From contig JAFZZS010000007.1 in NCBI GenBank assembly GCA_017615655.1, positions 59,463 to 123,462 of the forward strand: 64,000 nucleotides of DNA, in the 5' to 3' direction. Source of the stretch: Alphaproteobacteria bacterium (GTDB lineage Bacteria; Pseudomonadota; Alphaproteobacteria; Rs-D84). Made by a program: the position numbers and the translations under genes. Numbering within the stretch: position 1 is the first letter of the stretch; the number at the start of each line of letters is the position of its first letter. The notes under the pieces are model-generated. The model ran no database searches. It had not been told where the DNA came from and worked only from the letters and a program-made list of their open reading frames with translations. This document shows, piece by piece, positions 1-64,000 of this stretch.

Positions 1-414
1 ATGCCTTAGTATTGTTTTGTATCTAAAAGTGTTCAGATTACGTCCGCGAATAAATGGGTATTTATAAAATACATATTGCCCTAATTTAATGACCTCTATA
101 TCAAGAACTTGAATTGGTGAAAATGGTGCTAATGCCGCGGTTATACGCTGTTGCAGAATAATTTTTTCATGTGGAATATTGGTGTCAACTTGTTTACGAA
201 CCTTAAAAACATATTTTTTATCGATTATAAATCCGATATTCCATCCGCCTTTGACCATTTTTGTTTTATGAAAGTTCAAGTTTGGAAATGCCTGCTTTAA
301 TGTGTGATATTTGCGGTACCAATCATATAATTTTACCTGACGCAAATATGCACGACGTTGGCGATTTGGTATAAATCGACAGAAAAAGTCACAAATTCTA
401 AAGAACCACATCCA
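1..414 (-). CDS. hypothetical protein, 5'-proximal part only (gene runs off window start)
   Basis: Own translation of the reverse strand gives an uninterrupted frame from ATG at 414 to the window edge (MWMWFFRICDFFCRF...). No recognisable motif. Confidence 0.3.
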
Positions 415-485
415 CATAAATTACCCCTAAAAACTCGTTATTAAATGGTATTGAAAAAAAAGAAAAAAACAAGTAATTTATAGAT

Positions 486-2687
486 ATGTTTAAATCAGGA
501 ACTGTTGTAAAAGTTTTATTACCTAATGTTGTCAATTCCGGGTATGACTATCGTCTGACCGTGGATGCGGATTTGGGATCTTTTGTACGCGTTACATTAA
601 TGAATCGCCCATATATCGGGGTTATTTATGGTGTTGGTGATGGCCAAGTTAGTCCAGAAAAAATCAAAAATATAACGAAAGTATTTTCGTCAAAATTATC
701 TGTTTCCGATTTGCAATGGATAAGCAAGATGTCCGAATGGACTTTGATGACACCGGGCGCCGTACTAAAATTGATTGTGAATGTCCCCGATGCATTTGAC
801 GAACCTCGTACCGAACAATTATATGTTTGTAATACAGAGCATAATGAAACAAAAATAACTGAAAATCGCCAAATGGTACTGGATGCGTTTGATTTGAATG
901 ATAATGAACCAATGTCTGTATCTGATATTCAAAATATTTCGCATGTTAGTCCATCGGTAATCAAGACCATGATTGCACGTAATATGCTGATTCCAACTGC
1001 ATCACGTCATATTGTAAAATCTTTTGCATATGATTATAAAGATGTTGGTAATATAGAATTGAACGCGGAACAAAGTGCCGCCGCGAATAAAATTGGCACC
1101 GATATTATGCGTGGTGGTTTTTCTGTGAATTTGCTTGATGGCATTACAGGCAGTGGCAAGACACAGGTTTATTTTGATTCTGTGTGGCGTGCATACAGTG
1201 CCGGAAAATCGGTATTGTTAATGATGCCGGAAATCGCGCTTACCGCACAATTTATGCAAAGGTTCAAATCACGATTTGGTGCGCCACCTGTGGTATGGCA
1301 CAGTAATCTGACCGCGGCACGTCGTCGTGACATTTGGCGTGGCGTTCTAAGTGGCGAAATAAGAATGTTGGTTGGAACACGCAGTGCATTGTTTCTACCA
1401 TGGCAAAATTTAGGACTAATTGTCGTAGACGAAGAACATGATTCTTCGTACAAGCAGGAAGATATGGGAAACTATCATGGACGCGATATGGCAATTTTAC
1501 GTGGAAAATTGTCAAATTTTCCCGTAGTTTTGGCAAGTGCCACGCCATCCGAAGAAACTATGCACAATGTGGAATTGGGGCGTTATGGGCATATCGTTTT
1601 AAAATCGCGATATGGTGGTGCAGAGTTACCAACAATTCAAACAATTGATTTGCGCGAACATAAACCCATTGACTATCACATTGATTCAGAGAAAGAAGAA
1701 ATGCGTACAGGGGCGCTGTCTCAGGTACTTTGCGATGAAATTGCTGCGACACTGGCAAAGCATCAGCAGGTTATGCTGTTTATAAATCGTCGCGGATTTG
1801 CACCAATAGTTCAATGTAAAAAATGCGGGTGGGTCGCTACGTGCCAAGATTGTTCGGTTAGTATGACATATCATAAAAACCTTGGTAAATTATTATGCCA
1901 TATTTGTGGACGTACAATGGCGTTACCTGATAAATGTCCATCTTGTCATAATGAAGTATCAATGCGTGGAACCGGATTGGAAAAAGTAGAAGAAGAAATT
2001 CATGCAAAATTTCCCCATGCGCGAACTGCATTGGTATCAAGTGATACCATGATGTCGCGTGGGGCATTGGAACGGCTGGTATCCAAAATGGAATCTGGGG
2101 AATTAGATATAGTAATCGGAACACAAATTTTAGCCAAAGGGCACCATTTTCCAAATCTTACGCTTGTTGGTGTTGTAGATAGCGATATTGGATTATTTGG
2201 TACAGATTTTCGTTCTGCGGAACATACGTTTCAGCAATTATTCCAAGTTGCAGGTCGTGCAGGTCGTGGCAAAGTTGCAGGTCGTGTTTTGTTACAAACG
2301 TATCAACCAAATCATCCCGTATTGGTTGCAATCTGTGCAGGTAATCGTGATGAATTTTTGCGCACAGATATGGACGCAAGACGCGGTGCAAAAATGCCAC
2401 CATTTGGTCAACTGATATCTGTTATAATCGAAGCCAAGAAAGAATCTGTATTAAAACAATTTTGTAATGACTTGGCAACAAATGCGCCGAATGTAAATGG
2501 GGCTAAAATAATGGGACCAGTGATGGCGCAACTTTACCAAGTTCGTGGTTGGTTTCGTATGCGCTTCTTGGTTGCAGGGGACGAACGCGCGGCACTACAG
2601 CCAACAGTAAAAAAATGGCTGGAACGTGTTCGGGTCCCATATAATGTACGTGTGAAAATTGATGTTAATCCACAAAACTTTATGTAA
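486..2687 (+). CDS. priA: primosomal protein N' (PriA replication-restart helicase)
   Basis: 733 aa; Walker A GSGKT; DEEH box; C-terminal Cys4 zinc-binding cluster (CKKCGW...CQDC...CHICG...CPSC) typical of PriA. Confidence 0.93.
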   Translation: MFKSGTVVKVLLPNVVNSGYDYRLTVDADLGSFVRVTLMNRPYIGVIYGVGDGQVSPEKIKNITKVFSSKLSVSDLQWISKMSEWTLMTPGAVLKLIVNVPDAFDEPRTEQLYVCNTEHNETKITENRQMVLDAFDLNDNEPMSVSDIQNISHVSPSVIKTMIARNMLIPTASRHIVKSFAYDYKDVGNIELNAEQSAAANKIGTDIMRGGFSVNLLDGITGSGKTQVYFDSVWRAYSAGKSVLLMMPEIALTAQFMQRFKSRFGAPPVVWHSNLTAARRRDIWRGVLSGEIRMLVGTRSALFLPWQNLGLIVVDEEHDSSYKQEDMGNYHGRDMAILRGKLSNFPVVLASATPSEETMHNVELGRYGHIVLKSRYGGAELPTIQTIDLREHKPIDYHIDSEKEEMRTGALSQVLCDEIAATLAKHQQVMLFINRRGFAPIVQCKKCGWVATCQDCSVSMTYHKNLGKLLCHICGRTMALPDKCPSCHNEVSMRGTGLEKVEEEIHAKFPHARTALVSSDTMMSRGALERLVSKMESGELDIVIGTQILAKGHHFPNLTLVGVVDSDIGLFGTDFRSAEHTFQQLFQVAGRAGRGKVAGRVLLQTYQPNHPVLVAICAGNRDEFLRTDMDARRGAKMPPFGQLISVIIEAKKESVLKQFCNDLATNAPNVNGAKIMGPVMAQLYQVRGWFRMRFLVAGDERAALQPTVKKWLERVRVPYNVRVKIDVNPQNFM

Positions 2688-2691
2688 AAAA

Positions 2692-2717
2692 ACACCTGCA
2701 TGTGCAGGTGTTTTTTA
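2692..2717. terminator. bidirectional rho-independent terminator
   Basis: Hairpin acacctgca-tg-tgcaggtgt flanked by an A-run and a T-run, between convergent priA and the 2715..3131 ORF. Confidence 0.8.
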
Positions 2718-3131
2718 TTTGCCACGTGATTGTTGAACTGGGAAATTTTGTCTTCTTATAACCTTTCGAATTGCAACAAAAATTTTGGCCAATCTGCCTT
2801 CTTTTTGTTCTTTGTTCGCCAAATCCGCAATAACTTTTTCTTCTTTTCCATCACTAAAGTCTGTATTAGTAGCAAAAGATTTAGCACGTTTAACAGATTC
2901 TAACCAATTCAACGTGCTGTATGTAATATTCGTAGAATTTGGATCATACCGTTGCATTTCTAATTCGTTTAAAATATTACGGCATTTATCAATTGCGGCA
3001 TCCATTGTGCGTTCAAATTTTTCTGTATTTATTACTTTACCTGTTTCATCCATGGCACCTGTATTTTGTAATTCTTGTTTTAAAGTGCTTGTAATTTCAT
3101 CAAGTTGTTTTTGTGTATCTAGGTAACTCAT
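2715..3131 (-). CDS. hypothetical protein (downstream of virB11-like gene)
   Basis: 138 aa ORF, charged and coiled-coil-like; no recognisable motif. Confidence 0.4.
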   Translation of the reverse strand: MSYLDTQKQLDEITSTLKQELQNTGAMDETGKVINTEKFERTMDAAIDKCRNILNELEMQRYDPNSTNITYSTLNWLESVKRAKSFATNTDFSDGKEEKVIADLANKEQKEGRLAKIFVAIRKVIRRQNFPVQQSRGK

Positions 3132-3156
3132 TTTTTACTCCTTTTTATATCTTTTG

Positions 3157-4152
3157 TTATACAACCTCGGTTACGGCGCGCAAAGAACCATCGCGTGAGA
3201 GTTGCACAACACGTATCTTTTGCTTCATTTCTGTAATTAATTCTGTACGATCATATGCAGGTTGCGTGTGTAAAATCCGGTCGGCAAAAGCGGCATACGC
3301 GGCATCAGCACTTTCGGCATGAATTGTCGTATAAAAATGTTCGTGCCCTGTGCCCAGCATTTCCCACATTACCGCGGCATTGTCTGTTGAAATTTCACCA
3401 CCAATTATCACATCTGGGGTCATACGAACCACCAAATCAAGCAATCTTGCATAATTAAAATTATTTGTTTGCTCGGTACGCGAAAGTACAAAATGAACAC
3501 GATTTTTTTGTGGAACAATAACTTCACGTGCATCTTCAACCGTAATAACGCGACAATTCTGATCAATAAGCGTCAACATGTGGTTTAAAAATGTCGTTTT
3601 GCCGGTTGCGGTTGCGCCACTTATTAAAATTGGACTGCCGTCATTTATGGCTGACATTAATCTATCATAAGGGTCATCTGGGCGTGTTGTTTCGCGTGGC
3701 TTCACCTTTAAAAGTTGTTCGCCATGTTTAAGATGATAATTTTCAAATGATGTTTCTGAAACCCCGCCACCACGAATATTAAGTGCCACACCACCTGTTA
3801 CATCACGTTCATCATATTGAACATTTGGACCCGCAATTGCGCTAAAACGATGATTACCGGGTAATGTCGCGTACACAACCGGCATCCCATGAATCGGATC
3901 AAATGGGCGTTCGTATATATTAGCAATCGTATGTATCAGGTCCACAAGGTACTGTTTTGATAATACCGGGGCGTCATATGCAACCCATGGAACGCGTGCA
4001 CCATGCAGGCGCATCCATACCTCACCCTCGTGATTTATCGCAATTTCTTCAACAAAAGACGGGCGATAAAAGTCCGATAAGGGTTTTAATAAAGAATCTA
4101 GTACAACATTTGACATCAAAATCATTTTATCATAAATCCTGACTTGAATCAA
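3157..4152 (-). CDS. virB11: type IV secretion ATPase, VirB11/TrbB family
   Basis: N-terminal LLKPLSDFYRPSFVEEIAINHEGEVW matches VirB11 LLKPILEWLDDPKTEEIAINRPGEAFV. Walker A LISGATATGKTT; RVITVEDAREV; RMTPDVIIGGEIS; TIHAESA (VirB11 TIHGANP). Length 331 aa. Confidence 0.85.
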   Translation of the reverse strand: MIQVRIYDKMILMSNVVLDSLLKPLSDFYRPSFVEEIAINHEGEVWMRLHGARVPWVAYDAPVLSKQYLVDLIHTIANIYERPFDPIHGMPVVYATLPGNHRFSAIAGPNVQYDERDVTGGVALNIRGGGVSETSFENYHLKHGEQLLKVKPRETTRPDDPYDRLMSAINDGSPILISGATATGKTTFLNHMLTLIDQNCRVITVEDAREVIVPQKNRVHFVLSRTEQTNNFNYARLLDLVVRMTPDVIIGGEISTDNAAVMWEMLGTGHEHFYTTIHAESADAAYAAFADRILHTQPAYDRTELITEMKQKIRVVQLSRDGSLRAVTEVV

Positions 4153-4192
4153 AAGAGTTTATTTGATAAAATACAAAAAAAGAGAGAAAAAT

Positions 4193-4750
4193 ATGAAAAA
4201 ATCATTTTTACTTATTTTGTGCTCGTTGCTTGCGTTTGCAGGCTGTGCAAGCGATACACCGTACAATGTTGACGATTTCGCAAATGGCGGCGAAGATGCC
4301 CCGATATATAATGAACGTACAAGTACATTCATGCAGGCAGATAATCCATTTGCAAGTGTAGATTCCTATCGACCAAAAACTGAAATAGAAAAAGAAGAAA
4401 TGAATAAACGGTGGAATACGTCTCGTATGGAGACCCGTTGGCAAGAATACAAGGGTGTTATGGTTCGTGTGCAAATACTACTTGGCAACACCGATTTACG
4501 TGAAATGCGTTTACGTTTAATGCAAAATGCTGATGGTATGGATGTTGATGGTGATATTCGTACCGTGTTAAGCAAAGTGGCTGATTATGAAATGAAACGT
4601 GTTTGTGGGCGTAATGCCGATAGCATAGTTTTAGTTTATGATAAACCATCATTTGAATCTACACGTCCTACGCCGTTTTTTGACTATCGCATAGAGGCTG
4701 ATGGTGTCACAATGCGCGAATACGGCTTTAGATGCGTTTTTAACAATTAA
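4193..4750 (+). CDS. lipoprotein of unknown function
   Basis: MKKSFLLILCSLLAFAGCASD signal peptide with lipobox LAFAGC. ORF track starts earlier at 4163; the signal peptide begins at the internal Met. Confidence 0.55.
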   Translation: MKKSFLLILCSLLAFAGCASDTPYNVDDFANGGEDAPIYNERTSTFMQADNPFASVDSYRPKTEIEKEEMNKRWNTSRMETRWQEYKGVMVRVQILLGNTDLREMRLRLMQNADGMDVDGDIRTVLSKVADYEMKRVCGRNADSIVLVYDKPSFESTRPTPFFDYRIEADGVTMREYGFRCVFNN

Positions 4751-4772
4751 ACAAAAAACAAAAGGAAAAAAA

Positions 4773-5105
4773 ATGAAGAAAATATTAAGTGTTTTCGGTG
4801 TGTGTGGTGCGCTTTTTTGCGCGGGTTGCGATGCAGGCGATATGACCGCACAGCAGGGTGATACAGTAATTATCAATTTTGCGGGTTACCTGGATGGTGT
4901 TCAATTTCCAGGAGGAACCGCAGAATCGTATCCATTAGTATTAGGGTCGGGTGCATTTGTTCCAGGCTTTGAGGATCAGTTGGTTGGTGCCAAGAAGGGC
5001 GAAGAACGTGATGTAAATATTACATTCCCAACGCAGTATGTCCCAGATTTGGCCGGAAAAGATGTTGTGTTCAAAGTAAAAGTACTGGACATCAAAAAGA
5101 AATAA
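4773..5105 (+). CDS. FKBP-type peptidyl-prolyl cis-trans isomerase, lipoprotein
   Basis: Signal/lipobox MKKILSVFGVCGALFCAGC. FKBP core INFAGYLDGVQF...GSGAFVPGFEDQLVGAKKGEERDVNITFP. Good RBS aaaaggaaaaaaaATG. The ORF-track start at 4701 is probably too far upstream. Confidence 0.75.
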   Translation: MKKILSVFGVCGALFCAGCDAGDMTAQQGDTVIINFAGYLDGVQFPGGTAESYPLVLGSGAFVPGFEDQLVGAKKGEERDVNITFPTQYVPDLAGKDVVFKVKVLDIKKK

Positions 5106-5117
5106 TGTTCACGATAT

Positions 5118-5150
5118 AAAAAGATGCCGGATTTTTTCCGGCATCTTTTT
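5118..5150. terminator. bidirectional rho-independent terminator
   Basis: aaaagatgccgga-ttttt-tccggcatctttt between convergent genes. Confidence 0.8.
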
Positions 5151-5943
5151 ATTTTCGTTTTTCACGCATTTCATTAACCAATTGTTCAAATTCGGCAAAT
5201 GATTTTATTCGTGTCAATTTATATGTTGATATTTTTACATTAAGATCGTTCAAAATTACACTTTGCCAATAGTTCATAGACAATGCCGCGCGAATCGTAG
5301 CCCATAATGGATTGATAGATTCATTTTCAATGCGTGAATCTGGCGCTTTGCCTTGGGCAATAAAAGATTGTTCTGCGGCATTACCAATATTATAAATTCG
5401 CATGCCAATATCTATTTTGATATCAAAAAACCTTTCCAATTCCTTTAATTTACTGGTCAATTTGGTAGAATCAAATCCAAATTCTTGGGTCTCACGTATA
5501 AGGTCACTAATTTTTTCTGTTGATTGAACTGGGCGCCCACAAGCAGTTTTAATGTTACCAAGAATATAACTAAAAATCATACGGCGGTTCCATTGTTTTC
5601 CTTTGCCGGATGTTTTTTTAACAACAGGTGTAGGTACACTGGGCACTTCGGGTATTTTTGTCGAATCTGATGTTTTATTTAGTTTGTTTTTTGAATTTAA
5701 TATAAATATAAAAACAACAGTGTAAAGTTCTGTTACCGTCATATCAGATATATTTCGTGATATATTCAATTTGAATTGGTTCCTGATTCGTTCTTTAATA
5801 AGGGCGATGTCTTCGGGAAATGTAATTATCTCGGATATTCTTGAAAGCGGATTAATAGTTTCGGCAAAGGTAGAATTTAATAAAATATTATTTACTTGCC
5901 TTTTAATAACAGCTTTAAGTTCTTGTGGTGTATTCGGTGCCAT
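5149..5943 (-). CDS. hypothetical protein
   Basis: 264 aa ORF, no recognisable motif; same strand as lpxI and the 136-aa ORF. Confidence 0.4.
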   Translation of the reverse strand: MAPNTPQELKAVIKRQVNNILLNSTFAETINPLSRISEIITFPEDIALIKERIRNQFKLNISRNISDMTVTELYTVVFIFILNSKNKLNKTSDSTKIPEVPSVPTPVVKKTSGKGKQWNRRMIFSYILGNIKTACGRPVQSTEKISDLIRETQEFGFDSTKLTSKLKELERFFDIKIDIGMRIYNIGNAAEQSFIAQGKAPDSRIENESINPLWATIRAALSMNYWQSVILNDLNVKISTYKLTRIKSFAEFEQLVNEMREKRK

Positions 5944-5957
5944 GAATTCTTCCCCAA

Positions 5958-6368
5958 TTATCTATTTTTATCACGTGCTTTGACAACAGCATTTTCCATC
6001 ATTAAATTACCAGTGTTTGTGCTGTCATATGGTGTATCGACCATACGTCCCCGTTTAGACAGTGACCATTCCGCTATGGATGCGATGTCGTCCATTGTAT
6101 AAGATGCATAAATCTTGATTTTAAATGCGTTTTCTATATGACGTAATTGTTTGGTGAGTTTTGCAATTTTCACTGCGGTTTCATCAAATTCTGCTTCGTA
6201 TAGCATACGACCGATTATCTCGTCCGGGGCAACGTACCGGTGCATAGCATGCCCAATACGGTATGTTATCATATCGTATATTTGGCGCGTTGTCCAAAAG
6301 GGGCGGGGTTTTAATTTTGGTGTAAAACTTTCGTCCGGTGAACATAAAGAGTCAGTATATTCGTCCAT
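5958..6368 (-). CDS. hypothetical protein
   Basis: 136 aa ORF, no motif recognised. Confidence 0.4.
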   Translation of the reverse strand: MDEYTDSLCSPDESFTPKLKPRPFWTTRQIYDMITYRIGHAMHRYVAPDEIIGRMLYEAEFDETAVKIAKLTKQLRHIENAFKIKIYASYTMDDIASIAEWSLSKRGRMVDTPYDSTNTGNLMMENAVVKARDKNR

Positions 6369-6427
6369 TTTATCCTCTATGCAATTACAACGGAAATATT
6401 AAACAAATAAATTATATTGTCAACAAA

Positions 6428-7252
6428 TTATTCATTAACCGCTATTATAAAAATACCCCGTTTATCCGCAGTTTTGATAACATTTTGTTTGTCCACAATA
6501 AAGCAGGTTTTCGCATTAACCACAATACCTTTTAACTTTGCATCGGCAACCGCATTTACTGTGTCCACACCAATAGCGGGAATATCTATGCGCAAATCCT
6601 GTCCAGGTTTCGTCATTTTTGCAAAAACCCCACTGTTCTTTTTGTGGTTTTTACGCATTTTTACAACACGGTCTAGCATTTTGGCGGTTCCTTCAGCTGC
6701 CTCGACTGCGATAACCTGCTTGTCAACAACCACAGATGCGCCGATGTCTTGACCTCCTATGATATGTGATACCTCGATTGCGCGATCAATATTTTTCTTA
6801 TCGTTGCGAGTCGGCTTGTGTTTAGTCATGCATCCTGCATGCTCAAACGTCAGTTCTGGCGCTAAATCCTGTGCCGCAACTACTTGGTATCCAGAACGTT
6901 CAAGTGTTTTTGTAAATGCAACAGCCATTGAATCATACCCCCGTTGATTTTTTAGTATACGAAAAAGTGCGAAAAATGTCCACAAATCCGGACGTAAATC
7001 TGAAAAGTTCGGATGTCCCAACGCACCAACAAACGTCATTTTGTTTATTCCGCGTCGTCTGAATTCACGTAATGCATGGCCGCCGCCGCCAAGCCGAACA
7101 ACCATATCAGGCTTAAGCCTTTTGTCGTAAAAGTTCTTTAATCCAACGACAAAAACATCCCATCCGTTTTTTCTTAACGCATCACGCGTATAAAACGGTA
7201 AATCAAGCGCACCCGCCACCAAAGCTATCTTTTTATTATCGTATTTCATCAT
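6428..7252 (-). CDS. lpxI: UDP-2,3-diacylglucosamine pyrophosphatase LpxI (DUF1009 family)
   Basis: 274 aa; KIALVAG...G start and GGGG loop (RLGGGGHALREFRRRG) as in alphaproteobacterial LpxI, which replaces LpxH in that class. Confidence 0.7.
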   Translation of the reverse strand: MMKYDNKKIALVAGALDLPFYTRDALRKNGWDVFVVGLKNFYDKRLKPDMVVRLGGGGHALREFRRRGINKMTFVGALGHPNFSDLRPDLWTFFALFRILKNQRGYDSMAVAFTKTLERSGYQVVAAQDLAPELTFEHAGCMTKHKPTRNDKKNIDRAIEVSHIIGGQDIGASVVVDKQVIAVEAAEGTAKMLDRVVKMRKNHKKNSGVFAKMTKPGQDLRIDIPAIGVDTVNAVADAKLKGIVVNAKTCFIVDKQNVIKTADKRGIFIIAVNE

Positions 7253-7333
7253 ATTAATGATATGTTAAGCATAAATCAGACTGGAATCAAGTTAGTTTTT
7301 ATGATACAATCAATACGATAGAACGAGTGTCAA

Positions 7334-8293
7334 ATGAAGAATAAATCCTGTTTTGCAATATCACTTGCGTGCATCGTTGCCTGTATGAACGCTGATGCTA
7401 CAAGTCAAAGTCGTCAGTTTAAAAATGAAATTCGGGATGGTTTATCGCCCATTGATCAAGAGTATGTCAATGCCCCTGCGTATTCATATGCGCCGTATAT
7501 TCCCGAAGATACATACGTTCCATATAATCCAAATGCGTATGTATGTTCATGCGCAAACGATATTCCTGTGTATGCAAATGAATTAAATGTTTCAGAGCCT
7601 GCGTATGAAACAGAGGCTTCTACGTGCCCATGTGCAAATGAAGTTGTGGATGCATCGATACCTAATCAAGACGATTATTACGAGGCAGTAAATCAAGAAG
7701 TTTTTTATGATGATGTCGCATATAAGGATATTGAATATGATACATTTGTTCCAACAAGTATGTATTTGCGTATTGGTGGTGGAATGAATCTTGCGATGGC
7801 TACGACAAAAGCACGTGTGGCCGATGAAAAATTTAAGTCAAAAAATTCATGGAATGTATTACTGGGACTGGGGTGGAATTTGTCACCGTATGTGCGTACA
7901 GAAATAGAATTCCAAGATTCTGAATTCAAGTTCAAAGATTTAAAAGATGCCAGTGCAACTTATCATATGCTTAATGGAATGTTCTATTTTGATTTTATCC
8001 GTCGTTATGTACAAGATGGTGGTATGGCATATCGTCGCACGTTTGTGCCATTTTTGGGAATCGGGGCCGGCATTGGTGAATATGATTTTTCTGGATCAAA
8101 TGGCAGTGACGGACTGGTTATCGCGGCACCACGTGCTGAATTGGGTTTCAATTTAATGATAACTGAATTAATTGGTATTGATATTGCGTATCAATATCAA
8201 ATGATGATAGATAAGGGTTTCGGTTGGAATACAAAGCGCACGGGTGTTGATCATATTAGTAATGTTATGGCAACATTTCGTGTGAATTTCTGA
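7334..8293 (+). CDS. outer-membrane beta-barrel protein (Omp25/OmpA-like surface antigen family) with Cys/Tyr-Pro-rich N-terminal extension
   Basis: Signal peptide; alternating amphipathic strands; C-terminal ...TFRVNF ending in Phe. Paralogous to the 8307 and 38381 genes. Confidence 0.65.
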   Translation: MKNKSCFAISLACIVACMNADATSQSRQFKNEIRDGLSPIDQEYVNAPAYSYAPYIPEDTYVPYNPNAYVCSCANDIPVYANELNVSEPAYETEASTCPCANEVVDASIPNQDDYYEAVNQEVFYDDVAYKDIEYDTFVPTSMYLRIGGGMNLAMATTKARVADEKFKSKNSWNVLLGLGWNLSPYVRTEIEFQDSEFKFKDLKDASATYHMLNGMFYFDFIRRYVQDGGMAYRRTFVPFLGIGAGIGEYDFSGSNGSDGLVIAAPRAELGFNLMITELIGIDIAYQYQMMIDKGFGWNTKRTGVDHISNVMATFRVNF

Positions 8294-8306
8294 TAAGGAA
8301 TGTGTT

Positions 8307-8942
8307 ATGAAAAAGATATTATTTTGCTTATTGTGTATACTGCCAATGACCGCTGGTGCAGATGTTATTTATGATACCCAGCAAGCCAGCTACACGACCA
8401 GGGTTACCAAAAACAGCGATGCTTTTGCATCGGTGCACAGGTTTTACCTTGGCGCCATGTACGATTTTTCAATGTGGATGGATTATGTCGGGGATTCGGA
8501 TATTGCACATGGTAAAAATGTGTCGGGTTTCGATATTGTTGCCGGCTTTCGACCATACGATATAATTCGTATCGAGGCTGATTATATGAACACGCGTGCA
8601 AAATGGGATTTGTTTGCTATAAACGCAAATACATTGTTCATTAATACAATTGTTGATGCACGTATAGATAATCTTTACCGCACGTTTTATAAACAGCACT
8701 TAGTCCCATATGTCGGTGCAGGGGTGGGGTTGACGTGGACCGGCAGTGACGATGTTAACGTAAAGAATGATACAGGTGTATCGGTTGCGGCAATGGCAGG
8801 ACTAGGAATAGAATGTAGCGAATATTTTACGATTGATTTAGGATATCGCTATGTTTACATGTTCAAACCAAAAATTGAGCCGATGCCTGATTTGAACCCG
8901 GCGTCACATCAGATTCGTGCCGGTGTAAGAGTAAATTTCTAG
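8307..8942 (+). CDS. outer-membrane beta-barrel protein (8-strand Omp25/OmpW-like paralogue)
   Basis: Signal peptide MKKILFCLLCILPMTAGA; YVGAGVGLTW glycine strand; C-terminal IRAGVRVNF. Confidence 0.65.
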   Translation: MKKILFCLLCILPMTAGADVIYDTQQASYTTRVTKNSDAFASVHRFYLGAMYDFSMWMDYVGDSDIAHGKNVSGFDIVAGFRPYDIIRIEADYMNTRAKWDLFAINANTLFINTIVDARIDNLYRTFYKQHLVPYVGAGVGLTWTGSDDVNVKNDTGVSVAAMAGLGIECSEYFTIDLGYRYVYMFKPKIEPMPDLNPASHQIRAGVRVNF

Positions 8943-8952
8943 GAATTGTCCT

Positions 8953-9876
8953 ATGAGTCTGTGTCCGTTGTTTTCAGTATGTGGTGGTTGTAAATTTGAT
9001 TTTACGTCGCCCGAATATCGCAAAGGCAAACAACAATTATTGAAACAATGGCCTAATGTTGCGCAGTTTTTTTGGACACCTGCTGGATGTCGCCGCCGTG
9101 CCGATTTTTGCTTTTCAGATAGCGAATTCGGTTTTTTTGAACGTGGAACCAAAAATATTGTACCTGTAAAGACATGTCCGAATCTTGTTTCAGATATAAA
9201 TTTATTAATACCTAAATTAGCAAAATTGCCATGGGGATGCGCAGGTTCCGCATTAGTTACAGCATGTGAAAATGGTATAGATTTAGCGGTAATATCAAAC
9301 GTACCATATTTTACGCGTGAATTTAAGGATGCTGTTCAGAAATTGGATTTACTGCGTGTGTCGTGGAATGGTGCTATTGTGGTTCAAAAGGCGATTCCAC
9401 GGATAAGATTTAATAATTTTGTTGTTGATTATCCTGTGGGGGCATTTCTGCAACCAACAACAGAAAGTGAAAGTGCTATGCGTGATTTTGTAATTAAACA
9501 TGCGTCAGGTGCCCGACATATTGCAGATTTATTTTGTGGTATTGGTAATTTTACTTATGCTCTTGCTGCAGATGGGTTTGATATTGCAGGAATCGGGGTA
9601 AAGCGGGATTTGTTTAAAAATCCACTTACTATAAAAATGCTAAATACATATGACTTAATTGTAATGGATCCGCCACGTGCAGGTGCATTAGCCCAGGTAC
9701 GTGAATTGGCGCAATCCTTGGTTCCAAAAGTTATATATGTTTCTTGTAATCCTGTGACACTACGGCGAGATACAGGAATATTACTTAAGGCGGGGTATAA
9801 AATTACAGATATTGCCGCATTTGACCAATTTGTTGGTACGGATCACTGGGAATTAGTCGTTGTTTTTGAAAAATAA
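8953..9876 (+). CDS. RNA (uracil-5)-methyltransferase, TrmA/RumA family (no TRAM domain)
   Basis: N-terminal Cys cluster CPLFSVCGGCKF (Fe-S); SAM motif DLFCGIGNF; catalytic motif IVMDPPRAG; C-terminal nucleophile region. Confidence 0.8.
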   Translation: MSLCPLFSVCGGCKFDFTSPEYRKGKQQLLKQWPNVAQFFWTPAGCRRRADFCFSDSEFGFFERGTKNIVPVKTCPNLVSDINLLIPKLAKLPWGCAGSALVTACENGIDLAVISNVPYFTREFKDAVQKLDLLRVSWNGAIVVQKAIPRIRFNNFVVDYPVGAFLQPTTESESAMRDFVIKHASGARHIADLFCGIGNFTYALAADGFDIAGIGVKRDLFKNPLTIKMLNTYDLIVMDPPRAGALAQVRELAQSLVPKVIYVSCNPVTLRRDTGILLKAGYKITDIAAFDQFVGTDHWELVVVFEK

Positions 9877-9881
9877 AAAAA

Positions 9882-9905
9882 CACCGCCGTTTCCGGCGGT
9901 ATTTC
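9882..9905 (+). terminator. rho-independent terminator
   Basis: ccgccg-tttc-cggcgg followed by tattt. Confidence 0.75.
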
Positions 9906-9906
9906 C

Positions 9907-10020
9907 GAATGCCCTGAAAGGAAGGAAAGGAGAAAAAGAAATGGGCATTCTAAACTTGCTTTGGGGTCCAGAGTCCAGAGGAGAGAGAATGTAGGAGGGA
10001 GTCTGGAATCTCTGGGCCCC
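9907..10020 (+). ncRNA. candidate structured RNA: two adjacent long hairpins with purine-rich loops, plus a 17-codon mini-ORF behind a perfect SD
   Basis: Hairpin A gaatgccc...gggcattc (9907..9950) with loop tgaaaggaaggaaaggagaaaaagaaat. Hairpin B ggggtccagag...ctctgggcccc (9963..10020) with nested tccaga/tctgga pairing. AAGGAG then 8 nt then ATG at 9941 (MGILNLLWGPESRGERM). Confidence 0.3.
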
Positions 10021-10221
10021 ACGAACATTTTATATGCTCGGTCAAAGATTGTTGCCTCTCTGACGAATCGAAATATAATACAACAAAATGCATTTGTCAA
10101 GTGTTTTTGTCAAAATATTTTTTTGGTCAAATTAAACCTGCCGGTTTTCCTAGGAAATGGTGCTTGTTGTTGTTCAAGGCAATCTGTCATAAAATCTTTC
10201 TTGTAATTAAGGGGGGGATTT

Positions 10222-10470
10222 ATGACACACGATGATGTTTGGCGGGCAATAGAACAATTTGCGATGGCACATGGAATGTCATGTTCAGGTTTAGCACGCT
10301 GTAGCGGGCTGGATCCTACGACTTTTAACAAAAGTAAACGTTGGACCAAGGAAGGTCAGCCACGGTGGCCGTCAACAAATAGTATATCTAAAATATTGTC
10401 TTCGACAGGCGCATCTATCCAGGAATTTACCCGATTCATCGATGATAAAGGCAACGATTTCTCAAAATAA
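10222..10470 (+). CDS. phage-CI/LexA-type HTH DNA-binding protein, N-terminal domain only (no S24 peptidase domain)
   Basis: DVWRAIEQFAMAHGMSCSGLARCSGLDPTTFNKSKR matches the HTH N-terminus of alphaproteobacterial prophage repressors. 82 aa, so the protein is truncated or stand-alone. Confidence 0.6.
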   Translation: MTHDDVWRAIEQFAMAHGMSCSGLARCSGLDPTTFNKSKRWTKEGQPRWPSTNSISKILSSTGASIQEFTRFIDDKGNDFSK

Positions 10471-10510
10471 TGTGAAAAATCATCCCGTTTTGTGAATACC
10501 GGCAATATAA

Positions 10511-10981
10511 ATGCCGGTTTTTTTGTTGGACAGTCTGTTTTTAATAGATTATTCTGTAAGTATGTTATCAGGAATTCGAATTTTCTCATCCGATAAATAT
10601 TGGCAACGAATCGTTGCTGAATTGAATGCGACATTGGTCCAAGATTCAAAATTTGCGGATATTAACCTGGATACCCTGAATTTATCTCTACCCATTTCAT
10701 TAATTGAATTAAAATCGATAATGCTTTCTGTATCCGATGGGGATGCGGTTTTAAAAAAGATTTTTGATAAACCTGTTAATCTATCACCATTGCAAACTCA
10801 AATTGTGGTTAAACTTTACAAAAGTGGTGGCATGACAGCGGACGAACTTAAAATATCTTTGGGGTACGATATAAATGCAACCACACATACAGTTGAAACG
10901 GCTATATACAGTCTGCGTAAACTATTTGGACATAATTTTATAATAAATGACGAAGGAATATTTAAGATTGGCGGGATATAA
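10511..10981 (+). CDS. OmpR/PhoB-type winged-helix DNA-binding protein without receiver domain
   Basis: C-terminal LSPLQTQIVVKLYKSGGMTADELKISLGYD...TVETAIYSLRKLFG...GIFKIGG matches the trans_reg_C winged helix. The N-terminal 80 aa has no receiver motifs. True start may be the internal Met at 10565. Confidence 0.5.
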   Translation: MPVFLLDSLFLIDYSVSMLSGIRIFSSDKYWQRIVAELNATLVQDSKFADINLDTLNLSLPISLIELKSIMLSVSDGDAVLKKIFDKPVNLSPLQTQIVVKLYKSGGMTADELKISLGYDINATTHTVETAIYSLRKLFGHNFIINDEGIFKIGGI

Positions 10982-11633
10982 GGTATTATCTTTTGATAAA
11001 ATATCAAGTACACAGACATACGCACATGACATGATTGCCCAAGGGAAAGCATCTGACCGAATTGCAATTGTTGCAGCGGCACAGTATGCTGGTCGTGGTC
11101 GATATAGACGAAAATGGGTGTCTCATCACGGAAATCTGTACGTAAGTTTCATTTTCCATTGCCCAGAACGTGATCCGCGACTTTCATATGCAGTGGCGGT
11201 GGCAATTGCAGAAACGGTTATTTCTTTTGGAATATCGCCTTTGATAAAATGGCCAAATGACATTTTAATAGATAATGCCAAAGTGGCAGGCGCATTAATA
11301 GAATATGCTGGTCGATTCGTTATTGTTGGTATCGGAATAAACGTGCATACTAATCCCACAGTTCCAGAATATAAAACAACACGTTTGGACAAGTATAATG
11401 ATATTGAACTAACAGACCTGATGTCACGACTTGTAAAGAATTTAGACAGGTTTATAAATGCGGATTTTGATTTGGTGCGTAAAAGGTGGATGGAACTTGC
11501 CGCAGGATTGAACAAACTTGTAAAATATCGTGGCGAAATGGTGGAACTTATTGGGGTTAATGATAATGGTGCATTGGTCGTACGTCGTGGTTCTGAATAT
11601 TTATTGATTCATGGTGACGAAATTTTAATGTGA
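10947..11633 (+). CDS. birA: biotin-[acetyl-CoA-carboxylase] ligase BirA (catalytic plus C-terminal domain, no HTH)
   Basis: SSTQTYAH...IAIVAAAQYAGRGRYRRKWVSHHGNLYVS matches the BirA GRGRRGR-KW loop; KVAGALIEY. Confidence 0.85.
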   Translation: MTKEYLRLAGYKVLSFDKISSTQTYAHDMIAQGKASDRIAIVAAAQYAGRGRYRRKWVSHHGNLYVSFIFHCPERDPRLSYAVAVAIAETVISFGISPLIKWPNDILIDNAKVAGALIEYAGRFVIVGIGINVHTNPTVPEYKTTRLDKYNDIELTDLMSRLVKNLDRFINADFDLVRKRWMELAAGLNKLVKYRGEMVELIGVNDNGALVVRRGSEYLLIHGDEILM

Positions 11634-11670
11634 TGTATACGGCAGAAAACCGGTGTTTTTTATAAACTAC

Positions 11671-11699
11671 TTGACTTTAGGTCCTTTTTATGATATTAT
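11671..11699 (+). promoter_or_regulatory. consensus sigma70 promoter (TTGACT-17-TATTAT)
   Basis: -35 TTGACT at 11671..11676, a 17-nt spacer, -10 TATTAT at 11694..11699; drives the leader with tandem hairpins. Confidence 0.6.
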
Positions 11700-11726
11700 G
11701 ATGTACATCAAGGGGAAAGATATATT

Positions 11727-11776
11727 CACACGCAGGTGTGGATTTTTTTTTATACCGCACACATGTGCGGTTTTTT
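11727..11776 (+). terminator. two tandem terminator-like hairpins directly downstream of the promoter (candidate sRNA 3' ends or attenuator)
   Basis: cacac-gcag-gtgtg plus T9 (11727..11751), then ccgcac-acat-gtgcgg plus T6 (11755..11776). Confidence 0.5.
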
Positions 11777-11802
11777 CTTTGTAACCAAAGGAAATAAAAA
11801 TC

Positions 11803-12213
11803 ATGCAATTGGAAATTACTGAAATGCAGAACGGGACAATCTGTTTGGCAAATGCTATTGCGCGTATTGTTTATGCCGAAACTCTTGCGGTTTCTTTGCG
11901 GGTGATAGAAGCATTAACTTCCATGATTGCGAATGCAACACTAAATAACCGGCATGAAATAATAAAGATGTTATCAGATAAAAATATTTTCGAATCATTG
12001 AATACCGAATCATCGCGACATAAATATTTATCGGTGGATACATCAATACGTGGTTTCCAGGTTTGTGTACGTGTTGCAATTAGGATGTTGCATGGTAATT
12101 TAGATGATAGGTGTAATCACGCAACAAAGTTTCATCGGTCAGAATTATTACCCAGTTGGGCGATTGCATGTGGTTATGTCGCAGATATAGATGGAATATT
12201 GTTCTATGCATAA
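11803..12213 (+). CDS. hypothetical protein, possibly SleB-like cell-wall hydrolase (phage endolysin?)
   Basis: 136 aa; weak resemblance of TICLANAIARIVYAE to the Hydrolase_2 CLAxAIYxEA motif. First gene of the phage-like cluster. Confidence 0.3.
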   Translation: MQLEITEMQNGTICLANAIARIVYAETLAVSLRVIEALTSMIANATLNNRHEIIKMLSDKNIFESLNTESSRHKYLSVDTSIRGFQVCVRVAIRMLHGNLDDRCNHATKFHRSELLPSWAIACGYVADIDGILFYA

Positions 12214-12231
12214 ATTCAAAGGAATCGTCAT

Positions 12232-12420
12232 ATGGAACGTTTTATCCATGGTGGTTTTTTTGCGAATCGCAAAATACAGATAATGACATGTGTCGGAATA
12301 GTATCCGCGTTGTGTGCATATCTTGTTGGCGATTCGGATATATATGCCACCGCCCAGGCAATTATTGCGGTCTGTGGTGTTTATTGGTTGCATAAATCTA
12401 AAACTAGTAAAGGAAAATAA
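12232..12420 (+). CDS. small single-TM membrane protein (holin-like?)
   Basis: 62 aa; hydrophobic core VGIVSALCAYLVG...AIIAVCGVYWL; basic C-terminus. Confidence 0.3.
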   Translation: MERFIHGGFFANRKIQIMTCVGIVSALCAYLVGDSDIYATAQAIIAVCGVYWLHKSKTSKGK

Positions 12421-12421
12421 A

Positions 12422-13078
12422 ATGGAAAATATACCAGAAAAATTTTTAAACAAAGACGGCACACTAAACAGTGATGCATTGATGAAATCATATTCTGAAC
12501 TTGAAAAAAAGATTGGAACGATGATATCTGTTCCTGATGACGAATCAGATGAAGCAACGCAAAACCGCTTTCGTCGGGCGATTGGTGTTCCTGAAAGTGC
12601 TGATGATTATCCACATAATGAATTATTTGATAATGAAAATGTACGTCAAAAATTTCATGAAATTGGTTTAACAAGTTCACAAGTTGAAAAAATTTATGAT
12701 ATCGCCGAAGAATTTTTATCACCGATGTTTTCAAGAATTTTTTCTATTGAACAAGAATCAAATGCGATGCTAGAACTGAAAAAATTTTTTGGCTCAGATG
12801 AAAAAATGCGTGATGCATTTATTGCAATAAAATCTTTTGGCGAGAAATTTTTACCTGTAGACGCATTTAATGAATTATGCGCCAGCCCCCAGGGAATACA
12901 AGGCATTTACAAGATGATGCAATCAATGGAACCAAGTGTTGAAACTGCTACATCAACTATAGAAAATTTAACTGATTCTGATTTACGTCGTATGATGCGT
13001 GATCCAAAATATTGGCGCGATCACGATGAAGAATATGTGCGTAAAATTGAAAACGGATTTAAAAAATTATATTCCTAG
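12422..13078 (+). CDS. acidic phage scaffold-like protein (position-equivalent to T7 gp9)
   Basis: 219 aa, very acidic and helical; lies immediately upstream of the capsid gene; RBS aaaggaaaataaaATG. The ORF-track start at 12314 is probably upstream read-through. Confidence 0.4.
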   Translation: MENIPEKFLNKDGTLNSDALMKSYSELEKKIGTMISVPDDESDEATQNRFRRAIGVPESADDYPHNELFDNENVRQKFHEIGLTSSQVEKIYDIAEEFLSPMFSRIFSIEQESNAMLELKKFFGSDEKMRDAFIAIKSFGEKFLPVDAFNELCASPQGIQGIYKMMQSMEPSVETATSTIENLTDSDLRRMMRDPKYWRDHDEEYVRKIENGFKKLYS

Positions 13079-13196
13079 TGAATATTTTTGATAAAAAAAT
13101 TACTTTTCTTCTTTACTAATTTTTTTCTTTCGTATAAAATGAAATCAAGAACAAAAGAATTTGTTCTATCCAAAAAAAATACGAAAGGAGAGAAGA

Positions 13197-13490
13197 ATGG
13201 CATTCACATTCTTGAAAACCGCTGCAAAGAAGCCTGCAGCAAAGAAACCGGCAGCAAAGAAACCAGCTGCAAAGAAACCAGCTGCAAAAAAAGTTGCAGC
13301 AAAGAAACCAGCAGCAAAGAAACCAGCTGTAAAAAAAGTTGCAGCAAAAAAACCAGCAGCAAAGAAACCAGCTGTAAAAAAAGTTGCAGCAAAGAAACCA
13401 GCTGCAAAGAAAGTTGTTGCAAAAAAAGTTGCAGCAAAGAAACCAGCTGCTAAAAAAGCTTGCGCAAAAAAATGTGCAAAGAAAAAATAA
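13197..13490 (+). CDS. histone H1-like basic repeat protein (AAKKP pentapeptide repeats)
   Basis: MAFTFLKTAAKKPAAKKPAAKK...; 15-nt tandem repeats; SD aaaggagagaagaATG 7 nt upstream. The other two same-region ORFs (13088..13453, 13116..13505) are repeat-induced artefacts. Confidence 0.6.
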   Translation: MAFTFLKTAAKKPAAKKPAAKKPAAKKPAAKKVAAKKPAAKKPAVKKVAAKKPAAKKPAVKKVAAKKPAAKKVVAKKVAAKKPAAKKACAKKCAKKK

Positions 13491-13510
13491 TAATGTTATA
13501 GACATTATGA

Positions 13511-13586
13511 AATGCCCGTAAAATCGGGCATTTTTTTATATTAAAAATTTTCAGTCAGATATAAAAAGTCTGACTGAATCTTTTTA
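13511..13586 (+). terminator. two consecutive rho-independent terminators
   Basis: atgcccg-taaaat-cgggcat plus T7 (13511..13538); tcagtcaga-tataaaaa-gtctgactga plus T5 (13551..13586). Confidence 0.75.
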
Positions 13587-13715
13587 TGGATAATCCATTT
13601 TTTATGGACCCAATTCGATTTGTTTTCGGCGTCACATCGACATAACCGCTAATAAATTATTTGGCGGGCAAAATTTGTTTGCCTTGATTTAATCATTTTA
13701 ACAAAAGGAAAAATT

Positions 13716-14531
13716 ATGTCTGTTTCCATAGATCAGGTTTTTGTAAAACAATTTGAAGCAGATGTCCATTTGGCTTATCAGCAAATGGGAACAAAACTGC
13801 GTTCTACGATTCGCAGCAAATCTGGGGTCGTAGGCACTTCTACAACATTTCAAAAAATTGGCAAAGGAACTGCCAGCACGAAATCACGTCATGGTATTGT
13901 GCCAGTCATGAATCTTAATCATGCACCCGTAGAATGCACATTGCAGGATTATTACGCAGGTGATTGGGTTGACGCACTGGATGAATTGAAAATCAATATT
14001 GATGAACGTCGTGTTGTTGCATCTGCAGGCGCGTATGCATTGGGTCGCAAAACAGATGAATTAATCGTTGCGGCAATGAACAATGCAACCACATATGTTG
14101 GTGATTATTCCACAGGTCTTACCAAAACGTTAATTTTAACAGCACTGGAAAAATTAAATGAAAAAGATGTTCCAGATGATGGACGCAGATTCGGTGTTAT
14201 CGGTGTAAAGCAATGGAATGAATTGCTTGGTATAACCGAATTTTCATCCGCAGATTATGTTGGAAACGATTTGCCATTCATTAACGGATGCGAAACAAGA
14301 AAGTGGCTTGGTATTACATGGATTATGTATAACGATTTACCAATCTCTTCGGCGCATCGCGATTGCTTTATTTATCATGCTTCAAGTGTCGGGCATGCGT
14401 GTGGCCAAGAGGTTAAGACCGATATTACATGGCATGGTGAACGTGCAGCACACTTTATCAGCAATAGTATGTCGCAAGGGGCAGTATTAATAGACAGTGA
14501 TGGTATTGTGCGTGTTAAATGTGGCGAATAA
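13716..14531 (+). CDS. T7-like major capsid protein (gp10 homologue, shortened)
   Basis: VFVKQFEADVHLAYQQMGTKLRSTIRSKSGVVGTSTTFQKIGK parallels T7 gp10 LFLKVFGGEVLTAFARTSVTTSRHMVRSISSGKSAQFPVLGR. 271 aa. Confidence 0.7.
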   Translation: MSVSIDQVFVKQFEADVHLAYQQMGTKLRSTIRSKSGVVGTSTTFQKIGKGTASTKSRHGIVPVMNLNHAPVECTLQDYYAGDWVDALDELKINIDERRVVASAGAYALGRKTDELIVAAMNNATTYVGDYSTGLTKTLILTALEKLNEKDVPDDGRRFGVIGVKQWNELLGITEFSSADYVGNDLPFINGCETRKWLGITWIMYNDLPISSAHRDCFIYHASSVGHACGQEVKTDITWHGERAAHFISNSMSQGAVLIDSDGIVRVKCGE

Positions 14532-14548
14532 AACAAAGGGAGTAGGCA

Positions 14549-14779
14549 ATGGCTTTTCAGAATAAAAATTTGTCGGTAATTGCGTATGCAAATGGTTTTA
14601 CGTTGTGGCATTACGCTGCGAATGAAACAATGGCAACCATCACAGCAAGTGGTTATTTTAATATGGTCAAAACATTGATGAATACAGGTGATGTTGTGAT
14701 TATCAATGCATCTGATAAAACATCAATTAAAAAAATTGCTGTGGGTGATAGTGCTGTTACAACTGCCGCATTAGATTAA
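14549..14779 (+). CDS. small phage-cluster protein of unknown function
   Basis: 76 aa ORF between the capsid and gp11-like genes. Confidence 0.35.
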   Translation: MAFQNKNLSVIAYANGFTLWHYAANETMATITASGYFNMVKTLMNTGDVVIINASDKTSIKKIAVGDSAVTTAALD

Positions 14780-14788
14780 TTTTTTTGA

Positions 14789-14825
14789 ATCGGGCCGGAT
14801 TTCCGGCCCAAATTTAATTTTTATA
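14789..14825 (+). terminator. rho-independent terminator after the capsid gene block (position analogous to T7 Tphi)
   Basis: cgggccgga-tt-tccggccc then aaatttaattttt. Confidence 0.65.
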
Positions 14826-14839
14826 AATAAGGTAGAAAA

Positions 14840-15358
14840 ATGCTAACGAAAATAGATTTATGTTCAATGGCGTTGTTAAAACTTGGTGAAAATCCAATTC
14901 AATCATTGTCAGATGATACCGCAACCGCAAAGCTTGGGCGTACGTTGGTCGATTTTGTTATAGATAGTTTGCTTACGATGCATCCGTGGAAATTTGCATG
15001 CAGAACATATAACCTGAATGCGAATATAGACGGTAGTTTCAATATACCCACAGATGTATTGCGTATTGTTAAAACAAATGGTCGCGTAATGGAAGATAAA
15101 ATAATTTCAGATTCTAAAGAAATTAGTATTACCGCGATTGTGCGTATATCTCCGGACAAATTTCCAAACTATTTTTCATCGCTTGTTGTAACAAAACTAG
15201 CCACAGAATTTTGTATGCCTATTACAGGCGATCAAACCGTATTTAGAACACTGGTCGCACTTTATGAAACAGAGTTACAAAATGCAAAATTCATAGACAG
15301 CACAACGTCGATAAATCCACAAATAGAAAATTTTTCACTTGTAGATGTTCGTTTCTAG
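14840..15358 (+). CDS. tail tubular protein A (T7 gp11 homologue)
   Basis: CSMALLKLGENPIQSLSDDTATAKLGRTLVDFVIDSLLTMHPWKF aligns with T7 gp11 [42 protein letters not shown]. Confidence 0.65.
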   Translation: MLTKIDLCSMALLKLGENPIQSLSDDTATAKLGRTLVDFVIDSLLTMHPWKFACRTYNLNANIDGSFNIPTDVLRIVKTNGRVMEDKIISDSKEISITAIVRISPDKFPNYFSSLVVTKLATEFCMPITGDQTVFRTLVALYETELQNAKFIDSTTSINPQIENFSLVDVRF

Positions 15359-15373
15359 TGTACGGGGGAAATC

Positions 15374-17080
15374 ATGGGAAATTTTATAAAAACACAAACT
15401 TCATTTGCTAATGGCGAGATTTCGCCCAATTTTTTTGCGAATGATAATATGCATGGTCTTGCATATATGGAAAATATGGATGTTATCCCGGGTGGGGGAC
15501 TTACCAGGCGTGCCGGACTAAAATCATTAGCTACATTACCATCTAGTGCCAGACTGATTTCTTTTTCAGCGTCTGAAAATGATAATTATGTCCTAGCGAT
15601 TATGAATGGAATTATTCGCGTGTTTTCTAGTGGCGAATTTGTGCAAGATATTATAGCGCCATGGACATCAAATGATTTGATGAAATTGCAATATGCGCAA
15701 CGTTTTGGAACGATAATATTTGTTCATCCAGATTATAAACCGCGAATACTTTCTTGTGAATCCAGCTCATTTCAATTGCTAGAATTTACATTTACATATA
15801 CCGATGATTTAAACAACATAAATATGCCGTTTATGCGATTCGAAGACTCTGAAGGTATAACATTAACACTTACGCATACAAATGACGGAGTGCAACTTAC
15901 AACGAATCAAGATTTTTGGACTCAAGATAATGTTTATGGGCATTTATCATTGCTTGGTAAAACATTTCTGGTACAAAGTTATATAGATTCGCGGAATATA
16001 ATCGCAGTATGTAATGGAACATTTACATACCCAAATACGCCAGTGTCTGATTGGAAAGAGGCGGTATTTAGTTATCGTCGGGGTTGGCCAATAAGCATAA
16101 CATTTCATCAAAATAGATTGGTGTTTGGCGGATCCAAATCATGGCCTGGTGGTGTTTGGATGTCTTGTGTCGGACAGCATAGAAATTTTAATACGGGTAC
16201 AGGACTTGATGACGAGGCGATATTTTTCACCTTACTATCAGGACGCAGGCAACATATTTGCACATTGGTAAGCAGTGATAATTTACAGATTCTTACATCT
16301 GAAGGCGAATGGGCGGTGTCCAATAAACCGCTGACACCCGAATCAGTAAATATAAAAATGCATACATCTGTGGGCAGTCCCGCGGATATATATTTGCCCC
16401 CACAAGAAATGGAAGGCAAAACGATATTCGTTTCTAATAACAAACAGGATATTCGTGAACTGACGTTGGATGAATTGGGCGAAAATTATAATGCGAATAA
16501 TTTATGCGAGTTATCTGCTCATTTGATACAAAAACCAATTGATATTGCGTACAACAAAAAACAAAAGCGTTTATTTGTCGTTATGCAAGACGGTAACATG
16601 GCCGTGTTAAATCGTGATGTATCACTGGATATATCTGCGTGGGGCCGTTATACCACAAGTGGTAAATTCTGTTCGGTCGTTGTTTGTGAAGGTAATACAT
16701 TTGTTGTTACGAAACGTGATACAACTTTTTATCTTGAGCAATTTTCTGATTCCGAAATGATAGATGCAACGAATCAAAAATATACGGTACGTGCCGTAGG
16801 GTTACCACTGATGTCGGCAGGGCATAATGCACACAAAATTCAAATAAGGAAGATTATTGCAAGATTGTATAATTCCAAGACGTTGTTTATAAATGGTCTG
16901 CGCGCAAATTTGCCCAATAATGCATATTCCATAGATTCTGGGGGGTATTCAGGCGACATTTCTATGAATACCATTGGAACATGTTTACCAATTAGTGACG
17001 CACCATGGGAATTATCTACGACAGATGCAATGCCGTTAACAATATTGTCTATAACAATATATGGCAGATATCAAATTTAA
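15374..17080 (+). CDS. tail tubular protein B (T7 gp12 homologue)
   Basis: N-terminus FANGEISPNFFANDNMHGLAYMENMDVIPGGGLTRRAGL...IRVFSSG parallels T7 gp12 LKGGISQQPDILRYPDQGSRQVNGWSSETEGLQKRPPL...GIRVFDLSG. 568 aa. Confidence 0.65.
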   Translation: MGNFIKTQTSFANGEISPNFFANDNMHGLAYMENMDVIPGGGLTRRAGLKSLATLPSSARLISFSASENDNYVLAIMNGIIRVFSSGEFVQDIIAPWTSNDLMKLQYAQRFGTIIFVHPDYKPRILSCESSSFQLLEFTFTYTDDLNNINMPFMRFEDSEGITLTLTHTNDGVQLTTNQDFWTQDNVYGHLSLLGKTFLVQSYIDSRNIIAVCNGTFTYPNTPVSDWKEAVFSYRRGWPISITFHQNRLVFGGSKSWPGGVWMSCVGQHRNFNTGTGLDDEAIFFTLLSGRRQHICTLVSSDNLQILTSEGEWAVSNKPLTPESVNIKMHTSVGSPADIYLPPQEMEGKTIFVSNNKQDIRELTLDELGENYNANNLCELSAHLIQKPIDIAYNKKQKRLFVVMQDGNMAVLNRDVSLDISAWGRYTTSGKFCSVVVCEGNTFVVTKRDTTFYLEQFSDSEMIDATNQKYTVRAVGLPLMSAGHNAHKIQIRKIIARLYNSKTLFINGLRANLPNNAYSIDSGGYSGDISMNTIGTCLPISDAPWELSTTDAMPLTILSITIYGRYQI

Positions 17081-17097
17081 AATCAAAGGAGTAACAA

Positions 17098-17445
17098 ATG
17101 GGACAAATGATTTCAGATGTATCAGATATATTGAATTATCAAAGTAATAAAAAAAATGCTAATGCAACAAAAAAACAAATTTTGGCCGATATTGTAGCTG
17201 ATGAAAATCAGAAACAAAATCTTGTTAAAAAAGTGCTGGCAACGCAACGTGCAAAATACGGGGCATCAGGTATGAATAACAAGGGGCTTACCGAGGATGC
17301 AGTGTTAACAAGGTTAAAAAAAGAAACCGAACAACCATATGATTCGAAAAAAGAGGTCAATATTAGAAAGTTGAAAAATGCCAAGGTAAAAAAGAAAAAT
17401 TTATTGCTAACTGCATTGGCACATTTGGACAAATTGGTCGGATGA
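17098..17445 (+). CDS. putative small terminase subunit (position of T7 gp18)
   Basis: 115 aa, basic, directly upstream of terL; assignment by position only. Confidence 0.3.
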   Translation: MGQMISDVSDILNYQSNKKNANATKKQILADIVADENQKQNLVKKVLATQRAKYGASGMNNKGLTEDAVLTRLKKETEQPYDSKKEVNIRKLKNAKVKKKNLLLTALAHLDKLVG

Positions 17446-17449
17446 TAAT

Positions 17450-18043
17450 ATGAGTGTTTATAGCCAATTTTTAGATTCTTGGAACGAGGTAATCGGGTTT
17501 ACCGCTCCGGAACACCATTATCATATGACAGATTTTCTGGGAAATGTTATTAACGGAAATTCACGTCATGGATTACTAATGGCGTTTAGGCATTCTGGTA
17601 AATCAACGATTGTTGGAATTTTTGCGGCTTGTACTTTGTTTTTACGTCCGGAAACGCGAATATTAATATTGTCAGCAGAAACCCACCTTGCTACACGAAT
17701 GGTTATGCATATTCGTAATATATTGGAAAATCATCCATGGTGTACAGATTTGGTGCCAAAAAATAAACGCGAATGGGCGGAAAATAAAATAACGGTTAAT
17801 CGAGCCATAGGAATTCGTGAACCATCGGTTGTTTGTCAGGGAATATACGGCAATATAACAGGAATGCGTGCAGATTTAATAATATGCGATGATGTAGAGG
17901 TTCCAAACACCTGTAACACCGCGAGAAAGCGTACAGGACTGCGCGACAAATTGCGCGAACTTGATTTTATACTTTCACCAAACGGTGCGATGATTTACAT
18001 TGGAACCCCGCATACATTGGACACAATTTACAGAACAGACTAA
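17450..18043 (+). CDS. terminase large subunit, N-terminal ATPase fragment (gene interrupted)
   Basis: Walker A AFRHSGKST; Walker B ADLIICDDVE; motif III IYIGTPHT. The ORF stops after 197 aa, where the ATPase domain is incomplete. Confidence 0.8.
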   Translation: MSVYSQFLDSWNEVIGFTAPEHHYHMTDFLGNVINGNSRHGLLMAFRHSGKSTIVGIFAACTLFLRPETRILILSAETHLATRMVMHIRNILENHPWCTDLVPKNKREWAENKITVNRAIGIREPSVVCQGIYGNITGMRADLIICDDVEVPNTCNTARKRTGLRDKLRELDFILSPNGAMIYIGTPHTLDTIYRTD

Positions 18044-18702
18044 TTTTCTATAGAATTTGTCTGTTGGGGCAAGGAACTAATCAATGTGTGCAATTTCTGT
18101 AACAATTCGGATCCTTCTTCACCAAACATGGGTAAATATGTTTCATATTCTGGCAAATCTACCTGAAGTTGCGCACGCACACGATCATTTACAGGTTGCT
18201 TGATAAGGTCTTTGGCTTTTATCCATATATTATAAGCATTCCACATACGTGCAATTTGATCAAACTTGTCGAACATGTCAGTATCATTTGTCAGTATAGT
18301 TCGTATAGATGAAACCCAATCCGAACCAAAGCGACGAACAACGGGCGTAGATATGAAATTCTCTAGACCACGTTGATTCGGGGTAAAGGCGTTAATAGCA
18401 ACCTTTAATTCTTTTAGTTCCGGTTCTGTTATTTGAGTGTTTATTGGGCGTTCCGCAAATATACCACCATATGGTAATAATTCGCGAGATATAGAATCCA
18501 TAGGGGTCTTGCCACTGCGCAGGTTATTTATATGTTCAGATAATAATTTACCTGTCGGTAAATCTTTTAGTTCCTGGATTACGTCATCGGTGGCTTCGTC
18601 AATAAAAATTTTGTTTAACACGGACCAACCGCCTGCGATAACATGTGCTTGACGATAAAGGTTTAACAACTTCTGTGCGACAATGCTTGCTTTGGCTTTC
18701 AT
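18040..18702 (-). CDS. hypothetical protein (part of the insertion within terL)
   Basis: 220 aa; no motif recognised; stop codon overlaps the stop of the terL N-fragment convergently. Confidence 0.4.
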   Translation of the reverse strand: MKAKASIVAQKLLNLYRQAHVIAGGWSVLNKIFIDEATDDVIQELKDLPTGKLLSEHINNLRSGKTPMDSISRELLPYGGIFAERPINTQITEPELKELKVAINAFTPNQRGLENFISTPVVRRFGSDWVSSIRTILTNDTDMFDKFDQIARMWNAYNIWIKAKDLIKQPVNDRVRAQLQVDLPEYETYLPMFGEEGSELLQKLHTLISSLPQQTNSIEN

Positions 18703-18729
18703 CTCGTTTAATCCCCCATATTTAAAGAT

Positions 18730-19740
18730 TTATTCGGTCAAAACCATAATAACTTTGTGCATAGTTTTGGCGGTAATTTTCTCGTCAGGTGATATCATTT
18801 GACCATAAACTTTGCCCTTGGAGTCTTTACGAATCACTGCGATATTTGCACGAACAGTTTCTTCGGGTTTAAGTGCTTTGAAATCGGCGTCTATAAAGAC
18901 CGCCAAATCACCAACCGTGGCATTTATCTTCGCGTCTGCAAAAACATATGATTTTTCCGGAATAAAACCACCAAGACGCTTTGAATTTGGAATAACCGCA
19001 TAAACACCCTTGCGACCTTCAAGATTCGCAGGAGCATTTATCATTGTATTATCCGATTTTTTTAATGCGATATACTTGCCATCTGGATGACCAAATACGG
19101 GTACCAATTTACGACGTGCGGTTTCATATAATTTTGCACTGTAAAGGTGCCCTTGGGAATCACCGAAATCTGCGGACGAATCACCTGGAACCAAAATAGA
19201 TTTTACACGTTCTTTGACTTTGTTCATTTGTTTGATAAGTTCACCAGATTTGTAAAGTTGAGCAATTTTATCAAACATCGTCTCAACAGAACAAGCAAAC
19301 GAATTCGCAAGTGGTTCTATTTCATTTTGATATACTTCGCGCTGACCAACTTCAATTTTATGATAAACTGATAAGGTCATACCAGCATCTTTCGCCGCCT
19401 GAGCAATAGTCTTTCCGGATTGTTGGCGAATTTTACGTAACCCGCTACCAAATAATTTAAGACCACTGTCTTCGTTATCATTCATACGGCGTGTGATTTC
19501 GTCCTGCCATTTAGATGCAACTTCGTCTGTATCTTTGATAAAAATATCTGACAGCTTACAGCCCAAAATATTGCAGATATTCAACAACTGTTTTTGATTA
19601 AGGCGTCGGACACCTTTTTCAATCTTGGACACTGCAGACAAAGACAATCCTGAACGACGTGCCAGTTCAGTCATCTTCATACCTGCTGCAAGACGAATAT
19701 TGCGAATATTGTTTGGAAAAATGATTTCTTCCTGGGCCAT
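18730..19740 (-). CDS. CI-like transcriptional repressor with two XRE-family HTH domains and a degenerate S24-like C-terminal domain
   Basis: HTH1 NIRLAAGMKMTELARRSGLSLSAVSKIEKG; HTH2 LRKIRQQSGKTIAQAAKDAGMTLSVYHKIEVG; C-terminal beta-rich domain lacks a clear GDSM catalytic Ser-Lys dyad. Confidence 0.7.
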   Translation of the reverse strand: MAQEEIIFPNNIRNIRLAAGMKMTELARRSGLSLSAVSKIEKGVRRLNQKQLLNICNILGCKLSDIFIKDTDEVASKWQDEITRRMNDNEDSGLKLFGSGLRKIRQQSGKTIAQAAKDAGMTLSVYHKIEVGQREVYQNEIEPLANSFACSVETMFDKIAQLYKSGELIKQMNKVKERVKSILVPGDSSADFGDSQGHLYSAKLYETARRKLVPVFGHPDGKYIALKKSDNTMINAPANLEGRKGVYAVIPNSKRLGGFIPEKSYVFADAKINATVGDLAVFIDADFKALKPEETVRANIAVIRKDSKGKVYGQMISPDEKITAKTMHKVIMVLTE

Positions 19741-19762
19741 GTAAACCTCCTTGTATAAAATC

Positions 19763-19781
19763 TTGACAAAATGATAGTCAA
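19763..19781. promoter_or_regulatory. palindromic operator TTGACaaaatgataGTCAA overlapping the -35 of the repressor promoter
   Basis: On the minus strand: TTGACT-17-TTTATA-caAGGAGGtttacATG; the inverted repeat TTGAC-N9-GTCAA spans the -35 and spacer. Confidence 0.5.
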
Positions 19782-19817
19782 ATTTTGAAAACTTGGCAAG
19801 AAAATAATTATATAAAA

Positions 19818-21377
19818 TTACAAATCGATATCATCTGGTATTGCATTGATATCAATTTTGGGAACATCGGCGACCTGTTCAGGTGTATTTGATGCGAAAT
19901 CATCCGAGAACCCAGGAACATTGCTTTCCATTTCGTTAAGGTTATCAAACAAACTAAATTCTGCAAGGAAAGCAAGATGAACAGTATCTGTGCGCCCATG
20001 ACGGTTTTTCCCAATGATAAGGTCCGCTTTGCCTTTGGCTTTTTCTAGTCGAGCCTGCCAAGAACCCACAGATTTTTCGTTTGGCGTATTTGATAAGCGG
20101 TAAGATGGATCCCGGTTCTGCAAGTAATATTCCTCGCGATAGGTGAACATAACAATGTCAGCATCCTGTTCAATTGACCCGGAATCACGTAAATCGGATA
20201 ATTGTGGTCGTTTATCATCACGTGATTCGACACTGCGCGAAAGTTGTGAAAGTGCAATGACCGGAACATTTAATTCCTTGGCAAGCATCTTTAGACCGCG
20301 CGTTATTTCTGACAATTCTTGAACGCGGTTATCCTTGTTTTTGCCGCCTGGCGAAGTAATAAGTTGTAAATAGTCAATAACAATAAGCGAGATTCCATTA
20401 TATTTTCTGGCAAGCCTCCGTGCGCGAGTGCGTATCATCGGAACTGACATACCAGGTGTGTCATCAATGAACAAAGGAATACGACTTATTGCATCGGAAA
20501 ACTGGGTTAATTTTAGAAAATCTTCATCTGTCAAAGATTTACCTTCGCGCATTGCAGATGCCGGGATTCGTGATTGTGACGACAGCACGCGTGCAGCTAA
20601 TTCAGAGGCCCCCATTTCAAGACTGAAAAAGGCGACCGCACCTTTGAATTGCGGATTCGCACGTCCAGAGTAAATTGCGTTTGCCGCATTAAATGCGATA
20701 TTCATGGCCAATGCAGTTTTACCCATACCTGGACGACCAGCAATTATAAGCAAATTGGACTTATGCATTCCACTTATTGCACGATCCAAATCGGTTAACC
20801 CGGTTGTTAAACCAGATAAGTTGCCATCAGCCTTGTAAGCGATTTCTGTTTCAACAAGTGCTTCCTTTAGGGCATTTGCAATCGGAACGACGTCGCGACC
20901 AACATCCCCAGTAGTTGCCAAATTAAAAAGTTTTTGTTCGGCATTTTCAACCTGGGCAGACACTGGATTGTCCATATCTTCGACAAACGCATCATCCATG
21001 ATAGATTGCGCAAGATTTATAAGTTCACGACGCGTTGCATTTTCATGAACAATACGACCATATTGTTCAACATTTACTACGGTTGCACTGGCCCCAGCAA
21101 GTTGAGTCAAATAATCAACACCACCAACGGATTCCAGGGTACCTTGTTGATCCAAATAATTCTTTATAGTGATTATGTCAAATGGTACACCTGCCGCAAA
21201 CAACCGTACAGCAAGTTTATAAATTTCCTGGTGTGCAGGATGAGAAAAATCTTCGGGGCGCAGGAATTCGGTAACCTTTTCCAGTGCGCGATTGCTTATC
21301 AAAATCGCGGCCAATACGGCCTGTTCGGCCTCGATATTTGTTGGTAAAGTTTTGGGAGTAAAGTCCATGTCAAACAT
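19818..21377 (-). CDS. dnaB: replicative DNA helicase DnaB (full length, bacterial type) with short acidic C-terminal extension
   Basis: N-terminal domain LPTNIEAEQAVLAAILIS; Walker A IIAGRPGMGKTALAMN; Walker B LIVIDYLQL; arginine finger region; 519 aa. Confidence 0.92.
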   Translation of the reverse strand: MFDMDFTPKTLPTNIEAEQAVLAAILISNRALEKVTEFLRPEDFSHPAHQEIYKLAVRLFAAGVPFDIITIKNYLDQQGTLESVGGVDYLTQLAGASATVVNVEQYGRIVHENATRRELINLAQSIMDDAFVEDMDNPVSAQVENAEQKLFNLATTGDVGRDVVPIANALKEALVETEIAYKADGNLSGLTTGLTDLDRAISGMHKSNLLIIAGRPGMGKTALAMNIAFNAANAIYSGRANPQFKGAVAFFSLEMGASELAARVLSSQSRIPASAMREGKSLTDEDFLKLTQFSDAISRIPLFIDDTPGMSVPMIRTRARRLARKYNGISLIVIDYLQLITSPGGKNKDNRVQELSEITRGLKMLAKELNVPVIALSQLSRSVESRDDKRPQLSDLRDSGSIEQDADIVMFTYREEYYLQNRDPSYRLSNTPNEKSVGSWQARLEKAKGKADLIIGKNRHGRTDTVHLAFLAEFSLFDNLNEMESNVPGFSDDFASNTPEQVADVPKIDINAIPDDIDL

Positions 21378-22215
21378 AGTATATGAAAAAAATGTTTTTT
21401 CAACCCCTTTTTTATCGGGTTACGATGAACTAAGAATCCCAATCATTAATTCCGACGGAAGACCAGTATGGCCCGAAGTATTTCCAATTGAAAAGATTGA
21501 AAAAATTCGTAAAACCGTTGGAGAACGACATTTTTTGGCCCAAATGATGCTAGATTATGTTCCGTCAGATAAAATTAGACTTGATCCGGGGAGCATCAAG
21601 TTATATGACGATGATTTTGATATACATAATTCCAAATTAGGAGAAAATCAAATCACTGGTATGGCAATTTACTGGGATCCATCCAGTGGTCGCAAAAATT
21701 CTGACAACAGTGTGTGTGTTCTTATTTATCGTGATGACAAAAATATGCGTGTATTTGTGCACGATATACTTTATATGATTGTTCCCGAGACCGTTGAATA
21801 CCCATTGGCATATCAATGTAATCAGGCTTTGGAATTTGTGCGGCGTCATCATGGGCATAATATACATGTTGAAACAAATGGAATAGGTGGGGCTTTTCCA
21901 GAAATAATGCGAACCAATAATCCAAATTCGCAATACAAAGTTCAAATTTTGCCGATAAGTAACAGCCGGCGCAAAGAAGATCGGATTCTAGATACCATAG
22001 AGCCACTGTTAAGCACAGGGCGGCTTTATGCGCATCGCCGTATAACACAAACTCCACTAATAGCAGAAATGTTGGCATGGACCCCACTAGGCAGTGGGGA
22101 ACATGATGATGGTTTAGATGCATTAGCGGGGGCAATTAATGCGCATCCAAATGTGGTGCGCCCAATGGCATCGACATTTCAAAGATATGTTGCCAACACA
22201 AACTTTAAAATCTAA
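21367..22215 (+). CDS. terminase large subunit, C-terminal (lid plus RNaseH-like nuclease) fragment
   Basis: Nuclease motifs GMAIYWDPSSG and GEHDDGLDALAGAI. Start codon overlaps the dnaB start (21377) on the opposite strand. Confidence 0.78.
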   Translation: MSNIVYEKNVFSTPFLSGYDELRIPIINSDGRPVWPEVFPIEKIEKIRKTVGERHFLAQMMLDYVPSDKIRLDPGSIKLYDDDFDIHNSKLGENQITGMAIYWDPSSGRKNSDNSVCVLIYRDDKNMRVFVHDILYMIVPETVEYPLAYQCNQALEFVRRHHGHNIHVETNGIGGAFPEIMRTNNPNSQYKVQILPISNSRRKEDRILDTIEPLLSTGRLYAHRRITQTPLIAEMLAWTPLGSGEHDDGLDALAGAINAHPNVVRPMASTFQRYVANTNFKI

Positions 22216-22236
22216 CAAATAACAAAAGGAATAATT

Positions 22237-23463
22237 ATGAAATATGATTTACAAAAAATGTATACGCATGCATTGGCGGTTCGTGAACCATGGCTTAAAA
22301 GGTGGTACGATGCGCGCAAGTACACAATGCCGACATCAGATGAAGATATGGCAATGTTATTTGATGCGACCGCTGCGGATGCTGCAGATAACCTGGCAGC
22401 ATGTATGTATTCTTTGCTTACGCCCCCGGAATCATTGTGGTTGAATCTTGTTCCCGAAAGCCCAGAATCACCAAATGCAGAAGTTGCAACAGCTGTACTG
22501 CGTGCAAATCTTAACGATTCAAATTTTTATACAACAATTCATCAATGCTATATGGATTTGGTAACATTGGGAACGGCCTGTTTATTTATGGCAGAAAGTC
22601 CAATTGGTGCATCCAGTGCATTTTCATTTACTGCAATTCCAATGAAAGACATTGCGATTTTGCCGAATGCAGTTTTTCATACCACATCTATTTCGATTAG
22701 TGACGTGATGGCGCGTTATCCAGAATGGACACCTACACGTGAAATTGCCGACAAATTAAAACAAAATACCGATTTTTCGGTACGTTTAGTCCAGGCATTA
22801 ATAGGTTCTGATTTTACAGCGTGGTTGGATGTTGGTGGAAATCTTGAAAACAATATTGTATCGTGCGGAACGTTTGAAACAAATCCATACTTAATTTTCC
22901 GTTGGTCCGTAACCAGTGGTGAGCAATATGGTGTCGGACCAATTTTACGTGCATTACCTGATATAAAAACCGCAAATAAAGTTGTGGAACTGGTTTTGAA
23001 AAACGCAACTATTGCCGTCAGTGGTATATGGCAGGCAGACGATGATGGTGTCATAAATCTTGAAAATATTAATTTAACCCCCGGGGCAATAATTCCAAAA
23101 GCAGTAGGTAGCAGCGGTTTGACTCCACTTGCCACTGGGGCAAATTTTGATGTTTCACAAATTATACTAAAAGATCTACGCGAACGAATTCGTCATGCAT
23201 TACTTGCCGATAGATTGGGATTATTATCTGAAAAAGAAATGACGGCCACTGAAATATTGGCACGTAACGCGGACATGTTACGCATATTGGGTGCGACGTA
23301 TGGTCGATTATTGCACGAATTTATTCGTCCACTTTGTGACCGGGGACTGCAAATACTGTCACGTCGTGGTATCATAGATAAAATATCATTGCACAGTGAT
23401 GCGGAGTTAAAATACATTGCACCAATTGCCCAAATGGTTGCAGAAAACAACACAATTATATAA
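22237..23463 (+). CDS. head-to-tail connector (portal) protein, T7 gp8-like
   Basis: WLKRWYDARKYTMPTSDED parallels T7 gp8 YERLKNDRAPYETRAQNCAQYTIPSLFPKD. FRWSVTSGEQYGVGPILRALPDIKTANKVVELVLKNA parallels gp8 MVRLDGESYGRSYIEEYLGDLRSLENLQEAIVKMS. Confidence 0.7.
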   Translation: MKYDLQKMYTHALAVREPWLKRWYDARKYTMPTSDEDMAMLFDATAADAADNLAACMYSLLTPPESLWLNLVPESPESPNAEVATAVLRANLNDSNFYTTIHQCYMDLVTLGTACLFMAESPIGASSAFSFTAIPMKDIAILPNAVFHTTSISISDVMARYPEWTPTREIADKLKQNTDFSVRLVQALIGSDFTAWLDVGGNLENNIVSCGTFETNPYLIFRWSVTSGEQYGVGPILRALPDIKTANKVVELVLKNATIAVSGIWQADDDGVINLENINLTPGAIIPKAVGSSGLTPLATGANFDVSQIILKDLRERIRHALLADRLGLLSEKEMTATEILARNADMLRILGATYGRLLHEFIRPLCDRGLQILSRRGIIDKISLHSDAELKYIAPIAQMVAENNTII

Positions 23464-23476
23464 CAGGGAATTTATT

Positions 23477-23683
23477 ATGAGAAATTTAGAATTGTCATAC
23501 GCTAAGACATTTTCATCTGATTCTGGCGCAATTGTTATCGCACATTTGCGCCGAATAACAATTGAACGTGTGTTGGGACCAAATGCAACAGAATCAGAAT
23601 TACGTACACTTGAAGGCGCACGCGCATTGGTACATCAAATTGAACAGTTGATATTACGGGGGCGGCAAAATGCAAAAACATAA
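23477..23683 (+). CDS. hypothetical small protein (start uncertain)
   Basis: ORF 23417..23683; plausible start at MRNLELSYAK. Confidence 0.3.
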   Translation: MRNLELSYAKTFSSDSGAIVIAHLRRITIERVLGPNATESELRTLEGARALVHQIEQLILRGRQNAKT

Positions 23684-23927
23684 TGGTATCAGCGGAATAA
23701 TAGAAACATTACGCAACAGTTGGTTTTTAATTGCGTTTATTGCGGGACTTATATACTGGGTTGCGCGCCAGGATAATGCATTGATCGAACTTGATAGGTT
23801 AACTGTTCGAATGACTACATTAGAAAATCGTACTACGGTATTAGAAACAGGAATAGGGCAATTACAATTAAAAATCGATGCAATCAAAGAAGATTTGACT
23901 CTAATTAAAACTGCCGTGATTAAGTAA
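23670..23927 (+). CDS. small membrane protein with C-terminal coiled coil (holin/spanin-like?)
   Basis: TM segment WFLIAFIAGLIYWVA; heptad-like LTVRMTTLENRTTVLETGIGQLQLKIDAIKEDL. Confidence 0.35.
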   Translation: MQKHNGISGIIETLRNSWFLIAFIAGLIYWVARQDNALIELDRLTVRMTTLENRTTVLETGIGQLQLKIDAIKEDLTLIKTAVIK

Positions 23928-23956
23928 AAAATCCCCCGCATTTTGCGGGGGAATAA
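23926..23956. terminator. rho-independent terminator (mainly for yraN on the minus strand)
   Basis: tcccccgc-atttt-gcggggga with an A-run on the plus side, which is a U-run for the minus-strand transcript. Confidence 0.75.
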
Positions 23957-23967
23957 AATGTTAATTA

Positions 23968-24309
23968 CTAGAATGCATTCTTTATCCAGTCAACATGTAG
24001 ACCATGAACAATAATAACATCAAATCTGGCATCACCTGACCATTTCTTTTTTATCAAGAATGTTTCTGCCGATAATCGTAATCGTCGTCGTTGTTGTTCC
24101 GAAATCGCATCCCACGCAGCATCTATAGTTTTACGGTGTTTGACCTCGATAAATACAATCAAATTTTTACGTTTCGCAATGATGTCAATTTCTGCACGAC
24201 CAGTATGTTTCCCAGTTACATATCTTCTGCGTAAAATCCTAAACCCACGCAGAATTAAATAAATGCATGCAACAAATTCACTAAATAATCCGGTTTTATA
24301 TGAATCCAT
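23968..24309 (-). CDS. yraN: YraN-family (UPF0102) endonuclease-like protein
   Basis: GRAEIDIIAKRKNLIVFIEVKHR core motif; the ORF track extends to 24393, but the start is probably an internal Met. Confidence 0.7.
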   Translation of the reverse strand: MDSYKTGLFSEFVACIYLILRGFRILRRRYVTGKHTGRAEIDIIAKRKNLIVFIEVKHRKTIDAAWDAISEQQRRRLRLSAETFLIKKKWSGDARFDVIIVHGLHVDWIKNAF

Positions 24310-24313
24310 ATTC

Positions 24314-25132
24314 CTAGAAAGCATAGGGCTTTGCGGCAAAATTATCCATCGCTTGTTGAATGTTAGTTGCGCTGTCATCTGCCTGACGACCACAATCGAC
24401 CAATTCTAATTCACCATAGTATGCTGTCATTAGCGGATCATATGCATTATCTGAACTTACCCATTTATCAGACCCCGAATTTGGTACGCCATATTTTTCC
24501 AAAACATTCTGCCACCATGCCATAATTTTTTTATTTTTTTGATTTTCAAATTTTTCGTCCATACCTTCTTCTTCGTTGGCATCATTCTTATAGACAATTT
24601 TCCACACGACATTATCTGTTGCGTTACTTGTAAAATAAACATCAATGGTTTCACCCGTTATATCACGCACAAGGTGCAATTCAGACGCATAAAGCACACC
24701 ACGATTTCGTGCCAAAGATTTTATACATTTATCTAATTTGGCAGGAACGTAAATCTTTTGTTGGCGACATTCGTAATCAAGATTATACTTCCAGTCTTTG
24801 TGTATTGAATAAACGACGCTATCCTTTGGCCTATTGATATACAATCCATTTTCGCGTGCGACCATTTGCGCCTCGTCAAAGGTCATTCCCAACATTATTC
24901 CGGCAATATCAAAATTCGCGGCTGCCACAGGCGTTGCATCAGCATTTATTTGTACAGTTGTCATTCGACACTCTTCATTTCCGTCATCGTCGGTTTCAAT
25001 TGAGTATTCATCGAAATTTTCACCACTTTCATCCTGTGTGTATTCATCATAATCAAATTCGTCCGCAATGCAAACTGGACACATAACAAGAATCGAGCAT
25101 AACAGAGCAAAAAGACCAAATATACGTTTCAT
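24314..25132 (-). CDS. secreted acidic protein of unknown function
   Basis: Signal peptide MKRIFGLFALLCSILVMCPVCIA; Asp/Glu/Tyr-rich N-terminal region; last gene of a four-gene envelope operon. Confidence 0.45.
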   Translation of the reverse strand: MKRIFGLFALLCSILVMCPVCIADEFDYDEYTQDESGENFDEYSIETDDDGNEECRMTTVQINADATPVAAANFDIAGIMLGMTFDEAQMVARENGLYINRPKDSVVYSIHKDWKYNLDYECRQQKIYVPAKLDKCIKSLARNRGVLYASELHLVRDITGETIDVYFTSNATDNVVWKIVYKNDANEEEGMDEKFENQKNKKIMAWWQNVLEKYGVPNSGSDKWVSSDNAYDPLMTAYYGELELVDCGRQADDSATNIQQAMDNFAAKPYAF

Positions 25133-25134
25133 TA

Positions 25135-25785
25135 CTATTTCTCGTCTATAATAACATCCTGGACATAAAACATAAACACAACCGCGGGATCAATTCCACG
25201 ACGTAACGCATTTTGAACGGCATCGATAGGTTGTTTTATCTCACCTGTATAGTCAACGTTCAAATACATCGTACCCCGTTTCACAGTTGGGATTTCTGTC
25301 ATGTCATTCGGTTTATACCATGTTTTTGTCTCATAATCAACCTGCAAATAATCACTTGCCTCTGGGGTTAAAATTTCATCAAAAACAGTAACAGTTCGGC
25401 GAACACCTTTTGATGCCTCTTCACGAATATCTTGTGCGGTTATTTGCCGCCATTTATCAAAAACGTTCGGTGACGACATATATGACAGTGGCGCATTTAT
25501 ACCATTACGTATGGTGCGTTGTTCAATATTTTCTGATCCTGGTTCAATGTACAAATATTCATATACAAATTTTTGTGCCAACCAATCACGCAGTTTTCTA
25601 TACTGAACATCCGCCAATGTCTTGGGATTCCCAATTTGGTCAGTAGACAGTAACCCCAGCCTAAAGAAATATGGTTGGATTTCTATTTTATCACTGGTTT
25701 CATATATCGCACTGGCCAAATACAGACTTGCAAAAACGCAAATCATTGTCGCAAAACCGAAAAGATAACCAAATAATTTTCGCAT
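25135..25785 (-). CDS. bitopic membrane protein of unknown function
   Basis: N-terminal TM FGYLFGFATMICVFASLYLASAI followed by a soluble domain; start overlaps the stop of the upstream gene (translational coupling). Confidence 0.45.
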   Translation of the reverse strand: MRKLFGYLFGFATMICVFASLYLASAIYETSDKIEIQPYFFRLGLLSTDQIGNPKTLADVQYRKLRDWLAQKFVYEYLYIEPGSENIEQRTIRNGINAPLSYMSSPNVFDKWRQITAQDIREEASKGVRRTVTVFDEILTPEASDYLQVDYETKTWYKPNDMTEIPTVKRGTMYLNVDYTGEIKQPIDAVQNALRRGIDPAVVFMFYVQDVIIDEK

Positions 25786-26483
25786 TATTGCTCCCTGTAT
25801 GCATTAAAGTCCGCCACATAGTACCCAAGTGTTTGCGGATATAGTTTTACATCGCGTTCAATGCGGATATAGGCAATTATTTGAAAATCGCCATGTATGC
25901 TTGAACGAACGCGTGCACGCGCAATCCAGTTACCACCATCTTTTGTAATATTGCCATTTGGCGTCACAATGATTCTTGATGGATTTACATACCAACGTTC
26001 ACCCAACGCCGCAAAAGACTGATAAAGTGGTACAACATCGTCAGCAAAAGAACGATATAGATTTTCTTCGGCGAGACAGAATATATTACATTCCATATTT
26101 CTACGCAGTGTCGTCTCTACGCGATTTGCACATACTGTTTCACGATTGCAGGTGTTCCAACGTGCCTCGTTCATCTCGGGATTATCCGATAGCGTAAACC
26201 ATCTTTCTGTAAAAACTCCGACCAGAGCGCGCTGCATCGAGGTATAATATGGAACAGGTTGTCTAATCTTTTGTTGCCCCAGCAATTCCCATTTGCCATT
26301 TGCCCCATCAACGTAAATTATAAAAGGCTCTATTGTCCGATTTTGTATAATCCATGGTATCGCAACACAACAAAAAAGTATAAGAAGAAAAGAAACAAAT
26401 ATCCAAATCCCCGCAGTTCGGGAAACGGCAATTCGTTTTCCCGCCGGAAATGCCGACGTTTCAAAATCTTCTGGATAATCCAT
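25785..26483 (-). CDS. bitopic membrane protein, VirB8-like topology and motifs (tentative)
   Basis: Cytoplasmic N-terminus, TM IWIFVSFLLILFCCVAIPWII, then PFIIYVDGANGKW (VirB8 PYVVEVD..G), ...FTERWFTL (VirB8 FVERVRSV), C-terminal GYYVADFNAY (VirB8 GVYITDFTW). Confidence 0.4.
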   Translation of the reverse strand: MDYPEDFETSAFPAGKRIAVSRTAGIWIFVSFLLILFCCVAIPWIIQNRTIEPFIIYVDGANGKWELLGQQKIRQPVPYYTSMQRALVGVFTERWFTLSDNPEMNEARWNTCNRETVCANRVETTLRRNMECNIFCLAEENLYRSFADDVVPLYQSFAALGERWYVNPSRIIVTPNGNITKDGGNWIARARVRSSIHGDFQIIAYIRIERDVKLYPQTLGYYVADFNAYREQ

Positions 26484-26511
26484 ACTCCCCCCTTGTGTGA
26501 GTATAATCAGA

Positions 26512-26658
26512 CTAAGCGCGATAGACCATTATGCATGCACATGGGCTTAATTTCAGTTCGTTTGTATCATATCCCACACCAACAGGTTCACGATCATAAA
26601 TCTGACCACAGCCCGCTAATGCCAATCCTACAAACACTCCCAATATAATTTTTTTCAT
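26512..26658 (-). CDS. small lipoprotein (48 aa), possible VirB7-like lipoprotein
   Basis: Own translation: MKKIILGVFVGLALAGCGQIYDREPVGVGYDTNELKLSPCACIMVYRA; lipobox LAGC; not in the ORF track (below size cutoff); first gene of the operon. Confidence 0.4.
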   Translation of the reverse strand: MKKIILGVFVGLALAGCGQIYDREPVGVGYDTNELKLSPCACIMVYRA

Positions 26659-38380: not shown

Positions 38381-39334
38381 ATGAGAAGTAGGATATTTTG
38401 TTTTCTTGTTTGTATGGGTGTGTTGAATACTGGTGTTGCCATGGCAAATTGGCAGTATTCTGGTGAGTACACATACAGTATGTCCGCATACGACAATGGA
38501 CAACGTGCTTCAGTTGCGTTACGTGGGGGCATGTCTTACGCAATGGCCAAGGTTAATAACGATGTGGGCTCCATTGTGTATTCTTATTGCATAAATTCAA
38601 CAACTGGCGAGGTTTTTCCCATAGATGCTGCCGGTGATTGTTCGTCGTATGTCGGGGCAACATATGCAGGAACTGGCAATTTTGGTGATTTAGGTGCGTC
38701 GGATTTGTCTGGAATCGCGTTTTCAGGCGGTGCAAGCGTTGGGTGGATTTTGCCTGATACACCGCAATGGCGCCTTGAACTTGGGTGGGATCACTATTCC
38801 GAAGTCGATTATAATAAATCCCCATTGTTTTCTGGAAATATGGAACTGTCGGGCGGTGATACAATATCAGTAGAAAGCGGCAGTGTTCAATCGACAATAT
38901 CATCCGATATAATCAGTGTGATGGCGTATTATGATTTCTTTGATGGTTTGTATAAACCACTTAAGCAGATGATACCTTACATTGGTTTGGGTGTCGGCTA
39001 TGCAGACAGTGAAACTGTTATGAATGTTTCTGATCCATGGGGTGATTTATCACAGGTCGAAGATTTAACTAATTTTGGCACTGTGAACGATAATGGGGTG
39101 TTACAGTTTTATCGTTCAAAAACAAATACCACGAATGTCGCTGCGATTGGTGCACTTGGTTTCTCATATGGATTAAATGAAAATTTATTTCTAGATTTTG
39201 GTGCCCGTGTGGCATATATTCCGCGTGTGAAATATCGTTTAGTAAATGTTGACGATTCTCGACGTATGGATTGGTTCAGTGCTAAAAATTTAATCTACGC
39301 TAATGTTATGTTGGGCATTAGATTTGAATTTTAG
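38381..39334 (+). CDS. outer-membrane beta-barrel protein (paralogue of the 7334/8307 family)
   Basis: Signal peptide; YIGLGVGYA Gly strand; C-terminal MLGIRFEF. Confidence 0.6.
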   Translation: MRSRIFCFLVCMGVLNTGVAMANWQYSGEYTYSMSAYDNGQRASVALRGGMSYAMAKVNNDVGSIVYSYCINSTTGEVFPIDAAGDCSSYVGATYAGTGNFGDLGASDLSGIAFSGGASVGWILPDTPQWRLELGWDHYSEVDYNKSPLFSGNMELSGGDTISVESGSVQSTISSDIISVMAYYDFFDGLYKPLKQMIPYIGLGVGYADSETVMNVSDPWGDLSQVEDLTNFGTVNDNGVLQFYRSKTNTTNVAAIGALGFSYGLNENLFLDFGARVAYIPRVKYRLVNVDDSRRMDWFSAKNLIYANVMLGIRFEF

Positions 39335-40863
39335 TTTGTTTGCTTAATTCCATATTTACCACGGTTAATTGGGCGATACGATATTGCTTCGGCCAAGTCT
39401 TGCATTTCTACATCTGGGGCACCACGTAAATCGGCAATCGTTCGCGCAATGCGCTTTATACGATTGTATCCACGCGCGGACATTCCCATCTTTTCTGCGG
39501 CGGTATTTAGAAAGTTTGTTAATTCAACGTTTAATGGGACATACTTTTCTAAATCCGCACCATCCAGTCGTGCATTAATATATCCTTGGCGCGTAATTTG
39601 GCGTTGGCGTGCAGTGACGACACGTGCGCGAACAGTCGCACTGGATTCAATATGTTCATTCGTATTTTTGTTCATTTCCCACGGGTTTACCGCATCAACA
39701 TCAACATGCAAATCAATACGATCAAGCAGTGGTCCCGAAATTTTATTCTGATATGCTTCGGCACAGCGGGGTGCACGCGAACATGATAATGCCGCGTTTC
39801 CGAGATTACCGCATGGACATGGGTTCATTGCTGCAATCAATTGAAACCGTGCAGGGTAGGTTGCATTCCGCTTTGCACGTGAAATCATTATTTTTCCGGA
39901 TTCCATTGGCTGACGCAGAATCTCAAGGGTGGCGCGGTTAAATTCTGGTAATTCATCCAGAAATAAAACACCATTGTGTGCCAAAGATATTTCGCCTGGT
40001 TTGGCATCCGAACCACCACCTGCAAGTGCCACAGGGCTTGATGTGTGGTGTACACTGCGGAATGGGCGGTGTGACATCAATGTCTTGCTGTCCAATCCGC
40101 CAGCAATTGAATATATAATAGATGTTTCTAATATTTCTTCGGATGTCATTTCTGGCAGAATTGTTGCCAAACGTGATGCAAGCATAGTCTTTCCCGATCC
40201 CGGGGGACCAATCATAAGCATTGCATGTCCACCAGCAGCGGCAATTTCTAATGCACGTTTTGCAGCAGCCTGACCATGAACTTCGGACAAATCGATATTA
40301 TCATTTTTTATTGTATTTGATTGTATCGGCATATCTGGCACAGGCAGTGGATTTTTACCGTTAAAATGGTTTATCAAATCTAATACATGATGTGGTGCCA
40401 AGATATTTGTATGTCCGGCAAATCTGGCTTCTGTTCCCTGGGTGCCGGGGCATATAATACCATACCCATTTTTATTTGCCCAAACACTTGCCGCCAACAC
40501 ACAATTTGTTTTGACAATCGCGCCATTCAATCCGACTTCGCCGATAATGATATATTTTGATAGTTTATCTTCGGGTAACACATTAAATGCGCAAAGAATT
40601 CCGCATAGTATCGGTAAATCGAAATGCGCGCCACTTTTTTCAACATCCGCCGGTGAAAGGTTTACGGTCAAATGCTTTGGTGGTAATTGCAATCCCAGGG
40701 ATGATAAAACATTACGAATACGTTCTGCAGATTCTTTGACCGCCCTGTCGGCAAGTCCAATTATATTAAATTCAGGTTTTGCCAAACCCGCAGAAATTTG
40801 AACCTGGACATCAATCTTTGTGGCATCCATACCATTAAAAATAACAGAACTTAACGAAATCAT
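39331..40863 (-). CDS. comM: Mg-chelatase-like AAA+ protein ComM/YifB
   Basis: N-terminal Lon-like domain; Walker A GPPGSGKTMLASRL; ChlI-type arginine finger region; 510 aa. Confidence 0.9.
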   Translation of the reverse strand: MISLSSVIFNGMDATKIDVQVQISAGLAKPEFNIIGLADRAVKESAERIRNVLSSLGLQLPPKHLTVNLSPADVEKSGAHFDLPILCGILCAFNVLPEDKLSKYIIIGEVGLNGAIVKTNCVLAASVWANKNGYGIICPGTQGTEARFAGHTNILAPHHVLDLINHFNGKNPLPVPDMPIQSNTIKNDNIDLSEVHGQAAAKRALEIAAAGGHAMLMIGPPGSGKTMLASRLATILPEMTSEEILETSIIYSIAGGLDSKTLMSHRPFRSVHHTSSPVALAGGGSDAKPGEISLAHNGVLFLDELPEFNRATLEILRQPMESGKIMISRAKRNATYPARFQLIAAMNPCPCGNLGNAALSCSRAPRCAEAYQNKISGPLLDRIDLHVDVDAVNPWEMNKNTNEHIESSATVRARVVTARQRQITRQGYINARLDGADLEKYVPLNVELTNFLNTAAEKMGMSARGYNRIKRIARTIADLRGAPDVEMQDLAEAISYRPINRGKYGIKQTN

Positions 40864-40890
40864 GATTTTTACATTATAAACTTGCCATAA

Positions 40891-41823
40891 TTGAATTCAA
40901 GTTATAAAATGCGAAACATAAATTATTACCCAAAAGGAACAAAAATGCCTATGAAATCCAAAAATCGCATGCGTGAATGGTTTGATACATTGTTTTATGG
41001 TATATTAATAGCAATTGTTTTTCGCAGTTTATTTCTTGAACCATTTAATATACCATCGGGGTCAATGATACCGACGTTACACATCGGGGATCACATATTC
41101 GTAACAAAGTGGTCATACGGATATTCGCGGTATTCGTTTCCATTTGGTTCATGGAAATTGTGGAATGGCCGCATTTTCAAAAGCACCCCGAAAGTTGGTG
41201 ATGTCATAGTATTTAGAAATCCTGTTGATGAATCATTGGACTATGTTAAACGTCTTGTTGGATTACCAGGCGACGTTATCCAGGTCAAAGAAGGGCGCCT
41301 TTATATAAATGGTCAAATGCTAGAGCGAAAAGATCCACGTCCGTATGTTGTGGCTGTTTTACCACGCTCGTTACGTTCAGTTGGTTACTATCAAGATAAT
41401 ATGGCAGTCAAAGGGAACAAAATATGGGTTGATAATGAACCCGCAACATTTAATTACACTATTGAATACAAAAGTGACAGACTGTGTCGCACAAACGAAG
41501 GTATGTGTGGTGTGTTTTCTGGTACAGAATATACCGAGATTCTGCCAAATGGTGTTGAACACAGTATTATAGAATTTACAGATGATGGATATTTTGATAA
41601 TACCGAAGAATACTTGGTCCCAGAAAATCATCTGTTTTTCATGGGTGATAACCGCGATAACAGTAATGATAGCCGCGCTGATGTGGGTTTTGTTCCAATG
41701 GATAATGTGCTTGGACGTGTGTGGTTTGTGTGGTATTCTCATAATTATGCGGCACCAATGTTAACATTCTGGAATTGGAATGCGAAAATGCGTTGGAACA
41801 GATTTGGCAAAGGAATACATTAA
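40891..41823 (+). CDS. lepB: signal peptidase I
   Basis: PSGSMIPTL (Ser box); VKRLVGLPGD (Lys box); GDNRDNSNDSR box E; likely true start at an internal Met (~40945). Confidence 0.9.
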   Translation: MNSSYKMRNINYYPKGTKMPMKSKNRMREWFDTLFYGILIAIVFRSLFLEPFNIPSGSMIPTLHIGDHIFVTKWSYGYSRYSFPFGSWKLWNGRIFKSTPKVGDVIVFRNPVDESLDYVKRLVGLPGDVIQVKEGRLYINGQMLERKDPRPYVVAVLPRSLRSVGYYQDNMAVKGNKIWVDNEPATFNYTIEYKSDRLCRTNEGMCGVFSGTEYTEILPNGVEHSIIEFTDDGYFDNTEEYLVPENHLFFMGDNRDNSNDSRADVGFVPMDNVLGRVWFVWYSHNYAAPMLTFWNWNAKMRWNRFGKGIH

Positions 41824-41824
41824 G

Positions 41825-42454
41825 ATGAAGTTAAAATACACATTTAAAAATGAGGGGTTGTTCGCGCTTGCCATGACGCAGAGCGGTGTTGATGGTGTTC
41901 ATAATAATGAAAAATTAGAATTCCTTGGCGACAGGGTTTTGGGACTAAGTGTATCTGCGTTACTTTACGATATGTTTCCAAATGAAACCGAAGGCGAACT
42001 TGCCCGACGTTATGCTGTGCTAGTTTCTACGGATACATTAGCAAATGTGGCAATCAAACTTGAATTAAATAAATCATTACATCATGGGCATGTTACTGGT
42101 GGACGCAAGCGTCACTTGCTTGCCAATGCTATGGAGGCGGTGTTAGGCGCCATGTTCCTTGATTCTGGGTTTGATGTTGCACGTCGTTTTATATGTGATA
42201 TTTGGCATGATTTGGCCGCCGCTGAGGCCGAGGCACCAAAGGATTCAAAAACAAAATTACAGGAATTTGTTCAAAAACATGCAAATGGTTTATTGCCTTT
42301 GTATGAATATATGGAACCAACAGGGGCGGCACATTGCCCAGTGTTCACAGCAACAGTTGCCGCAATGGGACAAAGCGCCACTGGCCAAGGTTCATCTAAA
42401 AAAGATGCAAGTACCGCAGCGGCGGCGGCTTTATTGAAAAAACTTGCAATTTAA
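41825..42454 (+). CDS. rnc: ribonuclease III
   Basis: EKLEFLGDRVLG RNase III signature; C-terminal dsRBD; start MKLKYTF immediately after the lepB stop. Confidence 0.92.
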   Translation: MKLKYTFKNEGLFALAMTQSGVDGVHNNEKLEFLGDRVLGLSVSALLYDMFPNETEGELARRYAVLVSTDTLANVAIKLELNKSLHHGHVTGGRKRHLLANAMEAVLGAMFLDSGFDVARRFICDIWHDLAAAEAEAPKDSKTKLQEFVQKHANGLLPLYEYMEPTGAAHCPVFTATVAAMGQSATGQGSSKKDASTAAAAALLKKLAI

Positions 42455-42501
42455 TATTTTGATAATTAAAATTGGGTTAAATAAAAATCAAAGGAATAAA
42501 A

Positions 42502-42909
42502 ATGTTTTCAATTTTACTGGTACTGTTAATAATTGTCGCTGTGTTTATGACGGGGGTCATTTTATTACAAAAGTCCGAAGGTAGTGGTATGTCCGGATCT
42601 TCGGCAGCATCCATGTTTGGTGGTGCGTTAACTGGGGCAGCAGCGGGTAATTTCCTAACCAAGTTGACTACATGGCTGGCGGTCATATTCTTTGTATTAT
42701 GTGCTGCATTGGCATTAGTTTCATCGAAATCAAATATAGCTAATCCACAAAATGATATTCGTGCAGAATTAGTTGCTGGTGAATCAGGCAATGAACTGAC
42801 TGCCGAGGATATTGCCAAAGATGCGGGACTGATTCCTGCGGACACGGCGTCCGAGAGGGAAACGAATGAAGAGCCAACATCGTCAGATACCAAATCAACC
42901 AAGAAATAA
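42502..42909 (+). CDS. secG: preprotein translocase subunit SecG
   Basis: MFSILLVLLIIVAVFMTGVILLQKSEG...MFGG signature; two TM segments. Confidence 0.85.
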   Translation: MFSILLVLLIIVAVFMTGVILLQKSEGSGMSGSSAASMFGGALTGAAAGNFLTKLTTWLAVIFFVLCAALALVSSKSNIANPQNDIRAELVAGESGNELTAEDIAKDAGLIPADTASERETNEEPTSSDTKSTKK

Positions 42910-42937
42910 AAAAAACGCCCAGATGGGCGTTTTTTTA
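42908..42937. terminator. bidirectional rho-independent terminator
   Basis: aaaaacgccc-agat-gggcgttttttt between convergent secG and the 42935..43402 ORF. Confidence 0.8.
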
Positions 42938-43402
42938 TCTTTCATCATAATGTGATAACCCCGCTAAGTACAGATAATTCTTTAAATCTGGTTGTTTGTC
43001 TGCAAAACTGGGGTGTCTGAAATTGTTACGTGCAATATCCAAGAATTGTTCATCAGGCTGTTTATGATACACTGGGTCGTTGGCTTCGGTAATTAATCCC
43101 GAAAAAACCTTTGTACCATGTTCCAGACGGCATACCTTTTCAGCGTTTTCTGTGGTTTTTGCTTCTGTTTTCGCCTTTTCTAATTCTGTTTGATAAATAG
43201 CTGCCTCGGTCTTTAAAGATGCCAGCATAGATTGTACAGGATTATCTTTCAGGGCTCTTATCATCCAAACATCAATAAGAATTGAACCTTTATCATGGCG
43301 ACCTGTCTGTGTTGTTATGAACCATGAATTAATTCCCGATGGCAGATTGTATGCTGGTACCAAAAAAGATGCTTTGATATCATAAAATTGTTTTTTTAAC
43401 AT
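42935..43402 (-). CDS. hypothetical protein
   Basis: 155 aa ORF; no motif recognised. Confidence 0.35.
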   Translation of the reverse strand: MLKKQFYDIKASFLVPAYNLPSGINSWFITTQTGRHDKGSILIDVWMIRALKDNPVQSMLASLKTEAAIYQTELEKAKTEAKTTENAEKVCRLEHGTKVFSGLITEANDPVYHKQPDEQFLDIARNNFRHPSFADKQPDLKNYLYLAGLSHYDER

Positions 43403-43508
43403 AGTACGCCTCCTTTTGCTATCTAATGTTACATATTATATAGCACAAACTACATAATTTGTCAATGTTTTTGTGTAAGTATTTTTCGCATACGATAAAA
43501 GAAACAAA

Positions 43509-43537
43509 AAAGACACCGCGTTGGCGGTGTCTTTTTC
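43509..43537. terminator. bidirectional rho-independent terminator
   Basis: aaaagacaccgc-gttg-gcggtgtcttttt. Confidence 0.8.
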
Positions 43538-43542
43538 AATCA

Positions 43543-43619
43543 TGGCGCACCCAGAAGGATTCGAACCCTCAGTCTTCTGATCCGTAGTCAGACGCTTTAT
43601 CCAGTTGAGCTATGGGTGC
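43543..43619 (-). tRNA. tRNA-Arg (anticodon ACG)
   Basis: Reverse complement folds as a cloverleaf: acceptor GCACCCA/TGGGTGC; anticodon stem TCTGA/TCAGA with loop CTACGGA; T-loop TTCGAAT; G73; CCA encoded. Confidence 0.92.
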
Positions 43620-43702
43620 AACGGACACTATTCTATAACAAATATTTTCAATTGCAAGAAAAAAACATTTTGTAATATAATCTAAAAAAATGGTACTATG
43701 CG

Positions 43703-44296
43703 ATGTTTTTTCTTGCCTGGACGATAATAGTTTTACTAGCACTATTCGAAATTTTTATGTTATTTTCATTAGTTGAACACGTATATTCTTTACGAATTCG
43801 ACACCAATACCCCCAGGTATCGTGTCGTGTTGCACATGGGCGCGCCATTGTAGATGATATTATAAAACATTACCCAAATGCACGCAGCGCGGTAGATATC
43901 GGCGCAGGTTATGGGCGGCTTGCCCGGGCAATGGCACGAATAGATGGTCTGGATATAATAGCAATAGAAAATATGCGTTTTAGCATTGTTGTAATGCGTA
44001 TATTAAATTACCTTTTCGGTGCGCGCAGAATTCACGTGGTATTCGCAGATGCATTTGAATATATCAGGTGTTCCAATACAAAATTTGACATTGGGGTCGC
44101 ATATCTTGGTCCCGGAATGAACGGACGCCTTAGGGAATTAAGTAATAAATTTAACGTCATAATTACACTGGATGTAGAAATTCCAGGGATTAAGGCGACG
44201 CGCATCATAGATGTACCCGGTGGCAGATGTACCCACTATAGTGATATTGGAAATTTTCCAAATCGGTTATTCGTTTATGAATTTTCTAAGATTTAA
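43703..44296 (+). CDS. putative class I SAM-dependent methyltransferase with N-terminal TM segment
   Basis: Motif I AVDIGAGYGRLARAMA; 197 aa; assignment tentative. Confidence 0.45.
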   Translation: MFFLAWTIIVLLALFEIFMLFSLVEHVYSLRIRHQYPQVSCRVAHGRAIVDDIIKHYPNARSAVDIGAGYGRLARAMARIDGLDIIAIENMRFSIVVMRILNYLFGARRIHVVFADAFEYIRCSNTKFDIGVAYLGPGMNGRLRELSNKFNVIITLDVEIPGIKATRIIDVPGGRCTHYSDIGNFPNRLFVYEFSKI

Positions 44297-44868
44297 TAAT
44301 TACGATGGTGATATAAGTTAAAGAAATGCCGCTGACATACAGATTTGTAATTTGAATCACCCAATGCAAATTGTTCACCTTCACGAATAACATTACCCTT
44401 TGTATCAAAACGCAAATGATGTGTTGCACGGTGCATACAATTCGGCATTTGGCACATAGATTCCATGATTGTTAATCTAGCACCAACTTCCTGCAGGTGC
44501 CTTGATGCAGGAAACATGTGTCCATTGCTATCCACCAACAGCCCATAGCATATTATACGAACATCATGCGTGTTGACGATATCAACTAATTTATCAATAT
44601 CTTCGGGGGTAAAAAATTGAATTTCATCAATTAAAACAACCTTGGTGGAATCTTGAATATTATAATTTTGAAGATTGGGCAATGCCACTGCATCCATAGA
44701 TAAATCGCCGGCCCTAGATTTAATTACACCCGAACCAAAGCGGTTATCATATGATGGCTTTAATACCTCAATCGGTGTCCCGTTCTTGCGAAAATTATGC
44801 GCACTTATGATTAAGTCTGCGGATTTAGCGCTGCCCATTACACCATACTTAAAATGTAAATTTGCCAT
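44293..44868 (-). CDS. tdk: thymidine kinase
   Basis: P-loop GVMGSAKSADLI; VVLIDEIQF; C-terminal zinc ribbon CQMPNC...CQRH. Confidence 0.85.
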   Translation of the reverse strand: MANLHFKYGVMGSAKSADLIISAHNFRKNGTPIEVLKPSYDNRFGSGVIKSRAGDLSMDAVALPNLQNYNIQDSTKVVLIDEIQFFTPEDIDKLVDIVNTHDVRIICYGLLVDSNGHMFPASRHLQEVGARLTIMESMCQMPNCMHRATHHLRFDTKGNVIREGEQFALGDSNYKSVCQRHFFNLYHHRNY

Positions 44869-44888
44869 TTCTTTTTCCCCTTTGCTAT

Positions 44889-45815
44889 TTACATAGATTC
44901 TAACCGTTTAATTCGTTCCTTGATGGGTGGGTGCGTTGCCATTAATTCACCCAGAAATTCTTTTTTACCCATCGGGTTAGCAATACATACTGATGCCATT
45001 GTATTTTGGTGACCCAGTGTTTCAACGTGCGAATTCTCTGAAATCTTGCGCAAAGCATTCGCCAATGCTTTTGGATTACGGGTAATCTGGGCACCACATG
45101 CATCCGCGGCATATTCACGACGACGCGAAATCGCCATGCGTAAAATAGGTGTAATGATAAAGTTAAAAACTGTAAATGCCAGCCACACCATAAACAATAC
45201 TGCGGCACCATTATTCTTTTCATCATTACTTGGGCGTGAATATGTTATGCCACGTAGTAAAGCATCCGCAATAAATACAGTAACACCGATTCCAGTTATT
45301 AGTAGCATATCAAGCCGAATATCACGATTACCGATGTGTGACATCTCGTGTGCAATGACACCTTCTAATTCCAATCGATCTAATTTTCCAATTATACCTC
45401 GCGTTAGTGCGATGGTTGCATCACGTGGACCGCGTCCTGTTGCAAACGCATTTAATCCGGAATCGCTGATAATATAAACACGTGGAGTTGGCAACCCCGC
45501 AGCCAATGCAACATTTTCGACAGATTTATATATGTATTTATAATCGCCATCTTTGTCGTCAATTTGTTTGGCGCCCGCCATGTTCAGCATCATAGAATCA
45601 CCAAATGCCCACGATATAATCATCCATACAATGCATGCCACGGTGGTGGGTATTGCAACAGCCATCGCAGTGTGTATTGCATTTTCCATTGGTTGAACAA
45701 TCCATGTAAACAAAAATACCAATAGGATAAATATCAAAGGGAAAAGAATCACCAAGATTACCGTCTTGATATTATTATCACGAATATGATCATAAACAGT
45801 CTTGATTCTTTTCAT
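44889..45815 (-). CDS. htpX: membrane zinc protease HtpX
   Basis: HEMSHIGNRD HExxH; four TM segments; 308 aa. Confidence 0.9.
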   Translation of the reverse strand: MKRIKTVYDHIRDNNIKTVILVILFPLIFILLVFLFTWIVQPMENAIHTAMAVAIPTTVACIVWMIISWAFGDSMMLNMAGAKQIDDKDGDYKYIYKSVENVALAAGLPTPRVYIISDSGLNAFATGRGPRDATIALTRGIIGKLDRLELEGVIAHEMSHIGNRDIRLDMLLITGIGVTVFIADALLRGITYSRPSNDEKNNGAAVLFMVWLAFTVFNFIITPILRMAISRRREYAADACGAQITRNPKALANALRKISENSHVETLGHQNTMASVCIANPMGKKEFLGELMATHPPIKERIKRLESM

Positions 45816-45879
45816 AAGCTAGATAGTATTAAAAATTTTATTGCGGTTCAATAGATTTATTTATCATTTTAGGTTTATA

Positions 45880-46260
45880 CTAATCGCCAACTTTGCGAAA
45901 TTTAACGGCGAAACTGCCGTTATTTATTGGTCTGCATGATACGATATACGGTGATAATATGCTTTCGCTTATCCATTCTTGAAATTTTATTTTTAATATA
46001 CCACTGGCACCTGTGATAATAGTCGCGGTTTTAGTCCCAGATTTTGCGATTTCCATGATTTCGGTCCACGCCTGTTCAATGGTGTGCATGTGCAAATCCA
46101 GGGTAATATGCAGGGGTAAATTCACAGATTTCGGGATTCTTTGTGAAAGTTTTAATTCTGCACGCACGCGTTTGCGCGTGGTACTGTCATCAAGCACAAA
46201 AGTTGCCCCAATCATCTCAGCAATATCTTGATCTGTAAGGTTACGCATTTTATTTATCAA
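45880..46260 (-). CDS. Smr domain protein
   Basis: LDLHMHTIEQAW...IITGAS matches the Smr LDLHG/TGKG pattern; 126 aa. Confidence 0.65.
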   Translation of the reverse strand: MINKMRNLTDQDIAEMIGATFVLDDSTTRKRVRAELKLSQRIPKSVNLPLHITLDLHMHTIEQAWTEIMEIAKSGTKTATIITGASGILKIKFQEWISESILSPYIVSCRPINNGSFAVKFRKVGD

Positions 46261-46975
46261 GTTTTTTTGCCCAATCGCTATCTGGGAAATTTAATTTCAA
46301 CATTTCTGCATACCCATTCGCTTGTTCCGGAAATCCGATAGCTGTATATGCCTCGGTCAGACGATACATTGCCTCGGCAGGCATTACTGTTTCAGGGGCA
46401 TCAGTTATAACAGATTGAAATTTGGTAATCGCGCTGGCCCAATTTTCTTTTTGCATATCAACACGTGCAGAATACATAATCTTGACAGCGATATAGTTCT
46501 TTAAGATATTGATTTTATTTTTTGCATTTTTTGTATATGGTGATGAAGGAAAACGATTTACCAACTGTTGAAACTGTTGCAACGCATAAACCGACATCCC
46601 TGGTTCACGTCGAACATCACTAACCTGGCGATAATAACACATCCCGCGCAGGTAAAGCATATATGGCACATCCTTGTGTCCGGGATGAAAACGCATAAAT
46701 CTGTCGACAGTCAAAATTGCCCCCGCAAAATCATTGTCTAGGTATTGTGAATACGCGGCCATTATTAATGCATCTGCGGCCCATTCGCTTGCAGGATATT
46801 GTGTTTCAACTAACAAAAATTTTTCCGCGGCTTCGTCATAGTTTTCTTTTTCGAATTGAGTATATGCGGCATCGTACAAATCTGGGATAGGTTCTTGGGC
46901 AATAATTTTTTGCGCGTCGCCACCACAGTTCGCTAATAAAATGCATGTAAAAAATGCAAGAAATATTTTTTTCAT
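46250..46975 (-). CDS. bamD: outer membrane protein assembly factor BamD (TPR lipoprotein)
   Basis: Lipobox LLANCGG; TPR repeats; position upstream of Smr typical of yfiO. Confidence 0.75.
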   Translation of the reverse strand: MKKIFLAFFTCILLANCGGDAQKIIAQEPIPDLYDAAYTQFEKENYDEAAEKFLLVETQYPASEWAADALIMAAYSQYLDNDFAGAILTVDRFMRFHPGHKDVPYMLYLRGMCYYRQVSDVRREPGMSVYALQQFQQLVNRFPSSPYTKNAKNKINILKNYIAVKIMYSARVDMQKENWASAITKFQSVITDAPETVMPAEAMYRLTEAYTAIGFPEQANGYAEMLKLNFPDSDWAKKLDK

Positions 46976-47029
46976 ATCTATTTATTCCTGTCTTGATTTT
47001 GGTTATTTGACTTTAGTATAATCTAAACC

Positions 47030-48499
47030 ATGAAACTTGGCAAACATATTTTCGGCGTTGGTCTTATGACCGGAATAAGTCGCATATTTGGGTTCATTCG
47101 CGATATGTTGATTGCGCGCGTATTGGGCGCAGGGCGGCTGTCTGATATTTTTCTGGCGGCATTTAAATTGCCGAATTTATTTCGGGATTTACTGGGCGAA
47201 GGGGCTTTGTCCGCAATTTTTATTCCTATGTACGCTGATTCAAAACATGATGAATCATTCGCTAAGAACGTGTTTTCATGGCTGATGGTTGTATTACTTG
47301 GTATAACAGTAATTTTTGAAATATTTATGCCTGTAATTGTATGGATTTTGGCACCAGGCTTTGCAGATGACCCAGGTAAAATGGAATTAACGGTTGTTAT
47401 ATCGCGTATTATGTTCTTTTATGTCATTTTTGTTTGCAGCGCGGCATTTTTATCGGCGGTTTTAAACGCTTTTTCACGATTTGTCTTGGCGGCGTTCATG
47501 CCTGTTATGTTAAATATTATGTTGATAATTGCGCTGTTGGCATCAGCATATCTTGGGGCATCAGATTCTGTGTTATACATAATGGCGGGAACAGTTGTCT
47601 TGTCCGGGATAATTCAGTGTTTGGTGCTGTTATCGCGAATTCGCAGCCATCATTTTGGATTGCGCCTTGTGATTCCCCATTGGACCAAGGGTATAAAGAC
47701 CATGTTCCGCAGACTTGGCGTTAGCATCATAGGAAACGGTTTTTATCAAATTACGATAATTCTTGGAACCTTGGTGGCAAGTTACGAGAGTGGGGCGGTT
47801 TCATGGCTGTATTATTCTGATAGAATCGTTCAGTTACCCTTCGCAATGATTGGTTTGGCGGTTGGAACGGTTTTAATGTCATCAATATCGAATGCATTGG
47901 CTGAAAAAAATATGCGCAGCGTCTACGTTCAACAAAATTCATCTATGCGGCAATCCATGATGCTTATCATGCCATGTTTGGTTGGGTTATTTGTATTGGC
48001 CGAGCCAATAATAAGATTTTTATTTGAATATGGCGCATGGACGGCGCATTCGACACATGCTGTTTCAATAGCTATAATGATTCAGGTTTTTGTCCTGCCT
48101 GCGATGTTAATAAGTCAGATTTACAGCAAAACACTATACGCAAGCCAGGATGTTAAAACCCCCGTGAAAACCAGTATAATTTCACTTGCTGTGGCATCAG
48201 TTATATACTTGTCGCTGTTCTGGATAAACGGTATAGGATACTTGGCAATACCTATTGGGGTTGTGGTCAGTGGGTATGTCAAAAACTATCTGCTTGGACG
48301 TGCATGTCGTCGTCGGGGGCTTATTAAAATCGAAGGTCGTACCATTCGTGCAATGTTGGTATTTGCCTTGTTGTCAATAATTCTTGGTGTGGGACTGTGG
48401 TTTGTTCCAATTACAGGAATATTATCATTGGGTCTGGCAATTGCGGGCTTTGGTATCTTATACCTGCCAGCTGCATTTTTAATAAATCGCAAAATATAA
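47030..48499 (+). CDS. murJ: lipid II flippase MurJ
   Basis: N-terminal GISRIFGFIRDMLIARVLGAG and SDIFLAAFKLPNLFR; 14 TM; 489 aa. Confidence 0.88.
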   Translation: MKLGKHIFGVGLMTGISRIFGFIRDMLIARVLGAGRLSDIFLAAFKLPNLFRDLLGEGALSAIFIPMYADSKHDESFAKNVFSWLMVVLLGITVIFEIFMPVIVWILAPGFADDPGKMELTVVISRIMFFYVIFVCSAAFLSAVLNAFSRFVLAAFMPVMLNIMLIIALLASAYLGASDSVLYIMAGTVVLSGIIQCLVLLSRIRSHHFGLRLVIPHWTKGIKTMFRRLGVSIIGNGFYQITIILGTLVASYESGAVSWLYYSDRIVQLPFAMIGLAVGTVLMSSISNALAEKNMRSVYVQQNSSMRQSMMLIMPCLVGLFVLAEPIIRFLFEYGAWTAHSTHAVSIAIMIQVFVLPAMLISQIYSKTLYASQDVKTPVKTSIISLAVASVIYLSLFWINGIGYLAIPIGVVVSGYVKNYLLGRACRRRGLIKIEGRTIRAMLVFALLSIILGVGLWFVPITGILSLGLAIAGFGILYLPAAFLINRKI

Positions 48500-48567
48500 T
48501 TAAAAAAAGTTGAAAACACCCTTTTTATATGATACAATTACACCATGAGAATGTAAGGAGTCCCTAA

Positions 48568-49434
48568 ATGAAGAAATTGGTATCTCTTGCGGTATTAACC
48601 GCTTTGCTTGCGGCGTGTGCGGAAACGACACAGTCCACAGGTTCTAATTATGGTTCAGATGGTTTCGGCGAAGAAACACTAGCAACCGAAAATTTGAATG
48701 ATGCTTATTTGTTGGCGCCGGCACCCCGGTATTATATCGGTAACGCATACAAGGTGGAAGATGTTCAGTATATTCCTACTGAAGATTTTTCATATAACCA
48801 AACTGGTATGGCGGGCATAATTCCAACGGAATTAAACGGAACGAAAACAAGTAACGGCGAAGTTTACAATATGAATCAAATGGTCGCAACCAGCAAGACA
48901 TTGCCTTTGCCAACTATTGCTAAGGTTACAAACCTGGAAAATGGTGAAGATGTTATTGTCCGTGTAAATAATCGCGGTCCATTTGTTAATACTAGAATAA
49001 TGGATTTGTCTGCAGCAGCGGCACAGAAAATCGGTTTAACAAACCAATCCAAAGTTCAGATTCAAGTTTTACCAGAACAGTCTATCGCGGTAAAGAATGC
49101 GACACTTGGTGCAAAAGAAGTAACTAATGCTTCTGCAACCGAGGAACCGGCGGTTCAAGAAGAACCAAAACCGGCACCAGTTGCAACACCAACCGGTGAT
49201 TACAGTGTCCAGGTTGCGGCATTTTATGCCGAAGACAGTGCAAATTCATTGCTTGCTCGTATGCGCAACTATGGTGATGCAGTCGTTGTTAAAGAAGGCG
49301 ATATGTTCAAGGTTCGTATAGTCAATCTTGATGCCCCATCGGCACGCCGTGTGATTGATACATTACGCAGTAACGAAGGCATGGCCCCAGGTCTGTTAAA
49401 GAACGGTCGCTGGATAAATGCGGACAGCATTTAA
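48568..49434 (+). CDS. rlpA: septal ring lytic transglycosylase RlpA family lipoprotein with C-terminal SPOR domain
   Basis: Lipobox LLAACAE; DPBB core VRVNNRGPFVNTRIMDLSAAAAQKIG; C-terminal SPOR YSVQVAAFYAEDSANSL. Confidence 0.8.
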   Translation: MKKLVSLAVLTALLAACAETTQSTGSNYGSDGFGEETLATENLNDAYLLAPAPRYYIGNAYKVEDVQYIPTEDFSYNQTGMAGIIPTELNGTKTSNGEVYNMNQMVATSKTLPLPTIAKVTNLENGEDVIVRVNNRGPFVNTRIMDLSAAAAQKIGLTNQSKVQIQVLPEQSIAVKNATLGAKEVTNASATEEPAVQEEPKPAPVATPTGDYSVQVAAFYAEDSANSLLARMRNYGDAVVVKEGDMFKVRIVNLDAPSARRVIDTLRSNEGMAPGLLKNGRWINADSI

Positions 49435-49467
49435 TAAAATTTCTTATGCTTGTGTGTAACTCCTAAA

Positions 49468-49488
49468 AAAATCCCCGAAATGTCGGGG
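49468..49488. terminator. bidirectional terminator hairpin
   Basis: atccccgaaatgtcggggat flanked by A/T runs between convergent rlpA and the deaminase gene. Confidence 0.65.
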
Positions 49489-49495
49489 ATTCTTA

Positions 49496-50074
49496 TTAGC
49501 GTGAATTATTGTTTACACCAAGTGATTTGTATTTGACACCAGCCTCGTTGAACATATCAAACGATATTTGCAAATCATCGCGCCATCCAGCAATTTTTTG
49601 TGTTTTATCTGTGGGCATATCAAGGTAAAATACTTCTTTGATACCACTTTGAATAATACCACGTGCGCAATCAGGACATGGTGGGAATGTAACGTACATT
49701 ACGCAATCTCGACAAGAGGTACCAAATAAAGTCGCATTGAAAATAGAATTGCGTTCTGCGTGTTCGGTGTATTTATATTTGGCCGGGCGTTCATGGCGTT
49801 CTTCGATAGATTCATTAACGCCACGCGGAAAACCGTTATAACCTGTGGATCTTATTTCGCCGTACGGTCCTACTATAACACATCCAACCTTGGTGCTGGT
49901 ATCTTTGGACCAGGTCGCGATCAATTTCGCGACGTCCATAAATCTACAATTCCACTTATCCGAGAATGAAAACCCTTTTTTTTCTACCATATTGTACCAC
50001 CTTTGGTTTGTTTTACATCCTCTCTTGGATAATAATTTACAATAATCGTTAGAATTTTCAAGTTTTTTGTTCAC
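49496..50074 (-). CDS. dCMP deaminase (ComEB-like cytidine/deoxycytidylate deaminase family)
   Basis: HAERNSI (HAE zinc ligand plus Glu) and PCPDCA zinc motifs. Confidence 0.8.
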   Translation of the reverse strand: MNKKLENSNDYCKLLSKRGCKTNQRWYNMVEKKGFSFSDKWNCRFMDVAKLIATWSKDTSTKVGCVIVGPYGEIRSTGYNGFPRGVNESIEERHERPAKYKYTEHAERNSIFNATLFGTSCRDCVMYVTFPPCPDCARGIIQSGIKEVFYLDMPTDKTQKIAGWRDDLQISFDMFNEAGVKYKSLGVNNNSR

Positions 50075-50104
50075 TTTTGAAATATGTGTGCTATCGTATT
50101 CGTT

Positions 50105-50998
50105 ATGAACAAGACGTATTCTGGATTTATTGCCATTGTTGGTCCGACAAATGCCGGCAAAAGCACCCTAATGAATCAAATCATGGGGCGCAAGGTTTCT
50201 ATTGTTTCACACAAGGTACAAACCACGCGAACCAATCTGCGTGCGATAAAGATGGTCGGCACGCGGCAGTTAATTTTTGTCGACACCCCGGGTATATTTC
50301 GTGCCGCGCGTCGTTTAGACAGGGCAATGGTCGGTGCGGCAATGGATGCGTTATCGGATGCTGATGCGGTTTTGCTTATCATTGATGCTTCAAAGGGTAT
50401 AACGGATACAGTGCGCGGAATTATCAATAAAATTCGTGATAGCAAGAATTTGTTCGTCGCACTAAACAAGACAGATTCTATTAAAAAGGCTGATTTATTA
50501 CCAATCGCGGCAGAGTTGAATGGGTTGGCAGATTTCCGTGAAATATTCATGATTTCCGCAATGAAAAATGACGGAATCACAGAAATGTTAGCATCTTTGG
50601 CAGATGTTATGCCGGAGTCGCCATATCTATTTGATGCAAAAGATGCCACAGATGTTCCGGATAATTTGTATCTGGCGGAATTAACACGCGAAAAAATATA
50701 TAAGTTTATTCACCAAGAATTACCTTATCATATAAATGTTGTAACCGAACGTGTTGATGTTGATGACGCAGGTGTTTTGGATATCTATCAAAAAATTGTT
50801 GTTCAAAGTGATGCGCACAAAAAGATAGTCGTTGGTCGTGGTGGTGCACAGTTAAAGAAAATAGGAACCGCCGCACGCCATGATATCCAAGATCAATGGG
50901 GTGTAAGCGCCCGTTTGCATCTGTTTGTTCGTGTAGAAGAAAACTGGGAAGACATTGCGGAAAATTACACCGACCAAGGATTAGAGTTTAAAAAATAA
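50105..50998 (+). CDS. era: GTPase Era
   Basis: G1 AIVGPTNAGKSTLMN; G3 DTPG; G4 NKTD; C-terminal KH domain VVGRGGAQLKKIG. Confidence 0.93.
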   Translation: MNKTYSGFIAIVGPTNAGKSTLMNQIMGRKVSIVSHKVQTTRTNLRAIKMVGTRQLIFVDTPGIFRAARRLDRAMVGAAMDALSDADAVLLIIDASKGITDTVRGIINKIRDSKNLFVALNKTDSIKKADLLPIAAELNGLADFREIFMISAMKNDGITEMLASLADVMPESPYLFDAKDATDVPDNLYLAELTREKIYKFIHQELPYHINVVTERVDVDDAGVLDIYQKIVVQSDAHKKIVVGRGGAQLKKIGTAARHDIQDQWGVSARLHLFVRVEENWEDIAENYTDQGLEFKK

Positions 50999-51008
50999 AG
51001 GTTAAATT

Positions 51009-51419
51009 ATGAAAATTAATCGAAATATCAGGATTCACCCTGTATTTGCTATGTTGTGTACCTTACCATTTTTTGTTGCGTGCACAAGTGAATTTGAATA
51101 TAAAACAGTAGTAAAAAAAGTTGATGTTAATAAAAAGGTTGTTTTAGTAAAGGATGCAAAAACAAAAAAGCCAAAATTACTCGATTTTTCGCTGTGTCGT
51201 CGTAATGGGACCAATTTTGTGCCATTTGAATACTTTGAACCAGGTGATACAATTGATGTGTTAATTAAGGGTATAAATGGTACTTTCTATGATGACCATC
51301 AGGTTTTATATGTTTCCGACAAAGATATAACGTTGAATTACAATAACGATACATTGCTTGCGCGTGTATGGCGTAACCCATTAAAAAATGTAAAGTGCGC
51401 TGGTACGAAAAAAAGATAA
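51009..51419 (+). CDS. hypothetical lipoprotein
   Basis: Signal/lipobox LPFFVACTS; 136 aa. Confidence 0.4.
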   Translation: MKINRNIRIHPVFAMLCTLPFFVACTSEFEYKTVVKKVDVNKKVVLVKDAKTKKPKLLDFSLCRRNGTNFVPFEYFEPGDTIDVLIKGINGTFYDDHQVLYVSDKDITLNYNNDTLLARVWRNPLKNVKCAGTKKR

Positions 51420-52431
51420 ATGTTACATACATCAGATTTTGATTTTGATCTGCCAATTGATTTAATTGCGTCACATCCACTAACACGTCGCGATGCGTCA
51501 CGCATGTTGGTTGTTACGAATAATGGGGTGCATGACGAACATATTCGGGATTTTTTGGATTATTTGCACCCGGGGGATGTAGTTATATTTAACAATTCGC
51601 GGGTTATCCCGGCGCGTTTTGATGCAGATGGTCATGAAATAACATTGCATACGGCTGTTGATGACAAGAATTGGTGGGGCTTGTGTAAAAAATTTAACAA
51701 GGTAAACATTGGCGATACATTGACAATGGCTGATGGAACAACTATTACCGTTATGGGTAAAGATGATGAAAGCGGCCTGTTATTACGATTTAATTGTGAT
51801 AATGTTTTTGATGTATTAAATCGTGTGGGTAAAATGCCTTTGCCACCATATATGAAACGCGAAGCAGAACAGGAAGATCAGACACGCTATCAAACAGTTT
51901 ATGCTGAACCTTTAGGTTCAATGGCTGCACCTACTGCAGGATTGCATTTTACTGATGAACTAATGCACGAAATAGAGAAACGTGGCGCCAAAATAGTTAA
52001 AATTACATTACATGTTGGCGCGGGGACATGGATGCCGGTTAAAACAGAAAACTTGAATGAGCACAAAATGCACAGTGAATGGTGTTGTATTACGCCAGAA
52101 CAGGCGGAAATTATAAATAACGCTGCGCGTGTAATTGCGGTTGGAACGACTTCGTTGCGAACGCTGGAAAGTGCCGCGTGTAATGCTAAATCAGGTATGC
52201 GTGTTGCGCCAATTTGCCAAACAACCGATATATTTATTACGCCTGGATATAAGTTCCGCGTGGTTGATGTATTGCTGACAAATTTTCATTTGCCAAAATC
52301 AACATTGTTTATGTTGGTGTCGGCATTCAGTGGTTTAAATGAAATGAAAGCCGCATATGCCCATGCTGTCGCTGAAAAATACAGATTTTTCAGTTATGGC
52401 GATTGCTGTCTGTTATTTAAAAAGGAAAATA

Positions 52432-52439
<8 letters not shown>
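51420..52439 (+). CDS. queA: S-adenosylmethionine:tRNA ribosyltransferase-isomerase QueA
   Basis: N-terminal FDFDLPIDLIASHPLTRRDASRMLVV; 339 aa. Confidence 0.92.
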
Positions 52440-53942
<1,503 letters not shown>

Positions 53943-54005
53943 ATTGTCTGTTGATTTTATTTTTGAAATGTTAAAGAATCAATACATCAACAGAAAGGGG
54001 AAAAA

Positions 54006-54353
54006 GTGGTAGACGAGGAAAAAAGCAAGAAAACATACTTTTTGATGGCCTTTTTGGATGCTGTTTTGGTATTTGTACTGATACATGCTTTCATGTGTTC
54101 TGGTTTTGTTTATGGTGGCTGCTTGTGCCCAATGGACGTTGATATAGAATGCAGTTGCCGTACATTTTCACTCTTTACGAAATGTTTTTTTAGCTTTAAT
54201 TATCATCACAATCTACTGATTCCGTTGATTCCGAGTATATGCGTTTTTGTTTTACTGATGCCGAAATTTAAATATTCTAAATTGATAAAATGGATATCAG
54301 CAGCAATTTTAATATCCGTTGTTTTCATCTTTTTAATTATGCTGATAAAGTAG
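54006..54353 (+). CDS. small polytopic membrane protein, Cys-rich
   Basis: 115 aa; 3 hydrophobic segments; unusual start context; low confidence. Confidence 0.3.
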   Translation: MVDEEKSKKTYFLMAFLDAVLVFVLIHAFMCSGFVYGGCLCPMDVDIECSCRTFSLFTKCFFSFNYHHNLLIPLIPSICVFVLLMPKFKYSKLIKWISAAILISVVFIFLIMLIK

Positions 54354-54380
54354 ACATATTTAACAAAAAAAGGAACTAAC

Positions 54381-55364
54381 ATGGCAAAGAAAGAAATAGA
54401 AGTAATCGATCGCGGTGGTGCAAAAACTGTCGCAAAAAAGACATCCGTTGTTACGCATGCAAAACGGATTTTTTTAATAGTCAGTGTTCTGTGGTTAGCA
54501 TTTGTTGCCTGGGCACCATTATATGTGAAAAATCATTATGCAGGCCCAATTAAAAAATCAATTGTTGTGTCAATGTTCTTTGATTTGCAACGCAGTATTG
54601 CGGAGCAATATGAAAAATTGCTTGCTGGTATCAAGAAATCAATCAATCTTGAAAAGCCGGTCGGTATTGCTATTGAAAAGGTAAAAATTGTTGAAAAACA
54701 GGTCGATAAAGTAACCGATACCACCGCCAAGGCCAAGGATACCACCGCCAAGGCAAGCGAAACGACCGCGGGAGTCAAAGGCTTAACTGGACTTGCCAAC
54801 AAATTTGGAATCAAAACTGGTGCGGTTGATAATGTCGTTGACAAGGCTGATTCCGCAATCGGAAAAGCAAATTCTGCTGTGGACAAGGTTGATAATGTTG
54901 CCAAGATGGTAAATGAAAAATTGGATACCGCAGAAAAAGAACTGGTACGCCTTAGTCAGATTGAGGTAGACAAGGTTATAGATGATGCGATTAAAAGTCA
55001 GTTAGATAAAAGTTCTGGCGGTCTTGGGACGACACTATTAACAAACTATGGAATAAAGCATGTTTATCCATGGCGTCCATCTTCGTGGCCAGTTGCCGTT
55101 AAAATTTACAATGATTTGGAAAAATCTAATGTCGGCGTAGTGCAAATTTTGACCCGAACAGTGAACAAGTATTTTGGTTATGTTGCGTGGGGATTGGTAA
55201 TTGCGGCATGGGCATTGGGACTTTATATCTGGTCAATGATATATGGCAAATACAAGGCCGCGATTGCATCATTTATCGTATGCCCGCGTTGTGGTCATGC
55301 CTTTGCGGACAAACGTACCGCGATGAGTATGCTAAAATTATTACAACCTTGGAAATGGTTTTAA
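54381..55364 (+). CDS. membrane protein with repetitive coiled-coil domain
   Basis: TM near N-terminus and a TM pair near the C-terminus; repeated VDKA/TTAKAKDTTAKA motifs; C-terminal CPRCGH zinc-ribbon-like. Confidence 0.4.
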   Translation: MAKKEIEVIDRGGAKTVAKKTSVVTHAKRIFLIVSVLWLAFVAWAPLYVKNHYAGPIKKSIVVSMFFDLQRSIAEQYEKLLAGIKKSINLEKPVGIAIEKVKIVEKQVDKVTDTTAKAKDTTAKASETTAGVKGLTGLANKFGIKTGAVDNVVDKADSAIGKANSAVDKVDNVAKMVNEKLDTAEKELVRLSQIEVDKVIDDAIKSQLDKSSGGLGTTLLTNYGIKHVYPWRPSSWPVAVKIYNDLEKSNVGVVQILTRTVNKYFGYVAWGLVIAAWALGLYIWSMIYGKYKAAIASFIVCPRCGHAFADKRTAMSMLKLLQPWKWF

Positions 55365-55455
55365 ACAAAGAAAACGCTCCATTTGGGGCGTTTTTTATAA
55401 AGTTTATTTTTTGCTTGCAAAATGGTTTTTGGTATGTAAAAATACCCCATGCAAT

Positions 55456-55532
55456 GCGAGCGTAGCTCAGTTGGCTAGAGCGCAACCTTGCCAAGGTTGA
55501 GGTCGAGGGTTCGAGCCCCTTTGCTCGCACCA
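55456..55532 (+). tRNA. tRNA-Gly (anticodon GCC)
   Basis: Cloverleaf: acceptor GCGAGCG/TGCTCGC; anticodon stem CAACC/GGTTG with loop TTGCCAA; T-loop TTCGAGC; CCA encoded. Confidence 0.88.
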
Positions 55533-55539
55533 GAAATTA

Positions 55540-55568
55540 TCAAAGCGCACCTAATGGTGCGCTTTTGA
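55540..55568. terminator. bidirectional rho-independent terminator
   Basis: aaagcgcacc-taat-ggtgcgctttt between the tRNA and the convergent 473-aa gene. Confidence 0.8.
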
Positions 55569-55569
55569 A

Positions 55570-56991
55570 TTACATGTTGTTTCCAAATGGATGCATTAAA
55601 TTAAATATAGCGTTTTCATAATTTGGTTCTGGTTGCCAGCCACCTTTCGTTTTATGCCATTTTTTACCTTTCTCTATCAAATCTTGCAACATCTGACATA
55701 ACAATGGGTATTTCGGATTTTGTTTCAGTTCTTCCAGAGCCTTGGCACATTCTTGGGCTAATCTGTTGGAATTGCGACGCAATACTATGTCCAGGTATGG
55801 ATTGTATCCCTGTATTCCTTCTTTTTCTAATTTATCTGCATAGGCTAAATCTTTTTGCCAACTTTCTTCGTTCCCAAAATTGGGATCGCCTGGGTATTTT
55901 TGTGCCATTTCCCGATAGTTATCAACATCCCATCTGATGAATCGAATTTTCTGTGCCATGTATTCTTCGTGAAATCTGTATACACTTAGTGGCGTGCCAT
56001 CTAGAATCACCGCGGCAAATGCCTTTGTATGTGAACTATGCATAATAAATTCGTAAATATCGCCAATATCCCCCGTTTTACATACAGTAACAAACCCCAA
56101 ACCTGAAACCCCGATGTCTTCGAATTCTTTTTCCATCGAACCACTATGACCTTTGTTTCCGCTATTACCACGTATTCCTTGGGTACGTGCGGTTTTGGCG
56201 ACAGTTGCGGATATGTTATCCTCGTGCGAGTGAACATATTCATAACCCATTGCTTTCATTGTTTTGCGCACCACAAATTCACGCAAAAACATTGTCAATA
56301 TCATCATTCGTGTTTCTTCCAAAAGCCCGTGCAGAAAAAGATGTTTATCACCTGCGGCATCATAGGCTTTTTTTACATATTCGTCTTGCAACAATGTCTT
56401 TAACTCAAATTCTGGTAAATCACATTTATCATACTTGTCATATAATTCACGATCAGGTGATTTAACGTGGGATAAAATTATTTTGATTTCGTCATCTGTG
56501 AAATTGTCGGTCTTATACGTTGATACATTTTCACCGATACTAAATAATGTATCATTATTTGGTCTGACGATACGTGCATTTTTTGGCAAAATAAGACCTG
56601 TATCCGGATTTGGCACAAAGTATGTATCCTCGCTTGCAACTTCTTGGGGATTGCCATTTATTTTTACCGTGTCTTCATAGGGAGTTAATATAACAAACGG
56701 TGCATCATCCCAATTACCCCCCATATGACTGCTAACAATTTGATTCAATGTAAAATGAACGGTTGCACGTGCATATTTATACCCCGTCGCCGCCCCAGTA
56801 GTTTCAATATACATTTGACTATTTCTGTTGCGTTTGGGTTTATACTTTGTTGCATGGACACAAATCCAGTTTTCCGTATTTGACATAGGTGGTGTATACC
56901 GGGTAGAAAAGCCACCCCAATGCGAATCTGTCATATCTGCAATTGCTCGTTCATAGTCATCAATTTTTGCCATGTTGTCCACCATGTTCAA
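55570..56991 (-). CDS. hypothetical protein (473 aa), candidate secreted effector
   Basis: No recognisable motif; no signal peptide; adjacent to a tRNA gene. Confidence 0.45.
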   Translation of the reverse strand: MNMVDNMAKIDDYERAIADMTDSHWGGFSTRYTPPMSNTENWICVHATKYKPKRNRNSQMYIETTGAATGYKYARATVHFTLNQIVSSHMGGNWDDAPFVILTPYEDTVKINGNPQEVASEDTYFVPNPDTGLILPKNARIVRPNNDTLFSIGENVSTYKTDNFTDDEIKIILSHVKSPDRELYDKYDKCDLPEFELKTLLQDEYVKKAYDAAGDKHLFLHGLLEETRMMILTMFLREFVVRKTMKAMGYEYVHSHEDNISATVAKTARTQGIRGNSGNKGHSGSMEKEFEDIGVSGLGFVTVCKTGDIGDIYEFIMHSSHTKAFAAVILDGTPLSVYRFHEEYMAQKIRFIRWDVDNYREMAQKYPGDPNFGNEESWQKDLAYADKLEKEGIQGYNPYLDIVLRRNSNRLAQECAKALEELKQNPKYPLLCQMLQDLIEKGKKWHKTKGGWQPEPNYENAIFNLMHPFGNNM

Positions 56992-57115
56992 CTAGTTTTA
57001 GTATATCATGTTTTAAAGGGCAAAACAATTTAAATCGTGTGTAACGATGAAACAAGAAACTCCTTGAATTTTGAAGATTTATCTGCTTATAATGACCAGA
57101 CAAAGAAGGATTACG

Positions 57116-58225
57116 ATGACACAAATTTTATCTGAAACTTACCTGGATTATTCCGATATTTTGATTCGACCAAAAATGGGTATAAATCTGAATTCACGTA
57201 AAGATGTAAACTTACAACGCGTTTTTAAATTTAAACATGGGCAAACCCGCACAGGTCTTGGGGTTTTTAACGCAAATATGGCAACAGTGGGTAATTTTGT
57301 TATCGCAAAAAAATTGTTGGCGCGTGGTATGTTTGCAACCATACATAAACATTACAGTGTTACAGAAATAGGCGATTTTTTTGAATCTTGTCGTCAACAA
57401 AATGTGCCAATTGATAATTTGTTCATAACAATCGGATTAAAAAATGCTGATGCAGAAATACAAAAATTAAAAGAATTAGAGTCTAAATATAAATGGTCAA
57501 CTACGCGCAATATATGTATTGATGCGCCGAATTTTTATATTCAAAAAGCGTTGGATGTTTTGTCACGCGTCCGTCACGAATTTCCAGATAGCGTAATTAT
57601 GGCAGGAAATATTGCAAGTGGTGACATTTGTCTGAAATTGTTGGACTATGCAGACATTATAAAATGTGGCATCGGCAGTGGGTCCGCATGTTTAACACGT
57701 CGCCAAACTGGGTGCGGAACGCCAATGGTATCGCTTGTTTTGGAATGTGCAGATATCGCGCATTCGGTAAATGGACATATTTGTGCCGATGGCGGAATTG
57801 TTGATGTTGGTGATATCTGCAAAGCATTGTGTTTGAATTCCGATTTCGTTATGGCGGGCGGAATGTTTGCAGGTACCGACGAAGCCGAAGGCGACATCAT
57901 AGAAAAACAGTTTGAAACTAATGAAATTGTTAATGGCCAGCGTGTTATTCAAACCAAATATTTCAAGTCATATTATGGTATGTCATCCGAATACGCAAAT
58001 AACAAATTTGCGGGTGGCATGTCCGACTATAAAACATCCGAAGGACGCGAACTGCTGATTCCCTATACGGGTTCATTGGACAAGATTTTACAGGATATTA
58101 CTGGCGGAATAGCATCATGTTGCACATACATTGGCGCGACATCGGTTAAACATCTGTCGAAATGTGCGACGATAATTCAGGTTCACAATCAATTAAACAA
58201 AGTTTTTGAAAAGTATACAGTGTAA
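57116..58225 (+). CDS. guaC: GMP reductase
   Basis: Near-colinear with E. coli GuaC: DILIRPK; FKFKHGQ; HKHYSV; GIGSGSACLTR; YFKSYYGMSSE; SCCTYIGA. Probable start MTQILSETYLDY at 57116. Confidence 0.9.
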   Translation: MTQILSETYLDYSDILIRPKMGINLNSRKDVNLQRVFKFKHGQTRTGLGVFNANMATVGNFVIAKKLLARGMFATIHKHYSVTEIGDFFESCRQQNVPIDNLFITIGLKNADAEIQKLKELESKYKWSTTRNICIDAPNFYIQKALDVLSRVRHEFPDSVIMAGNIASGDICLKLLDYADIIKCGIGSGSACLTRRQTGCGTPMVSLVLECADIAHSVNGHICADGGIVDVGDICKALCLNSDFVMAGGMFAGTDEAEGDIIEKQFETNEIVNGQRVIQTKYFKSYYGMSSEYANNKFAGGMSDYKTSEGRELLIPYTGSLDKILQDITGGIASCCTYIGATSVKHLSKCATIIQVHNQLNKVFEKYTV

Positions 58226-58428
58226 TCCGACTATGACGGCTTCTAGCGCACACGTTCTTGGCGTTTTGCAAAGGCAAGAAGTTCAGTGCGATAGTTTTTC
58301 ATTGACTGTTCGTTCACGAATTTTACAACCTGCACATATCCGCTTGTCATAAGAAGTTCAAGAATCCATTTTCCTTCTTGTTCATCAAATTTTTGCGATT
58401 GTATCTCTTTAAACATTTTTGAACCCTT

Positions 58429-58983
58429 CTATTTTATAACCCCACGTTTTTTTAATGCCATCATTAATGTAGGATAATATTCTGTGCGTCCACGCAGGTG
58501 ATGATTATATGCCGTATCTTCGTTTGAAATCATAACAATATCAATATTATTATCTAAACAACTGGCTACTACACTTGGTGAATCATCAAAGCATAAATCT
58601 ATATTGTGCTTTTTAAGTGCATTAATTTTTGGCGTACAATTTACAACGCGTGTCTTGTCGCAGATTATTCCTGCATTTTTTAATTGCCCCCAATCATCAC
58701 CATCAGGACGTTCCGTGATATAAAAAAGCATATATTTTGGATCATTATATATTGTATTTAATGCGGCGGGAATTTGACCATCAAAAAGACTAGTAGAATA
58801 AATTGCATCAGAATGCAACATATCGTATAACGCATCCGCTACAGGTTCTGGATAAGAATTTTGGTATACATCATATGATACTGGCGGGGTGTACCTGCAA
58901 TTGAGTTTTTCTATTGTGGCGCGATATTTCTCGGCCAGATTAAAAATAGTATTATCTAAATCAATTGCAATTCGTGTCTGCAT
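58429..58983 (-). CDS. HAD-superfamily hydrolase, putative 5'(3')-deoxyribonucleotidase
   Basis: Motif I IAIDLDNTI (DxDxT); 184 aa; NT5C-like length. Confidence 0.45.
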   Translation of the reverse strand: MQTRIAIDLDNTIFNLAEKYRATIEKLNCRYTPPVSYDVYQNSYPEPVADALYDMLHSDAIYSTSLFDGQIPAALNTIYNDPKYMLFYITERPDGDDWGQLKNAGIICDKTRVVNCTPKINALKKHNIDLCFDDSPSVVASCLDNNIDIVMISNEDTAYNHHLRGRTEYYPTLMMALKKRGVIK

Positions 58984-59228
58984 ATGTAACCCTTTGTTTG
59001 TGGTATTATAATTACGAAAATTGTCATAATCAAATAATTTTGGTGTTTTGTAATAATTGCTTTGACATTTGGGATAAAAACTTGCATAATACGGGCGTGC
59101 AAAGACGGCACCAGGTAATAAAATGGTACAAAATACTAAGAAATCTTTATCATGATGGTGCGACCATAAAGCAATTTACGGGCGCACCTTTGTGGTGCCC
59201 CGTTTTTTTAAAAACAAAAGGAAAAATT

Positions 59229-60695
59229 ATGTCAGAAAATACATCTATGTCCACAAACGAACTAACGGCACGTCTGCAAAAGGCAGAAAATATCCGTGCG
59301 CGTGACGGGGTTGTATGGAAAGACAAATTTGACCGCACACATACAATTGAATCTGCACGTGAATTAGCGGATGGAACACCTGTTCGCCTTTGTGGGCGTA
59401 TAACTGCGTTGCGTTGGCTGGGTAAGTTGATGTTTGGCCGTATTTATGACATAAATGGCGAAATTCAATTCTCTATGTCGCGCGAAGAATTAGGCGAAGA
59501 AAACTATAAATTTATGAAAACCAATGTCGATATGGGCGATTTTATTGGTATTACTGGCGAGCTTTATCATACAACCGCAGGTGAATTAACCGTCCGGGTT
59601 GCTAAATATGATATTTTGGCCAAGGCGCTGCGTCCGTTACCCGAAAAGTTTCATGGACTTACAGATATGGAAACCCGTTATCGTCAACGTTACCTTGATA
59701 TAATATCTAATCCTGATGCACGTAATGCTCTACTTGGGCGTTTCAAAATGACCCAGCATTTGCGTGAGTTTATGAATGATAATGGATTTTTGGAAATTGA
59801 AACCCCTATTATGCAAAATATTGCATCGGGGGCGGCGGCGCGACCATTTACAACTCATCACAATGCATTAAACGCGGATTTCCAATTACGTATTTCACCG
59901 GAATTGTTCTTAAAGGAAGCTATTGGTGCCGGTTTTGACAGGGTCTACGAGGTTGCCAAAGATTTTCGTAACGAGGGTATGGATGCAATGCACCTGCAAG
60001 AGTTTACAATGATTGAATGGTACGCAGCATATTGGGACTATAAACGTAATATTCAATTCACATGGGATTTGGTTCAAAATTTGATTAAGCGGGCACGTGG
60101 CACATTGCAGATTGAATATCAAGGCACTAAACTGGATTTTAGTAAATATGAAATGATGGATTACACAGCAAAAATGAATGAATTATTCGGCTGTAACATT
60201 TTAGATTTTGATGATGTAAATGTTTTACGTCAAAAATTGGTGGACGAAGGTATGTTCCCAATGTCTGAATTAGAAGATTTGAAATCTTTGGCAACTTTGG
60301 TCGATTACGTGTACAAGCGTAAAATCCGTGGCAGTATTGTTCAGCCAACATTCCTGTACAATTATCCAACATATATGGTACCATTAGCGCGTCGTAATGA
60401 CGAAGATGTGCGTCGCCTGGATATGTATCAATTGTTGGTATGTGGTGGTGAATTGTGTAAGGGATATTCTGAATTGGTTAACCCAATTCAACAACTAGCC
60501 GCATTCGAAGAGCAGGCACGCGATATCGCAAACGGCGAAGAGGAGGCATTTAATCCTGATAATGATTTTGTTCGTGCGATGGAACATGGTTTTCCGCCAA
60601 TTTCTGGCGTTGGAATGGGAATAGATCGTTTGACAATGATTGTATTTGATCAGCCGACTGCACGTGATGTTGTGTTATTCCCAATTATGAAGTAA
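59229..60695 (+). CDS. lysS: lysine--tRNA ligase (class II)
   Basis: N-terminal OB anticodon-binding domain; motif 2 FRNEG; HLQEFTMIEWY; motif 3 GMGIDRL. Start MSENTSMSTNELTARLQ. Confidence 0.93.
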   Translation: MSENTSMSTNELTARLQKAENIRARDGVVWKDKFDRTHTIESARELADGTPVRLCGRITALRWLGKLMFGRIYDINGEIQFSMSREELGEENYKFMKTNVDMGDFIGITGELYHTTAGELTVRVAKYDILAKALRPLPEKFHGLTDMETRYRQRYLDIISNPDARNALLGRFKMTQHLREFMNDNGFLEIETPIMQNIASGAAARPFTTHHNALNADFQLRISPELFLKEAIGAGFDRVYEVAKDFRNEGMDAMHLQEFTMIEWYAAYWDYKRNIQFTWDLVQNLIKRARGTLQIEYQGTKLDFSKYEMMDYTAKMNELFGCNILDFDDVNVLRQKLVDEGMFPMSELEDLKSLATLVDYVYKRKIRGSIVQPTFLYNYPTYMVPLARRNDEDVRRLDMYQLLVCGGELCKGYSELVNPIQQLAAFEEQARDIANGEEEAFNPDNDFVRAMEHGFPPISGVGMGIDRLTMIVFDQPTARDVVLFPIMK

Positions 60696-60709
60696 AAAGG
60701 AATATAATT

Positions 60710-62110
60710 ATGCCAAGTGTCAAGGTTCCTGAAGTTGATATTTTGACGGCTGATCACGATAGACATAATCTTGCATACATAGATAAAGTAGCCGCATCGG
60801 GTCGTATAAATGATGAAGCAGCAACTTATCTAAGGCGGTTGTATGCTGATGGCATGTCTTGTTATCGTGAGGTTTTTCATATTCTTGGCAAATGCTTTGG
60901 AGCCCCAAAAACAGCGGTTACTGAATATGATTCTGAAACAGATTTACCTGTAAATAAACCGATAAAAATTATTGATATTAACCCGCTGTCATCATATTTG
61001 GTAAACCATCGTTTGGATGCCGACCCAATGCGTAACCAATTCTTTACTTCGGGTGCCGCACACAAAATAGATTTATCGGTATCTTCTATTGTCACGGTCA
61101 TTGTTGGATCACAAAAAAATGTAGAACGTGCATTGGACAAGGTAACTGGAAAATATTATCGGTTTTTTACCGAAGATGTTATTTTGGCAGTTACGCGTGC
61201 AATGTCCGATATATATGATGAAAAATATATTGAAAAAATTATAAAAAAAATTCAGACGCGTTTCAGTGAGAAATACGTTACAGATGCGGCCGAAGAAGTT
61301 ATTTCTGTTTTGGGTCCAAGTGATGATAAACTGGTCGTTAAAATTGTTCGTGAATTAGACAAAGTAAAAAAGCCCCATCTTTATCTTAATGATGTATGGC
61401 GCGTAAAATGTCTGTTTGATTTGATTCCCCAGGCGCGCACGTTTATTGAACGTTTGCGTGATATTATGCCAGAACGTATAATTTCTGTGCGAGATAAATT
61501 TTATGATATTGGAAATCCGCGTAATTATCGTGATTCTAAGATAATTGTGAATATCGGTACACCAGATAGTGTAATACCAATGGAAATTATATGCCAGGTT
61601 CGAACATTCTTTGAATTTGAACGTAAAACACACGATTATTATGCGATGTTGCGGGAACGTCCAGATGCCAAAAATTTAAAGATAGAGCAAGATGCTGCCG
61701 AATTGATGGAAAATGGAATAATACAATATAATATGGTCATTTGTCGTTGTCTTGATGACTTATTTGATAGAATGGGTTGGAACATTTTATACAGTCGTGG
61801 TGGCGATGTATCTTTATTCGAAGGGTTTCCACGTGAATGCAAATTATACTATCCGCAACCTATGCTAGAAAAAATCTTTACTAAACTTGATGCCGCGGTA
61901 AAAAATGAGATATTTCACATAACGCATTCATCGTCAAAACTTGATATGACCCAGGAAATTGCGATATTTAGGTTTATGGCTCGGTTTATTCTTTGTGCGG
62001 CGATGCCGCGCGCGCGTGCTGGTAAAAATATTCCAGGTGATAGATTATCAGTACGATTGTTTAACTTTATTATGAATGAAGTATATCGGTATTATAATAC
62101 CAGTAAATGA
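60710..62110 (+). CDS. protein with RelA/SpoT-like nucleotidyltransferase (alarmone-synthetase-like) domain
   Basis: C-terminal half: VWRVKCLF...KFYDIGNPRNYRDSKIIVNIG...PMEIICQVRTFFEFERKTHDYYA. Compare the RSH synthetase order R-K ... DhhGhR ... GYxSLH ... hEhQIRT..M..WAE..H..YK. 466 aa; 14 nt downstream of lysS. Confidence 0.4.
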   Translation: MPSVKVPEVDILTADHDRHNLAYIDKVAASGRINDEAATYLRRLYADGMSCYREVFHILGKCFGAPKTAVTEYDSETDLPVNKPIKIIDINPLSSYLVNHRLDADPMRNQFFTSGAAHKIDLSVSSIVTVIVGSQKNVERALDKVTGKYYRFFTEDVILAVTRAMSDIYDEKYIEKIIKKIQTRFSEKYVTDAAEEVISVLGPSDDKLVVKIVRELDKVKKPHLYLNDVWRVKCLFDLIPQARTFIERLRDIMPERIISVRDKFYDIGNPRNYRDSKIIVNIGTPDSVIPMEIICQVRTFFEFERKTHDYYAMLRERPDAKNLKIEQDAAELMENGIIQYNMVICRCLDDLFDRMGWNILYSRGGDVSLFEGFPRECKLYYPQPMLEKIFTKLDAAVKNEIFHITHSSSKLDMTQEIAIFRFMARFILCAAMPRARAGKNIPGDRLSVRLFNFIMNEVYRYYNTSK

Positions 62111-62245
62111 TGGACATTGTTTGAACACAGGAATAAAAATCCGATTTTTGTTATTTTCTTGATTTTACATTTTTGTTATGACACAATCAAAATAGATTTA
62201 GTCAAACATGGCTGAATCATAAACAAGGTAGCAAAGGAAAAAAAA

Positions 62246-62590
62246 ATGCGCCAAGGTAAAGTAAAATGGTACAATGGTAAAAAGTGTTTCGGATTTATTG
62301 CGCCCGATACACCAAATGCAGACGGCAATACTGATGATGTATTTGTTCATTCAAGTTCGTTAAAAGAGGCCGGTTTACGTTTCCTGAACGAAGGTGATAT
62401 TGTCGAATTCGAAGAAGAAGTTCGTAATGGAAAATTATCTGTAACAACAATCAAATTAATACAACGCGATGAAGAATCTGCAAAAAGATTTCAGGAACGT
62501 CGCGCGGAGCGCAGACGCGCACGCGAAGAACGCAAAGAACGTGAAGAGCATAAAGAAAAACGCTCGGGTTTCGCGTTCTGGAAAAAATAA
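62246..62590 (+). CDS. cold-shock domain protein with basic C-terminal tail
   Basis: GKVKWYNGKKCFGFIAPD RNP-1 motif; VFVHSS RNP-2; Arg/Glu/Lys-rich tail. Confidence 0.9.
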   Translation: MRQGKVKWYNGKKCFGFIAPDTPNADGNTDDVFVHSSSLKEAGLRFLNEGDIVEFEEEVRNGKLSVTTIKLIQRDEESAKRFQERRAERRRAREERKEREEHKEKRSGFAFWKK

Positions 62591-62593
62591 ATT

Positions 62594-62621
62594 AATCCCG
62601 CAATTGCGGGATTTCTTTTTA
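62594..62621 (+). terminator. rho-independent terminator
   Basis: atcccgcaattgcgggat plus a T-run. Confidence 0.8.
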
Positions 62622-62694
62622 TGATAAAAGAATATGATTTGATTTTAATCTAATTTGGTATAGAATAATAACGGTTAACAAAAGGGGGTACTAG

Positions 62695-63237
62695 ATGTGG
62701 ACAGTAATTGGTATAGTTGCGGCATTGATATTGTATTTTGTGGCGGTTTATAACGGTCTTGTGTCGCGTAGAAATCAGGCACGCGAGGCATGGGCAACAA
62801 TCGATACTCAGTTAAAACGTCGGTATGATTTAATTCCAAATTTGATAGAAACAGTACGAGGTGCGGCTGCTCATGAAAAAGATACTTTGTCGGCGGTTAT
62901 TGCGGCGCGTAATGTCGCAATGGCTGCAAATGGTGCAGTTGATAAATCCATTGCAGAAAAGGGATTAACTGGCGCGCTTAATAAGTTATTCGCACTGGGC
63001 GAAGCCTATCCAACATTGCGTGCAAATGAGAATTTTTTAGAATTGCAACGCGAGTTGACAGATACAGAAACCAAAATTCAATCTGCACGTCAATTCTATA
63101 ACACGGTTGTGATGGCACTGAATACGCAGATAGAACAATTCCCCAGTAATATTGTCGCGCGTATGTTTGGTTTCGCACCGGAACATTTATTTGAAATTGA
63201 CGATAGTGAACGCGTTGCGCCACGTGTAAAATTTTAA
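62695..63237 (+). CDS. lemA: LemA family protein
   Basis: N-terminal TM plus VYNGLVSRRNQAREAWATIDTQLKRRYDLIPNL signature. Confidence 0.85.
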   Translation: MWTVIGIVAALILYFVAVYNGLVSRRNQAREAWATIDTQLKRRYDLIPNLIETVRGAAAHEKDTLSAVIAARNVAMAANGAVDKSIAEKGLTGALNKLFALGEAYPTLRANENFLELQRELTDTETKIQSARQFYNTVVMALNTQIEQFPSNIVARMFGFAPEHLFEIDDSERVAPRVKF

Positions 63238-63251
63238 TAAATTGGTGATAT

Positions 63252-63285
63252 AAAAAACGCCGCCCAAACGGGCGGTGTTTTTTAT
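63252..63285. terminator. bidirectional rho-independent terminator
   Basis: aaaaacgccgccc-aaac-gggcggtgtttttt. Confidence 0.8.
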
Positions 63286-63294
63286 AAATCAAAT

Positions 63295-63714
63295 TTACAT
63301 CTCTTCTGATTTAGGCATATGATGATGTCTTTCATGCATTTCACGTTTCATCGCTTCTTTGGTTGTACTAAATTCTTCTAAACTTACACAACCATCTGCA
63401 TTTACATCGGCACTTTGTAATGCTTCAACCATTTTTGGACAATGGATTGATTGCATATCTAAACAGCCATTTTCGAAAACAGGGTGTATTTCTGGCATAG
63501 CGCGCATATGATGACGTTTATGACAGCATGTTACTTTTGCAACTGCGAACCCAAGTAAAAATACGATTACAATTACAACAAATTTTTTGAATTTACCATG
63601 ACGGCAACCGCACTGGCATGCGGCACCACATTGGCATTCATGCGCTTCCGGTGCAATTGTGGGTGCATATTTTTTGGTAACTTTTTTTGTGTTTTTGATT
63701 GGTTTTCTTGGCAT
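63295..63714 (-). CDS. small Cys/His-rich protein with EF-hand calcium-binding loop
   Basis: DVNADGCVSLEEF canonical 12-residue EF-hand loop; TM segment; Cys-rich N-terminus (CQCGAACQCGC). Confidence 0.5.
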   Translation of the reverse strand: MPRKPIKNTKKVTKKYAPTIAPEAHECQCGAACQCGCRHGKFKKFVVIVIVFLLGFAVAKVTCCHKRHHMRAMPEIHPVFENGCLDMQSIHCPKMVEALQSADVNADGCVSLEEFSTTKEAMKREMHERHHHMPKSEEM

Positions 63715-63837
63715 TTTCCTTCCTTTTTGTTTTGCGAGTTAATTGTATAAAAAGAATTTTTTAATGTAAAGAATTATTTTCAGAAAAAATCCCCCGCCAT
63801 GCATAACGGGGGGATATATTTAATTAATGGTACTATT

Positions 63838-64000
63838 ATTTTTGCACAAAGTGCACACTGTATTGCGGTTTTTTATCCGCCCCCAGTGACGCGCGCACAA
63901 CTTTGTTTGCAGCGGTCTGTACAGTGTGTACAATATTATCTTGTACTTTACGTTCCGCCTTAGACATTGCATCTATAGCTTTGGTAATTTCTATCTGAAT
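63838..64000 (-). CDS. hypothetical protein, C-terminal part only (gene runs off window end)
   Basis: Own translation of the reverse strand: ...IQIEITKAIDAMSKAERKVQDNIVHTVQTAANKVVRASLGADKKPQYSVHFVQK*; preceded by a terminator hairpin at 63790..63818. Confidence 0.3.

What the first reader, a model, noticed from the sequence alone, without database searches (positions are those of the whole stretch)
3157..4152. Orphan VirB11-family secretion ATPase with atypical catalytic motifs, next to lipoprotein genes rather than a virB operon
Clear VirB11 homology by own alignment to A. tumefaciens VirB11. Walker A reads GATATGKTT instead of GPTGSGKTT. The conserved GE(M/I)RD/G box reads GGEISTD. The His-box region reads TTIHAES. 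No virB8/9/10/D4 genes flank it. Instead there are a 138-aa unknown protein downstream, and a lipoprotein plus a lipoprotein FKBP isomerase upstream on the other strand. Either the T4SS genes are scattered, as in Rickettsiales rvh systems, or this is a diverged ATPase recruited to another machine.
Basis: partly seen in the sequence, partly recalled or inferred. Interest (0 to 1): 0.55.

Follow-up and report, generated by a model that had tools for sequence, protein, structure and literature searches.

The report
Lone VirB11 of a dispersed T4SS
This is an intact, very strongly conserved VirB11-type secretion motor from a little-known branch of type IV secretion systems, and in this gut alphaproteobacterium its partner genes lie elsewhere: three of them sit 21 kb away in the same window.

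Summary
The ORF is real, but the coding sequence is 3157-4116 (-), 319 aa. The extra 36 bases up to the TTG at 4152 are the gene's conserved promoter.

It is a VirB11-family ATPase:
- Best profile is TIGR02788, full length but below its cut-off.
- The AlphaFold model has pLDDT 94.
- The best solved-structure match is Brucella VirB11, TM 0.8.

The motifs are less unusual than the finding claims. Walker A is a canonical GxxxxGKT. The Asp box, Walker B Asp/Glu, His box and two N-domain arginines are all present. The only real deviation is GEISxxNA in place of GE(I/L)RGxEA. That motif marks a whole VirB11 subfamily.

Members of this subfamily occupy the virB11 position in complete conjugative virB operons on Microvirga, Sphingosinicella and Erythrobacter plasmids. 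They also sit in chromosomal islets (virB8, small lipoprotein, virB8, virB9, virB10, virB11) in related gut Alphaproteobacteria.

In this lineage the gene stands alone beside priA. A VirB7-position lipoprotein and two VirB8 genes lie behind bamA at 25.1-26.7 kb. No VirB4, B9, B10 or D4 was found in the sequence available.

Selection is strongly purifying. The gene is not decaying, not a TadA, and not an rvh-type VirB11.

The parts
3157..4116 (-). VirB11-subfamily traffic ATPase, 319 aa (real CDS). Walker A G167-T174, Asp box E194/D195, Walker B D235-E241 followed by S243 and N246, His box H258-H266, N-domain R90 and R115.
   Evidence: AF2 pLDDT 94.1. Foldseek best match 2gza, TM 0.80-0.83. pN 0.045-0.10 against saturated pS.
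4124..4152 (-). Conserved sigma-70-type promoter with extended -10 (TTGATT, 17 nt, TG-a-TAAAAT). It ends 7 nt before the ATG, so the mRNA is probably leaderless or has a very short leader.
   Evidence: Scan. Alignment with L001 and L003-L005 shows conserved hexamers and frame-breaking indels. The leaderless reading is an inference.
2715..3131 (-). orf138, a coiled-coil-like ORF 25 nt downstream with a strong Shine-Dalgarno sequence (AAGGAG). It is probably co-transcribed. It fills a variable slot that holds different small ORFs in relatives.
   Evidence: sequence. No homologue in any fetched locus. No Pfam, NCBIfam or PADLOC family.
4193..4750 (+). Divergently transcribed lipoprotein of unknown family. 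It is a conserved neighbour only in the close (87-88% identical) relatives.
   Evidence: Absent beside the ATPase in L006, L007, L092 and L095.
4773..5105 (+). Lipoprotein FKBP-type peptidyl-prolyl isomerase, conserved neighbour in close relatives.
   Evidence: PF00254, E 3e-16. Synteny.
26512..26658 (-). 48-aa lipoprotein with motif ELKLSPCAC. It is the VirB7-position lipoprotein of this T4SS family.
   Evidence: Homologous to the small ORF between the two virB8 genes of the islets (E about 1e-10). Also homologous to the ORF just upstream of virB8 on the three plasmids (E 2e-15 to 9e-8).
25785..26483 (-). VirB8-like protein 1, 232 aa, bitopic. Identical to MBO4480658.1 (locus tag J5742_03490).
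   Evidence: PF04335 at 25.7 bits against a cut-off of 23.2. hhalign probability 97%, E 1e-10, nearly full length. Identity to MBO4480658.1.
25135..25785 (-). VirB8-like protein 2, 216 aa.
   Evidence: hhalign against a VirB8 alignment: probability 95.6%, E 1e-8. Orthologues are hit by the VirB8 profile and by the islet VirB8 proteins.
24314..25132 (-). Secreted 272-aa protein with a highly conserved C-terminal 200 aa. It occupies the position that virB9 holds in the islets and plasmids, but no similarity to VirB9 was detected.
   Evidence: Alignment. hhalign against VirB8, B9, B10 and B5 all negative. No Pfam, NCBIfam or PADLOC hit.

Best explanation
The gene encodes a working VirB11-type traffic ATPase.

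Fold and mechanism (inferred): it has the two-domain fold of Brucella VirB11 and presumably forms a hexamer at the inner membrane.

Family (shown): it belongs to a separate VirB11 subfamily, marked by GE(I/V)SxxNA after Walker B. This subfamily serves a divergent family of P-type type IV secretion systems.

History (inferred from relatives): in an ancestor of this gut alphaproteobacterial group, that system became a chromosomal islet: virB8, VirB7-like lipoprotein, virB8, virB9, virB10, virB11. In the window's lineage the islet was broken up. virB11 now stands alone under its own conserved promoter beside priA. The lipoprotein, two virB8 genes and an unknown secreted protein sit directly behind bamA.

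Role (inferred): the ATPase most likely still powers whatever remains of this envelope-spanning apparatus, together with the VirB8 proteins. It is unknown whether the lineage keeps a full secretion channel (VirB4, B6, B9, B10, D4) elsewhere in the genome or only a reduced derivative.
For: Family and fold:
- TIGR02788 is the best profile, aligned over the full length.
- PDB sequence hits are HP0525 and Brucella VirB11.
- The AF2 model has pLDDT 94.1; Foldseek best match is 2gza, TM 0.80-0.83, E 4e-25.

Subfamily:
- 72 representatives at E below 1e-30 share GExS..NA.
- They form one clade, sister to the canonical VirB11s, in a neighbour-joining tree.

Operon context elsewhere:
- The three closest plasmid hits (37-41% identity, 191-235 bits, against about 115-127 bits for the annotated virB11 genes listed) lie between virB10 and the coupling-protein gene. 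Those operons run from virB2 to virB10 and include MobA.
- They carry the same motif.
- Chromosomal islets in relatives 53-56% identical keep the order virB8, lipoprotein, virB8, CagX/virB9, TrbI/virB10, ATPase. The islet in L095 is bounded by core genes; the start of the L092 islet was not seen.

Partners in the window:
- VirB7-position lipoprotein and two VirB8 genes.
- The bamA-adjacent cassette is conserved down to 37-39% identity.

Selection:
- pN is 0.045-0.10 while pS is 0.75-0.86, i.e. saturated.
- At 87% identity, it is the most conserved of about 20 shared genes compared with L005.

From memory, not tested here: in Agrobacterium the substrate passes from VirB11 to VirB6 and VirB8 (Cascales and Christie 2004). 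A B11-B8 partnership is therefore mechanistically plausible.
Against: - No VirB4, VirB9, VirB10 or coupling protein was detected in the 64-kb window or in any flanking locus of this lineage.
- VirB10 homologues of the islet type form small clusters (at most 51 members). The largest clusters of this lineage's own VirB8-like gene have up to 172 members, and of its ATPase up to 543. This hints that the abundant lineage lacks such a VirB10.
- The ATPase and the VirB8 cassette are 21 kb apart. No co-regulation or co-occurrence across genomes was shown.
- The third cassette gene is not recognisably VirB9.
- The score against TIGR02788 is below the curated cut-off (150 against 250).
- The tree is neighbour-joining without support values.
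Confidence: 0.6

Rival explanations
1. A lone ATPase taken over by a different machine. The lineage has lost the secretion channel (VirB4, B9, B10, D4). The VirB11 hexamer now powers something else, such as an outer-membrane or lipoprotein process, or the neighbouring phage-like particle genes.
For: - No channel genes were found in any sequence of this lineage.
- Conservation is unusually high for a T4SS gene, at 87-94% identity across species.
- It has its own promoter and a core-gene neighbourhood with a conserved lipoprotein and FKBP pair.
- In several relatives it lies within about 10 kb of parts of a conserved phage-like cluster.
Against: - The lipoprotein and FKBP neighbours are absent in the 52-56% identical relatives.
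- VirB7-like and VirB8 genes of the same T4SS family are kept and conserved in the same genome.
- No known non-T4SS system uses a VirB11-type ATPase (from memory).
- No PADLOC defence family matches.
Confidence: 0.25
2. A Tad/Flp pilus ATPase (TadA/CpaF), as NCBI's pipeline names some members of this group.
For: Source annotations read 'Flp pilus assembly complex ATPase component TadA'. The TadA profile TIGR03819 hits at 71 bits.
Against: - The VirB11 profile scores twice as high and aligns over the full length.
- The best fold match is Brucella VirB11 at TM 0.8, against 0.46-0.48 for CpaF.
- In the tree it groups with VirB11s, not CpaF.
- Relatives sit beside virB10, virB9 and virB8, never beside tad genes.
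Confidence: 0.03
3. A decaying paralogue left over from a lost or duplicated virB operon.
For: It stands alone, scores below the VirB11 equivalog cut-off, and has lost the Arg of GE(I/L)R.
Against: - The ORF is intact at the same length in well over 100 sequence clusters.
- pN/pS is about 0.06-0.12 with synonymous sites saturated.
- All catalytic residues are invariant.
- The promoter is conserved.
- The Arg-to-Ser change is shared with VirB11 genes of complete conjugative operons.
Confidence: 0.02

Closest known systems
VirB11 of P-type T4SSs (Brucella suis VirB11, PDB 2gza; Helicobacter pylori HP0525, PDB 1g6o; Agrobacterium VirB11)
   Same: Same length and two-domain architecture. Walker A, Asp box, Walker B and His box are all present. 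The N-domain arginines align with HP0525 R113 and R133. The model superposes on 2gza at TM 0.80-0.83 with the same arrangement of the two domains.
   Different: Only 22-32% identical. Below the TIGR02788 cut-off. It has GEISTDNA in place of GE(I/L)RGxEA. It is not in a virB operon in this genome.
Unnamed VirB11-position ATPases of virB-type operons on Microvirga sp. VF16 pMVF16-3, Sphingosinicella sp. BN140058 p1 and an Erythrobacter aureus plasmid (annotated 'ATPase, T2SS/T4P/T4SS family')
   Same: Same subfamily (37-41% identity) and same GEIS(N/T)(S/T)NA motif. The same VirB7-position lipoprotein family and related VirB8 proteins occur in those operons.
   Different: Those genes lie between virB10 and the coupling-protein gene, in plasmid operons with a relaxase. 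The window's gene is chromosomal, stands alone, and is far more conserved within its lineage.
Chromosomal islets of related gut Alphaproteobacteria (L092, L095 = GCA_002437805.1, L007, L096)
   Same: The ATPase is 53-56% identical. The islets hold the same small lipoprotein and two VirB8 genes.
   Different: There virB9 and virB10 are present and virB11 directly follows virB10. In some, virB10 is fused to giant repeat proteins of up to 1,695 aa. In the window's lineage these are missing from the locus and were not found.
Rickettsiales vir homolog (rvh) T4SS
   Same: Chromosomal, scattered in islets, with duplicated VirB8. The order B8, B7, B8, B9, B10, B11 in the relatives' islets matches the Rickettsia typhi locus described in PMC4676284.
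   Different: rvh VirB11 proteins (Wolbachia, Rickettsiaceae) carry the canonical GELRGAEA and fall in the canonical clade. The islet proteins hit the plasmid family better than they hit rvh proteins. No virD4 follows virB11. Duplication of VirB4 and VirB9 and multiple VirB6 copies were not seen.

Membership tests
VirB11 (NCBIfam TIGR02788 equivalog) | Whole-protein score at or above the curated cut-off (249.95 bits) | tested here: not met
   150.2 bits, though it is the best family and aligns over the full length. Other members of the GExS clade score 117-181 bits, also below the cut-off.
VirB11 (structural family) | Two-domain N-terminal plus RecA-like C-terminal fold of about 320-350 aa, most similar to solved VirB11 structures | tested here: met
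   AF2 pLDDT 94.1, pTM 0.90. The top three Foldseek PDB hits are chains of 2gza (TM 0.80-0.83), followed by HP0525.
VirB11 (structural family) | Walker A, Asp box, Walker B and His box with their catalytic Lys, Glu, Asp and His residues | tested here: met
   G167xxxxGKT174, E194/D195, D235 and E241, H258 and H266, all invariant in the clade. The Arg after the Walker B Glu is replaced by Ser.
VirB11 (functional definition) | Encoded in a virB/trb-type operon next to virB10 or the coupling-protein gene | tested here: not met
   Not met in this window, where the neighbours are priA and a lipoprotein gene. Met for subfamily members on three plasmids and in four chromosomal islets.
VirB11 (functional definition) | Hexameric ATPase that docks on the T4SS inner-membrane complex | not testable with these tools
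   Needs biochemistry or in situ imaging.
Rickettsiales vir homolog (rvh) T4SS | Duplicated VirB8 (hallmarks as listed in PMC11077975) | tested here: met
   Two VirB8-like genes in tandem in the window, and two in the relatives' islets.
Rickettsiales vir homolog (rvh) T4SS | Duplicated VirB4 and VirB9, multiple VirB6 copies, no VirB5 | tested here: inconclusive
   Profiles for VirB4 and VirB9 hit nothing in the window or in any locus of this lineage. The rest of the genome could not be searched.
Rickettsiales vir homolog (rvh) T4SS | Components cluster by sequence with rvh proteins of Rickettsiales | tested here: not met
   Wolbachia and Rickettsiaceae VirB11 fall in the canonical GELRGAEA clade. 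Islet VirB8, B9 and B10 hit the plasmid family best.
TadA/CpaF (TIGR03819) | Score at or above the cut-off (373 bits) and a tad-locus context | tested here: not met
   71 bits. Fold TM 0.46-0.48 to CpaF. No tad genes nearby.
TrbB (TIGR02782) | Score at or above the cut-off (304.55 bits) | tested here: not met
   82.4 bits, C-terminal half only.

The most novel reading that the evidence does not exclude
The abundant mammalian-gut alphaproteobacterial lineage has lost the secretion channel (VirB4, B6, B9, B10, D4). It keeps only a minimal derivative as near-essential core genes: a VirB11 motor, two VirB8 proteins, a VirB7-like lipoprotein and a new conserved secreted protein placed behind bamA. 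In this reading a T4SS has been turned into a new envelope machine that is neither a conjugation system nor an effector system.
Probability: 0.2. Interest if true: 0.75.

Novelty: new variant of a known kind. Interest (0 to 1): 0.45.

Why it matters
Three points follow.

1. **An unrecognised VirB11 branch.** The work defines a VirB11 subfamily with GExSxxNA in place of GE(I/L)RGxEA. Curated models miss it, and annotation pipelines mislabel it as TadA or as a generic ATPase. It serves a coherent but undescribed family of P-type T4SSs, found on alphaproteobacterial plasmids and in gut Alphaproteobacteria.

2. **A core-gene secretion system in uncultured gut bacteria.** A widespread group of mammalian-gut Alphaproteobacteria carries this system on the chromosome. 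In this lineage the system is dismantled, yet the motor is the most conserved gene in its neighbourhood. That degree of conservation suggests an important role that is probably not conjugation.

3. **A comparison for the Rickettsiales rvh system.** The parallel in layout (duplicated VirB8, scattered islets) gives an independent case for asking why such architectures evolve.

Tried and rejected
- **Shallow AlphaFold run.** A model built on 15 sequences, all at least 85% identical, gave pLDDT 42 and was unusable. The 35-sequence alignment A1 was used instead.
- **The search for related loci with A1.** The narrower alignment A2 worked, but its patterns pulled in mostly canonical VirB11 and CpaF. 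Only six GEIS-type genomes came back.
- **Exact look-up of the window's 319-aa protein.** Not on record.
- **Downstream orf138 and the inserted ORFs 5149-5943 and 5958-6368.** No family in Pfam, NCBIfam or PADLOC, and no homologue in any fetched locus. They were dropped as partners.
- **The lipoprotein and FKBP pair as functional partners.** Conserved only in the 87-88% identical clade and absent in the 52-56% relatives. Rejected as a lineage-wide link.
- **The window's 1,472-aa protein as a giant VirB10 fusion.** No hit from the VirB10 profile or from the 1,476-1,695-aa fusion proteins.
- **The third cassette gene as VirB9.** hhalign was negative.
- **Defence-system membership.** Only marginal P-loop matches in PADLOC.
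- **Literature searches.** Searches for RF32 with secretion systems, and for orphan VirB11, found nothing relevant.
- **Matching NCBI accessions to the window's MAG.** No VirB10-like protein carried an accession near MBO4480658. Most entries have no accession, so this is uninformative.

Full report
**1. The observation**

The window has about 39% G+C. It carries an ORF on the minus strand at 3157-4152.

The neighbours are also as described:
- a 138-aa ORF downstream;
- on the other strand, a lipoprotein (lipobox LAFAGC);
- a lipoprotein FKBP isomerase (PF00254, E 3e-16).

The start coordinate is wrong. The 36 bases upstream of ATG 4116 are a promoter: TTGATT, 17 nt, then TG-a-TAAAAT. The promoter is conserved in four relatives, but indels there break the reading frame. 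Most homologues are annotated at 319 aa. The CDS is therefore 3157-4116.

The -10 hexamer ends 7 nt before the ATG and there is no Shine-Dalgarno sequence. I infer that the mRNA is leaderless or nearly so. orf138 follows after 25 nt with a strong AAGGAG and is probably co-transcribed. It has no homologue in any relative, and the slot holds different small ORFs elsewhere.

**2. What the protein is**

| Test | Result |
|---|---|
| Pfam | T2SSE only, 73 bits |
| NCBIfam, best family | VirB11 TIGR02788, 150 bits, residues 34-330 on 7-306 of 308, below the 249.95-bit cut-off |
| NCBIfam, other families | TrbB 82 bits, TadA 71 bits, FlaI 73 bits |
| PDB by sequence | HP0525 and Brucella VirB11 align over nearly the full length; FlaI scores as high over the C-terminal ATPase region only |
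| AlphaFold, 35 diverse relatives | pLDDT 94.1, pTM 0.90 |
| Foldseek against PDB | Brucella suis VirB11 (2gza), TM 0.80-0.83, E 4e-25; then HP0525, CpaF, FlaI |

The protein is a VirB11-type ATPase by sequence and by fold. It shares the relative arrangement of the two domains seen in the Brucella structure.

**3. The 'atypical' motifs**

- Walker A, GATATGKT, satisfies GxxxxGK[ST].
- The Asp box Glu/Asp (E194/D195) is present.
- The Walker B Asp and catalytic Glu (D235, E241) are present.
- Both His-box histidines (H258, H266) are present.
- Two N-domain arginines (R90, R115) align with HP0525 R113 and R133.

All of these are invariant across the clade.

The one real departure lies just after the catalytic Glu. 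Canonical proteins read GE(I/L)RGxEA; this one reads GEISTDNA. Arg becomes Ser, and the Glu three residues later becomes Asn.

Among the representatives returned by an exhaustive search of 1.84 billion cluster representatives, this double change is shared by a large set of sequences. Seventy-two representatives match at E below 1e-30. In a neighbour-joining tree they form one clade, sister to the canonical VirB11s. The canonical clade includes the Wolbachia and Rickettsiaceae rvh proteins. The tree has no support values.

That Arg and Glu change together suggests a paired interaction replaced by a Ser/Asn pair. This is an inference and was not tested.

**4. Where the subfamily lives**

*Plasmids.* A tblastn search against 72,556 plasmids gave three hits that stand apart: 37-41% identity and 191-235 bits, against about 115-127 bits for the annotated virB11 genes listed. 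They are Microvirga pMVF16-3, Sphingosinicella p1 and an Erythrobacter aureus plasmid.

In each, the ATPase lies between virB10 and the coupling-protein gene. The operon runs MobA, (a DnaB-like helicase in two of the three), virB2, B3, B4..., B8, B9, B10. Each carries GEIS(N/T)(S/T)NA. A more distant GELSVHNA group occurs on Azospirillum and Candidatus Paracaedimonas plasmids. The motif is therefore compatible with service in complete conjugative systems.

*Genomes.* In one genome per species of GTDB, only six loci carried the GEIS type:
- three gut MAGs at 87-88% identity (L003-L005);
- L006, 52%, labelled Rickettsiales;
- L007, 53%, from a Hadza gut sample;
- L008, 58%, partial.

The close relatives keep the window's gene order: priA, ATPase, lipoprotein, FKBP, lpxI. 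L006 has the gene alone between lpxC-like and hemW-like genes, assigned by eye from the translated ORFs.

**5. The islets in relatives**

I built profiles from the virB operons that had been fetched. The VirB10 profile hit the 1,407-aa gene directly upstream of the ATPase in L007, at E 1e-47 over residues 1059-1311. Searching with that domain led to the following loci.

| Locus | Gene order | Flanks |
|---|---|---|
| L092 | virB8, 63-aa lipoprotein, virB8, CagX/virB9, two giant repeat proteins, TrbI/virB10, ATPase | yihA downstream; upstream runs off the locus |
| L095 (GCA_002437805.1) | virB8, 65-aa lipoprotein, virB8, virB9, (1,489 aa on the other strand), virB10, ATPase | core genes on both sides (a hydrolase; dxs, truB) |
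| L093 | as L092, but fragmented | HTH genes and unknowns downstream; upstream not seen |
| L096 | virB10, ATPase (the contig starts just before virB10) | yihA, yidC |

The L095 ATPase is 56% identical to the window's. Every islet protein hits the three plasmid systems better than it hits Rickettsiales proteins. No virB4, virB6 or virD4 adjoins the islets.

The order B8, B7, B8, B9, B10, B11 matches the Rickettsia typhi rvh locus as described in PMC4676284. Duplicated VirB8 is an rvh hallmark (PMC11077975). The sequences, however, are not of the rvh type.

**6. Partners inside the window**

Directly behind bamA (26727-28985) lies a four-gene cassette.

| Coordinates (-) | Product | Evidence |
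|---|---|---|
| 26512-26658 | 48-aa lipoprotein with ELKLSPCAC | Same family as the small ORF between the islet virB8 genes (E about 1e-10) and as the ORF just upstream of virB8 on all three plasmids (E 2e-15 to 9e-8). It is the VirB7-position lipoprotein of this T4SS family. |
| 25785-26483 | VirB8-like 1 | PF04335 above its cut-off; hhalign 97%, E 1e-10 |
| 25135-25785 | VirB8-like 2 | hhalign 95.6%, E 1e-8 |
| 24314-25132 | secreted protein, highly conserved | No detectable similarity to VirB9, B10, B8 or B5 |

The cassette sits behind bamA in relatives whose VirB8 is only 37-54% identical. The window's VirB8-like protein is identical to MBO4480658.1 (locus tag J5742_03490) from an Alphaproteobacteria MAG.

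So the window holds four genes whose nearest non-gut relatives all lie in the same plasmid T4SS family. They occupy two places 21 kb apart.

**7. Selection**

Among the window, L001 and L003-L005, nonsynonymous differences are 0.045-0.10 per site. Synonymous sites are saturated at 0.75-0.86. At 87% identity, the ATPase is the most conserved of about 20 genes shared with L005. For comparison, the capsid-like gene is 83% identical, lpxI 74%, priA 70% and birA 64%. This rules out decay.

**8. What could not be settled**

VirB4, VirB9, VirB10 and coupling-protein profiles hit nothing in the window or in any locus of this lineage. Only the window and 10-kb flanks around two genes could be read.

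Islet-type VirB10 proteins form small clusters of at most 51 members. The largest clusters of this lineage's own VirB8-like gene reach 172 members, and of its ATPase 543. This is a weak hint that the abundant lineage lacks such a VirB10.

I therefore commit to this reading: a functional VirB11 of a dismantled chromosomal T4SS, most likely still working with the VirB7/VirB8 cassette (confidence 0.6). Whether the apparatus is complete or reduced stays open.

**9. Verdict**

The finding is real but more ordinary than presented. It is not an ATPase with damaged catalytic motifs. It is a member of an uncurated VirB11 subfamily whose operon has been dispersed.

The notable parts are the subfamily itself, the extreme conservation of a stand-alone T4SS motor in uncultured gut Alphaproteobacteria, and the bamA-linked VirB7/VirB8 cassette.

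Noticed in passing
window 11803-23927: A podovirus (T7)-like set of structural genes sits among core genes: a cell-wall hydrolase-like gene, a scaffold-like gene, major head (phrog_3437, E 1e-72), two tail-tube-like genes and a portal. The large terminase is split in two: 17450-18043 matches profile positions 274-459, and 21292-22215 matches 468-712. The halves are separated by three opposite-strand genes, one of which is a DnaB-family helicase (19818-21377). The split terminase, DnaB and portal are arranged the same way in L083, L085 and L091, whose VirB8 is only 39-54% identical. This looks like a vertically inherited, domesticated element, perhaps resembling a gene transfer agent, and not like a recent prophage.
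   Followed up: partly
window 5149-5943 and 5958-6368 (-): Two ORFs of 264 and 136 aa, of unknown family and weakly similar to each other (E about 1e-4). They lie between the FKBP gene and lpxI. They are absent at this position in L001 and L005, so they are an insertion specific to this genome.
   Followed up: partly
window 4124-4172: Two promoter-like sites overlap in the 77-bp gap between the ATPase and the lipoprotein gene, one on each strand and reading in opposite directions. Each has an extended -10 (TG-n-TAAAAT). The whole gap is highly conserved in L001 and L003-L005.
   Followed up: partly
L007 133-6359; L092 3310-9908; proteins P0469-P0475: In related gut Alphaproteobacteria the VirB10 (TrbI) domain is fused to, or preceded by, giant secreted repeat proteins of up to 1,695 aa (Pfam Bflower and DUF3659). 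They lie between virB9 and virB11. This is an unusual elaboration of a T4SS core component.
   Followed up: partly
window 33885-38303 (+): A 1,472-aa ORF with no Pfam or NCBIfam family. A 1,414-aa gene with no Pfam hit lies at the same relative position in L091. It is not related to the giant VirB10 fusions.
   Followed up: partly
window 24314-25132 (-): The 272-aa secreted protein that ends the VirB7/VirB8 cassette has a very strongly conserved C-terminal 200 residues (for example WKYNLDYECRQ, ATDNVVW, YDPMMTAYYG). It is more conserved than the two VirB8 proteins and matches no known family.
   Followed up: partly
L087 and L089 (Microvirga and Erythrobacter plasmids): The plasmid virB operons that carry the GEIS-type ATPase are flanked by replication and recombination genes more typical of phages: a DnaB-like helicase and a Rad52/Rad22-family protein on both, and on the Erythrobacter plasmid also a CHC2 primase, topoisomerase III, SSB and ribonucleotide reductase.
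   Followed up: no

Follow-up and report, generated by a model that had tools for sequence, protein, structure and literature searches.

A sigma70 promoter that leads directly into two tandem intrinsic terminators stands in front of a phage-derived gene module in Candidatus Enterousia and its relatives, and this unit precedes the orthologous hydrolase gene in all 80 species-level loci compared. We read the leader as a default-off gate of the lambda PR′-tR′/Q, BaGTA BrrG or Caulobacter GafZ type, a reading that we consider slightly likelier to be right than wrong. Coordinates below refer to the window, that is, the whole 64-kb stretch of DNA that was analysed.

Results

A promoter followed by two intrinsic terminators

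The leader lies in an intergenic gap of 169 nt. Upstream is a group-I biotin-protein ligase gene (10947-11633), and downstream follows the next plus-strand gene, with its ATG at 11803. In order, the gap holds a weak hairpin with a T-run (T0), the promoter, a purine-rich stretch of about 18 nt, terminators T1 and T2, and a Shine-Dalgarno (SD) sequence.

11641-11664, plus strand: T0, weak hairpin and T-run directly after the biotin ligase stop codon (read from the sequence)
11671-11699, plus strand: sigma70 promoter with extended −10 (sequence, motif scan, alignment of 80 species)
11707-11724, plus strand: predicted start A11707 and purine-rich leader of about 18 nt, CAUCAAGGGGAAAGAUAU (alignment column counts)
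11725-11751, plus strand: intrinsic terminator T1 (scan, folding, covariation)
11754-11777, plus strand: intrinsic terminator T2 (scan, folding, covariation)

The promoter is made up of a −35 TTGACT (11671-11676), a 17-nt spacer, a TG (11691-11692) and a −10 TATTAT (11694-11699), with an A/T-rich stretch upstream. The original prediction had called TTGACT-17-TATTAT a near-perfect sigma70 promoter. This is confirmed, with the extended −10 as an addition. Against an expectation of 0.09, the 64 kb contain a single match to the strict pattern TTGACW-N14-TG-N-TANNNT; generic promoter-like hexamer pairs are not enriched (15 versus 10.8 ± 3.3 in shuffles). A transcript start at about 11706, as first proposed, fits the alignment, in which a conserved C-A (pyrimidine at −1, purine at +1) would place +1 at A11707. 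Column counts for the start region are C in 69/80 species, a purine in 79/80, T in 76/80 and AA in 77-79/80, and the T before T1 is invariant.

T1 has a 7-bp stem (TTCACAC/GTGTGGA) with the loop GCAG (11725-11742), followed by U9 (11743-11751), and a folding energy of −9.3 kcal/mol. T2 has a 7-bp stem (ACCGCAC/GTGCGGT) with the loop ACAT (11754-11771), followed by U6 (11772-11777), and a folding energy of −11.5 kcal/mol. Both hairpins and their U-tracts had been predicted ahead of 11803, with coordinates that proved accurate. Downstream of T2 come the SD AAGGAA and the ATG at 11803. From these positions, transcripts stopping at T1 would be about 43-45 nt long and those stopping at T2 about 70-72 nt. 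Terminator-like sites number 7 in 2.5 kb, where 1.4 ± 1.3 are expected. Folding of the intergenic RNA beats all 200 shuffles (z = −3.4). When the 64 kb were searched with a covariance model built on the leader unit, its own locus was the only one found (106 bits; next match, 27 bits).

The leader is conserved in 80 species

For comparison, one genome per species was scanned, and homologues of the downstream gene (45-76% identity) turned up at 80 loci. The relatives of this first gene are uncultured Alphaproteobacteria named Candidatus Enterousia. This genus belongs to the order Rs-D84, with genomes mostly below 1 Mb that lack the TCA cycle and respiratory chains (PMC12306168).

TTGAC[T/A]-17-TG-n-TAnnnT is present in 80/80 loci, 79 of them matching the strict pattern; the exception, L023, has TACATT as its −10. 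Every promoter that the script detected has a spacer of 17 nt. All 80 aligned species share TTGAC, T7, T19, TG, TA and the final T of the −10 without exception. In the promoter region, TTGACTTT and the A/T pattern of the spacer are also conserved. Mean column identity of the intergenic alignment is only 46%, against which the promoter core is invariant and its distance to T1 fixed.

The two stems are maintained by covariation. Of the cells at the 14 base pairs in T1 and T2 together, 91.8% are paired, versus 76.0 ± 0.7% in shuffles (0/500); sliding the partners by 1-3 columns lowers this to 27-58%. Covariation scores 0.578, versus 0.278 in shuffles (0/500) and at most 0.14 after sliding. Double-sided, compensatory changes occur in 12 of the 14 pairs, and RNAalifold agrees. 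For T1 these are 5 of 7 pairs, with 89% of cells paired; for T2 all 7, with 94.5% paired. Arms fold better with their native partners than with those of other species, both for T1 (−7.3 versus −4.4 kcal/mol) and for T2 (−12.8 versus −7.0 kcal/mol). A run of 5-9 T follows T1 in 80/80 loci, and at least five of the nine bases after T2 are T in 80/80.

The unit stays with the downstream genes when the upstream neighbourhood changes. It is kept beside the operon in L013, where the ligase gene is not upstream, in L024, where 1.35 kb separate the ligase gene from the hydrolase gene, and in L060, where the upstream block is inverted. The unit therefore belongs to the downstream genes. The first gene with identical flanks was also found in several rumen metagenomes; since the region shows no variation among them, these copies are uninformative on selection.

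Across species T1 is of moderate stability (median −7.7 kcal/mol), and leak alone might suffice. A DnaA box (TTWTNCACA) overlying the 5′ arm of T1 was dropped as a candidate, being present with at most one mismatch in only 18/80 species.

The leader precedes a domesticated T7-like module

The genes behind the leader form a 12.3-kb domesticated T7-like (podovirus-type) module that is vertically inherited in Candidatus Enterousia and relatives.

11803-12213, plus strand: SleB/Hydrolase_2-like cell wall hydrolase (homologues carry PF07486; weak endolysin PHROG match)
12232-12420, plus strand: holin-like protein, 62 aa (two hydrophobic segments by eye, from sequence only)
12422-13078, plus strand: T7-type scaffold protein (PF05396)
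13197-13490, plus strand: Lys/Ala-rich histone H1-like protein (PF07382, 57.8 bits, above cut-off)
13716-14531, plus strand: capsid (PF19821)
14549-14779, plus strand: orf76 (gene call)
14840-15358, plus strand: tail tubular A (profile and homology searches)
15374-17080, plus strand: tail tubular B-like (profile and homology searches)
17098-17445, plus strand: orf115, 115 aa (gene call)
17450-18043, plus strand: T7-type large terminase, N-terminal ATPase half (profile and homology searches)
18040-21377, minus strand: block splitting the terminase gene (220-aa helical protein, CI-like regulator, DnaB)
21367-22215, plus strand: terminase C-terminal nuclease half, with its own ATG at 21367
22237-23463, plus strand: portal (second part of the module)
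23477-23683, plus strand: Bbp19-like protein (second part of the module)
23670-23927, plus strand: 85-aa protein (second part of the module)

The hydrolase and the holin-like gene form a putative lysis cassette. The minus-strand block is 3.4 kb long. Its three genes encode the 220-aa helical protein (18040-18702), a 336-aa CI-like regulator (18730-19740) that carries two HTH domains, and DnaB, the replicative helicase. The same layout is kept in a species at 57% identity (L088). Synteny is common to about 78 species. The genes from capsid to terminase N-half (13716-18043) are intact in 62-66 species, and the capsid is full length and without stops in 66/66 loci. Its median identity is 83%, versus 68% for biotin ligase and 63% for RlmD, two neighbouring housekeeping genes. 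No integrase or phage replication genes lie within the 12.3 kb. Judged by its genes, the module is of the gene transfer agent (GTA) class: its phage structural genes are fixed, vertically inherited and evidently under purifying selection.

The nearest phage-like relatives are the faecal phage-like fragment MT838907 and pelagiphage EXVC031P, in both of which the scaffold and capsid genes are adjacent. MT838907 has the order portal, Bbp19, scaffold, capsid, small protein, tube A and tube B, which is the ancestral order. The leader promoter pattern is not matched in MT838907. An IMG/VR scan with the hydrolase gave four loci, at least one of them bacterial (L089 is the L018 contig). On the IMG/VR scan and these two relatives, the idea of a true phage with the same leader was set aside.

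Further terminators lie in front of the capsid gene

Strict plus-strand terminators are limited to T1-T4 in the interval from 11.6 to 24.1 kb. Two of these lie inside the module and are followed by a structured 5′ untranslated region (UTR).

13509-13534, plus strand: T3, internal terminator between the histone-like and capsid genes
13550-13578, plus strand: T4, internal terminator with arms TTCAGTCAGAT/GTCTGACTGAA almost invariant in sequence
13579-13715, plus strand: structured capsid 5′ UTR, arranged as GGAUAAUCC, a covarying hairpin and GGACCC, then GGCGC, a hairpin and GCAUAACCA, then the SD

At least one terminator precedes the capsid gene in 66/68 loci and at least two in 54/68, and 42 loci have an extra terminator before the tube A gene. 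Terminator-like sites inside genes are rare. The 137 nt of the capsid 5′ UTR, from T4 to the capsid ATG, are conserved and match no Rfam family at gathering score. We considered a sigma70 promoter in this stretch and rejected it: hairpins that vary in length stand between the conserved blocks, which therefore cannot be a −35 and a −10. With terminators before the capsid gene in 66/68 loci and no conserved promoter after them, transcription of the structural genes from the leader would call for processive read-through.

A candidate pause hexamer and the search for an antiterminator

In 63/80 species the invariant T directly ahead of T1 is the last base of a −10-like NANNNT hexamer, commonly GATTAT or AATTGT, which spans about +12 to +17 and may serve as a pause and antiterminator-loading site. 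NANNNT is common in AT-rich DNA. The motif is missing at the aligned position in 17/80 species, the one analysed here included: its aligned hexamer is AGATAT (11718-11723), and a TATATT lies 3 nt downstream (11721-11726).

No Q-family Pfam domain (PF06530, PF03589, PF06323) is found in the 64-kb window or among the Pfam hits of L088, and the gene directly upstream of the promoter encodes biotin ligase, not Q. The window likewise holds no AlpA-type protein (Pfam) and no NusG paralogue (Pfam listings), and the ops element GGCGGTAGnnT, allowing one mismatch, is absent from 11700-11802. PDB sequence searches with the conserved neighbours gave no match. Two neighbours were also modelled and set aside as antiterminators. 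The 139-aa conserved neighbour (10562-10981) is predicted to be an OmpR/PhoB-like winged-helix regulator, and the 220-aa neighbour gives a helical model without a fold match; a BrrG/Q21-like fold does not appear in either model. An 82-aa HTH protein conserved upstream (10222-10470) has a weak Cro/C1 match. Because no antiterminator was found, we hold the gate reading at only slightly better than an even chance.

Proposed mechanism

The sequence of events that we propose is as follows. The strong, probably constitutive sigma70 promoter would fire at about 11707 (step 1). By default RNA polymerase would stop at T1 (about 45 nt) or else at T2 (about 70 nt), leaving the hydrolase, holin-like and structural genes off (step 2). 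A trans-acting processive antiterminator would make RNA polymerase termination-resistant near the promoter; this factor may load during a sigma-dependent pause, for which the −10-like hexamer conserved before T1 is the candidate site (step 3). The modified polymerase would then pass T1 and T2, and afterwards T3 and T4 ahead of the capsid gene (step 4). Because T3 and T4 have to be passed as well, we expect a processive modification. We infer where transcription starts, that it terminates in vivo, and that a factor exists and loads in this way. A factor is proposed rather than an RNA switch because the leader has no covarying alternative pairing, no conserved start codon and no Rfam family.

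A bolder version makes the leader the master switch of podovirus (T7-like)-derived GTA-like particles, with an antiterminator unrelated to Q, AlpA or GafZ and with irreversible antisense silencing; we think this quite unlikely. Here the system would be universal in Candidatus Enterousia and its Rs-D84 relatives. The opened polymerase would run about 12 kb past T3/T4 to the terminase C-half and portal genes, on a path antisense through the CI-like regulator and dnaB. Both would be silenced, and with repressor and replicative helicase gone the decision would be irreversible.

Alternative explanations for the leader

The leader could instead be a passive attenuator or insulator. T1 and T2 would block read-through from the ligase operon and cut the promoter down to a low, noisy constitutive level, with no dedicated antiterminator, and rare stochastic read-through would give a few expressing cells. 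The outcome of the antiterminator search speaks for this explanation, as does the moderately weak T1. Distant relatives also lack a separate ligase terminator, so T1 and T2 would end that operon too. However, selection could lower expression simply by weakening the promoter, yet its near-consensus extended −10 is invariant in 80 species. Four serial terminators (T1-T4) would allow almost no capsid mRNA by leak, and constitutive leak of the hydrolase and holin-like pair should be harmful. Passive attenuation is thus unlikely, if by no means negligible.

Alternatively, the short RNA itself may be the product. In this case a 45-72-nt sRNA would act in trans through a single-stranded 5′ seed (CAUMAANAG...), and read-through into the operon would be a side effect. 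In favour of this, the transcript would be short and start from a strong promoter of its own, and it has a conserved 5′ end and a Rho-independent terminator. At gathering score Rfam finds only three tRNAs in the whole window. A permissive search of 11600-11850 gave nothing near threshold, and its best sub-threshold resemblances, OmrA-B (21 bits, versus a threshold of 40) and MicC, are both sRNAs, but such scores are far under gathering. The purine-rich leader resembles a Shine-Dalgarno sequence, not its complement, and only about 10 RNA positions are conserved in sequence. The co-oriented operon directly behind the leader and the tandem terminators before the capsid gene point to control in cis. 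We favour the gate over an sRNA because of these extra conserved terminators, and regard the sRNA as improbable. The two could coexist; lambda makes a short 6S RNA from PR′ in the absence of Q.

Classical attenuation, in which a riboswitch, an RNA-binding protein or a leader peptide acts through an alternative antiterminator hairpin, is largely refuted and very improbable. Its best argument in the window is a trp-like 2:3 option, in which the T1 3′ arm (GUGUGG) can pair with the T2 5′ arm (CCGCAC) at −8.5 kcal/mol. This pairing was rejected: it does not covary, and native arms pair no better than arms from different species (−4.5 versus −4.9 kcal/mol). Nor do native and cross-species energies differ for any leader pairing, and no competing hairpin was found to be conserved in the 80 species. 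A leader peptide could be suspected from an NTG codon before T1, which stands behind an SD-like AAGAGG in 39/80 species. It was rejected as well, since the triplet is NTA in the other 41/80, the window included. An aptamer is unlikely because only about 18 nt precede T1, and Rfam gives no match. The original prediction, that a promoter feeding two terminators implies either an sRNA or a gated capsid module, is partly supported. Its core idea stands, since the arrangement is kept in 80 species; the form with alternative pairing is not supported, as the folding check it had proposed, now run, returned no covarying partner in a leader this short.

Finally, coincidence, with T1 and T2 merely ending the upstream operon and the promoter a chance match, could draw on the lack of enrichment of generic hexamer pairs but is refuted by the comparative data, namely a promoter core invariant among diverging flanks at a fixed distance to T1 in 80 species, a unit retained where no ligase gene lies upstream and a strict pattern unique in the window, and it can be dismissed.

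Discussion

Among known systems, the leader most resembles promoter-proximal antitermination gates. We regard it, with confidence just past the midpoint, as an unusually compact, double-terminator form of such a gate on an independently domesticated phage module.

A Q cassette is defined as a promoter, a pause element, a terminator and late genes (PMC9388147). The present locus has the promoter, terminator and late genes, with the ligase gene in the place directly upstream where a Q gene (PF06530, PF03589 or PF06323) would stand. As in lambdoid Q cassettes, intrinsic terminators come only tens of nucleotides after a strong sigma70 promoter, and the operon opens with lysis-type genes that are followed by co-oriented head and tail genes. 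Most Enterousia-type species also have a −10-like hexamer in the initial transcribed region, and further terminators inside the operon require processive read-through. Unlike in lambdoid cassettes, there are two tandem terminators, 19 and 48 nt from the start, and the candidate pause hexamer lies further in, at about +12 to +17 and not at +1 to +6. The locus has T7-like structural genes, and the element is fixed in a bacterial lineage, not phage-borne.

The Bartonella gene transfer agent BaGTA has a constitutive PbgtA-K promoter, a −10-like NANNNT, a leader terminator and a Q21-like antiterminator, BrrG (bioRxiv 10.1101/2024.11.20.624540). The minimal promoter there is constitutive, the capsid operon is kept off by the terminator, and the antiterminator gene lies elsewhere. 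Both are domesticated phage modules of Alphaproteobacteria with a leader terminator ahead of an operon that includes the capsid gene, and with NANNNT downstream of the −10. They differ in that the BaGTA leader is 864 bp long with one weak L-shaped terminator, whereas here 96 nt hold two canonical terminators, and in the phage ancestry of the structural module.

In the Caulobacter crescentus GTA (CcGTA), the antiterminator GafZ is thought to load at the promoter (PMC11150451). Full transcription there, as proposed here, occurs only if RNA polymerase bypasses terminators within the cluster. In contrast to our leader, the CcGTA promoter requires activation by GafY and IHF, and the CcGTA terminator, three GC-rich repeats of 150 bp each, comes behind the first gene. 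CcGTA is also RcGTA/HK97-like, while the structural genes here are of T7/podovirus type (PF19821, PF05396, terminase, tail tubular), which sets the module apart from the RcGTA or GafA type. A further parallel is AlpA antitermination at the alpBCDE lysis genes of Pseudomonas aeruginosa, outlined in the same source as a small DNA-binding protein that loads at a promoter-embedded site and takes RNA polymerase past terminators (PMC11150451). On that outline, terminators stand in front of chromosomal lysis genes in both cases, here a putative lysis cassette. The systems differ in that no Phage_AlpA-type protein was detected in the window.

The first podovirus-like GTA-like element was reported recently, in Faecalibacterium (FpGTA; PMC12946183). 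Like FpGTA, the Enterousia module belongs to a gut bacterium and has chromosomal podovirus-type head, packaging and lysis genes split over two loci. Particles have been shown for FpGTA and are a prediction for Enterousia, and the two modules come from different phyla and have unrelated genes. The papers found to mention Enterousia do not appear to deal with a phage-derived module, and the words 'phage' and 'capsid' do not occur in PMC12306168.

If the gate is real, these widespread uncultured gut and rumen bacteria would have a precise, sequence-defined switch for phage-derived particles. A lineage that shed its TCA cycle and respiration and yet kept 12 kb of T7-like genes under tight control would then be expected to make particles that serve the cell, in gene transfer or otherwise. 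Antitermination control of alphaproteobacterial GTAs would extend to a third, independently domesticated phage type, and the compact double-terminator leader could be used as a marker for such modules in other genomes.

A minor feature of the gap, missed by the original prediction, is the weak hairpin and T-run at 11641-11664. T0, which lies ahead of the promoter, probably ends transcription of the upstream biotin ligase operon. Distant relatives lack it, and closer ones carry a better-formed ACACCGG/CCGGTGT hairpin with a T-run at this site.

A conserved phage-derived module in small genomes

The promoter and its two tandem terminators, T1 and T2, head a T7/podovirus-like module of 12.3 kb. 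Its chromosomal context is constant in ~78 species (loci L007-L088), and the host species have genomes of <1 Mb. Capsid identity across species is 78-94%, above that of the adjacent housekeeping genes. Because the capsid is conserved beyond these neighbours in a module kept in ~78 small-genome species, the sequences suggest a GTA-like element, previously undescribed.

Features of the module and its upstream flank (window coordinates)
10222-10470: HTH protein, 82 aa, highly conserved (median 85% identity)
10562-10981: OmpR/PhoB-like winged-helix protein, 139 aa, lacking a full receiver domain
11671-23927: module, with lysis, scaffold, capsid, tube A and B, terminase and portal genes
13197-13490: Lys/Ala-repeat protein, 97 aa, histone H1-like HC2 family (57.8 bits), between the scaffold and capsid genes
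Up to 13715: capsid 5' UTR, GGAUAAUCC-hairpin-GGACCC, then GGCGC-hairpin-GCAUAACCA
17450-18043: terminase ATPase half (N-half), intact ORF
18040-21377: segment between the terminase halves, three genes on the opposite strand, including a cellular-type dnaB
21367-22215: terminase nuclease half, intact ORF

A segment of 3.4 kb cleanly splits the large terminase gene, with the ATPase half on one side and the nuclease half on the other, and the same layout is present at L088, the locus of a related species. The N-half and the 220-aa gene of this segment converge and share 4 nt; no terminator lies in between. The 97-aa Lys/Ala-repeat protein may condense DNA; a faecal phage-like relative (fragment MT838907) has no histone H1-like gene at the scaffold-capsid position. 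An ORF of 121 aa at 13088-13453 lies in a different reading frame from the 97-aa gene call.

Conserved hairpins and the ends of the module

In this genome, T1 and T2 are complementary to each other across 11736-11760: GUGUGG, the 3' arm of the first, would form a duplex of -8.5 kcal/mol with CCGCAC, the 5' arm of the second. This pairing resembles a trp-type antiterminator, a reading we rejected since the complementarity is not kept in other species. T4, in the 13550-13715 region ahead of the capsid gene, has hairpin arms (TTCAGTCAGAT / GTCTGACTGAA) that are nearly invariant in sequence across ~68 species, in contrast to those of T1-T3. Arms so little changed hint at a candidate protein or RNase III site. 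The capsid 5' UTR that follows T4 is conserved and structured, with covarying stems, and the structure matches no Rfam family at gathering score.

At the other end, a GC-rich hairpin, TCCCCCGCATTTTGCGGGGGA (23931-23951), separates the module from a minus-strand gene that converges on it. A T-run accompanies this hairpin on the minus strand only, which leaves the + strand module to end without a canonical terminator.

Partial loss and upstream regulators

In two related species, at L015 (about 8300-8790) and L065 (about 8300-8860), the stretch that spans capsid through the 115-aa gene is lost, which may represent module decay in some lineages. Both retain the promoter-terminator leader, hydrolase, holin-like gene, scaffold and terminase N-half. 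Directly upstream of the biotin ligase gene that precedes the leader, the two small regulator genes (HTH and winged-helix) are found in nearly all species; at locus L060 both travel with the ligase gene as an inverted block.

Follow-up and report, generated by a model that had tools for sequence, protein, structure and literature searches.

A podophage-type particle module of ~12 kb (11.7 to 23.9 kb of the window) was found in the chromosome of a Candidatus Enterousia MAG of the order Rs-D84, a lineage with genomes of ~0.75 to 1.0 Mb. It encodes scaffold, capsid, tail adaptor, nozzle, portal, and T7-type large terminase proteins together with one lysin-like and two holin-like proteins. Sequence comparisons indicate that the module is inherited vertically, is fixed in the Candidatus Enterousia/Rs-D84 chromosome, and is kept by purifying selection. 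It is probably a domesticated podovirus particle module, a DNA-packaging system resembling a gene transfer agent (GTA) but of independent podoviral origin.

Locus and gene content

The window is the whole stretch of DNA analyzed, 64 kb of contig JAFZZS010000007.1 (GCA_017615655.1, 59,463 to 123,462), and all coordinates are window positions (Table 1). Housekeeping genes lie on both sides of the module (PriA, LpxI, and BirA upstream; YraN, BamA, and RseP downstream), which places it between birA and yraN as the first-pass annotation had stated. The host-like base composition described there also holds, with GC, GC3, and codon bias all within the host range. The full reduced gene set comprises lysin, holin-like, scaffold, capsid, small capsid-associated, adaptor, nozzle, small basic, TerL, portal, Bbp19-like, and XhlA-like proteins. 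As previously claimed, core (gp14-16-type ejection), fiber, integrase, and polymerase genes were found nowhere in the 64-kb window, and the same is true of other phage replication genes and of a recognizable small terminase. At the locus itself, neither integrase, att repeats, nor a replication initiator was found.

A contiguous complete prophage, which would have contradicted domestication, was sought in the window and not found. It is hardly credible that the module is one arm of a complete autonomous prophage with its remaining genes elsewhere on the chromosome. The 64 kb were read out of a genome of ~0.75 to 1.0 Mb, and GTAs such as RcGTA have distal loci too; however, housekeeping genes flank both sides, the window holds no phage homologues outside the module, the proviruses that IMG/VR calls at these loci span no more than 10 to 12 kb, and the sister elements of complete genomes are 15 to 17 kb and bounded by host genes.

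TABLE 1 Features of the module and its borders (window positions)
Feature	Position	Strand	Evidence
o82, 82-aa HTH protein	10222..10470	+	N-terminal domain of S24 (LexA/CI-like) repressor; peptidase domain lost
BirA-type ligase	10947-11633		Left flank
Sigma-70-type promoter, TTGACT-17 nt-TGATATTAT (extended -10)	11671..11699	+	Consensus scan; in front of module
Two tandem intrinsic terminators	11724..11777	+	Between promoter and first gene
o136, lysin-like (SleB/Hydrolase_2 homologue)	11803..12213	+	BLASTP E 3e-14; dN/dS 0.15
o62, 62 aa, two TM-like segments, basic C terminus	12232..12420	+	Hydropathy; dN/dS 0.09
Scaffolding protein (T7 gp9 family)	12422..13078	+	PF05396 E 2e-08; pI 4.75; dN/dS 0.12
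97-aa (AAKKP)n Lys/Ala/Pro-repeat, histone-H1-like basic protein	13197..13490	+	pI 11.07; between scaffold and capsid genes
Terminator (13509-13534) and 11-bp inverted repeat TTCAGTCAGAT-N7-GTCTGACTGAA (13550-13578)	13509..13578	+	Upstream of capsid gene
Major capsid protein, HK97 fold, LME-1/pelagiphage type	13716..14531	+	PF19821 E 1e-72; dN/dS 0.05
o76, small protein	14549..14779	+	phrog_18004 E 5e-12; dN/dS 0.07
Tail tubular protein A/adaptor (T7 gp11 type)	14840..15358	+	phrog_394 E 3e-32; dN/dS 0.08
Tail tubular protein B/nozzle (T7 gp12 type), 568 aa	15374..17080	+	phrog_376 E 4e-80
o115, basic 115-aa helical-hairpin protein	17098..17445	+	pI 9.9; directly upstream of TerL-N
TerL-N, terminase ATPase core (Walker A, Walker B, motif III)	17450..18043	+	phrog_38 positions 274-459; dN/dS 0.05
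o220, 220-aa protein	18040..18702	-	In all Enterousia loci compared
336-aa protein, two Cro/C1-type HTH domains	18730..19740	-	PF01381 E 3e-21, two stretches; PHROG repressor families; dN/dS 0.06
dnaB, host-type replicative DNA helicase	19818..21314	-	NF006606 equivalog, 577 bits (cutoff 540)
TerL-C, rest of ATPase domain and RNaseH-like nuclease	21367..22215	+	phrog_38 positions 468-712; PF22530 (T7-type RNaseH domain) E 1e-08; PF17289 E 5e-08; dN/dS 0.13
Portal (T7 gp8 family)	22237..23463	+	PF12236 E 2e-76, model positions 4-440 of 489; dN/dS 0.05
Bbp19-like small protein	23477..23683	+	PF25181 E 3e-10
o85, one TM plus coiled coil, XhlA-like	23670..23927	+	PF10779 E 0.0055 (below cutoff); phrog_1193; dN/dS 0.05
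YraN/UPF0102	23968-24393	-	Right flank

Head, tail, and lysis genes

Profile searches confirmed all of the T7-type homologies proposed earlier (capsid, gp11, gp12, terminase, and portal) and assigned the acidic scaffold-like protein to the gp9 family. The capsid protein, 82 to 95% identical among 80 species, matches PDB entry 9EG4, the LME-1 major capsid protein, over its full length (E 1e-23), and by sequence the closest solved virion is that of this Legionella phage (T=7). The gene for o76 always lies directly 3' of the capsid gene and is syntenic in phage-like relatives and in Rhodospirillales elements; in LME-1 this position is held by a head-decoration gene. The adaptor scored just below the cutoff of the Pfam Tube model (21.4 versus 22.3 bits) and matches PDB 8ck1_E and 9efk_T. 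The nozzle matches the "Tail Nozzle" of PDB 8ck1_A (E 6e-29) and also 9efk_M but is shortened, at 568 aa compared with 632 to 830 aa in relatives. The portal, which matches PDB 9efk_A, 8ck0, and T7 portals, is without ~100 to 145 C-terminal residues (relatives, 511 to 554 aa).

Two further genes, absent from the first reading, are part of the block. A Bbp19-like gene comes after that for the portal in every relative, both the phage-like ones and the Rhodospirillales elements. The (AAKKP)n gene, built on a 15-nt tandem repeat, is a true reading frame with a ribosome-binding site and was found in 79 of 80 loci, with products of 60 to 164 aa.

Lysis genes, previously listed as absent, are represented by three candidates. 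The BLASTP match of o136 is the PF07486 Hydrolase_2 protein that closes the Terasakiella element; o136 also matches the phrog_938 endolysin (E 0.002) and has a homologue in pelagiphage Hodr. The two-TM protein o62, kept in all loci compared, appears holin-like from its hydropathy, and o85 may be a lysis accessory protein. A Phage_lysozyme gene occupies the o85 position in a deeper lineage, L174.

Split terminase

The two halves of terL reported earlier were confirmed, but the cause of the split had been missed. The gap holds three minus-strand genes, for o220, a double-HTH protein, and a DnaB helicase, so the earlier statement that replication genes are lacking is true only for those of phage type. 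A phage-type assignment of this DnaB was rejected, as TIGR03600 (phage_DnaB) gave 401 bits against its cutoff of 498 and NF006606 was passed. The split is fixed in the loci compared, and it is ancient, as terL is also divided around dnaB in L174 (portal 55% identical). Searches of Pfam, NCBIfam, and PHROG with o220 gave no match, and L174 carries an 834-aa ORF in its place. The 336-aa double-HTH protein is a possible regulator.

The break falls directly after ATPase motif III, and all ATPase and nuclease motifs are retained across the two halves, which are contiguous on the unsplit TerL of Terasakiella. TerL-N aligns with residues 41 to 211 of T7 gp19 (4bij/8dgc, E 7e-23), and its best 120 database homologues are all 177 to 217 aa long. 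In TerL-C, the nuclease motifs WDP, ExNGxG, and DDxxDA are invariant (78 sequences). An alignment of 78 TerL sequences (76 split, 2 unsplit) has 97 invariant columns, among them Walker A, Walker B, motif III, and the three nuclease motifs.

The terS-sized basic ORF noted upstream of terL does exist. Its product, o115, has 201 homologues, all of ~115 aa and all Enterousia-like. An AF2 model (pLDDT 77) has three helices, a fold search of the PDB returned no match (best E 0.72), and phrog_418 matched at E 0.0099. From these data, o115 is a candidate for either a small terminase or a gp14-like internal protein.

Conservation and selection

A search with the capsid found relatives in 469 species-representative genomes. 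We compared the 80 best matches of these 469, all Enterousia or uncultured alphaproteobacterial gut and rumen MAGs, and the module is covered in ~75 of them. In all of these ~75 species-level loci, gene order and strands are identical, every ORF is full length without frameshift or decay, and the chromosomal site is the same, with host genes for a trmA-like protein, o82, o156, and BirA upstream. Values of dN/dS are 0.05 to 0.17 for module genes, compared with 0.05 for dnaB, 0.08 for birA, and 0.115 for the trmA-like gene; constraint on the module thus equals that on housekeeping genes. Pairwise divergence of module genes correlates with that of dnaB (r, 0.74 to 0.90), as does that of birA (0.83) and the trmA-like gene (0.87), and the capsid diverges at 0.47 times the dnaB rate. 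The description of the cluster as maintained rather than decaying is thus borne out, and "maintained" and "domesticated" are well supported because the homologies were confirmed, no contiguous prophage was found, and the orthologues show no decay.

That the module is an inert prophage remnant in which decay has not yet begun is very improbable. The terminase is split, fiber and core genes are missing, and gene order is rearranged relative to phages; yet all ORFs are intact over ~75 species at near-saturated synonymous sites, the capsid is better conserved than DnaB, the promoter is near invariant, and these genomes of <1 Mb shed nonessential DNA. The intact loci, the dN/dS values, and the codivergence with dnaB effectively refute this reading. 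Recent transfer of one element among MAGs is likewise argued against by divergence that tracks dnaB.

A helper-dependent, satellite-like element, for which capsid-forming PICIs are the model, would make its own heads but depend on an infecting podophage for fibers or ejection proteins. The module fits this in having capsid, portal, terminase, and scaffold genes while lacking those for fibers and internal proteins, and related free phage-like contigs occur in gut samples. We nevertheless regard this as quite improbable: integrase, att repeats, and a replication initiator were not found, all species share one chromosomal position with divergence that tracks host genes, and the module contains the host's essential dnaB.

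Regulatory leader

An exact TTGACT precedes o136 in 63 of 65 species, and in an alignment of 33 species the -35 and extended -10 elements are near invariant amid variable neighboring sequence. Terminator 1 consists of a hairpin (11724-11743) followed by T9, and terminator 2 of a hairpin (11754-11771) followed by T6. In the same 33 species, hairpin 1 shows compensatory double changes at 6/6 pairs with an invariant T-run, and hairpin 2 keeps its pairing despite sequence change. A promoter followed by two covarying terminators suggests antitermination control of the module. A candidate module regulator is o82, which is 54 to 61% identical to the N termini of 210- to 213-aa Peptidase_S24 proteins encoded next to the Terasakiella, Rhodovibrio, and Magnetospirillum elements and has the lowest dN/dS among the genes tested (0.018). 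Upstream of the capsid gene, the terminator and the inverted repeat are both conserved (81-species alignment). The terminator described right after the capsid block is present as a GC-rich hairpin (14792-14809) behind the capsid-o76 pair, but it has no T-run.

Proposed function

In the domesticated particle system that we favor, transcription from the conserved promoter would normally halt at the tandem terminators, and an antitermination signal or regulation by HTH proteins would open the operon in some cells. Portal, scaffold, and capsid proteins would build a procapsid (T=7 and ~60 nm if like LME-1), and TerL-N and TerL-C are predicted to join noncovalently into a packaging ATPase-nuclease that fills heads with DNA. 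The packaged DNA could plausibly be host DNA, taken up by headful, since no specificity subunit is recognizable. Adaptor and nozzle would close the head, and the lysin and holin-like proteins would release the particle. "GTA-like," meaning particle production and DNA transfer, is used here as a hypothesis, because the window contains no receptor-binding or ejection protein. With fiber, ejection proteins, and small terminase all missing from the 64 kb, a complete injection-competent virion could not be built from the genes seen, and the lack of fiber and ejection proteins nearby leaves DNA delivery by the particles open to doubt.

The module might instead be kept for a role other than transfer, such as a capsid compartment that is DNA free or holds self-DNA, interference with infecting podophages, whose DNA or structural proteins it would capture, or a lysis program in part of the population. 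Fiber and ejection genes are missing from the window and the portal and nozzle are shortened, so it is not obvious that DNA could be delivered to another cell; the module also has a fixed gene for a histone-like basic protein, and selection on the module is seen but its target is not. On the other hand, the invariant catalytic motifs of the terminase ATPase and nuclease and the retention of portal, adaptor, and nozzle argue that DNA is really packaged and that the particle has a gated exit channel instead of being a closed shell, and sister elements of free-living relatives retain fibers. We consider a nontransfer role unlikely.

Relatives and comparison with known systems

Sister elements of 15 to 17 kb, with host genes at both ends, occur in the cultured Rhodospirillales Terasakiella and Rhodovibrio, and the Magnetospirillum and Rhodospira loci resemble them in the parts read. 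Their genes include those for a T7-gp17-like fiber, for lysis (GTA_holin_3TM or Hydrolase_2), and for an S24 (LexA-like) repressor; neither integrase nor replication genes were found in them, and terL, read in three of them, is unsplit in each. Gut-sample phage-like contigs are also related (e.g., MT838907, capsid 63% identical). An ancestor of ~40 kb with polymerases, as first assumed, does not fit, because the nearest phages are temperate podophages of 30 to 34 kb without RNA or DNA polymerase, and gene loss was thus smaller than a comparison with T7 implies. By these relationships the module descends from an LME-1/pelagiphage-type podophage that was small and temperate and had a virion of T7 architecture.

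We found no published description of the Enterousia module in the literature. If the proposed function is correct, a tiny-genome gut bacterium possesses a new system of GTA-type, DNA-packaging particles that derives from a phage. Podovirus-derived GTAs are not, as had been stated, essentially undescribed: a description of one podovirus-like GTA, FpGTA of Faecalibacterium, appeared in 2026 (PMC12946183). Counting against the GTA reading is that the Enterousia head, if T=7 (~30 kb), could hold the entire 12-kb locus, which sets it apart from classical GTAs. A precedent in its favor comes from reduced alphaproteobacterial genomes, where GTA head genes are known to persist under purifying selection (PMC9254644).

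Gene content of the particle module

Profile searches identified a packed plus-strand gene block, bounded by genes for a BirA-type ligase and YraN (see table), in which a gp8-type portal, a gp9-type scaffold, an HK97-fold capsid, a gp11 adaptor, and a gp12 nozzle are all encoded together with a two-piece T7-type large terminase. PDB matches of the virion proteins include the portals of Legionella phage LME-1 and T7, as well as nozzle and adaptor structures. Because these searches identify the genes of the block, the first-pass annotation was correct in describing a T7-like scaffold, capsid, adaptor, nozzle, terminase, and portal. Its inventory was sound for the virion genes but had missed the lysin homologue o136 (ORFs are named by length in amino acids), o62 and o85, o76, the (AAKKP)n gene, and three genes lying between the terminase pieces. 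Two transmembrane-like segments are present in o62 and one in o85, which also has weak similarity to XhlA.

Features of the module and its surroundings (window coordinates)
Feature	Position	Strand	Evidence
Sizeable ORF	7334-8293		no Pfam or PHROG match
o82, HTH domain of S24 LexA/CI-like repressor	10222-10470		
BirA-type ligase	10947-11633		
o136, Hydrolase_2 lysin homologue	11803-12213	+	homology to Hydrolase_2 lysin
T7 gp9-type scaffold	12422-13078	+	PF05396
(AAKKP)n histone-H1-like basic protein, 97 aa	13197-13490	+	own RBS; pI 11; 38 Lys, no acidic residues
Perfect 11-bp inverted repeat	13550-13578		
Conserved blocks	13580-13700		
Podoviral HK97-fold capsid	13716-14531	+	PF19821, E 1e-72
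o76, phage family always next after this capsid gene	14549-14779	+	family and synteny
Adaptor / tube A (gp11-type)	14840-15358	+	phrog_394
Nozzle / tube B (gp12-type)	15374-17080	+	phrog_376, E 4e-80
T7-type large terminase, two pieces (TerL-N, TerL-C)	17450-18043 and 21367-22215	+	phrog_38 positions 274-459 and 468-712; PF22530
gp8-type portal	22237-23463	+	PF12236, E 2e-76
Bbp19-like gene	23477-23683	+	PF25181
yraN	23968-24393	-	
Sizeable ORF	24314-25132		no Pfam or PHROG match
VirB8-like protein	25785-26483	-	
1,472-aa ORF, largest gene of the window	33885-38303		no Pfam or PHROG match
tRNA-Arg	43543-43619		
Sizeable ORF	60710-62110		no Pfam or PHROG match

Neither gp14-16 core or ejection proteins nor a gp17 tail fibre or RBP was found in the module or in the remainder of the 64 kb, and no further phage genes were found there by tblastn with the ORFs of relatives or by Pfam and PHROG searches of large unknown ORFs. 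A phage single-subunit RNA polymerase and the phage's own DNA replication genes are absent from the window, no small terminase could be recognized in it, and no integrase, att site, replication initiator, or flanking repeat was found at the module. The earlier statement that replication genes are lacking holds for phage-type genes only, as a host-type dnaB, the sole replication gene within the block, sits in the gap between the terminase pieces. By alignment and an AF2 model, the product of o115, considered as a candidate small terminase, is a helical hairpin that is specific to this lineage and has no significant fold match in the PDB.

Outside the module, the window carries housekeeping genes (PriA, LpxI, an OMP, BamA, RseP, tRNA synthetases, and three tRNAs). 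The VirB8-like gene lies just downstream of yraN, and the corresponding neighbourhood of L174 (16573-20701), a deeper lineage with a split terL, also encodes a VirD4/TraG-type coupling protein, which hints at a type IV secretion system adjoining the module in this lineage.

Conservation, selection, and inheritance

Relatives of the capsid were found in 469 species-representative genomes, and the window proteins were compared with the loci of the best 80, all of them gut or rumen alphaproteobacterial MAGs and many named Candidatus Enterousia. A capsid protein identical to that of the window is encoded on a 272-kb metagenome scaffold. Enterousia is part of the order Rs-D84, in which most genomes are smaller than 1 Mb and the TCA cycle and respiration are lacking (PMC12306168). 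In all of the approximately 75 loci that span the region, gene order and strand pattern are identical, as are the upstream host genes. No ORF is truncated in any of them, the two terminase halves and the three genes between them included.

Among species pairs in which dS is not saturated, dN/dS within the module ranged from 0.05 to 0.17 (capsid, portal, and TerL-N, 0.05; adaptor, 0.08; nozzle, 0.11; scaffold, 0.12; TerL-C, 0.13), compared with 0.05 for dnaB, 0.08 for birA, and 0.115 for a trmA-like gene among host genes. Pairwise protein distances of the module genes correlated with those of DnaB (r, 0.74 to 0.90; 0.83 for birA and 0.87 for the trmA-like gene), and the capsid diverges at 0.47 times the rate of DnaB. 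GC content, GC3, and codon bias of the module are host-like. Gene order, dN/dS, codivergence, and composition thus indicate that the module is not a remnant but is vertically inherited under strong purifying selection in genomes that shed dispensable DNA. The marks of a cryptic prophage (frameshifts, truncations, patchy presence, and relaxed selection) were not found, the one apparent truncation being the split of terL. The suggestion that the cluster is maintained rather than decaying was therefore borne out by the intact, colinear loci, the dN/dS values, and codivergence with dnaB.

Median dS was 0.61 to 0.75 for o62, scaffold, capsid, and o76 (12232-14779), against approximately 0.9 to 1.4 for neighbouring module and host genes in the same pairs, which suggests extra constraint on synonymous sites, from either expression level or RNA structure.

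A two-piece terminase around dnaB

The 3.3-kb gap in terL is occupied by three minus-strand genes, encoding a 220-aa unknown protein (o220), a 336-aa double-HTH protein, and a DnaB helicase. TerL-N matches residues 41 to 211 of T7 gp19 (4bij/8dgc; E, 7e-23) and contains Walker A, Walker B, and motif III; no match to TerL-C was obtained among PDB sequences at an E value of ≤1. The N- and C-terminal pieces of 76 Enterousia loci were aligned with the unsplit TerL proteins of Terasakiella (496 aa) and Rhodovibrio (503 aa). The break is clean and lies five residues past motif III, in a variable loop, with TIYRTD (stop) before it and MSNIVYEKNVFSTPFL after it. The Pfam nuclease domain begins only after the first approximately 100 residues of TerL-C, which places the break inside the ATPase domain. 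Ninety-seven columns of the alignment are invariant, among them GKS, ICDDxEVPNT, GTPH, and the nuclease motifs WDP, ExNGxG, and DDxxDA, so that all catalytic motifs of a T7-type terminase are present, distributed over two polypeptides. The best 120 database homologues of TerL-N are all 177 to 217 aa long.

A split intein with protein trans-splicing was ruled out, as TerL-C has approximately 13 extra N-terminal residues and the combined halves match the unsplit 496-aa TerL, leaving no space for intein fragments. An insertion sequence, transposon, intron, or homing endonuclease as the cause of the split was rejected, the gap containing no transposase, reverse transcriptase, or endonuclease gene. 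Programmed excision that restores terL, in the style of the skin element, is very unlikely, given that there are no direct or inverted repeats and no recombinase, and it is further disfavoured because dnaB would be deleted as well. With no room for an intein, no flanking repeats, and no recombinase, the halves must act as separate polypeptides. On the evidence of these alignments and loci, the split of terL is a fixed and ancient feature that selection has maintained.

The possibility that dnaB is itself a phage replication gene was also rejected; the protein scores 577 bits on the chromosomal equivalog NF006606 (cutoff, 540) and fails the phage_DnaB model (401; cutoff, 498). The arrangement terL-N, dnaB (minus strand), terL-C is retained in L174, the portal of which is 55% identical to that of the window and the second gap gene of which differs; the split was therefore already associated with dnaB before Enterousia arose. 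In L174, a ParA-like gene separates terL-C from the portal gene, and the position of Enterousia o85 is taken by a Phage_lysozyme gene. Between its o115-like gene and terL-N (approximately 2048-2232), a translated match to the tRNA-Arg gene of the window was observed, so a tRNA gene probably lies inside the L174 module.

Leader, capsid-upstream region, and the slot between scaffold and capsid

An exact TTGACT is found upstream of the first module gene in 63 of 65 species, and the sigma-70-type TTGACT-17 nt-TGATAnnAT is essentially invariant in an alignment of 33 species in which its surroundings vary. Approximately 25 nt past this promoter lies a hairpin with a T-run, in which all six pairs show compensatory double substitutions; a second hairpin with a T-run follows, the sequence of which changes across the 33 species while pairing is kept. 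Lambdoid late operons have this layout, in which a strong promoter reads directly into tandem terminators ahead of the lysis and structural genes. From this match in layout, we infer antitermination-type gating of the module. No Rfam family came near gathering scores in the leader or in the region upstream of the capsid gene.

A further terminator and an inverted repeat (TTCAGTCAGAT-N7-GTCTGACTGAA), both conserved, lie upstream of the capsid gene, the repeat within a 225-nt gap in which no sigma-70-like promoter could be recognized. Conserved blocks (GGATAATCC, GGACCC, TGGCGC, and GCATAACCA) were also observed in this gap, which may serve as an operator, form an RNA element, or contain a promoter of unusual type.

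Two conserved HTH proteins are encoded at the module, the double-HTH protein and o82. The latter corresponds to the HTH domain of the S24 repressor that flanks related elements in Rhodospirillales, its peptidase domain gone, and has the lowest dN/dS among the genes tested (0.018). As a candidate activator or antiterminator, o156 was considered as a homologue of the small ORFs beside that repressor, and hhalign was negative.

The (AAKKP)n gene has a strong terminator of its own and holds its position between scaffold and capsid in 79 of 80 species, with products of 60 to 164 aa. The protein could condense DNA inside the particle, or it could belong to the host nucleoid and be carried along on the operon. 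The content of this slot differs by host: Terasakiella has genes for a glutathione S-transferase and a PG-binding protein, Magnetospirillum has an MCPsignal-like ORF, Rhodovibrio has small ORFs, and Enterousia has the (AAKKP)n gene.

Sister elements in Rhodospirillales

Dozens of 10- to 12-kb "viral genomes" in IMG/VR are the chromosomal Enterousia locus, host dnaB included, so that virus databases count a bacterial module as viruses. IMG/VR also holds distant relatives (capsid 54 to 64% and portal 41 to 46% identical to those of the window), which exact look-ups placed in cultured Rhodospira/Roseospira, Terasakiella, Rhodovibrio, Magnetospirillum, and Skermanella. Within Rhodospirillales groups, capsids are more than 90% identical across species and genera. 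The elements of Terasakiella pusilla (L170 3656-20509; approximately 17 kb) and Rhodovibrio salinarum (L172 3945-19295; approximately 15.5 kb) have host genes on both sides, and those of Magnetospirillum aberrantis (L175) and Rhodospira trueperi (L176), read in part, have host genes upstream. No integrase or replication genes were found in the stretches read of these four elements.

Their layout comprises a divergent S24 repressor gene (not seen beside the Rhodospira element), two or three small ORFs, portal, Bbp19, scaffold, variable cargo, capsid, o76, adaptor, and nozzle, followed by a fibre-like gene, an unsplit TerL, and a lysin or holin gene. The fibre-like gene is T7 gp17-like in Terasakiella (PHROG tail-fibre families) and Rhodospira (faint Phage_T7_tail); its position is taken by Laminin_G_3 proteins in Magnetospirillum and by a 646-aa protein without any match in Rhodovibrio. 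TerL is unsplit in Terasakiella, Rhodovibrio, and Magnetospirillum, the Rhodospira contig stopping short of it. The lysis gene encodes a Hydrolase_2 lysin in Terasakiella and GTA_holin_3TM in Rhodovibrio.

The sister elements share with the Enterousia module the families of portal, Bbp19, scaffold, capsid, o76, adaptor, nozzle, TerL, lysin, and o82-type repressor. In contrast to it, they have a fibre gene, a full S24 repressor, longer portal and nozzle proteins, holin or lysin genes, cargo genes between scaffold and capsid, and a T7-like order from portal to terL. The Enterousia module has lost the fibre, the repressor peptidase domain, approximately 100 to 145 C-terminal residues of the portal, and approximately 65 residues of the nozzle. 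Given the shared layout, it belongs to a wider family that appears to be undescribed, and within it has undergone further reduction and rearrangement.

A metagenome contig (L173 8471-18273) with a capsid identical to that of Thalassospiraceae bacterium LMO-SO8 has the order capsid, o76, adaptor, nozzle, three small ORFs, portal, Bbp19, and scaffold; no terminase was recognized near this cluster, and a 507-aa ORF without Pfam matches lies 6 kb upstream. A small protein family is encoded directly upstream of the portal gene in three sister elements (L170 5318-5527, L175 6243-6446, and L176 6777-7097), with the N terminus MGG-F and the C terminus RGxxGxxxTSxRG...KTLLGD/E. Enterousia o115 starts with MGQ and contains an invariant QRAKYGASG motif, and a distant relationship to this family is possible.

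Proposed function and significance

The virion and packaging parts, their conservation, the complete catalytic motifs, and the promoter-terminator leader allow a particle cycle to be proposed. Gated transcription would open the operon, procapsids would assemble on the portal with the scaffold, a noncovalent TerL-N/TerL-C enzyme would package DNA, adaptor and nozzle would close the head, and lysis would release the particle. The locus is very probably a domesticated, selectively maintained podoviral particle module. We lean toward a module that still produces DNA-filled particles, and gene transfer by them is conceivable if somewhat doubtful. Equally tentative is the broader reading of a second, independently domesticated podoviral GTA lineage of LME-1/T7 architecture in early-branching Alphaproteobacteria, the Enterousia form of which would be a fibre-less minimal particle with a two-piece terminase flanking the essential dnaB and with a host-adopted, late-operon-style antitermination via a promoter-proximal tandem terminator. 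Such a lineage would reside in Rs-D84/Enterousia and in many Rhodospirillales, cultured Terasakiella, Rhodovibrio, and Magnetospirillum among them.

To our knowledge, very few independent domestications of GTAs are known, and almost all of those studied go back to a single siphovirus-like ancestor. If true, a podovirus-derived system fixed over hundreds of gut and rumen species would show particle domestication to be recurrent, and would provide a natural minimal parts list of a DNA-packaging particle in a genome of less than 1 Mb and a natural split terminase for probing the cooperation of ATPase and nuclease. The bacteria that carry the sister elements can be grown in culture and lend themselves readily to induction, electron microscopy, and transfer assays. 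The listing of these chromosomal loci as viral genomes or phage in IMG/VR and GenBank is a systematic annotation error.

Comparison with phages, satellites, and gene transfer agents

By capsid, the closest phages are Pelagibacter phage Hodr (44% identical) and 32-kb integrase-carrying Vibrio phages; these nearest phages likewise lack a phage RNA polymerase and their own DNA replication genes. The closest capsid relative seen outside Enterousia (63% identical) is on a 5-kb unannotated "Bacteriophage sp." contig from human faeces in Mexico (GenBank MT838907.1), with the order portal-Bbp19-scaffold-capsid-o76-adaptor-nozzle. Portal, scaffold, and terminase of T7 belong to the same Pfam families as those of the module, and the module order is a permutation of 8-9-10-11-12-...-19. 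The T7 polymerases for RNA and DNA, the gp14-16 core, and the gp17 fibre have no counterpart in the module, and its capsid, adaptor, and nozzle are only distantly related to those of T7. Its ancestor was not an autographivirus.

The closest solved structures are those of LME-1 (capsid 9EG4, full length, E 1e-23; portal 9EFK; adaptor; nozzle), and the related podophage structures 8ck0/8ck1 were also among the matches. LME-1, long written off as a nonfunctional remnant, is a 30-kb temperate podophage with a 60-nm T=7 head and a T7-like tail; it excises, replicates, and packages only its own genome, and has fibres and internal virion proteins (PMC12407071). It shares with the module the T7-like portal-adaptor-nozzle architecture and a small gene directly after the capsid gene, and it has a T7-like gene order without sequence similarity to T7. 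The Enterousia module, by contrast, is a 12-kb immobile locus with a split terminase and without fibres or internal virion proteins.

Phage satellites are mobile and carry integrase, replication, and helper-sensing genes. Capsid-forming PICIs resemble the module in having their own capsid, portal, scaffold, and terminase and an incomplete virion; the module differs in its fixed locus and in the absence of integrase, replication, and helper-sensing genes and of mobility.

As in GTAs, the genes of the module are chromosomal and phage derived and fall into the structural, packaging, and lysis classes, with none for integration, excision, or replication, and the module is fixed, colinear, and intact in approximately 75 species, with low dN/dS and a divergence that tracks dnaB. 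The lack of a recognizable small terminase is an indirect hint at a possible packaging of essentially random host DNA. The closest solved capsid forms a T=7 head holding 30 kb, so the 12-kb locus would fit if this geometry were kept, and the module may thus depart from GTAs, in which the head is too small for the encoding locus. Genes for a delivery apparatus for adsorption or ejection (fibre, RBP, and ejection proteins) were not found within 64 kb, and packaging and transfer of DNA are putative functions; we therefore file the module as GTA-like, not as a GTA.

RcGTA-type head-only clusters in Rickettsiales and Holosporales endosymbionts are under purifying selection in highly reduced genomes (PMC9254644). 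Like the module, they are phage derived and vertically inherited in Alphaproteobacteria, with head and portal genes better kept than tail genes. Their ancestry, a siphovirus-type head-tail cluster with prohead protease, tail tube, and megatron, is unrelated, and RcGTA heads are oblate, T=3, with a capacity of approximately 4 kb. No RcGTA family (prohead protease, HK97-type g5 capsid, tail tube, or megatron) appeared in the Pfam and PHROG results for the module.

FpGTA of Faecalibacterium prausnitzii, a gut GTA-like element reported in 2026, has been called the first podovirus-like GTA (PMC12946183); the earlier view was that podovirus-derived systems are essentially undescribed. In the literature searched, such an element is not described for Enterousia, for Rs-D84, or for any of the named Rhodospirillales genera. 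By description, FpGTA resembles the module in being inferred to be podovirus-like and in encoding only structural, packaging, and lysis genes. It differs in its host, one of the Firmicutes, in its two loci, in its genes for baseplate, fibre, and RBP, and in the experimental evidence that host DNA is encapsidated. Features that stand out as new are the fixed two-piece terminase wrapped around a host dnaB, a putatively terminator-gated leader, a histone-like gene embedded in the module, and a sister family in culturable hosts.

Follow-up and report, generated by a model that had tools for sequence, protein, structure and literature searches.

The stretch of DNA analysed here, 64,000 nucleotides in length and called the window in the following, carries a short and highly repetitive reading frame for a lysine-rich polycation, located between the scaffolding and the capsid gene of a phage-like cluster. 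This raises the question whether the frame is a gene at all and, if so, whether a histone H1-like protein in such a place serves the nucleoid of the bacterium or a virus-like particle. Here, we describe the cluster, the protein and its expression signals, and then weigh the possible roles against each other.

The phage-derived cluster

The window is part of the chromosome of an uncultured Candidatus Enterousia-like gut alphaproteobacterium (order Rs-D84) and not of a phage. The surroundings of the polycation gene were delimited by Pfam and PHROGs annotation, synteny and selection:

11803-23927, both strands: whole phage-derived cluster
12422-13078, + strand: gene of a T7-type scaffolding (capsid assembly) protein (PF05396, E=1.4e-08; phrog_3742)
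13716-14531, + strand: gene of the major capsid protein, 271 aa (PF19821, E=1.4e-72; phrog_3437)

The location of the polycation gene between scaffold (PF05396) and capsid (PF19821) genes, as given in the preliminary description, is confirmed; the scaffold gene is also called in L001 and keeps its syntenic place in more than 70 genomes. A first block on the + strand comprises orf136, orf62, scaffold, the lysine-rich gene, capsid, orf76, tail tubular A, tail tubular B, orf115 and the N-part of the terminase (TerL). This N-part is separated from the C-part by a block on the - strand (orf220, a double-HTH gene and dnaB), and the last block on the + strand holds the TerL C-part, portal, a Bbp19-like gene and orf85.

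About 75 species-level genomes share this gene order, in which lipB lies upstream of the cluster and dnaB within it, and 469 GTDB species representatives encode a relative of the capsid protein. Within the cluster, dN/dS lies between 0.06 and 0.24 at near-saturated dS. The capsid is 81-95% identical across Enterousia-like genomes, and its gene (pN 0.096, dN/dS approximately 0.06) is more conserved than DnaB. Purifying selection also acts on portal and on the two parts of the terminase, and thus DNA packaging is probably retained. Judged by these comparisons, the cluster is a podovirus-derived head-tail cluster; in all related genomes examined it is syntenic, inherited vertically and subject to purifying selection. 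The virion structural module of the preliminary description is therefore a strongly conserved chromosomal cluster and neither a phage nor an ordinary prophage. The cluster is kept in genomes of approximately 0.75-1 Mb that shed most of their metabolism, the hosts being bacteria with genomes below about 1 Mb (PMC12306168).

Outside the cluster, PHROGs and Pfam gave no further phage-like genes in the window, be it for core proteins or for tail fibres. Internal core proteins of the T7 type were recognised neither in the cluster nor in the rest of the window, and the cluster holds no recognisable prohead protease or other known cargo-loading machinery. The gene transfer agents known from Alphaproteobacteria go back to head-tail clusters of a siphovirus-like kind (HK97-type), and we know of no gene transfer agent that carries an H1-like gene. 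The Enterousia cluster differs from them in being T7/podovirus-like (PF05396 scaffold, tail tubular A/B, T7-type terminase). It resembles gene transfer agents of the RcGTA type and BaGTA in that phage-derived structural genes are chromosome-fixed, vertically inherited and under purifying selection (for the concept, see PMC9662315 and PMC6821227). The papers found on Enterousia and Rs-D84 make no mention of a phage cluster, a capsid or a histone-like protein, and no podovirus-type gene transfer agent or H1-like protein associated with phage capsids is reported in the titles and abstracts retrieved.

Reading frame and protein

Two features define the gene and the repeat within it:

13197-13490, + strand: polycation coding sequence, ATG at 13197 and TAA at 13488-13490 (294-nt ORF, 97 aa)
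13216-13472, + strand: tandem DNA repeat beneath the pentamers, with a 15-nt unit and a 45-nt higher-order unit

Translation of the ORF yields MAFTFLKTAAKKPAAKK...CAKKCAKKK (97 aa), a protein of 9.9 kDa with 38 Lys (39%), no Asp or Glu, a pI of 11.07 and a net charge of approximately +38, in which Lys is the sole basic residue and Arg is missing. The protein consists of three parts: the hydrophobic N-terminal cap MAFTFLK, 18 xAAKK pentamers, and a C-terminal CAKKCAKKK with a Cys pair (CAKKC), so that the residues outside the repeat amount to 7 at the N-terminus and approximately 9 at the C-terminus. It had been described as a histone H1-like basic protein with a CAKKCAKKK tail, and it is indeed a polycation resembling an H1 tail.

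Since low-complexity proteins seem to be poorly indexed in the protein database, orthologues were located by position and not by sequence search. In all 76 orthologues the MAFTFLK/AAKKP frame is open; it is the only forward frame with this property, the remaining ones holding a median of 4-5 stops each. Differences among orthologues at codon positions 1/2/3 amount to 36/74/473 (81% at third positions), and 428 synonymous substitutions stand against 39 non-synonymous ones. These comparative data settle the reading frame, as proposed earlier together with a length of about 97 aa. The view that all three forward frames are open had to be given up, since the QRNQ frame is interrupted at positions 13213, 13330 and 13375, while that of KETSCK ends at 13451. 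Likewise, two reverse frames are completely open instead of the one noted before, because the antisense of GCN/AAR/CCN/GTN codons cannot yield a stop.

The idea that the ORF is not a gene, the 15-nt repeats acting as DNA (iterons, a packaging site or a recombination hotspot were considered) or the KETSCK... or an antisense frame being translated, draws on the several open frames in the window, but it is close to refuted and keeps hardly any probability: the stop counts in the other forward frames of the 76 orthologues and the synonymous/non-synonymous pattern led us to reject another frame or a DNA-level role, the repeat DNA changes across species mostly at third positions of the AAKKP frame, antisense openness is a forced by-product of codon composition, and Shine-Dalgarno and ATG are conserved for the AAKKP frame only. 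The hydrophobic cap is kept in 76/76 orthologues and the terminal cysteines in 72/76, and only 6 acidic residues occur in 7709 residues. At the level of sequence comparison, it is thus shown that the gene is real and its frame correct, that it is under purifying selection and that the three-part architecture is conserved. For alanine, GCA or GCT is used in all 33 cases, compared with 57% in the background, which fits a high expression of the gene.

The protein is predicted to be intrinsically disordered. AlphaFold2 returned no globular fold (pTM 0.25), with coil at residues 1-67 and a helix at 68-96, and no relatives were found in the PDB apart from a weak match to a K/A/P-rich stretch of a sigma factor. 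Neither a signal peptide nor a lipobox is present, and no hydrophobic segment extends beyond approximately 6 residues.

The 15-nt tandem units noted before are recovered by Tandem Repeats Finder, which reports period 15 at 13216-13447 (15.5 copies) and period 45, i.e., 15 aa, at 13216-13472 (5.7 copies, 88% matches). Between species, the polycation ranges from 38 to 164 aa, and in the six locus pairs with 97-99% capsid nucleotide identity its length is the same or 1 aa apart. A hypervariable repeat number had been expected, but the strain-level check revealed no polymorphism: in five assemblies of the source organism the repeat is identical, and the upstream A-run differs in L002 only. Repeat number appears to vary between species and not between the few near-identical strains available, where it has to be considered that short-read contigs end inside the repeat and that repeat lengths in MAGs may be collapsed.

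Relatives among known histone-like proteins were sought with profile models and by homologue search. The Pfam model HC2 (PF07382) is passed with 57.8 bits (cut-off 40), but this model is itself of low complexity and passing reflects composition. The scores stay below the cut-offs of NCBIfam Hc2 (NF038052; 39.9 versus 135 bits) and of the NCBIfam equivalog for Burkholderiales H1-like proteins (NF038053; 44.9 versus 80 bits). Therefore, of the proposed assignment to the Hc1/Hc2 or BpH3 type only the composition is retained. The homologue search returned 113 matches, mostly K/A/P tails fused to SWIB domains, the rest being such tails on YegP-type, zinc-ribbon or transmembrane proteins. In the protein database, these compositional matches were not accompanied by any match of the Hc2 orthologue type; Enterousia orthologues were not retrieved, and the exact sequences are absent from the cluster table.

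The C-terminal domain of linker histone H1 is a disordered K/A/P-rich tail which binds and condenses DNA electrostatically. The polycation resembles this tail in composition and predicted disorder, but differs from linker histone H1 in lacking the winged-helix globular domain: no fold is predicted, and the Pfam scan gave no Linker_histone match (E<=0.01). Hc2 and BpH1 are described as DNA-binding proteins built of lysine-rich pentamers, with variable length (PMC2848022). With Hc2/HctB, the polycation shares consecutive pentamers of two basic and three Ala/Val/Thr/Pro residues, a repeat without acidic residues, the grouping of pentamers into higher-order units and a length that varies by repeat number (PMC2848022). 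In contrast to Hc2 (165-237 aa), the Enterousia polycation has 97 aa, half the size or less, its higher-order unit spans 15 instead of 36 aa, and it uses Lys only and no Arg. It adds the 7-aa hydrophobic cap and the terminal Cys pair, neither of which is described for Hc2, and leaves no room for the conserved 24-residue N-terminal stretch and the distinct C-terminal domain of Hc2. Finally, it is alphaproteobacterial, and its gene is embedded in a phage-derived cluster. The similarity to Hc2 is best explained by a convergence in composition. BpH1, a chromosomal protein that binds DNA, is growth-regulated and dispensable (PMC2848022 and references therein). It and the Burkholderiales H1-like proteins have lysine-rich pentamer repeats and a size variation via repeat number in common with the polycation, but measure 180-200 aa; none is reported inside a phage-like structural cluster, and neither a terminal Cys pair nor a hydrophobic cap is reported for them.

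Expression signals, capsid leader and distribution

The polycation gene is framed by the following signals:

13112-13140, + strand: sigma-70-type promoter predicted by consensus scan, -35 TTTACT, 17-nt spacer, -10 TATAAAAT
13148-13167, + strand: inverted repeat AGAACAAA-N4-TTTGTTCT at the predicted mRNA 5' end, -6.7 kcal/mol
13185-13192, + strand: Shine-Dalgarno sequence AAGGAGAG, read directly, 4-5 nt before ATG
13509-13534, + strand: T1, intrinsic terminator found by scan, GAAATGCCCG...CGGGCATTTT followed by a T run, -14.9 kcal/mol
13550-13578, + strand: H2, sequence-conserved hairpin TTCAGTCAGA...TCTGACTGAA followed by a T-rich run, -14.9 kcal/mol
13587-13647, + strand: rest of the structured leader, TGGATAATCC...GGACCC helices at 13587-13611, GTC...GAC at 13631-13641, then single-strand ATAACC

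An alignment of 35 orthologous regions shows CTTTACTA and ATAAAAT to be invariant or almost invariant, even though synonymous positions have come close to saturation, and 13112-13140 is thus a putative promoter. Both arms of the 5' inverted repeat are invariant across the orthologue alignment, while its loop is variable. It could act as a stabilising stem-loop at the 5' end or as an operator; since its stems never vary, RNA hairpin and DNA operator are indistinguishable. Its pattern, GAAC-N10-GTTC, matches neither GTTC-N7-GTTC, the SOS box of Alphaproteobacteria, nor GAAC-N4-GTTC, the Cheo box. Promoter pattern, inverted repeat (0 expected by chance) and H2 sequence each occur once in the 64-kb window, and thus no operator or promoter motif is shared with other sites in the cluster or window. 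The Shine-Dalgarno sequence, (A)AAGGAGAG followed by 4-5 nt and ATG, is found in nearly all of the 76 orthologues. Its presence had been noted before and is confirmed.

Downstream of the gene, a GC-rich hairpin with a T run lies at most 110 nt past the stop codon in 76/76 orthologous loci, compared with 2/76 shuffled controls. The sequence of T1 differs between lineages, while the structure is kept. Taking these elements together, the interval 13112-13586 is predicted to be a self-contained transcription unit of promoter, 5' stem-loop, strong RBS, 294-nt ORF and terminator. The transcript is predicted to begin near 13147 and to end near 13540 or 13585.

Two strong terminators had been postulated behind the gene. 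The hairpins at 13509-13534 and 13550-13578 are indeed both present, each with a T run, but the second, H2, probably does more than terminate transcription. Its T run is poor in several lineages (L047, L053, L060, L074), and thus termination may not be its sole role. Among 37 sequences, 7 of its 11 pairs show compensatory changes, with 99% of cells paired. The helices of the adjoining leader at 13587-13647 display a similar pattern, as all 9 pairs vary and 8 of them do so with compensatory changes. For the leader structure as a whole, none of 500 shuffles reaches the observed score, and slid controls collapse. H2, supported by this covariation, belongs to a longer structured leader that is conserved ahead of the capsid gene. 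For the hairpins and the leader, none of the Rfam families attains its gathering score, and a CtrA-type site (TTAA-N7-TTAA) was not seen before the capsid gene.

About 165 loci, with capsid identities of 75-95%, have the lysine-rich gene in the slot between scaffold and capsid, and there is one exception. For the domesticated cluster, this means 78-79 of 80 genome loci and 70 of 70 metagenome loci; 14 IMG/VR loci carry the gene as well, and there are 2 further partial copies. Loci with the gene, down to 75% capsid identity, stem from termite-gut, sludge, human and ruminant samples. Within 6-10 kb on either side of the capsid gene, there is exactly one K-rich ORF per locus, and the 64-kb window contains neither a second K-rich gene nor HU/IHF. 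Lineage L138 lacks the lysine-rich gene and has a 188-aa membrane protein in the slot between scaffold and capsid. It keeps the cluster nevertheless, which makes the gene dispensable for whatever maintains the cluster.

Free phages of the capsid family (L007-L009; Pelagibacter, Vibrio) have no K-rich ORF; in Pelagibacter phage EXVC031P and Vibrio phage 237E40-1 the scaffold gene abuts the capsid gene. No K-rich ORF was found in 30 viral contigs at 59-64% capsid identity either. The stretch (KKPAA)2KK occurs in at least 120 viral contigs, nearly all cases being tails of larger proteins. Only one standalone viral K/A/P protein was examined (L216), and its gene is surrounded by ParB-methyltransferase and primase genes instead of head genes.

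In lambdoid phage genomics, autonomous promoter-gene-terminator units inserted between conserved phage genes are known as morons. The lysine-rich unit appears moron-like in anatomy, which denotes an architectural class and not a homology family: a predicted promoter and terminator of its own surround a single ORF, and the unit separates two genes that are direct neighbours in related phages, which themselves lack it. It differs from phage morons in that the host element is no longer a phage but a fixed chromosomal cluster, and in that the insertion is ancient and nearly universal instead of sporadic.

Nucleoid, particle or other targets

An encapsidated protein and a captured host nucleoid protein had both been proposed before. 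The reading which we favour, and to which we give an even chance, is that the polycation is expressed independently of the particle genes and acts mainly as a nucleoid-associated DNA-condensing protein. We infer its DNA binding (from composition alone), its expression pattern and its cellular role. The moron-like unit lies between the scaffold and capsid genes of a podovirus-derived cluster, by now a stable part of the chromosome in Candidatus Enterousia and its relatives (order Rs-D84). Its product would most probably bind along the DNA backbone electrostatically and independently of sequence, so that charge is neutralised and the DNA is compacted or bridged, in analogy to the tail of linker histone H1, chlamydial Hc2 and Bordetella BpH1. 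The terminal cysteines could link molecules via metal or disulfide bridges, as in protamines. The invariant promoter of its own and the terminator hairpins before the capsid gene point to independent expression and thus favour a nucleoid role. Against it stands the slot between scaffold and capsid, where phages usually keep head-associated genes. However, position alone says little either way, because the whole region is syntenic. A particle role would equally be compatible with the conservation of this slot throughout the cluster family (75-95% capsid identity), and a plain nucleoid coat gives no reason for the hydrophobic cap (76/76) and the terminal cysteines (72/76). The dispensability of the gene in lineage L138 also counts against the nucleoid reading.

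It is less probable, though the best of the alternatives, that the polycation is loaded into phage-derived capsids or acts at packaging, where it would neutralise and condense the packaged DNA. The cap would then be a capsid- or scaffold-targeting tag and the Cys pair a lock of the condensate, making the protein the 'protamine' of a domesticated virus-like particle. This is consistent with the slot occupied in about 165 loci with one exception, with a gene as old as the cluster family (to 75% capsid identity), and with an architecture of N-terminal hydrophobic motif, repeat and terminal Cys that is more elaborate than a simple low-complexity tail. The selection on portal and both terminase parts makes continued DNA packaging probable, and T7-type internal core proteins are unrecognised in cluster or window. 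Precedents for co-packaged basic proteins exist in the T4 internal proteins (IPI-III), adenovirus protein VII/mu and baculovirus P6.9, which are small and neutralise confined DNA, as well as in protamines, which cross-link via cysteines. These proteins have no sequence relationship to the polycation, whose packaging is putative. T4 internal proteins need an N-terminal targeting peptide which a prohead protease cleaves off. The polycation has a conserved N-terminal cap (76/76) without similarity to known targeting peptides, and neither a protease gene nor known cargo-loading machinery is recognised in the cluster. Moreover, a promoter and terminator of its own and a further hairpin before the capsid gene are atypical for a stoichiometric head component, free phages of the capsid family do without the polycation, and the L138 lineage retains the cluster without its gene. 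To our knowledge, no tailed phage or gene transfer agent packages an H1-like protein.

A more specific version, which we regard as unlikely and slightly more so than a particle role as such, takes the polycation as a dedicated part of an undescribed podovirus-derived, vertically inherited, GTA-like particle system of Rs-D84 gut symbionts. Recruited to the capsid via its cap, it would condense host DNA and be cross-linked by its cysteines, a bacterial 'protamine' which the free relatives do not need.

Improbable in our view is a local regulator, in which the polycation, possibly together with the leader and the 5' inverted repeat, coats the AT-rich DNA or RNA of the cluster and silences the particle genes or times capsid expression. 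Its role would be that of a xenogeneic silencer or an RNA chaperone, not a genome-wide one. The gene lies immediately upstream of the covariation-supported capsid leader, the invariant inverted repeat at its own transcription start suggests tight control, and a double-HTH regulator gene is conserved inside the cluster. But a repeat with 39% lysine has no obvious route to sequence specificity, the cluster and the window contain no further copies of an operator motif, and the idea is purely speculative.

Slightly less probable still is another polyanion or surface as target, such as polyphosphate, the membrane or envelope, or another cell in the manner of antimicrobial peptides. The hydrophobic N-terminal cap followed by a cationic region, the predicted cationic helix at 68-96 and the attachment of K/A/P tails to many unrelated domains are compatible with this proposal. 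It is opposed by the lack of a signal peptide or lipobox, by a hydrophobic segment of at most approximately 6 residues and by the paired-lysine pentamer spacing, which is the pattern of the DNA-binding proteins Hc2 and BpH1 (PMC2848022).

From a biological point of view, H1-like proteins made of pentamers are known in bacteria from Chlamydia and Burkholderiales, where they condense chromosomal DNA. The polycation differs from them in its conserved three-part architecture, its unusually conserved expression signals and its fixed place in a phage-derived head-tail cluster, by which the gene may link DNA-compaction chemistry with a domesticated virus-like particle. Should the polycation serve the nucleoid, it would be a clean example of a moron turned into a core chromatin gene; should it serve the particle, no histone-like packaging protein would have been known before from a domesticated tailed-virus system. 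Either way, the cluster represents an apparently undescribed podovirus-type domestication, with the promoter, the structured leader and the split terminase as testable targets.

Reading frame and protein architecture

The preliminary description had proposed an array of 15-nt tandem units at 13088-13586 and, within it, a protein of about 97 aa built from AAKKP-type pentapeptides. Both proposals are borne out: Tandem Repeats Finder places the 15-nt array at 13216-13447 (15.5 copies), with a 45-nt higher-order period at 13216-13472 (5.7 copies, 88% matches), and the ORF found there has the predicted length and the CAKKCAKKK tail. The accompanying claim that all three forward frames and one reverse frame are open does not hold. 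Stops at 13213, 13330 and 13375 interrupt the QRNQ frame, the KETSCK frame is closed at 13451, and the fully open reverse frames in the ORF region are two. Such openness of extra frames follows mechanically from the GCN, AAR, CCN and GTN codons.

Orthologues were located by their position relative to the capsid gene. In 78-79 of 80 genome loci the capsid start is preceded, at a distance of 210-270 nt, by a K/A/P/V-rich ORF; the other two offer only 298 and 331 nt of upstream sequence. The AAKKP frame is open in all 76 complete orthologues, in which the two remaining forward frames are interrupted by a median of 4 and 5 stops. In 25 equal-length orthologue pairs, which are not independent but give an unambiguous pattern, differences at codon positions 1, 2 and 3 number 36, 74 and 473; of the single-base codon changes, 428 are synonymous and 39 non-synonymous. 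Judged from these sequence comparisons, the lysine-rich gene is genuine and encodes its protein in the AAKKP frame, as originally described. The same substitution pattern rules out a purely DNA-level role of the repeats.

The protein (9.9 kDa, pI 11.07) comprises 38 Lys, 33 Ala, 10 Pro, 8 Val and 2 Cys, with no Arg, Asp or Glu. The conservation of its architecture goes beyond composition. Throughout the 76 orthologues, positions 2-7 hold two or three hydrophobic or aromatic residues (N-terminal variants include MAFTFLK, MFFGSKKK, MFGLKKK, MFCLKR and MSLFKK), the share of such residues beyond this cap is 0.13%, and only 6 of 7709 residues are acidic. At least one Cys is present in 72 of the 76 and exactly two in 54; they are placed in the last 14 or first 16 residues, as CAKKC, CAKC, CAC or CGC, except for one extra internal Cys in each of two orthologues. 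Single-sequence AlphaFold2 predicted no globular fold (mean pLDDT 66, pTM 0.25); residues 1-67 are modelled as coil and residues 68-96 as a helix, which contains the Cys pair. All 33 Ala codons are GCA or GCT, versus 57% in the window's long ORFs, which would fit either high expression or homogenisation of the repeats.

Repeat number had been expected to be hypervariable. Between species, protein length does vary, from 38 to 164 aa (median 101); MAG repeat lengths need caution because short-read contigs end inside the repeat. At 90-95% capsid identity the median length difference is 10 aa. Closer relatives do not follow the expectation: for six locus pairs with 97-99% capsid nucleotide identity, four are equal in length and two are 1 aa apart, and the repeat is identical in five assemblies of the window's own organism.

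Predicted expression signals and a candidate capsid leader

The gene and its flanking features are as follows.

13112-13140, forward strand: predicted promoter, -35 CTTTACTA and -10 (T)ATAAAAT at 17-nt spacing
13148-13167, forward strand: inverted repeat AGAACAAA-N4-6-TTTGTTCT at the predicted mRNA 5' end, -6.7 kcal/mol
4-5 nt before ATG 13197, forward strand: Shine-Dalgarno sequence, AAGGAGAG in the window and (A)AAGGAGAG in the orthologue alignment
ATG 13197 to TAA 13490, forward strand: lysine-rich ORF, 97 aa, MAFTFLK-(xAAKK)x18 and tail CAKKCAKKK
13509-13534, forward strand: T1, hairpin with T run, -14.9 kcal/mol
13550-13578, forward strand: H2, hairpin with T run, -14.9 kcal/mol, CAGTCAGA...TCTGACTG
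13587-13611 and 13631-13641, forward strand: conserved helices after H2, preceding an ATAACC stretch and the capsid Shine-Dalgarno sequence

Upstream signals were compared in an alignment of 35 orthologous regions. The promoter is invariant or nearly so, and the arms of the inverted repeat, whose loop is N4 in the window, are invariant. Conservation of these noncoding elements exceeds that of most proteins of the region, and each motif is found only once in the 64-kb window. The inverted repeat could be either a 5' stem-loop of the RNA or a repressor operator. A second assembly of the same organism (L002) differs only in the A8 run of the 5' UTR (13172-13179), which has a 1-nt deletion and an A-to-C change there; the upstream ATG (13139) is thereby fused in frame, giving a 116-aa N-terminally extended product (L002 9425-9775). 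The change in the A8 run could be an assembly error or homopolymer slippage.

Downstream of the gene, two consecutive terminators had been described. There are indeed two hairpins with T runs, but they differ in kind. A GC-rich hairpin with a T run (T1) occurs within 110 nt of the stop codon in 76 of 76 loci versus 2 of 76 shuffled controls, and its sequence varies between lineages. H2 is conserved in sequence with compensatory changes in 7 of 11 pairs, and its T run is poor in some lineages. This leads us to read T1 as the putative terminator of the lysine-rich gene, and H2 with its downstream helices as a candidate structured leader or attenuator of the capsid gene.

The structured RNA-like leader spans 13546-13650 and consists of H2, the GGAyAATCC...GGACCC helices, a GC...GC helix and the ATAACC stretch. 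Across the full structure, paired cells make up 98%, and compensatory changes are seen in 15 of the 20 pairs; none of 500 shuffles matched the observed values, and slid controls collapsed. No Rfam family fits the hairpins or the leader, which could be an attenuator or antitermination element governing capsid expression. A further, strong GC hairpin, GGGCCGG-ATTT-CCGGCCC (14792-14809), directly follows the capsid gene and orf76 and precedes the genes for the tail tubular proteins. This placement is reminiscent of the T-phi terminator behind gene 10 of T7; the hairpin lacks a clear T run.

A domesticated cluster and the history of the gene

The gene had been assigned to a virion structural module. 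Its place between scaffold and capsid genes stands, but the module is a domesticated chromosomal cluster and not a phage.

within 11803-23927, forward strand: first block, orf136, orf62, T7-type scaffold, lysine-rich gene, capsid, orf76, tail tubular A, tail tubular B, orf115, TerL N-part
17450-18043, forward strand: TerL N-part, 197 aa, NCBIfam NF033889 positions 3-190, dN/dS 0.086
18040-21314, reverse strand: middle block, orf220, double-HTH gene, dnaB
21367-22215, forward strand: TerL C-part, 282 aa, NF033889 positions 217-500, dN/dS 0.145
within 11803-23927, forward strand: last block, TerL C-part, portal, Bbp19-like gene, orf85

Ordinary bacterial genes in the window include priA, bamA, rseP, murJ, lysS, lipB, lpxI, dnaB and three tRNAs. 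The capsid gene (13716-14531) also lies on a 272-kb metagenomic scaffold (ENA ERZ28653428), identical to the window where compared. Its relatives at 82-95% identity are on chromosomal contigs of up to 688 kb, from rumen or gut MAGs labelled "Alphaproteobacteria bacterium" or "Candidatus Enterousia", and capsid relatives occur in 469 GTDB species representatives. Enterousia, a member of the uncultured order Rs-D84, has genomes of about 0.75-1.0 Mb (PMC12306168).

The gene order, with lipB upstream and dnaB inside the cluster, is the same in the approximately 75 species-level genomes. Measured against the window, capsid proteins share a median of 85% identity, portal proteins 78.5%, DnaB 74.5% and LipB 66%; the capsid is better conserved than DnaB. 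Synonymous sites are near saturation (pS 0.53-0.73). As a proportion, non-synonymous differences (pN) amount to 0.096 in capsid, 0.15 in portal, 0.19 in TerL-N and 0.17 in DnaB; dN/dS ranges from 0.06 to 0.24 over all cluster genes, with capsid at about 0.06. Conservation of this degree in sub-megabase genomes means a functional cluster that is inherited vertically. Two ORFs, 3.3 kb apart with opposite-strand genes between them, encode the T7-type large terminase; every syntenic genome has this split, and purifying selection acts on both halves.

The podovirus/T7-like gene set (scaffold, capsid, tail tubular A/B, terminase, portal) is fixed in Candidatus Enterousia and other Rs-D84 gut bacteria, and no description of it was found in the searched literature. 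It appears to be a previously undescribed domesticated element, similar to a gene transfer agent and carried by genomes below 1 Mb. Many IMG/VR "provirus" records of cluster loci (L093, L099-L104, L109-L113 and others) start exactly at the capsid start codon, so that automated provirus boundaries remove the lysine-rich gene, the scaffold gene and orf136, and a fixed chromosomal cluster is shown as a virus. Elsewhere in the window, a 1472-aa ORF (33885-38303, forward strand) has no Pfam or PHROG match, and its 317-aa neighbour (38381-39334) and a 466-aa ORF (60710-62110) were not annotatable.

Besides the 78-79 of 80 genome loci, the cluster carries the lysine-rich gene in 14 IMG/VR loci with enough upstream sequence (two further loci have partial copies) and in 70 of 70 metagenome loci. 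The latter have capsids 75-93% identical to the window's; activated sludge is among their sources, as are assemblies produced in other gut and rumen studies. A single exception was found, L138, a cluster locus with 75% capsid identity and the same lipB-orf136-scaffold context, where a 188-aa multi-transmembrane ORF (2121-2687) without a PHROG match replaces the gene; the scaffold-capsid slot seems to accept different cargo. In Pelagibacter phage EXVC031P and Vibrio phage 237E40-1, which share the capsid family, the scaffold gene directly abuts the capsid gene. No K-rich ORF was found in these two, in a faecal phage contig (62.6% capsid identity) or in 30 viral contigs (59-64%). Absence from phages, near-universal presence in the cluster and the L138 substitute point to an ancient, replaceable moron-like insertion that arrived with or soon after domestication. 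The IMG/VR contigs L140-L169, with capsids 59-64% identical, show in part the standard order portal-scaffold-capsid-tubular A/B, and L156, L157, L159 and L161 a rearranged order, capsid...tubular B-portal-scaffold; all of them lack a K-rich ORF, and they may be phages or another domesticated lineage.

Relation to H1-like proteins and presumable role

An "Hc1/Hc2 or BpH3 type" had been proposed for the protein. Composition and Pfam HC2 (57.8 bits, cut-off 40) agree with this, but the scores for the NCBIfam Hc2 model (39.9, cut-off 135) and the NCBIfam Burkholderiales H1-like model (44.9, cut-off 80) do not. A large protein search returned compositional matches only, most of them K/A/P tails on SWIB domains and the remainder such tails on YegP-type, zinc-ribbon or membrane segments; the single match type in the PDB was a K/A/P-rich stretch of a sigma factor. 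Since the curated cut-offs were missed and the matches are compositional, the protein is not assigned to the Hc2 or Burkholderiales H1-like families. Hc2 and BpH1 are described as DNA-binding proteins with lysine-rich pentamers and variable length (PMC2848022). The protein resembles H1/Hc2/BpH1-type tails in its pentamers and variable length, and its composition suggests that it works like such a tail. Stretches of (KKPAA)2KK are encoded by at least 120 contigs of viral origin, where they mostly form the tails of larger proteins. An unrelated viral contig (L216 3211-3531, reverse strand) encodes a standalone 106-aa K/A/P polycation (MTTATKPAAKKPAAK...), which adjoins two ParB-methyltransferase genes with a primase gene near, a DNA-metabolism and not a head module.

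The facts presented support a highly conserved, autonomously signalled gene whose product is a disordered polycation. Such a protein would bind DNA electrostatically and compact it. A mainly cellular, nucleoid-associated role is favoured, at about even chances, because the gene has an invariant promoter to itself, is insulated from the capsid gene and has precedents in BpH1 and Hc2. A particle-linked role is rather unlikely; it would agree with the scaffold-capsid position kept throughout the family, with the conservation of the N-terminal cap and Cys pair, with the packaging genes retained in the cluster and with the lack of recognisable core proteins. With synteny extending over the entire region, position alone does not discriminate between the nucleoid and the particle. 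The remainder is shared by three readings: local regulation, a target that is not a nucleic acid, and the absence of any gene.

Owing mainly to its context and conserved architecture, the lysine-rich gene is more than a stray low-complexity ORF. Its product extends the bacterial H1-like pentamer proteins to an apparently undescribed podovirus-type domesticated cluster.
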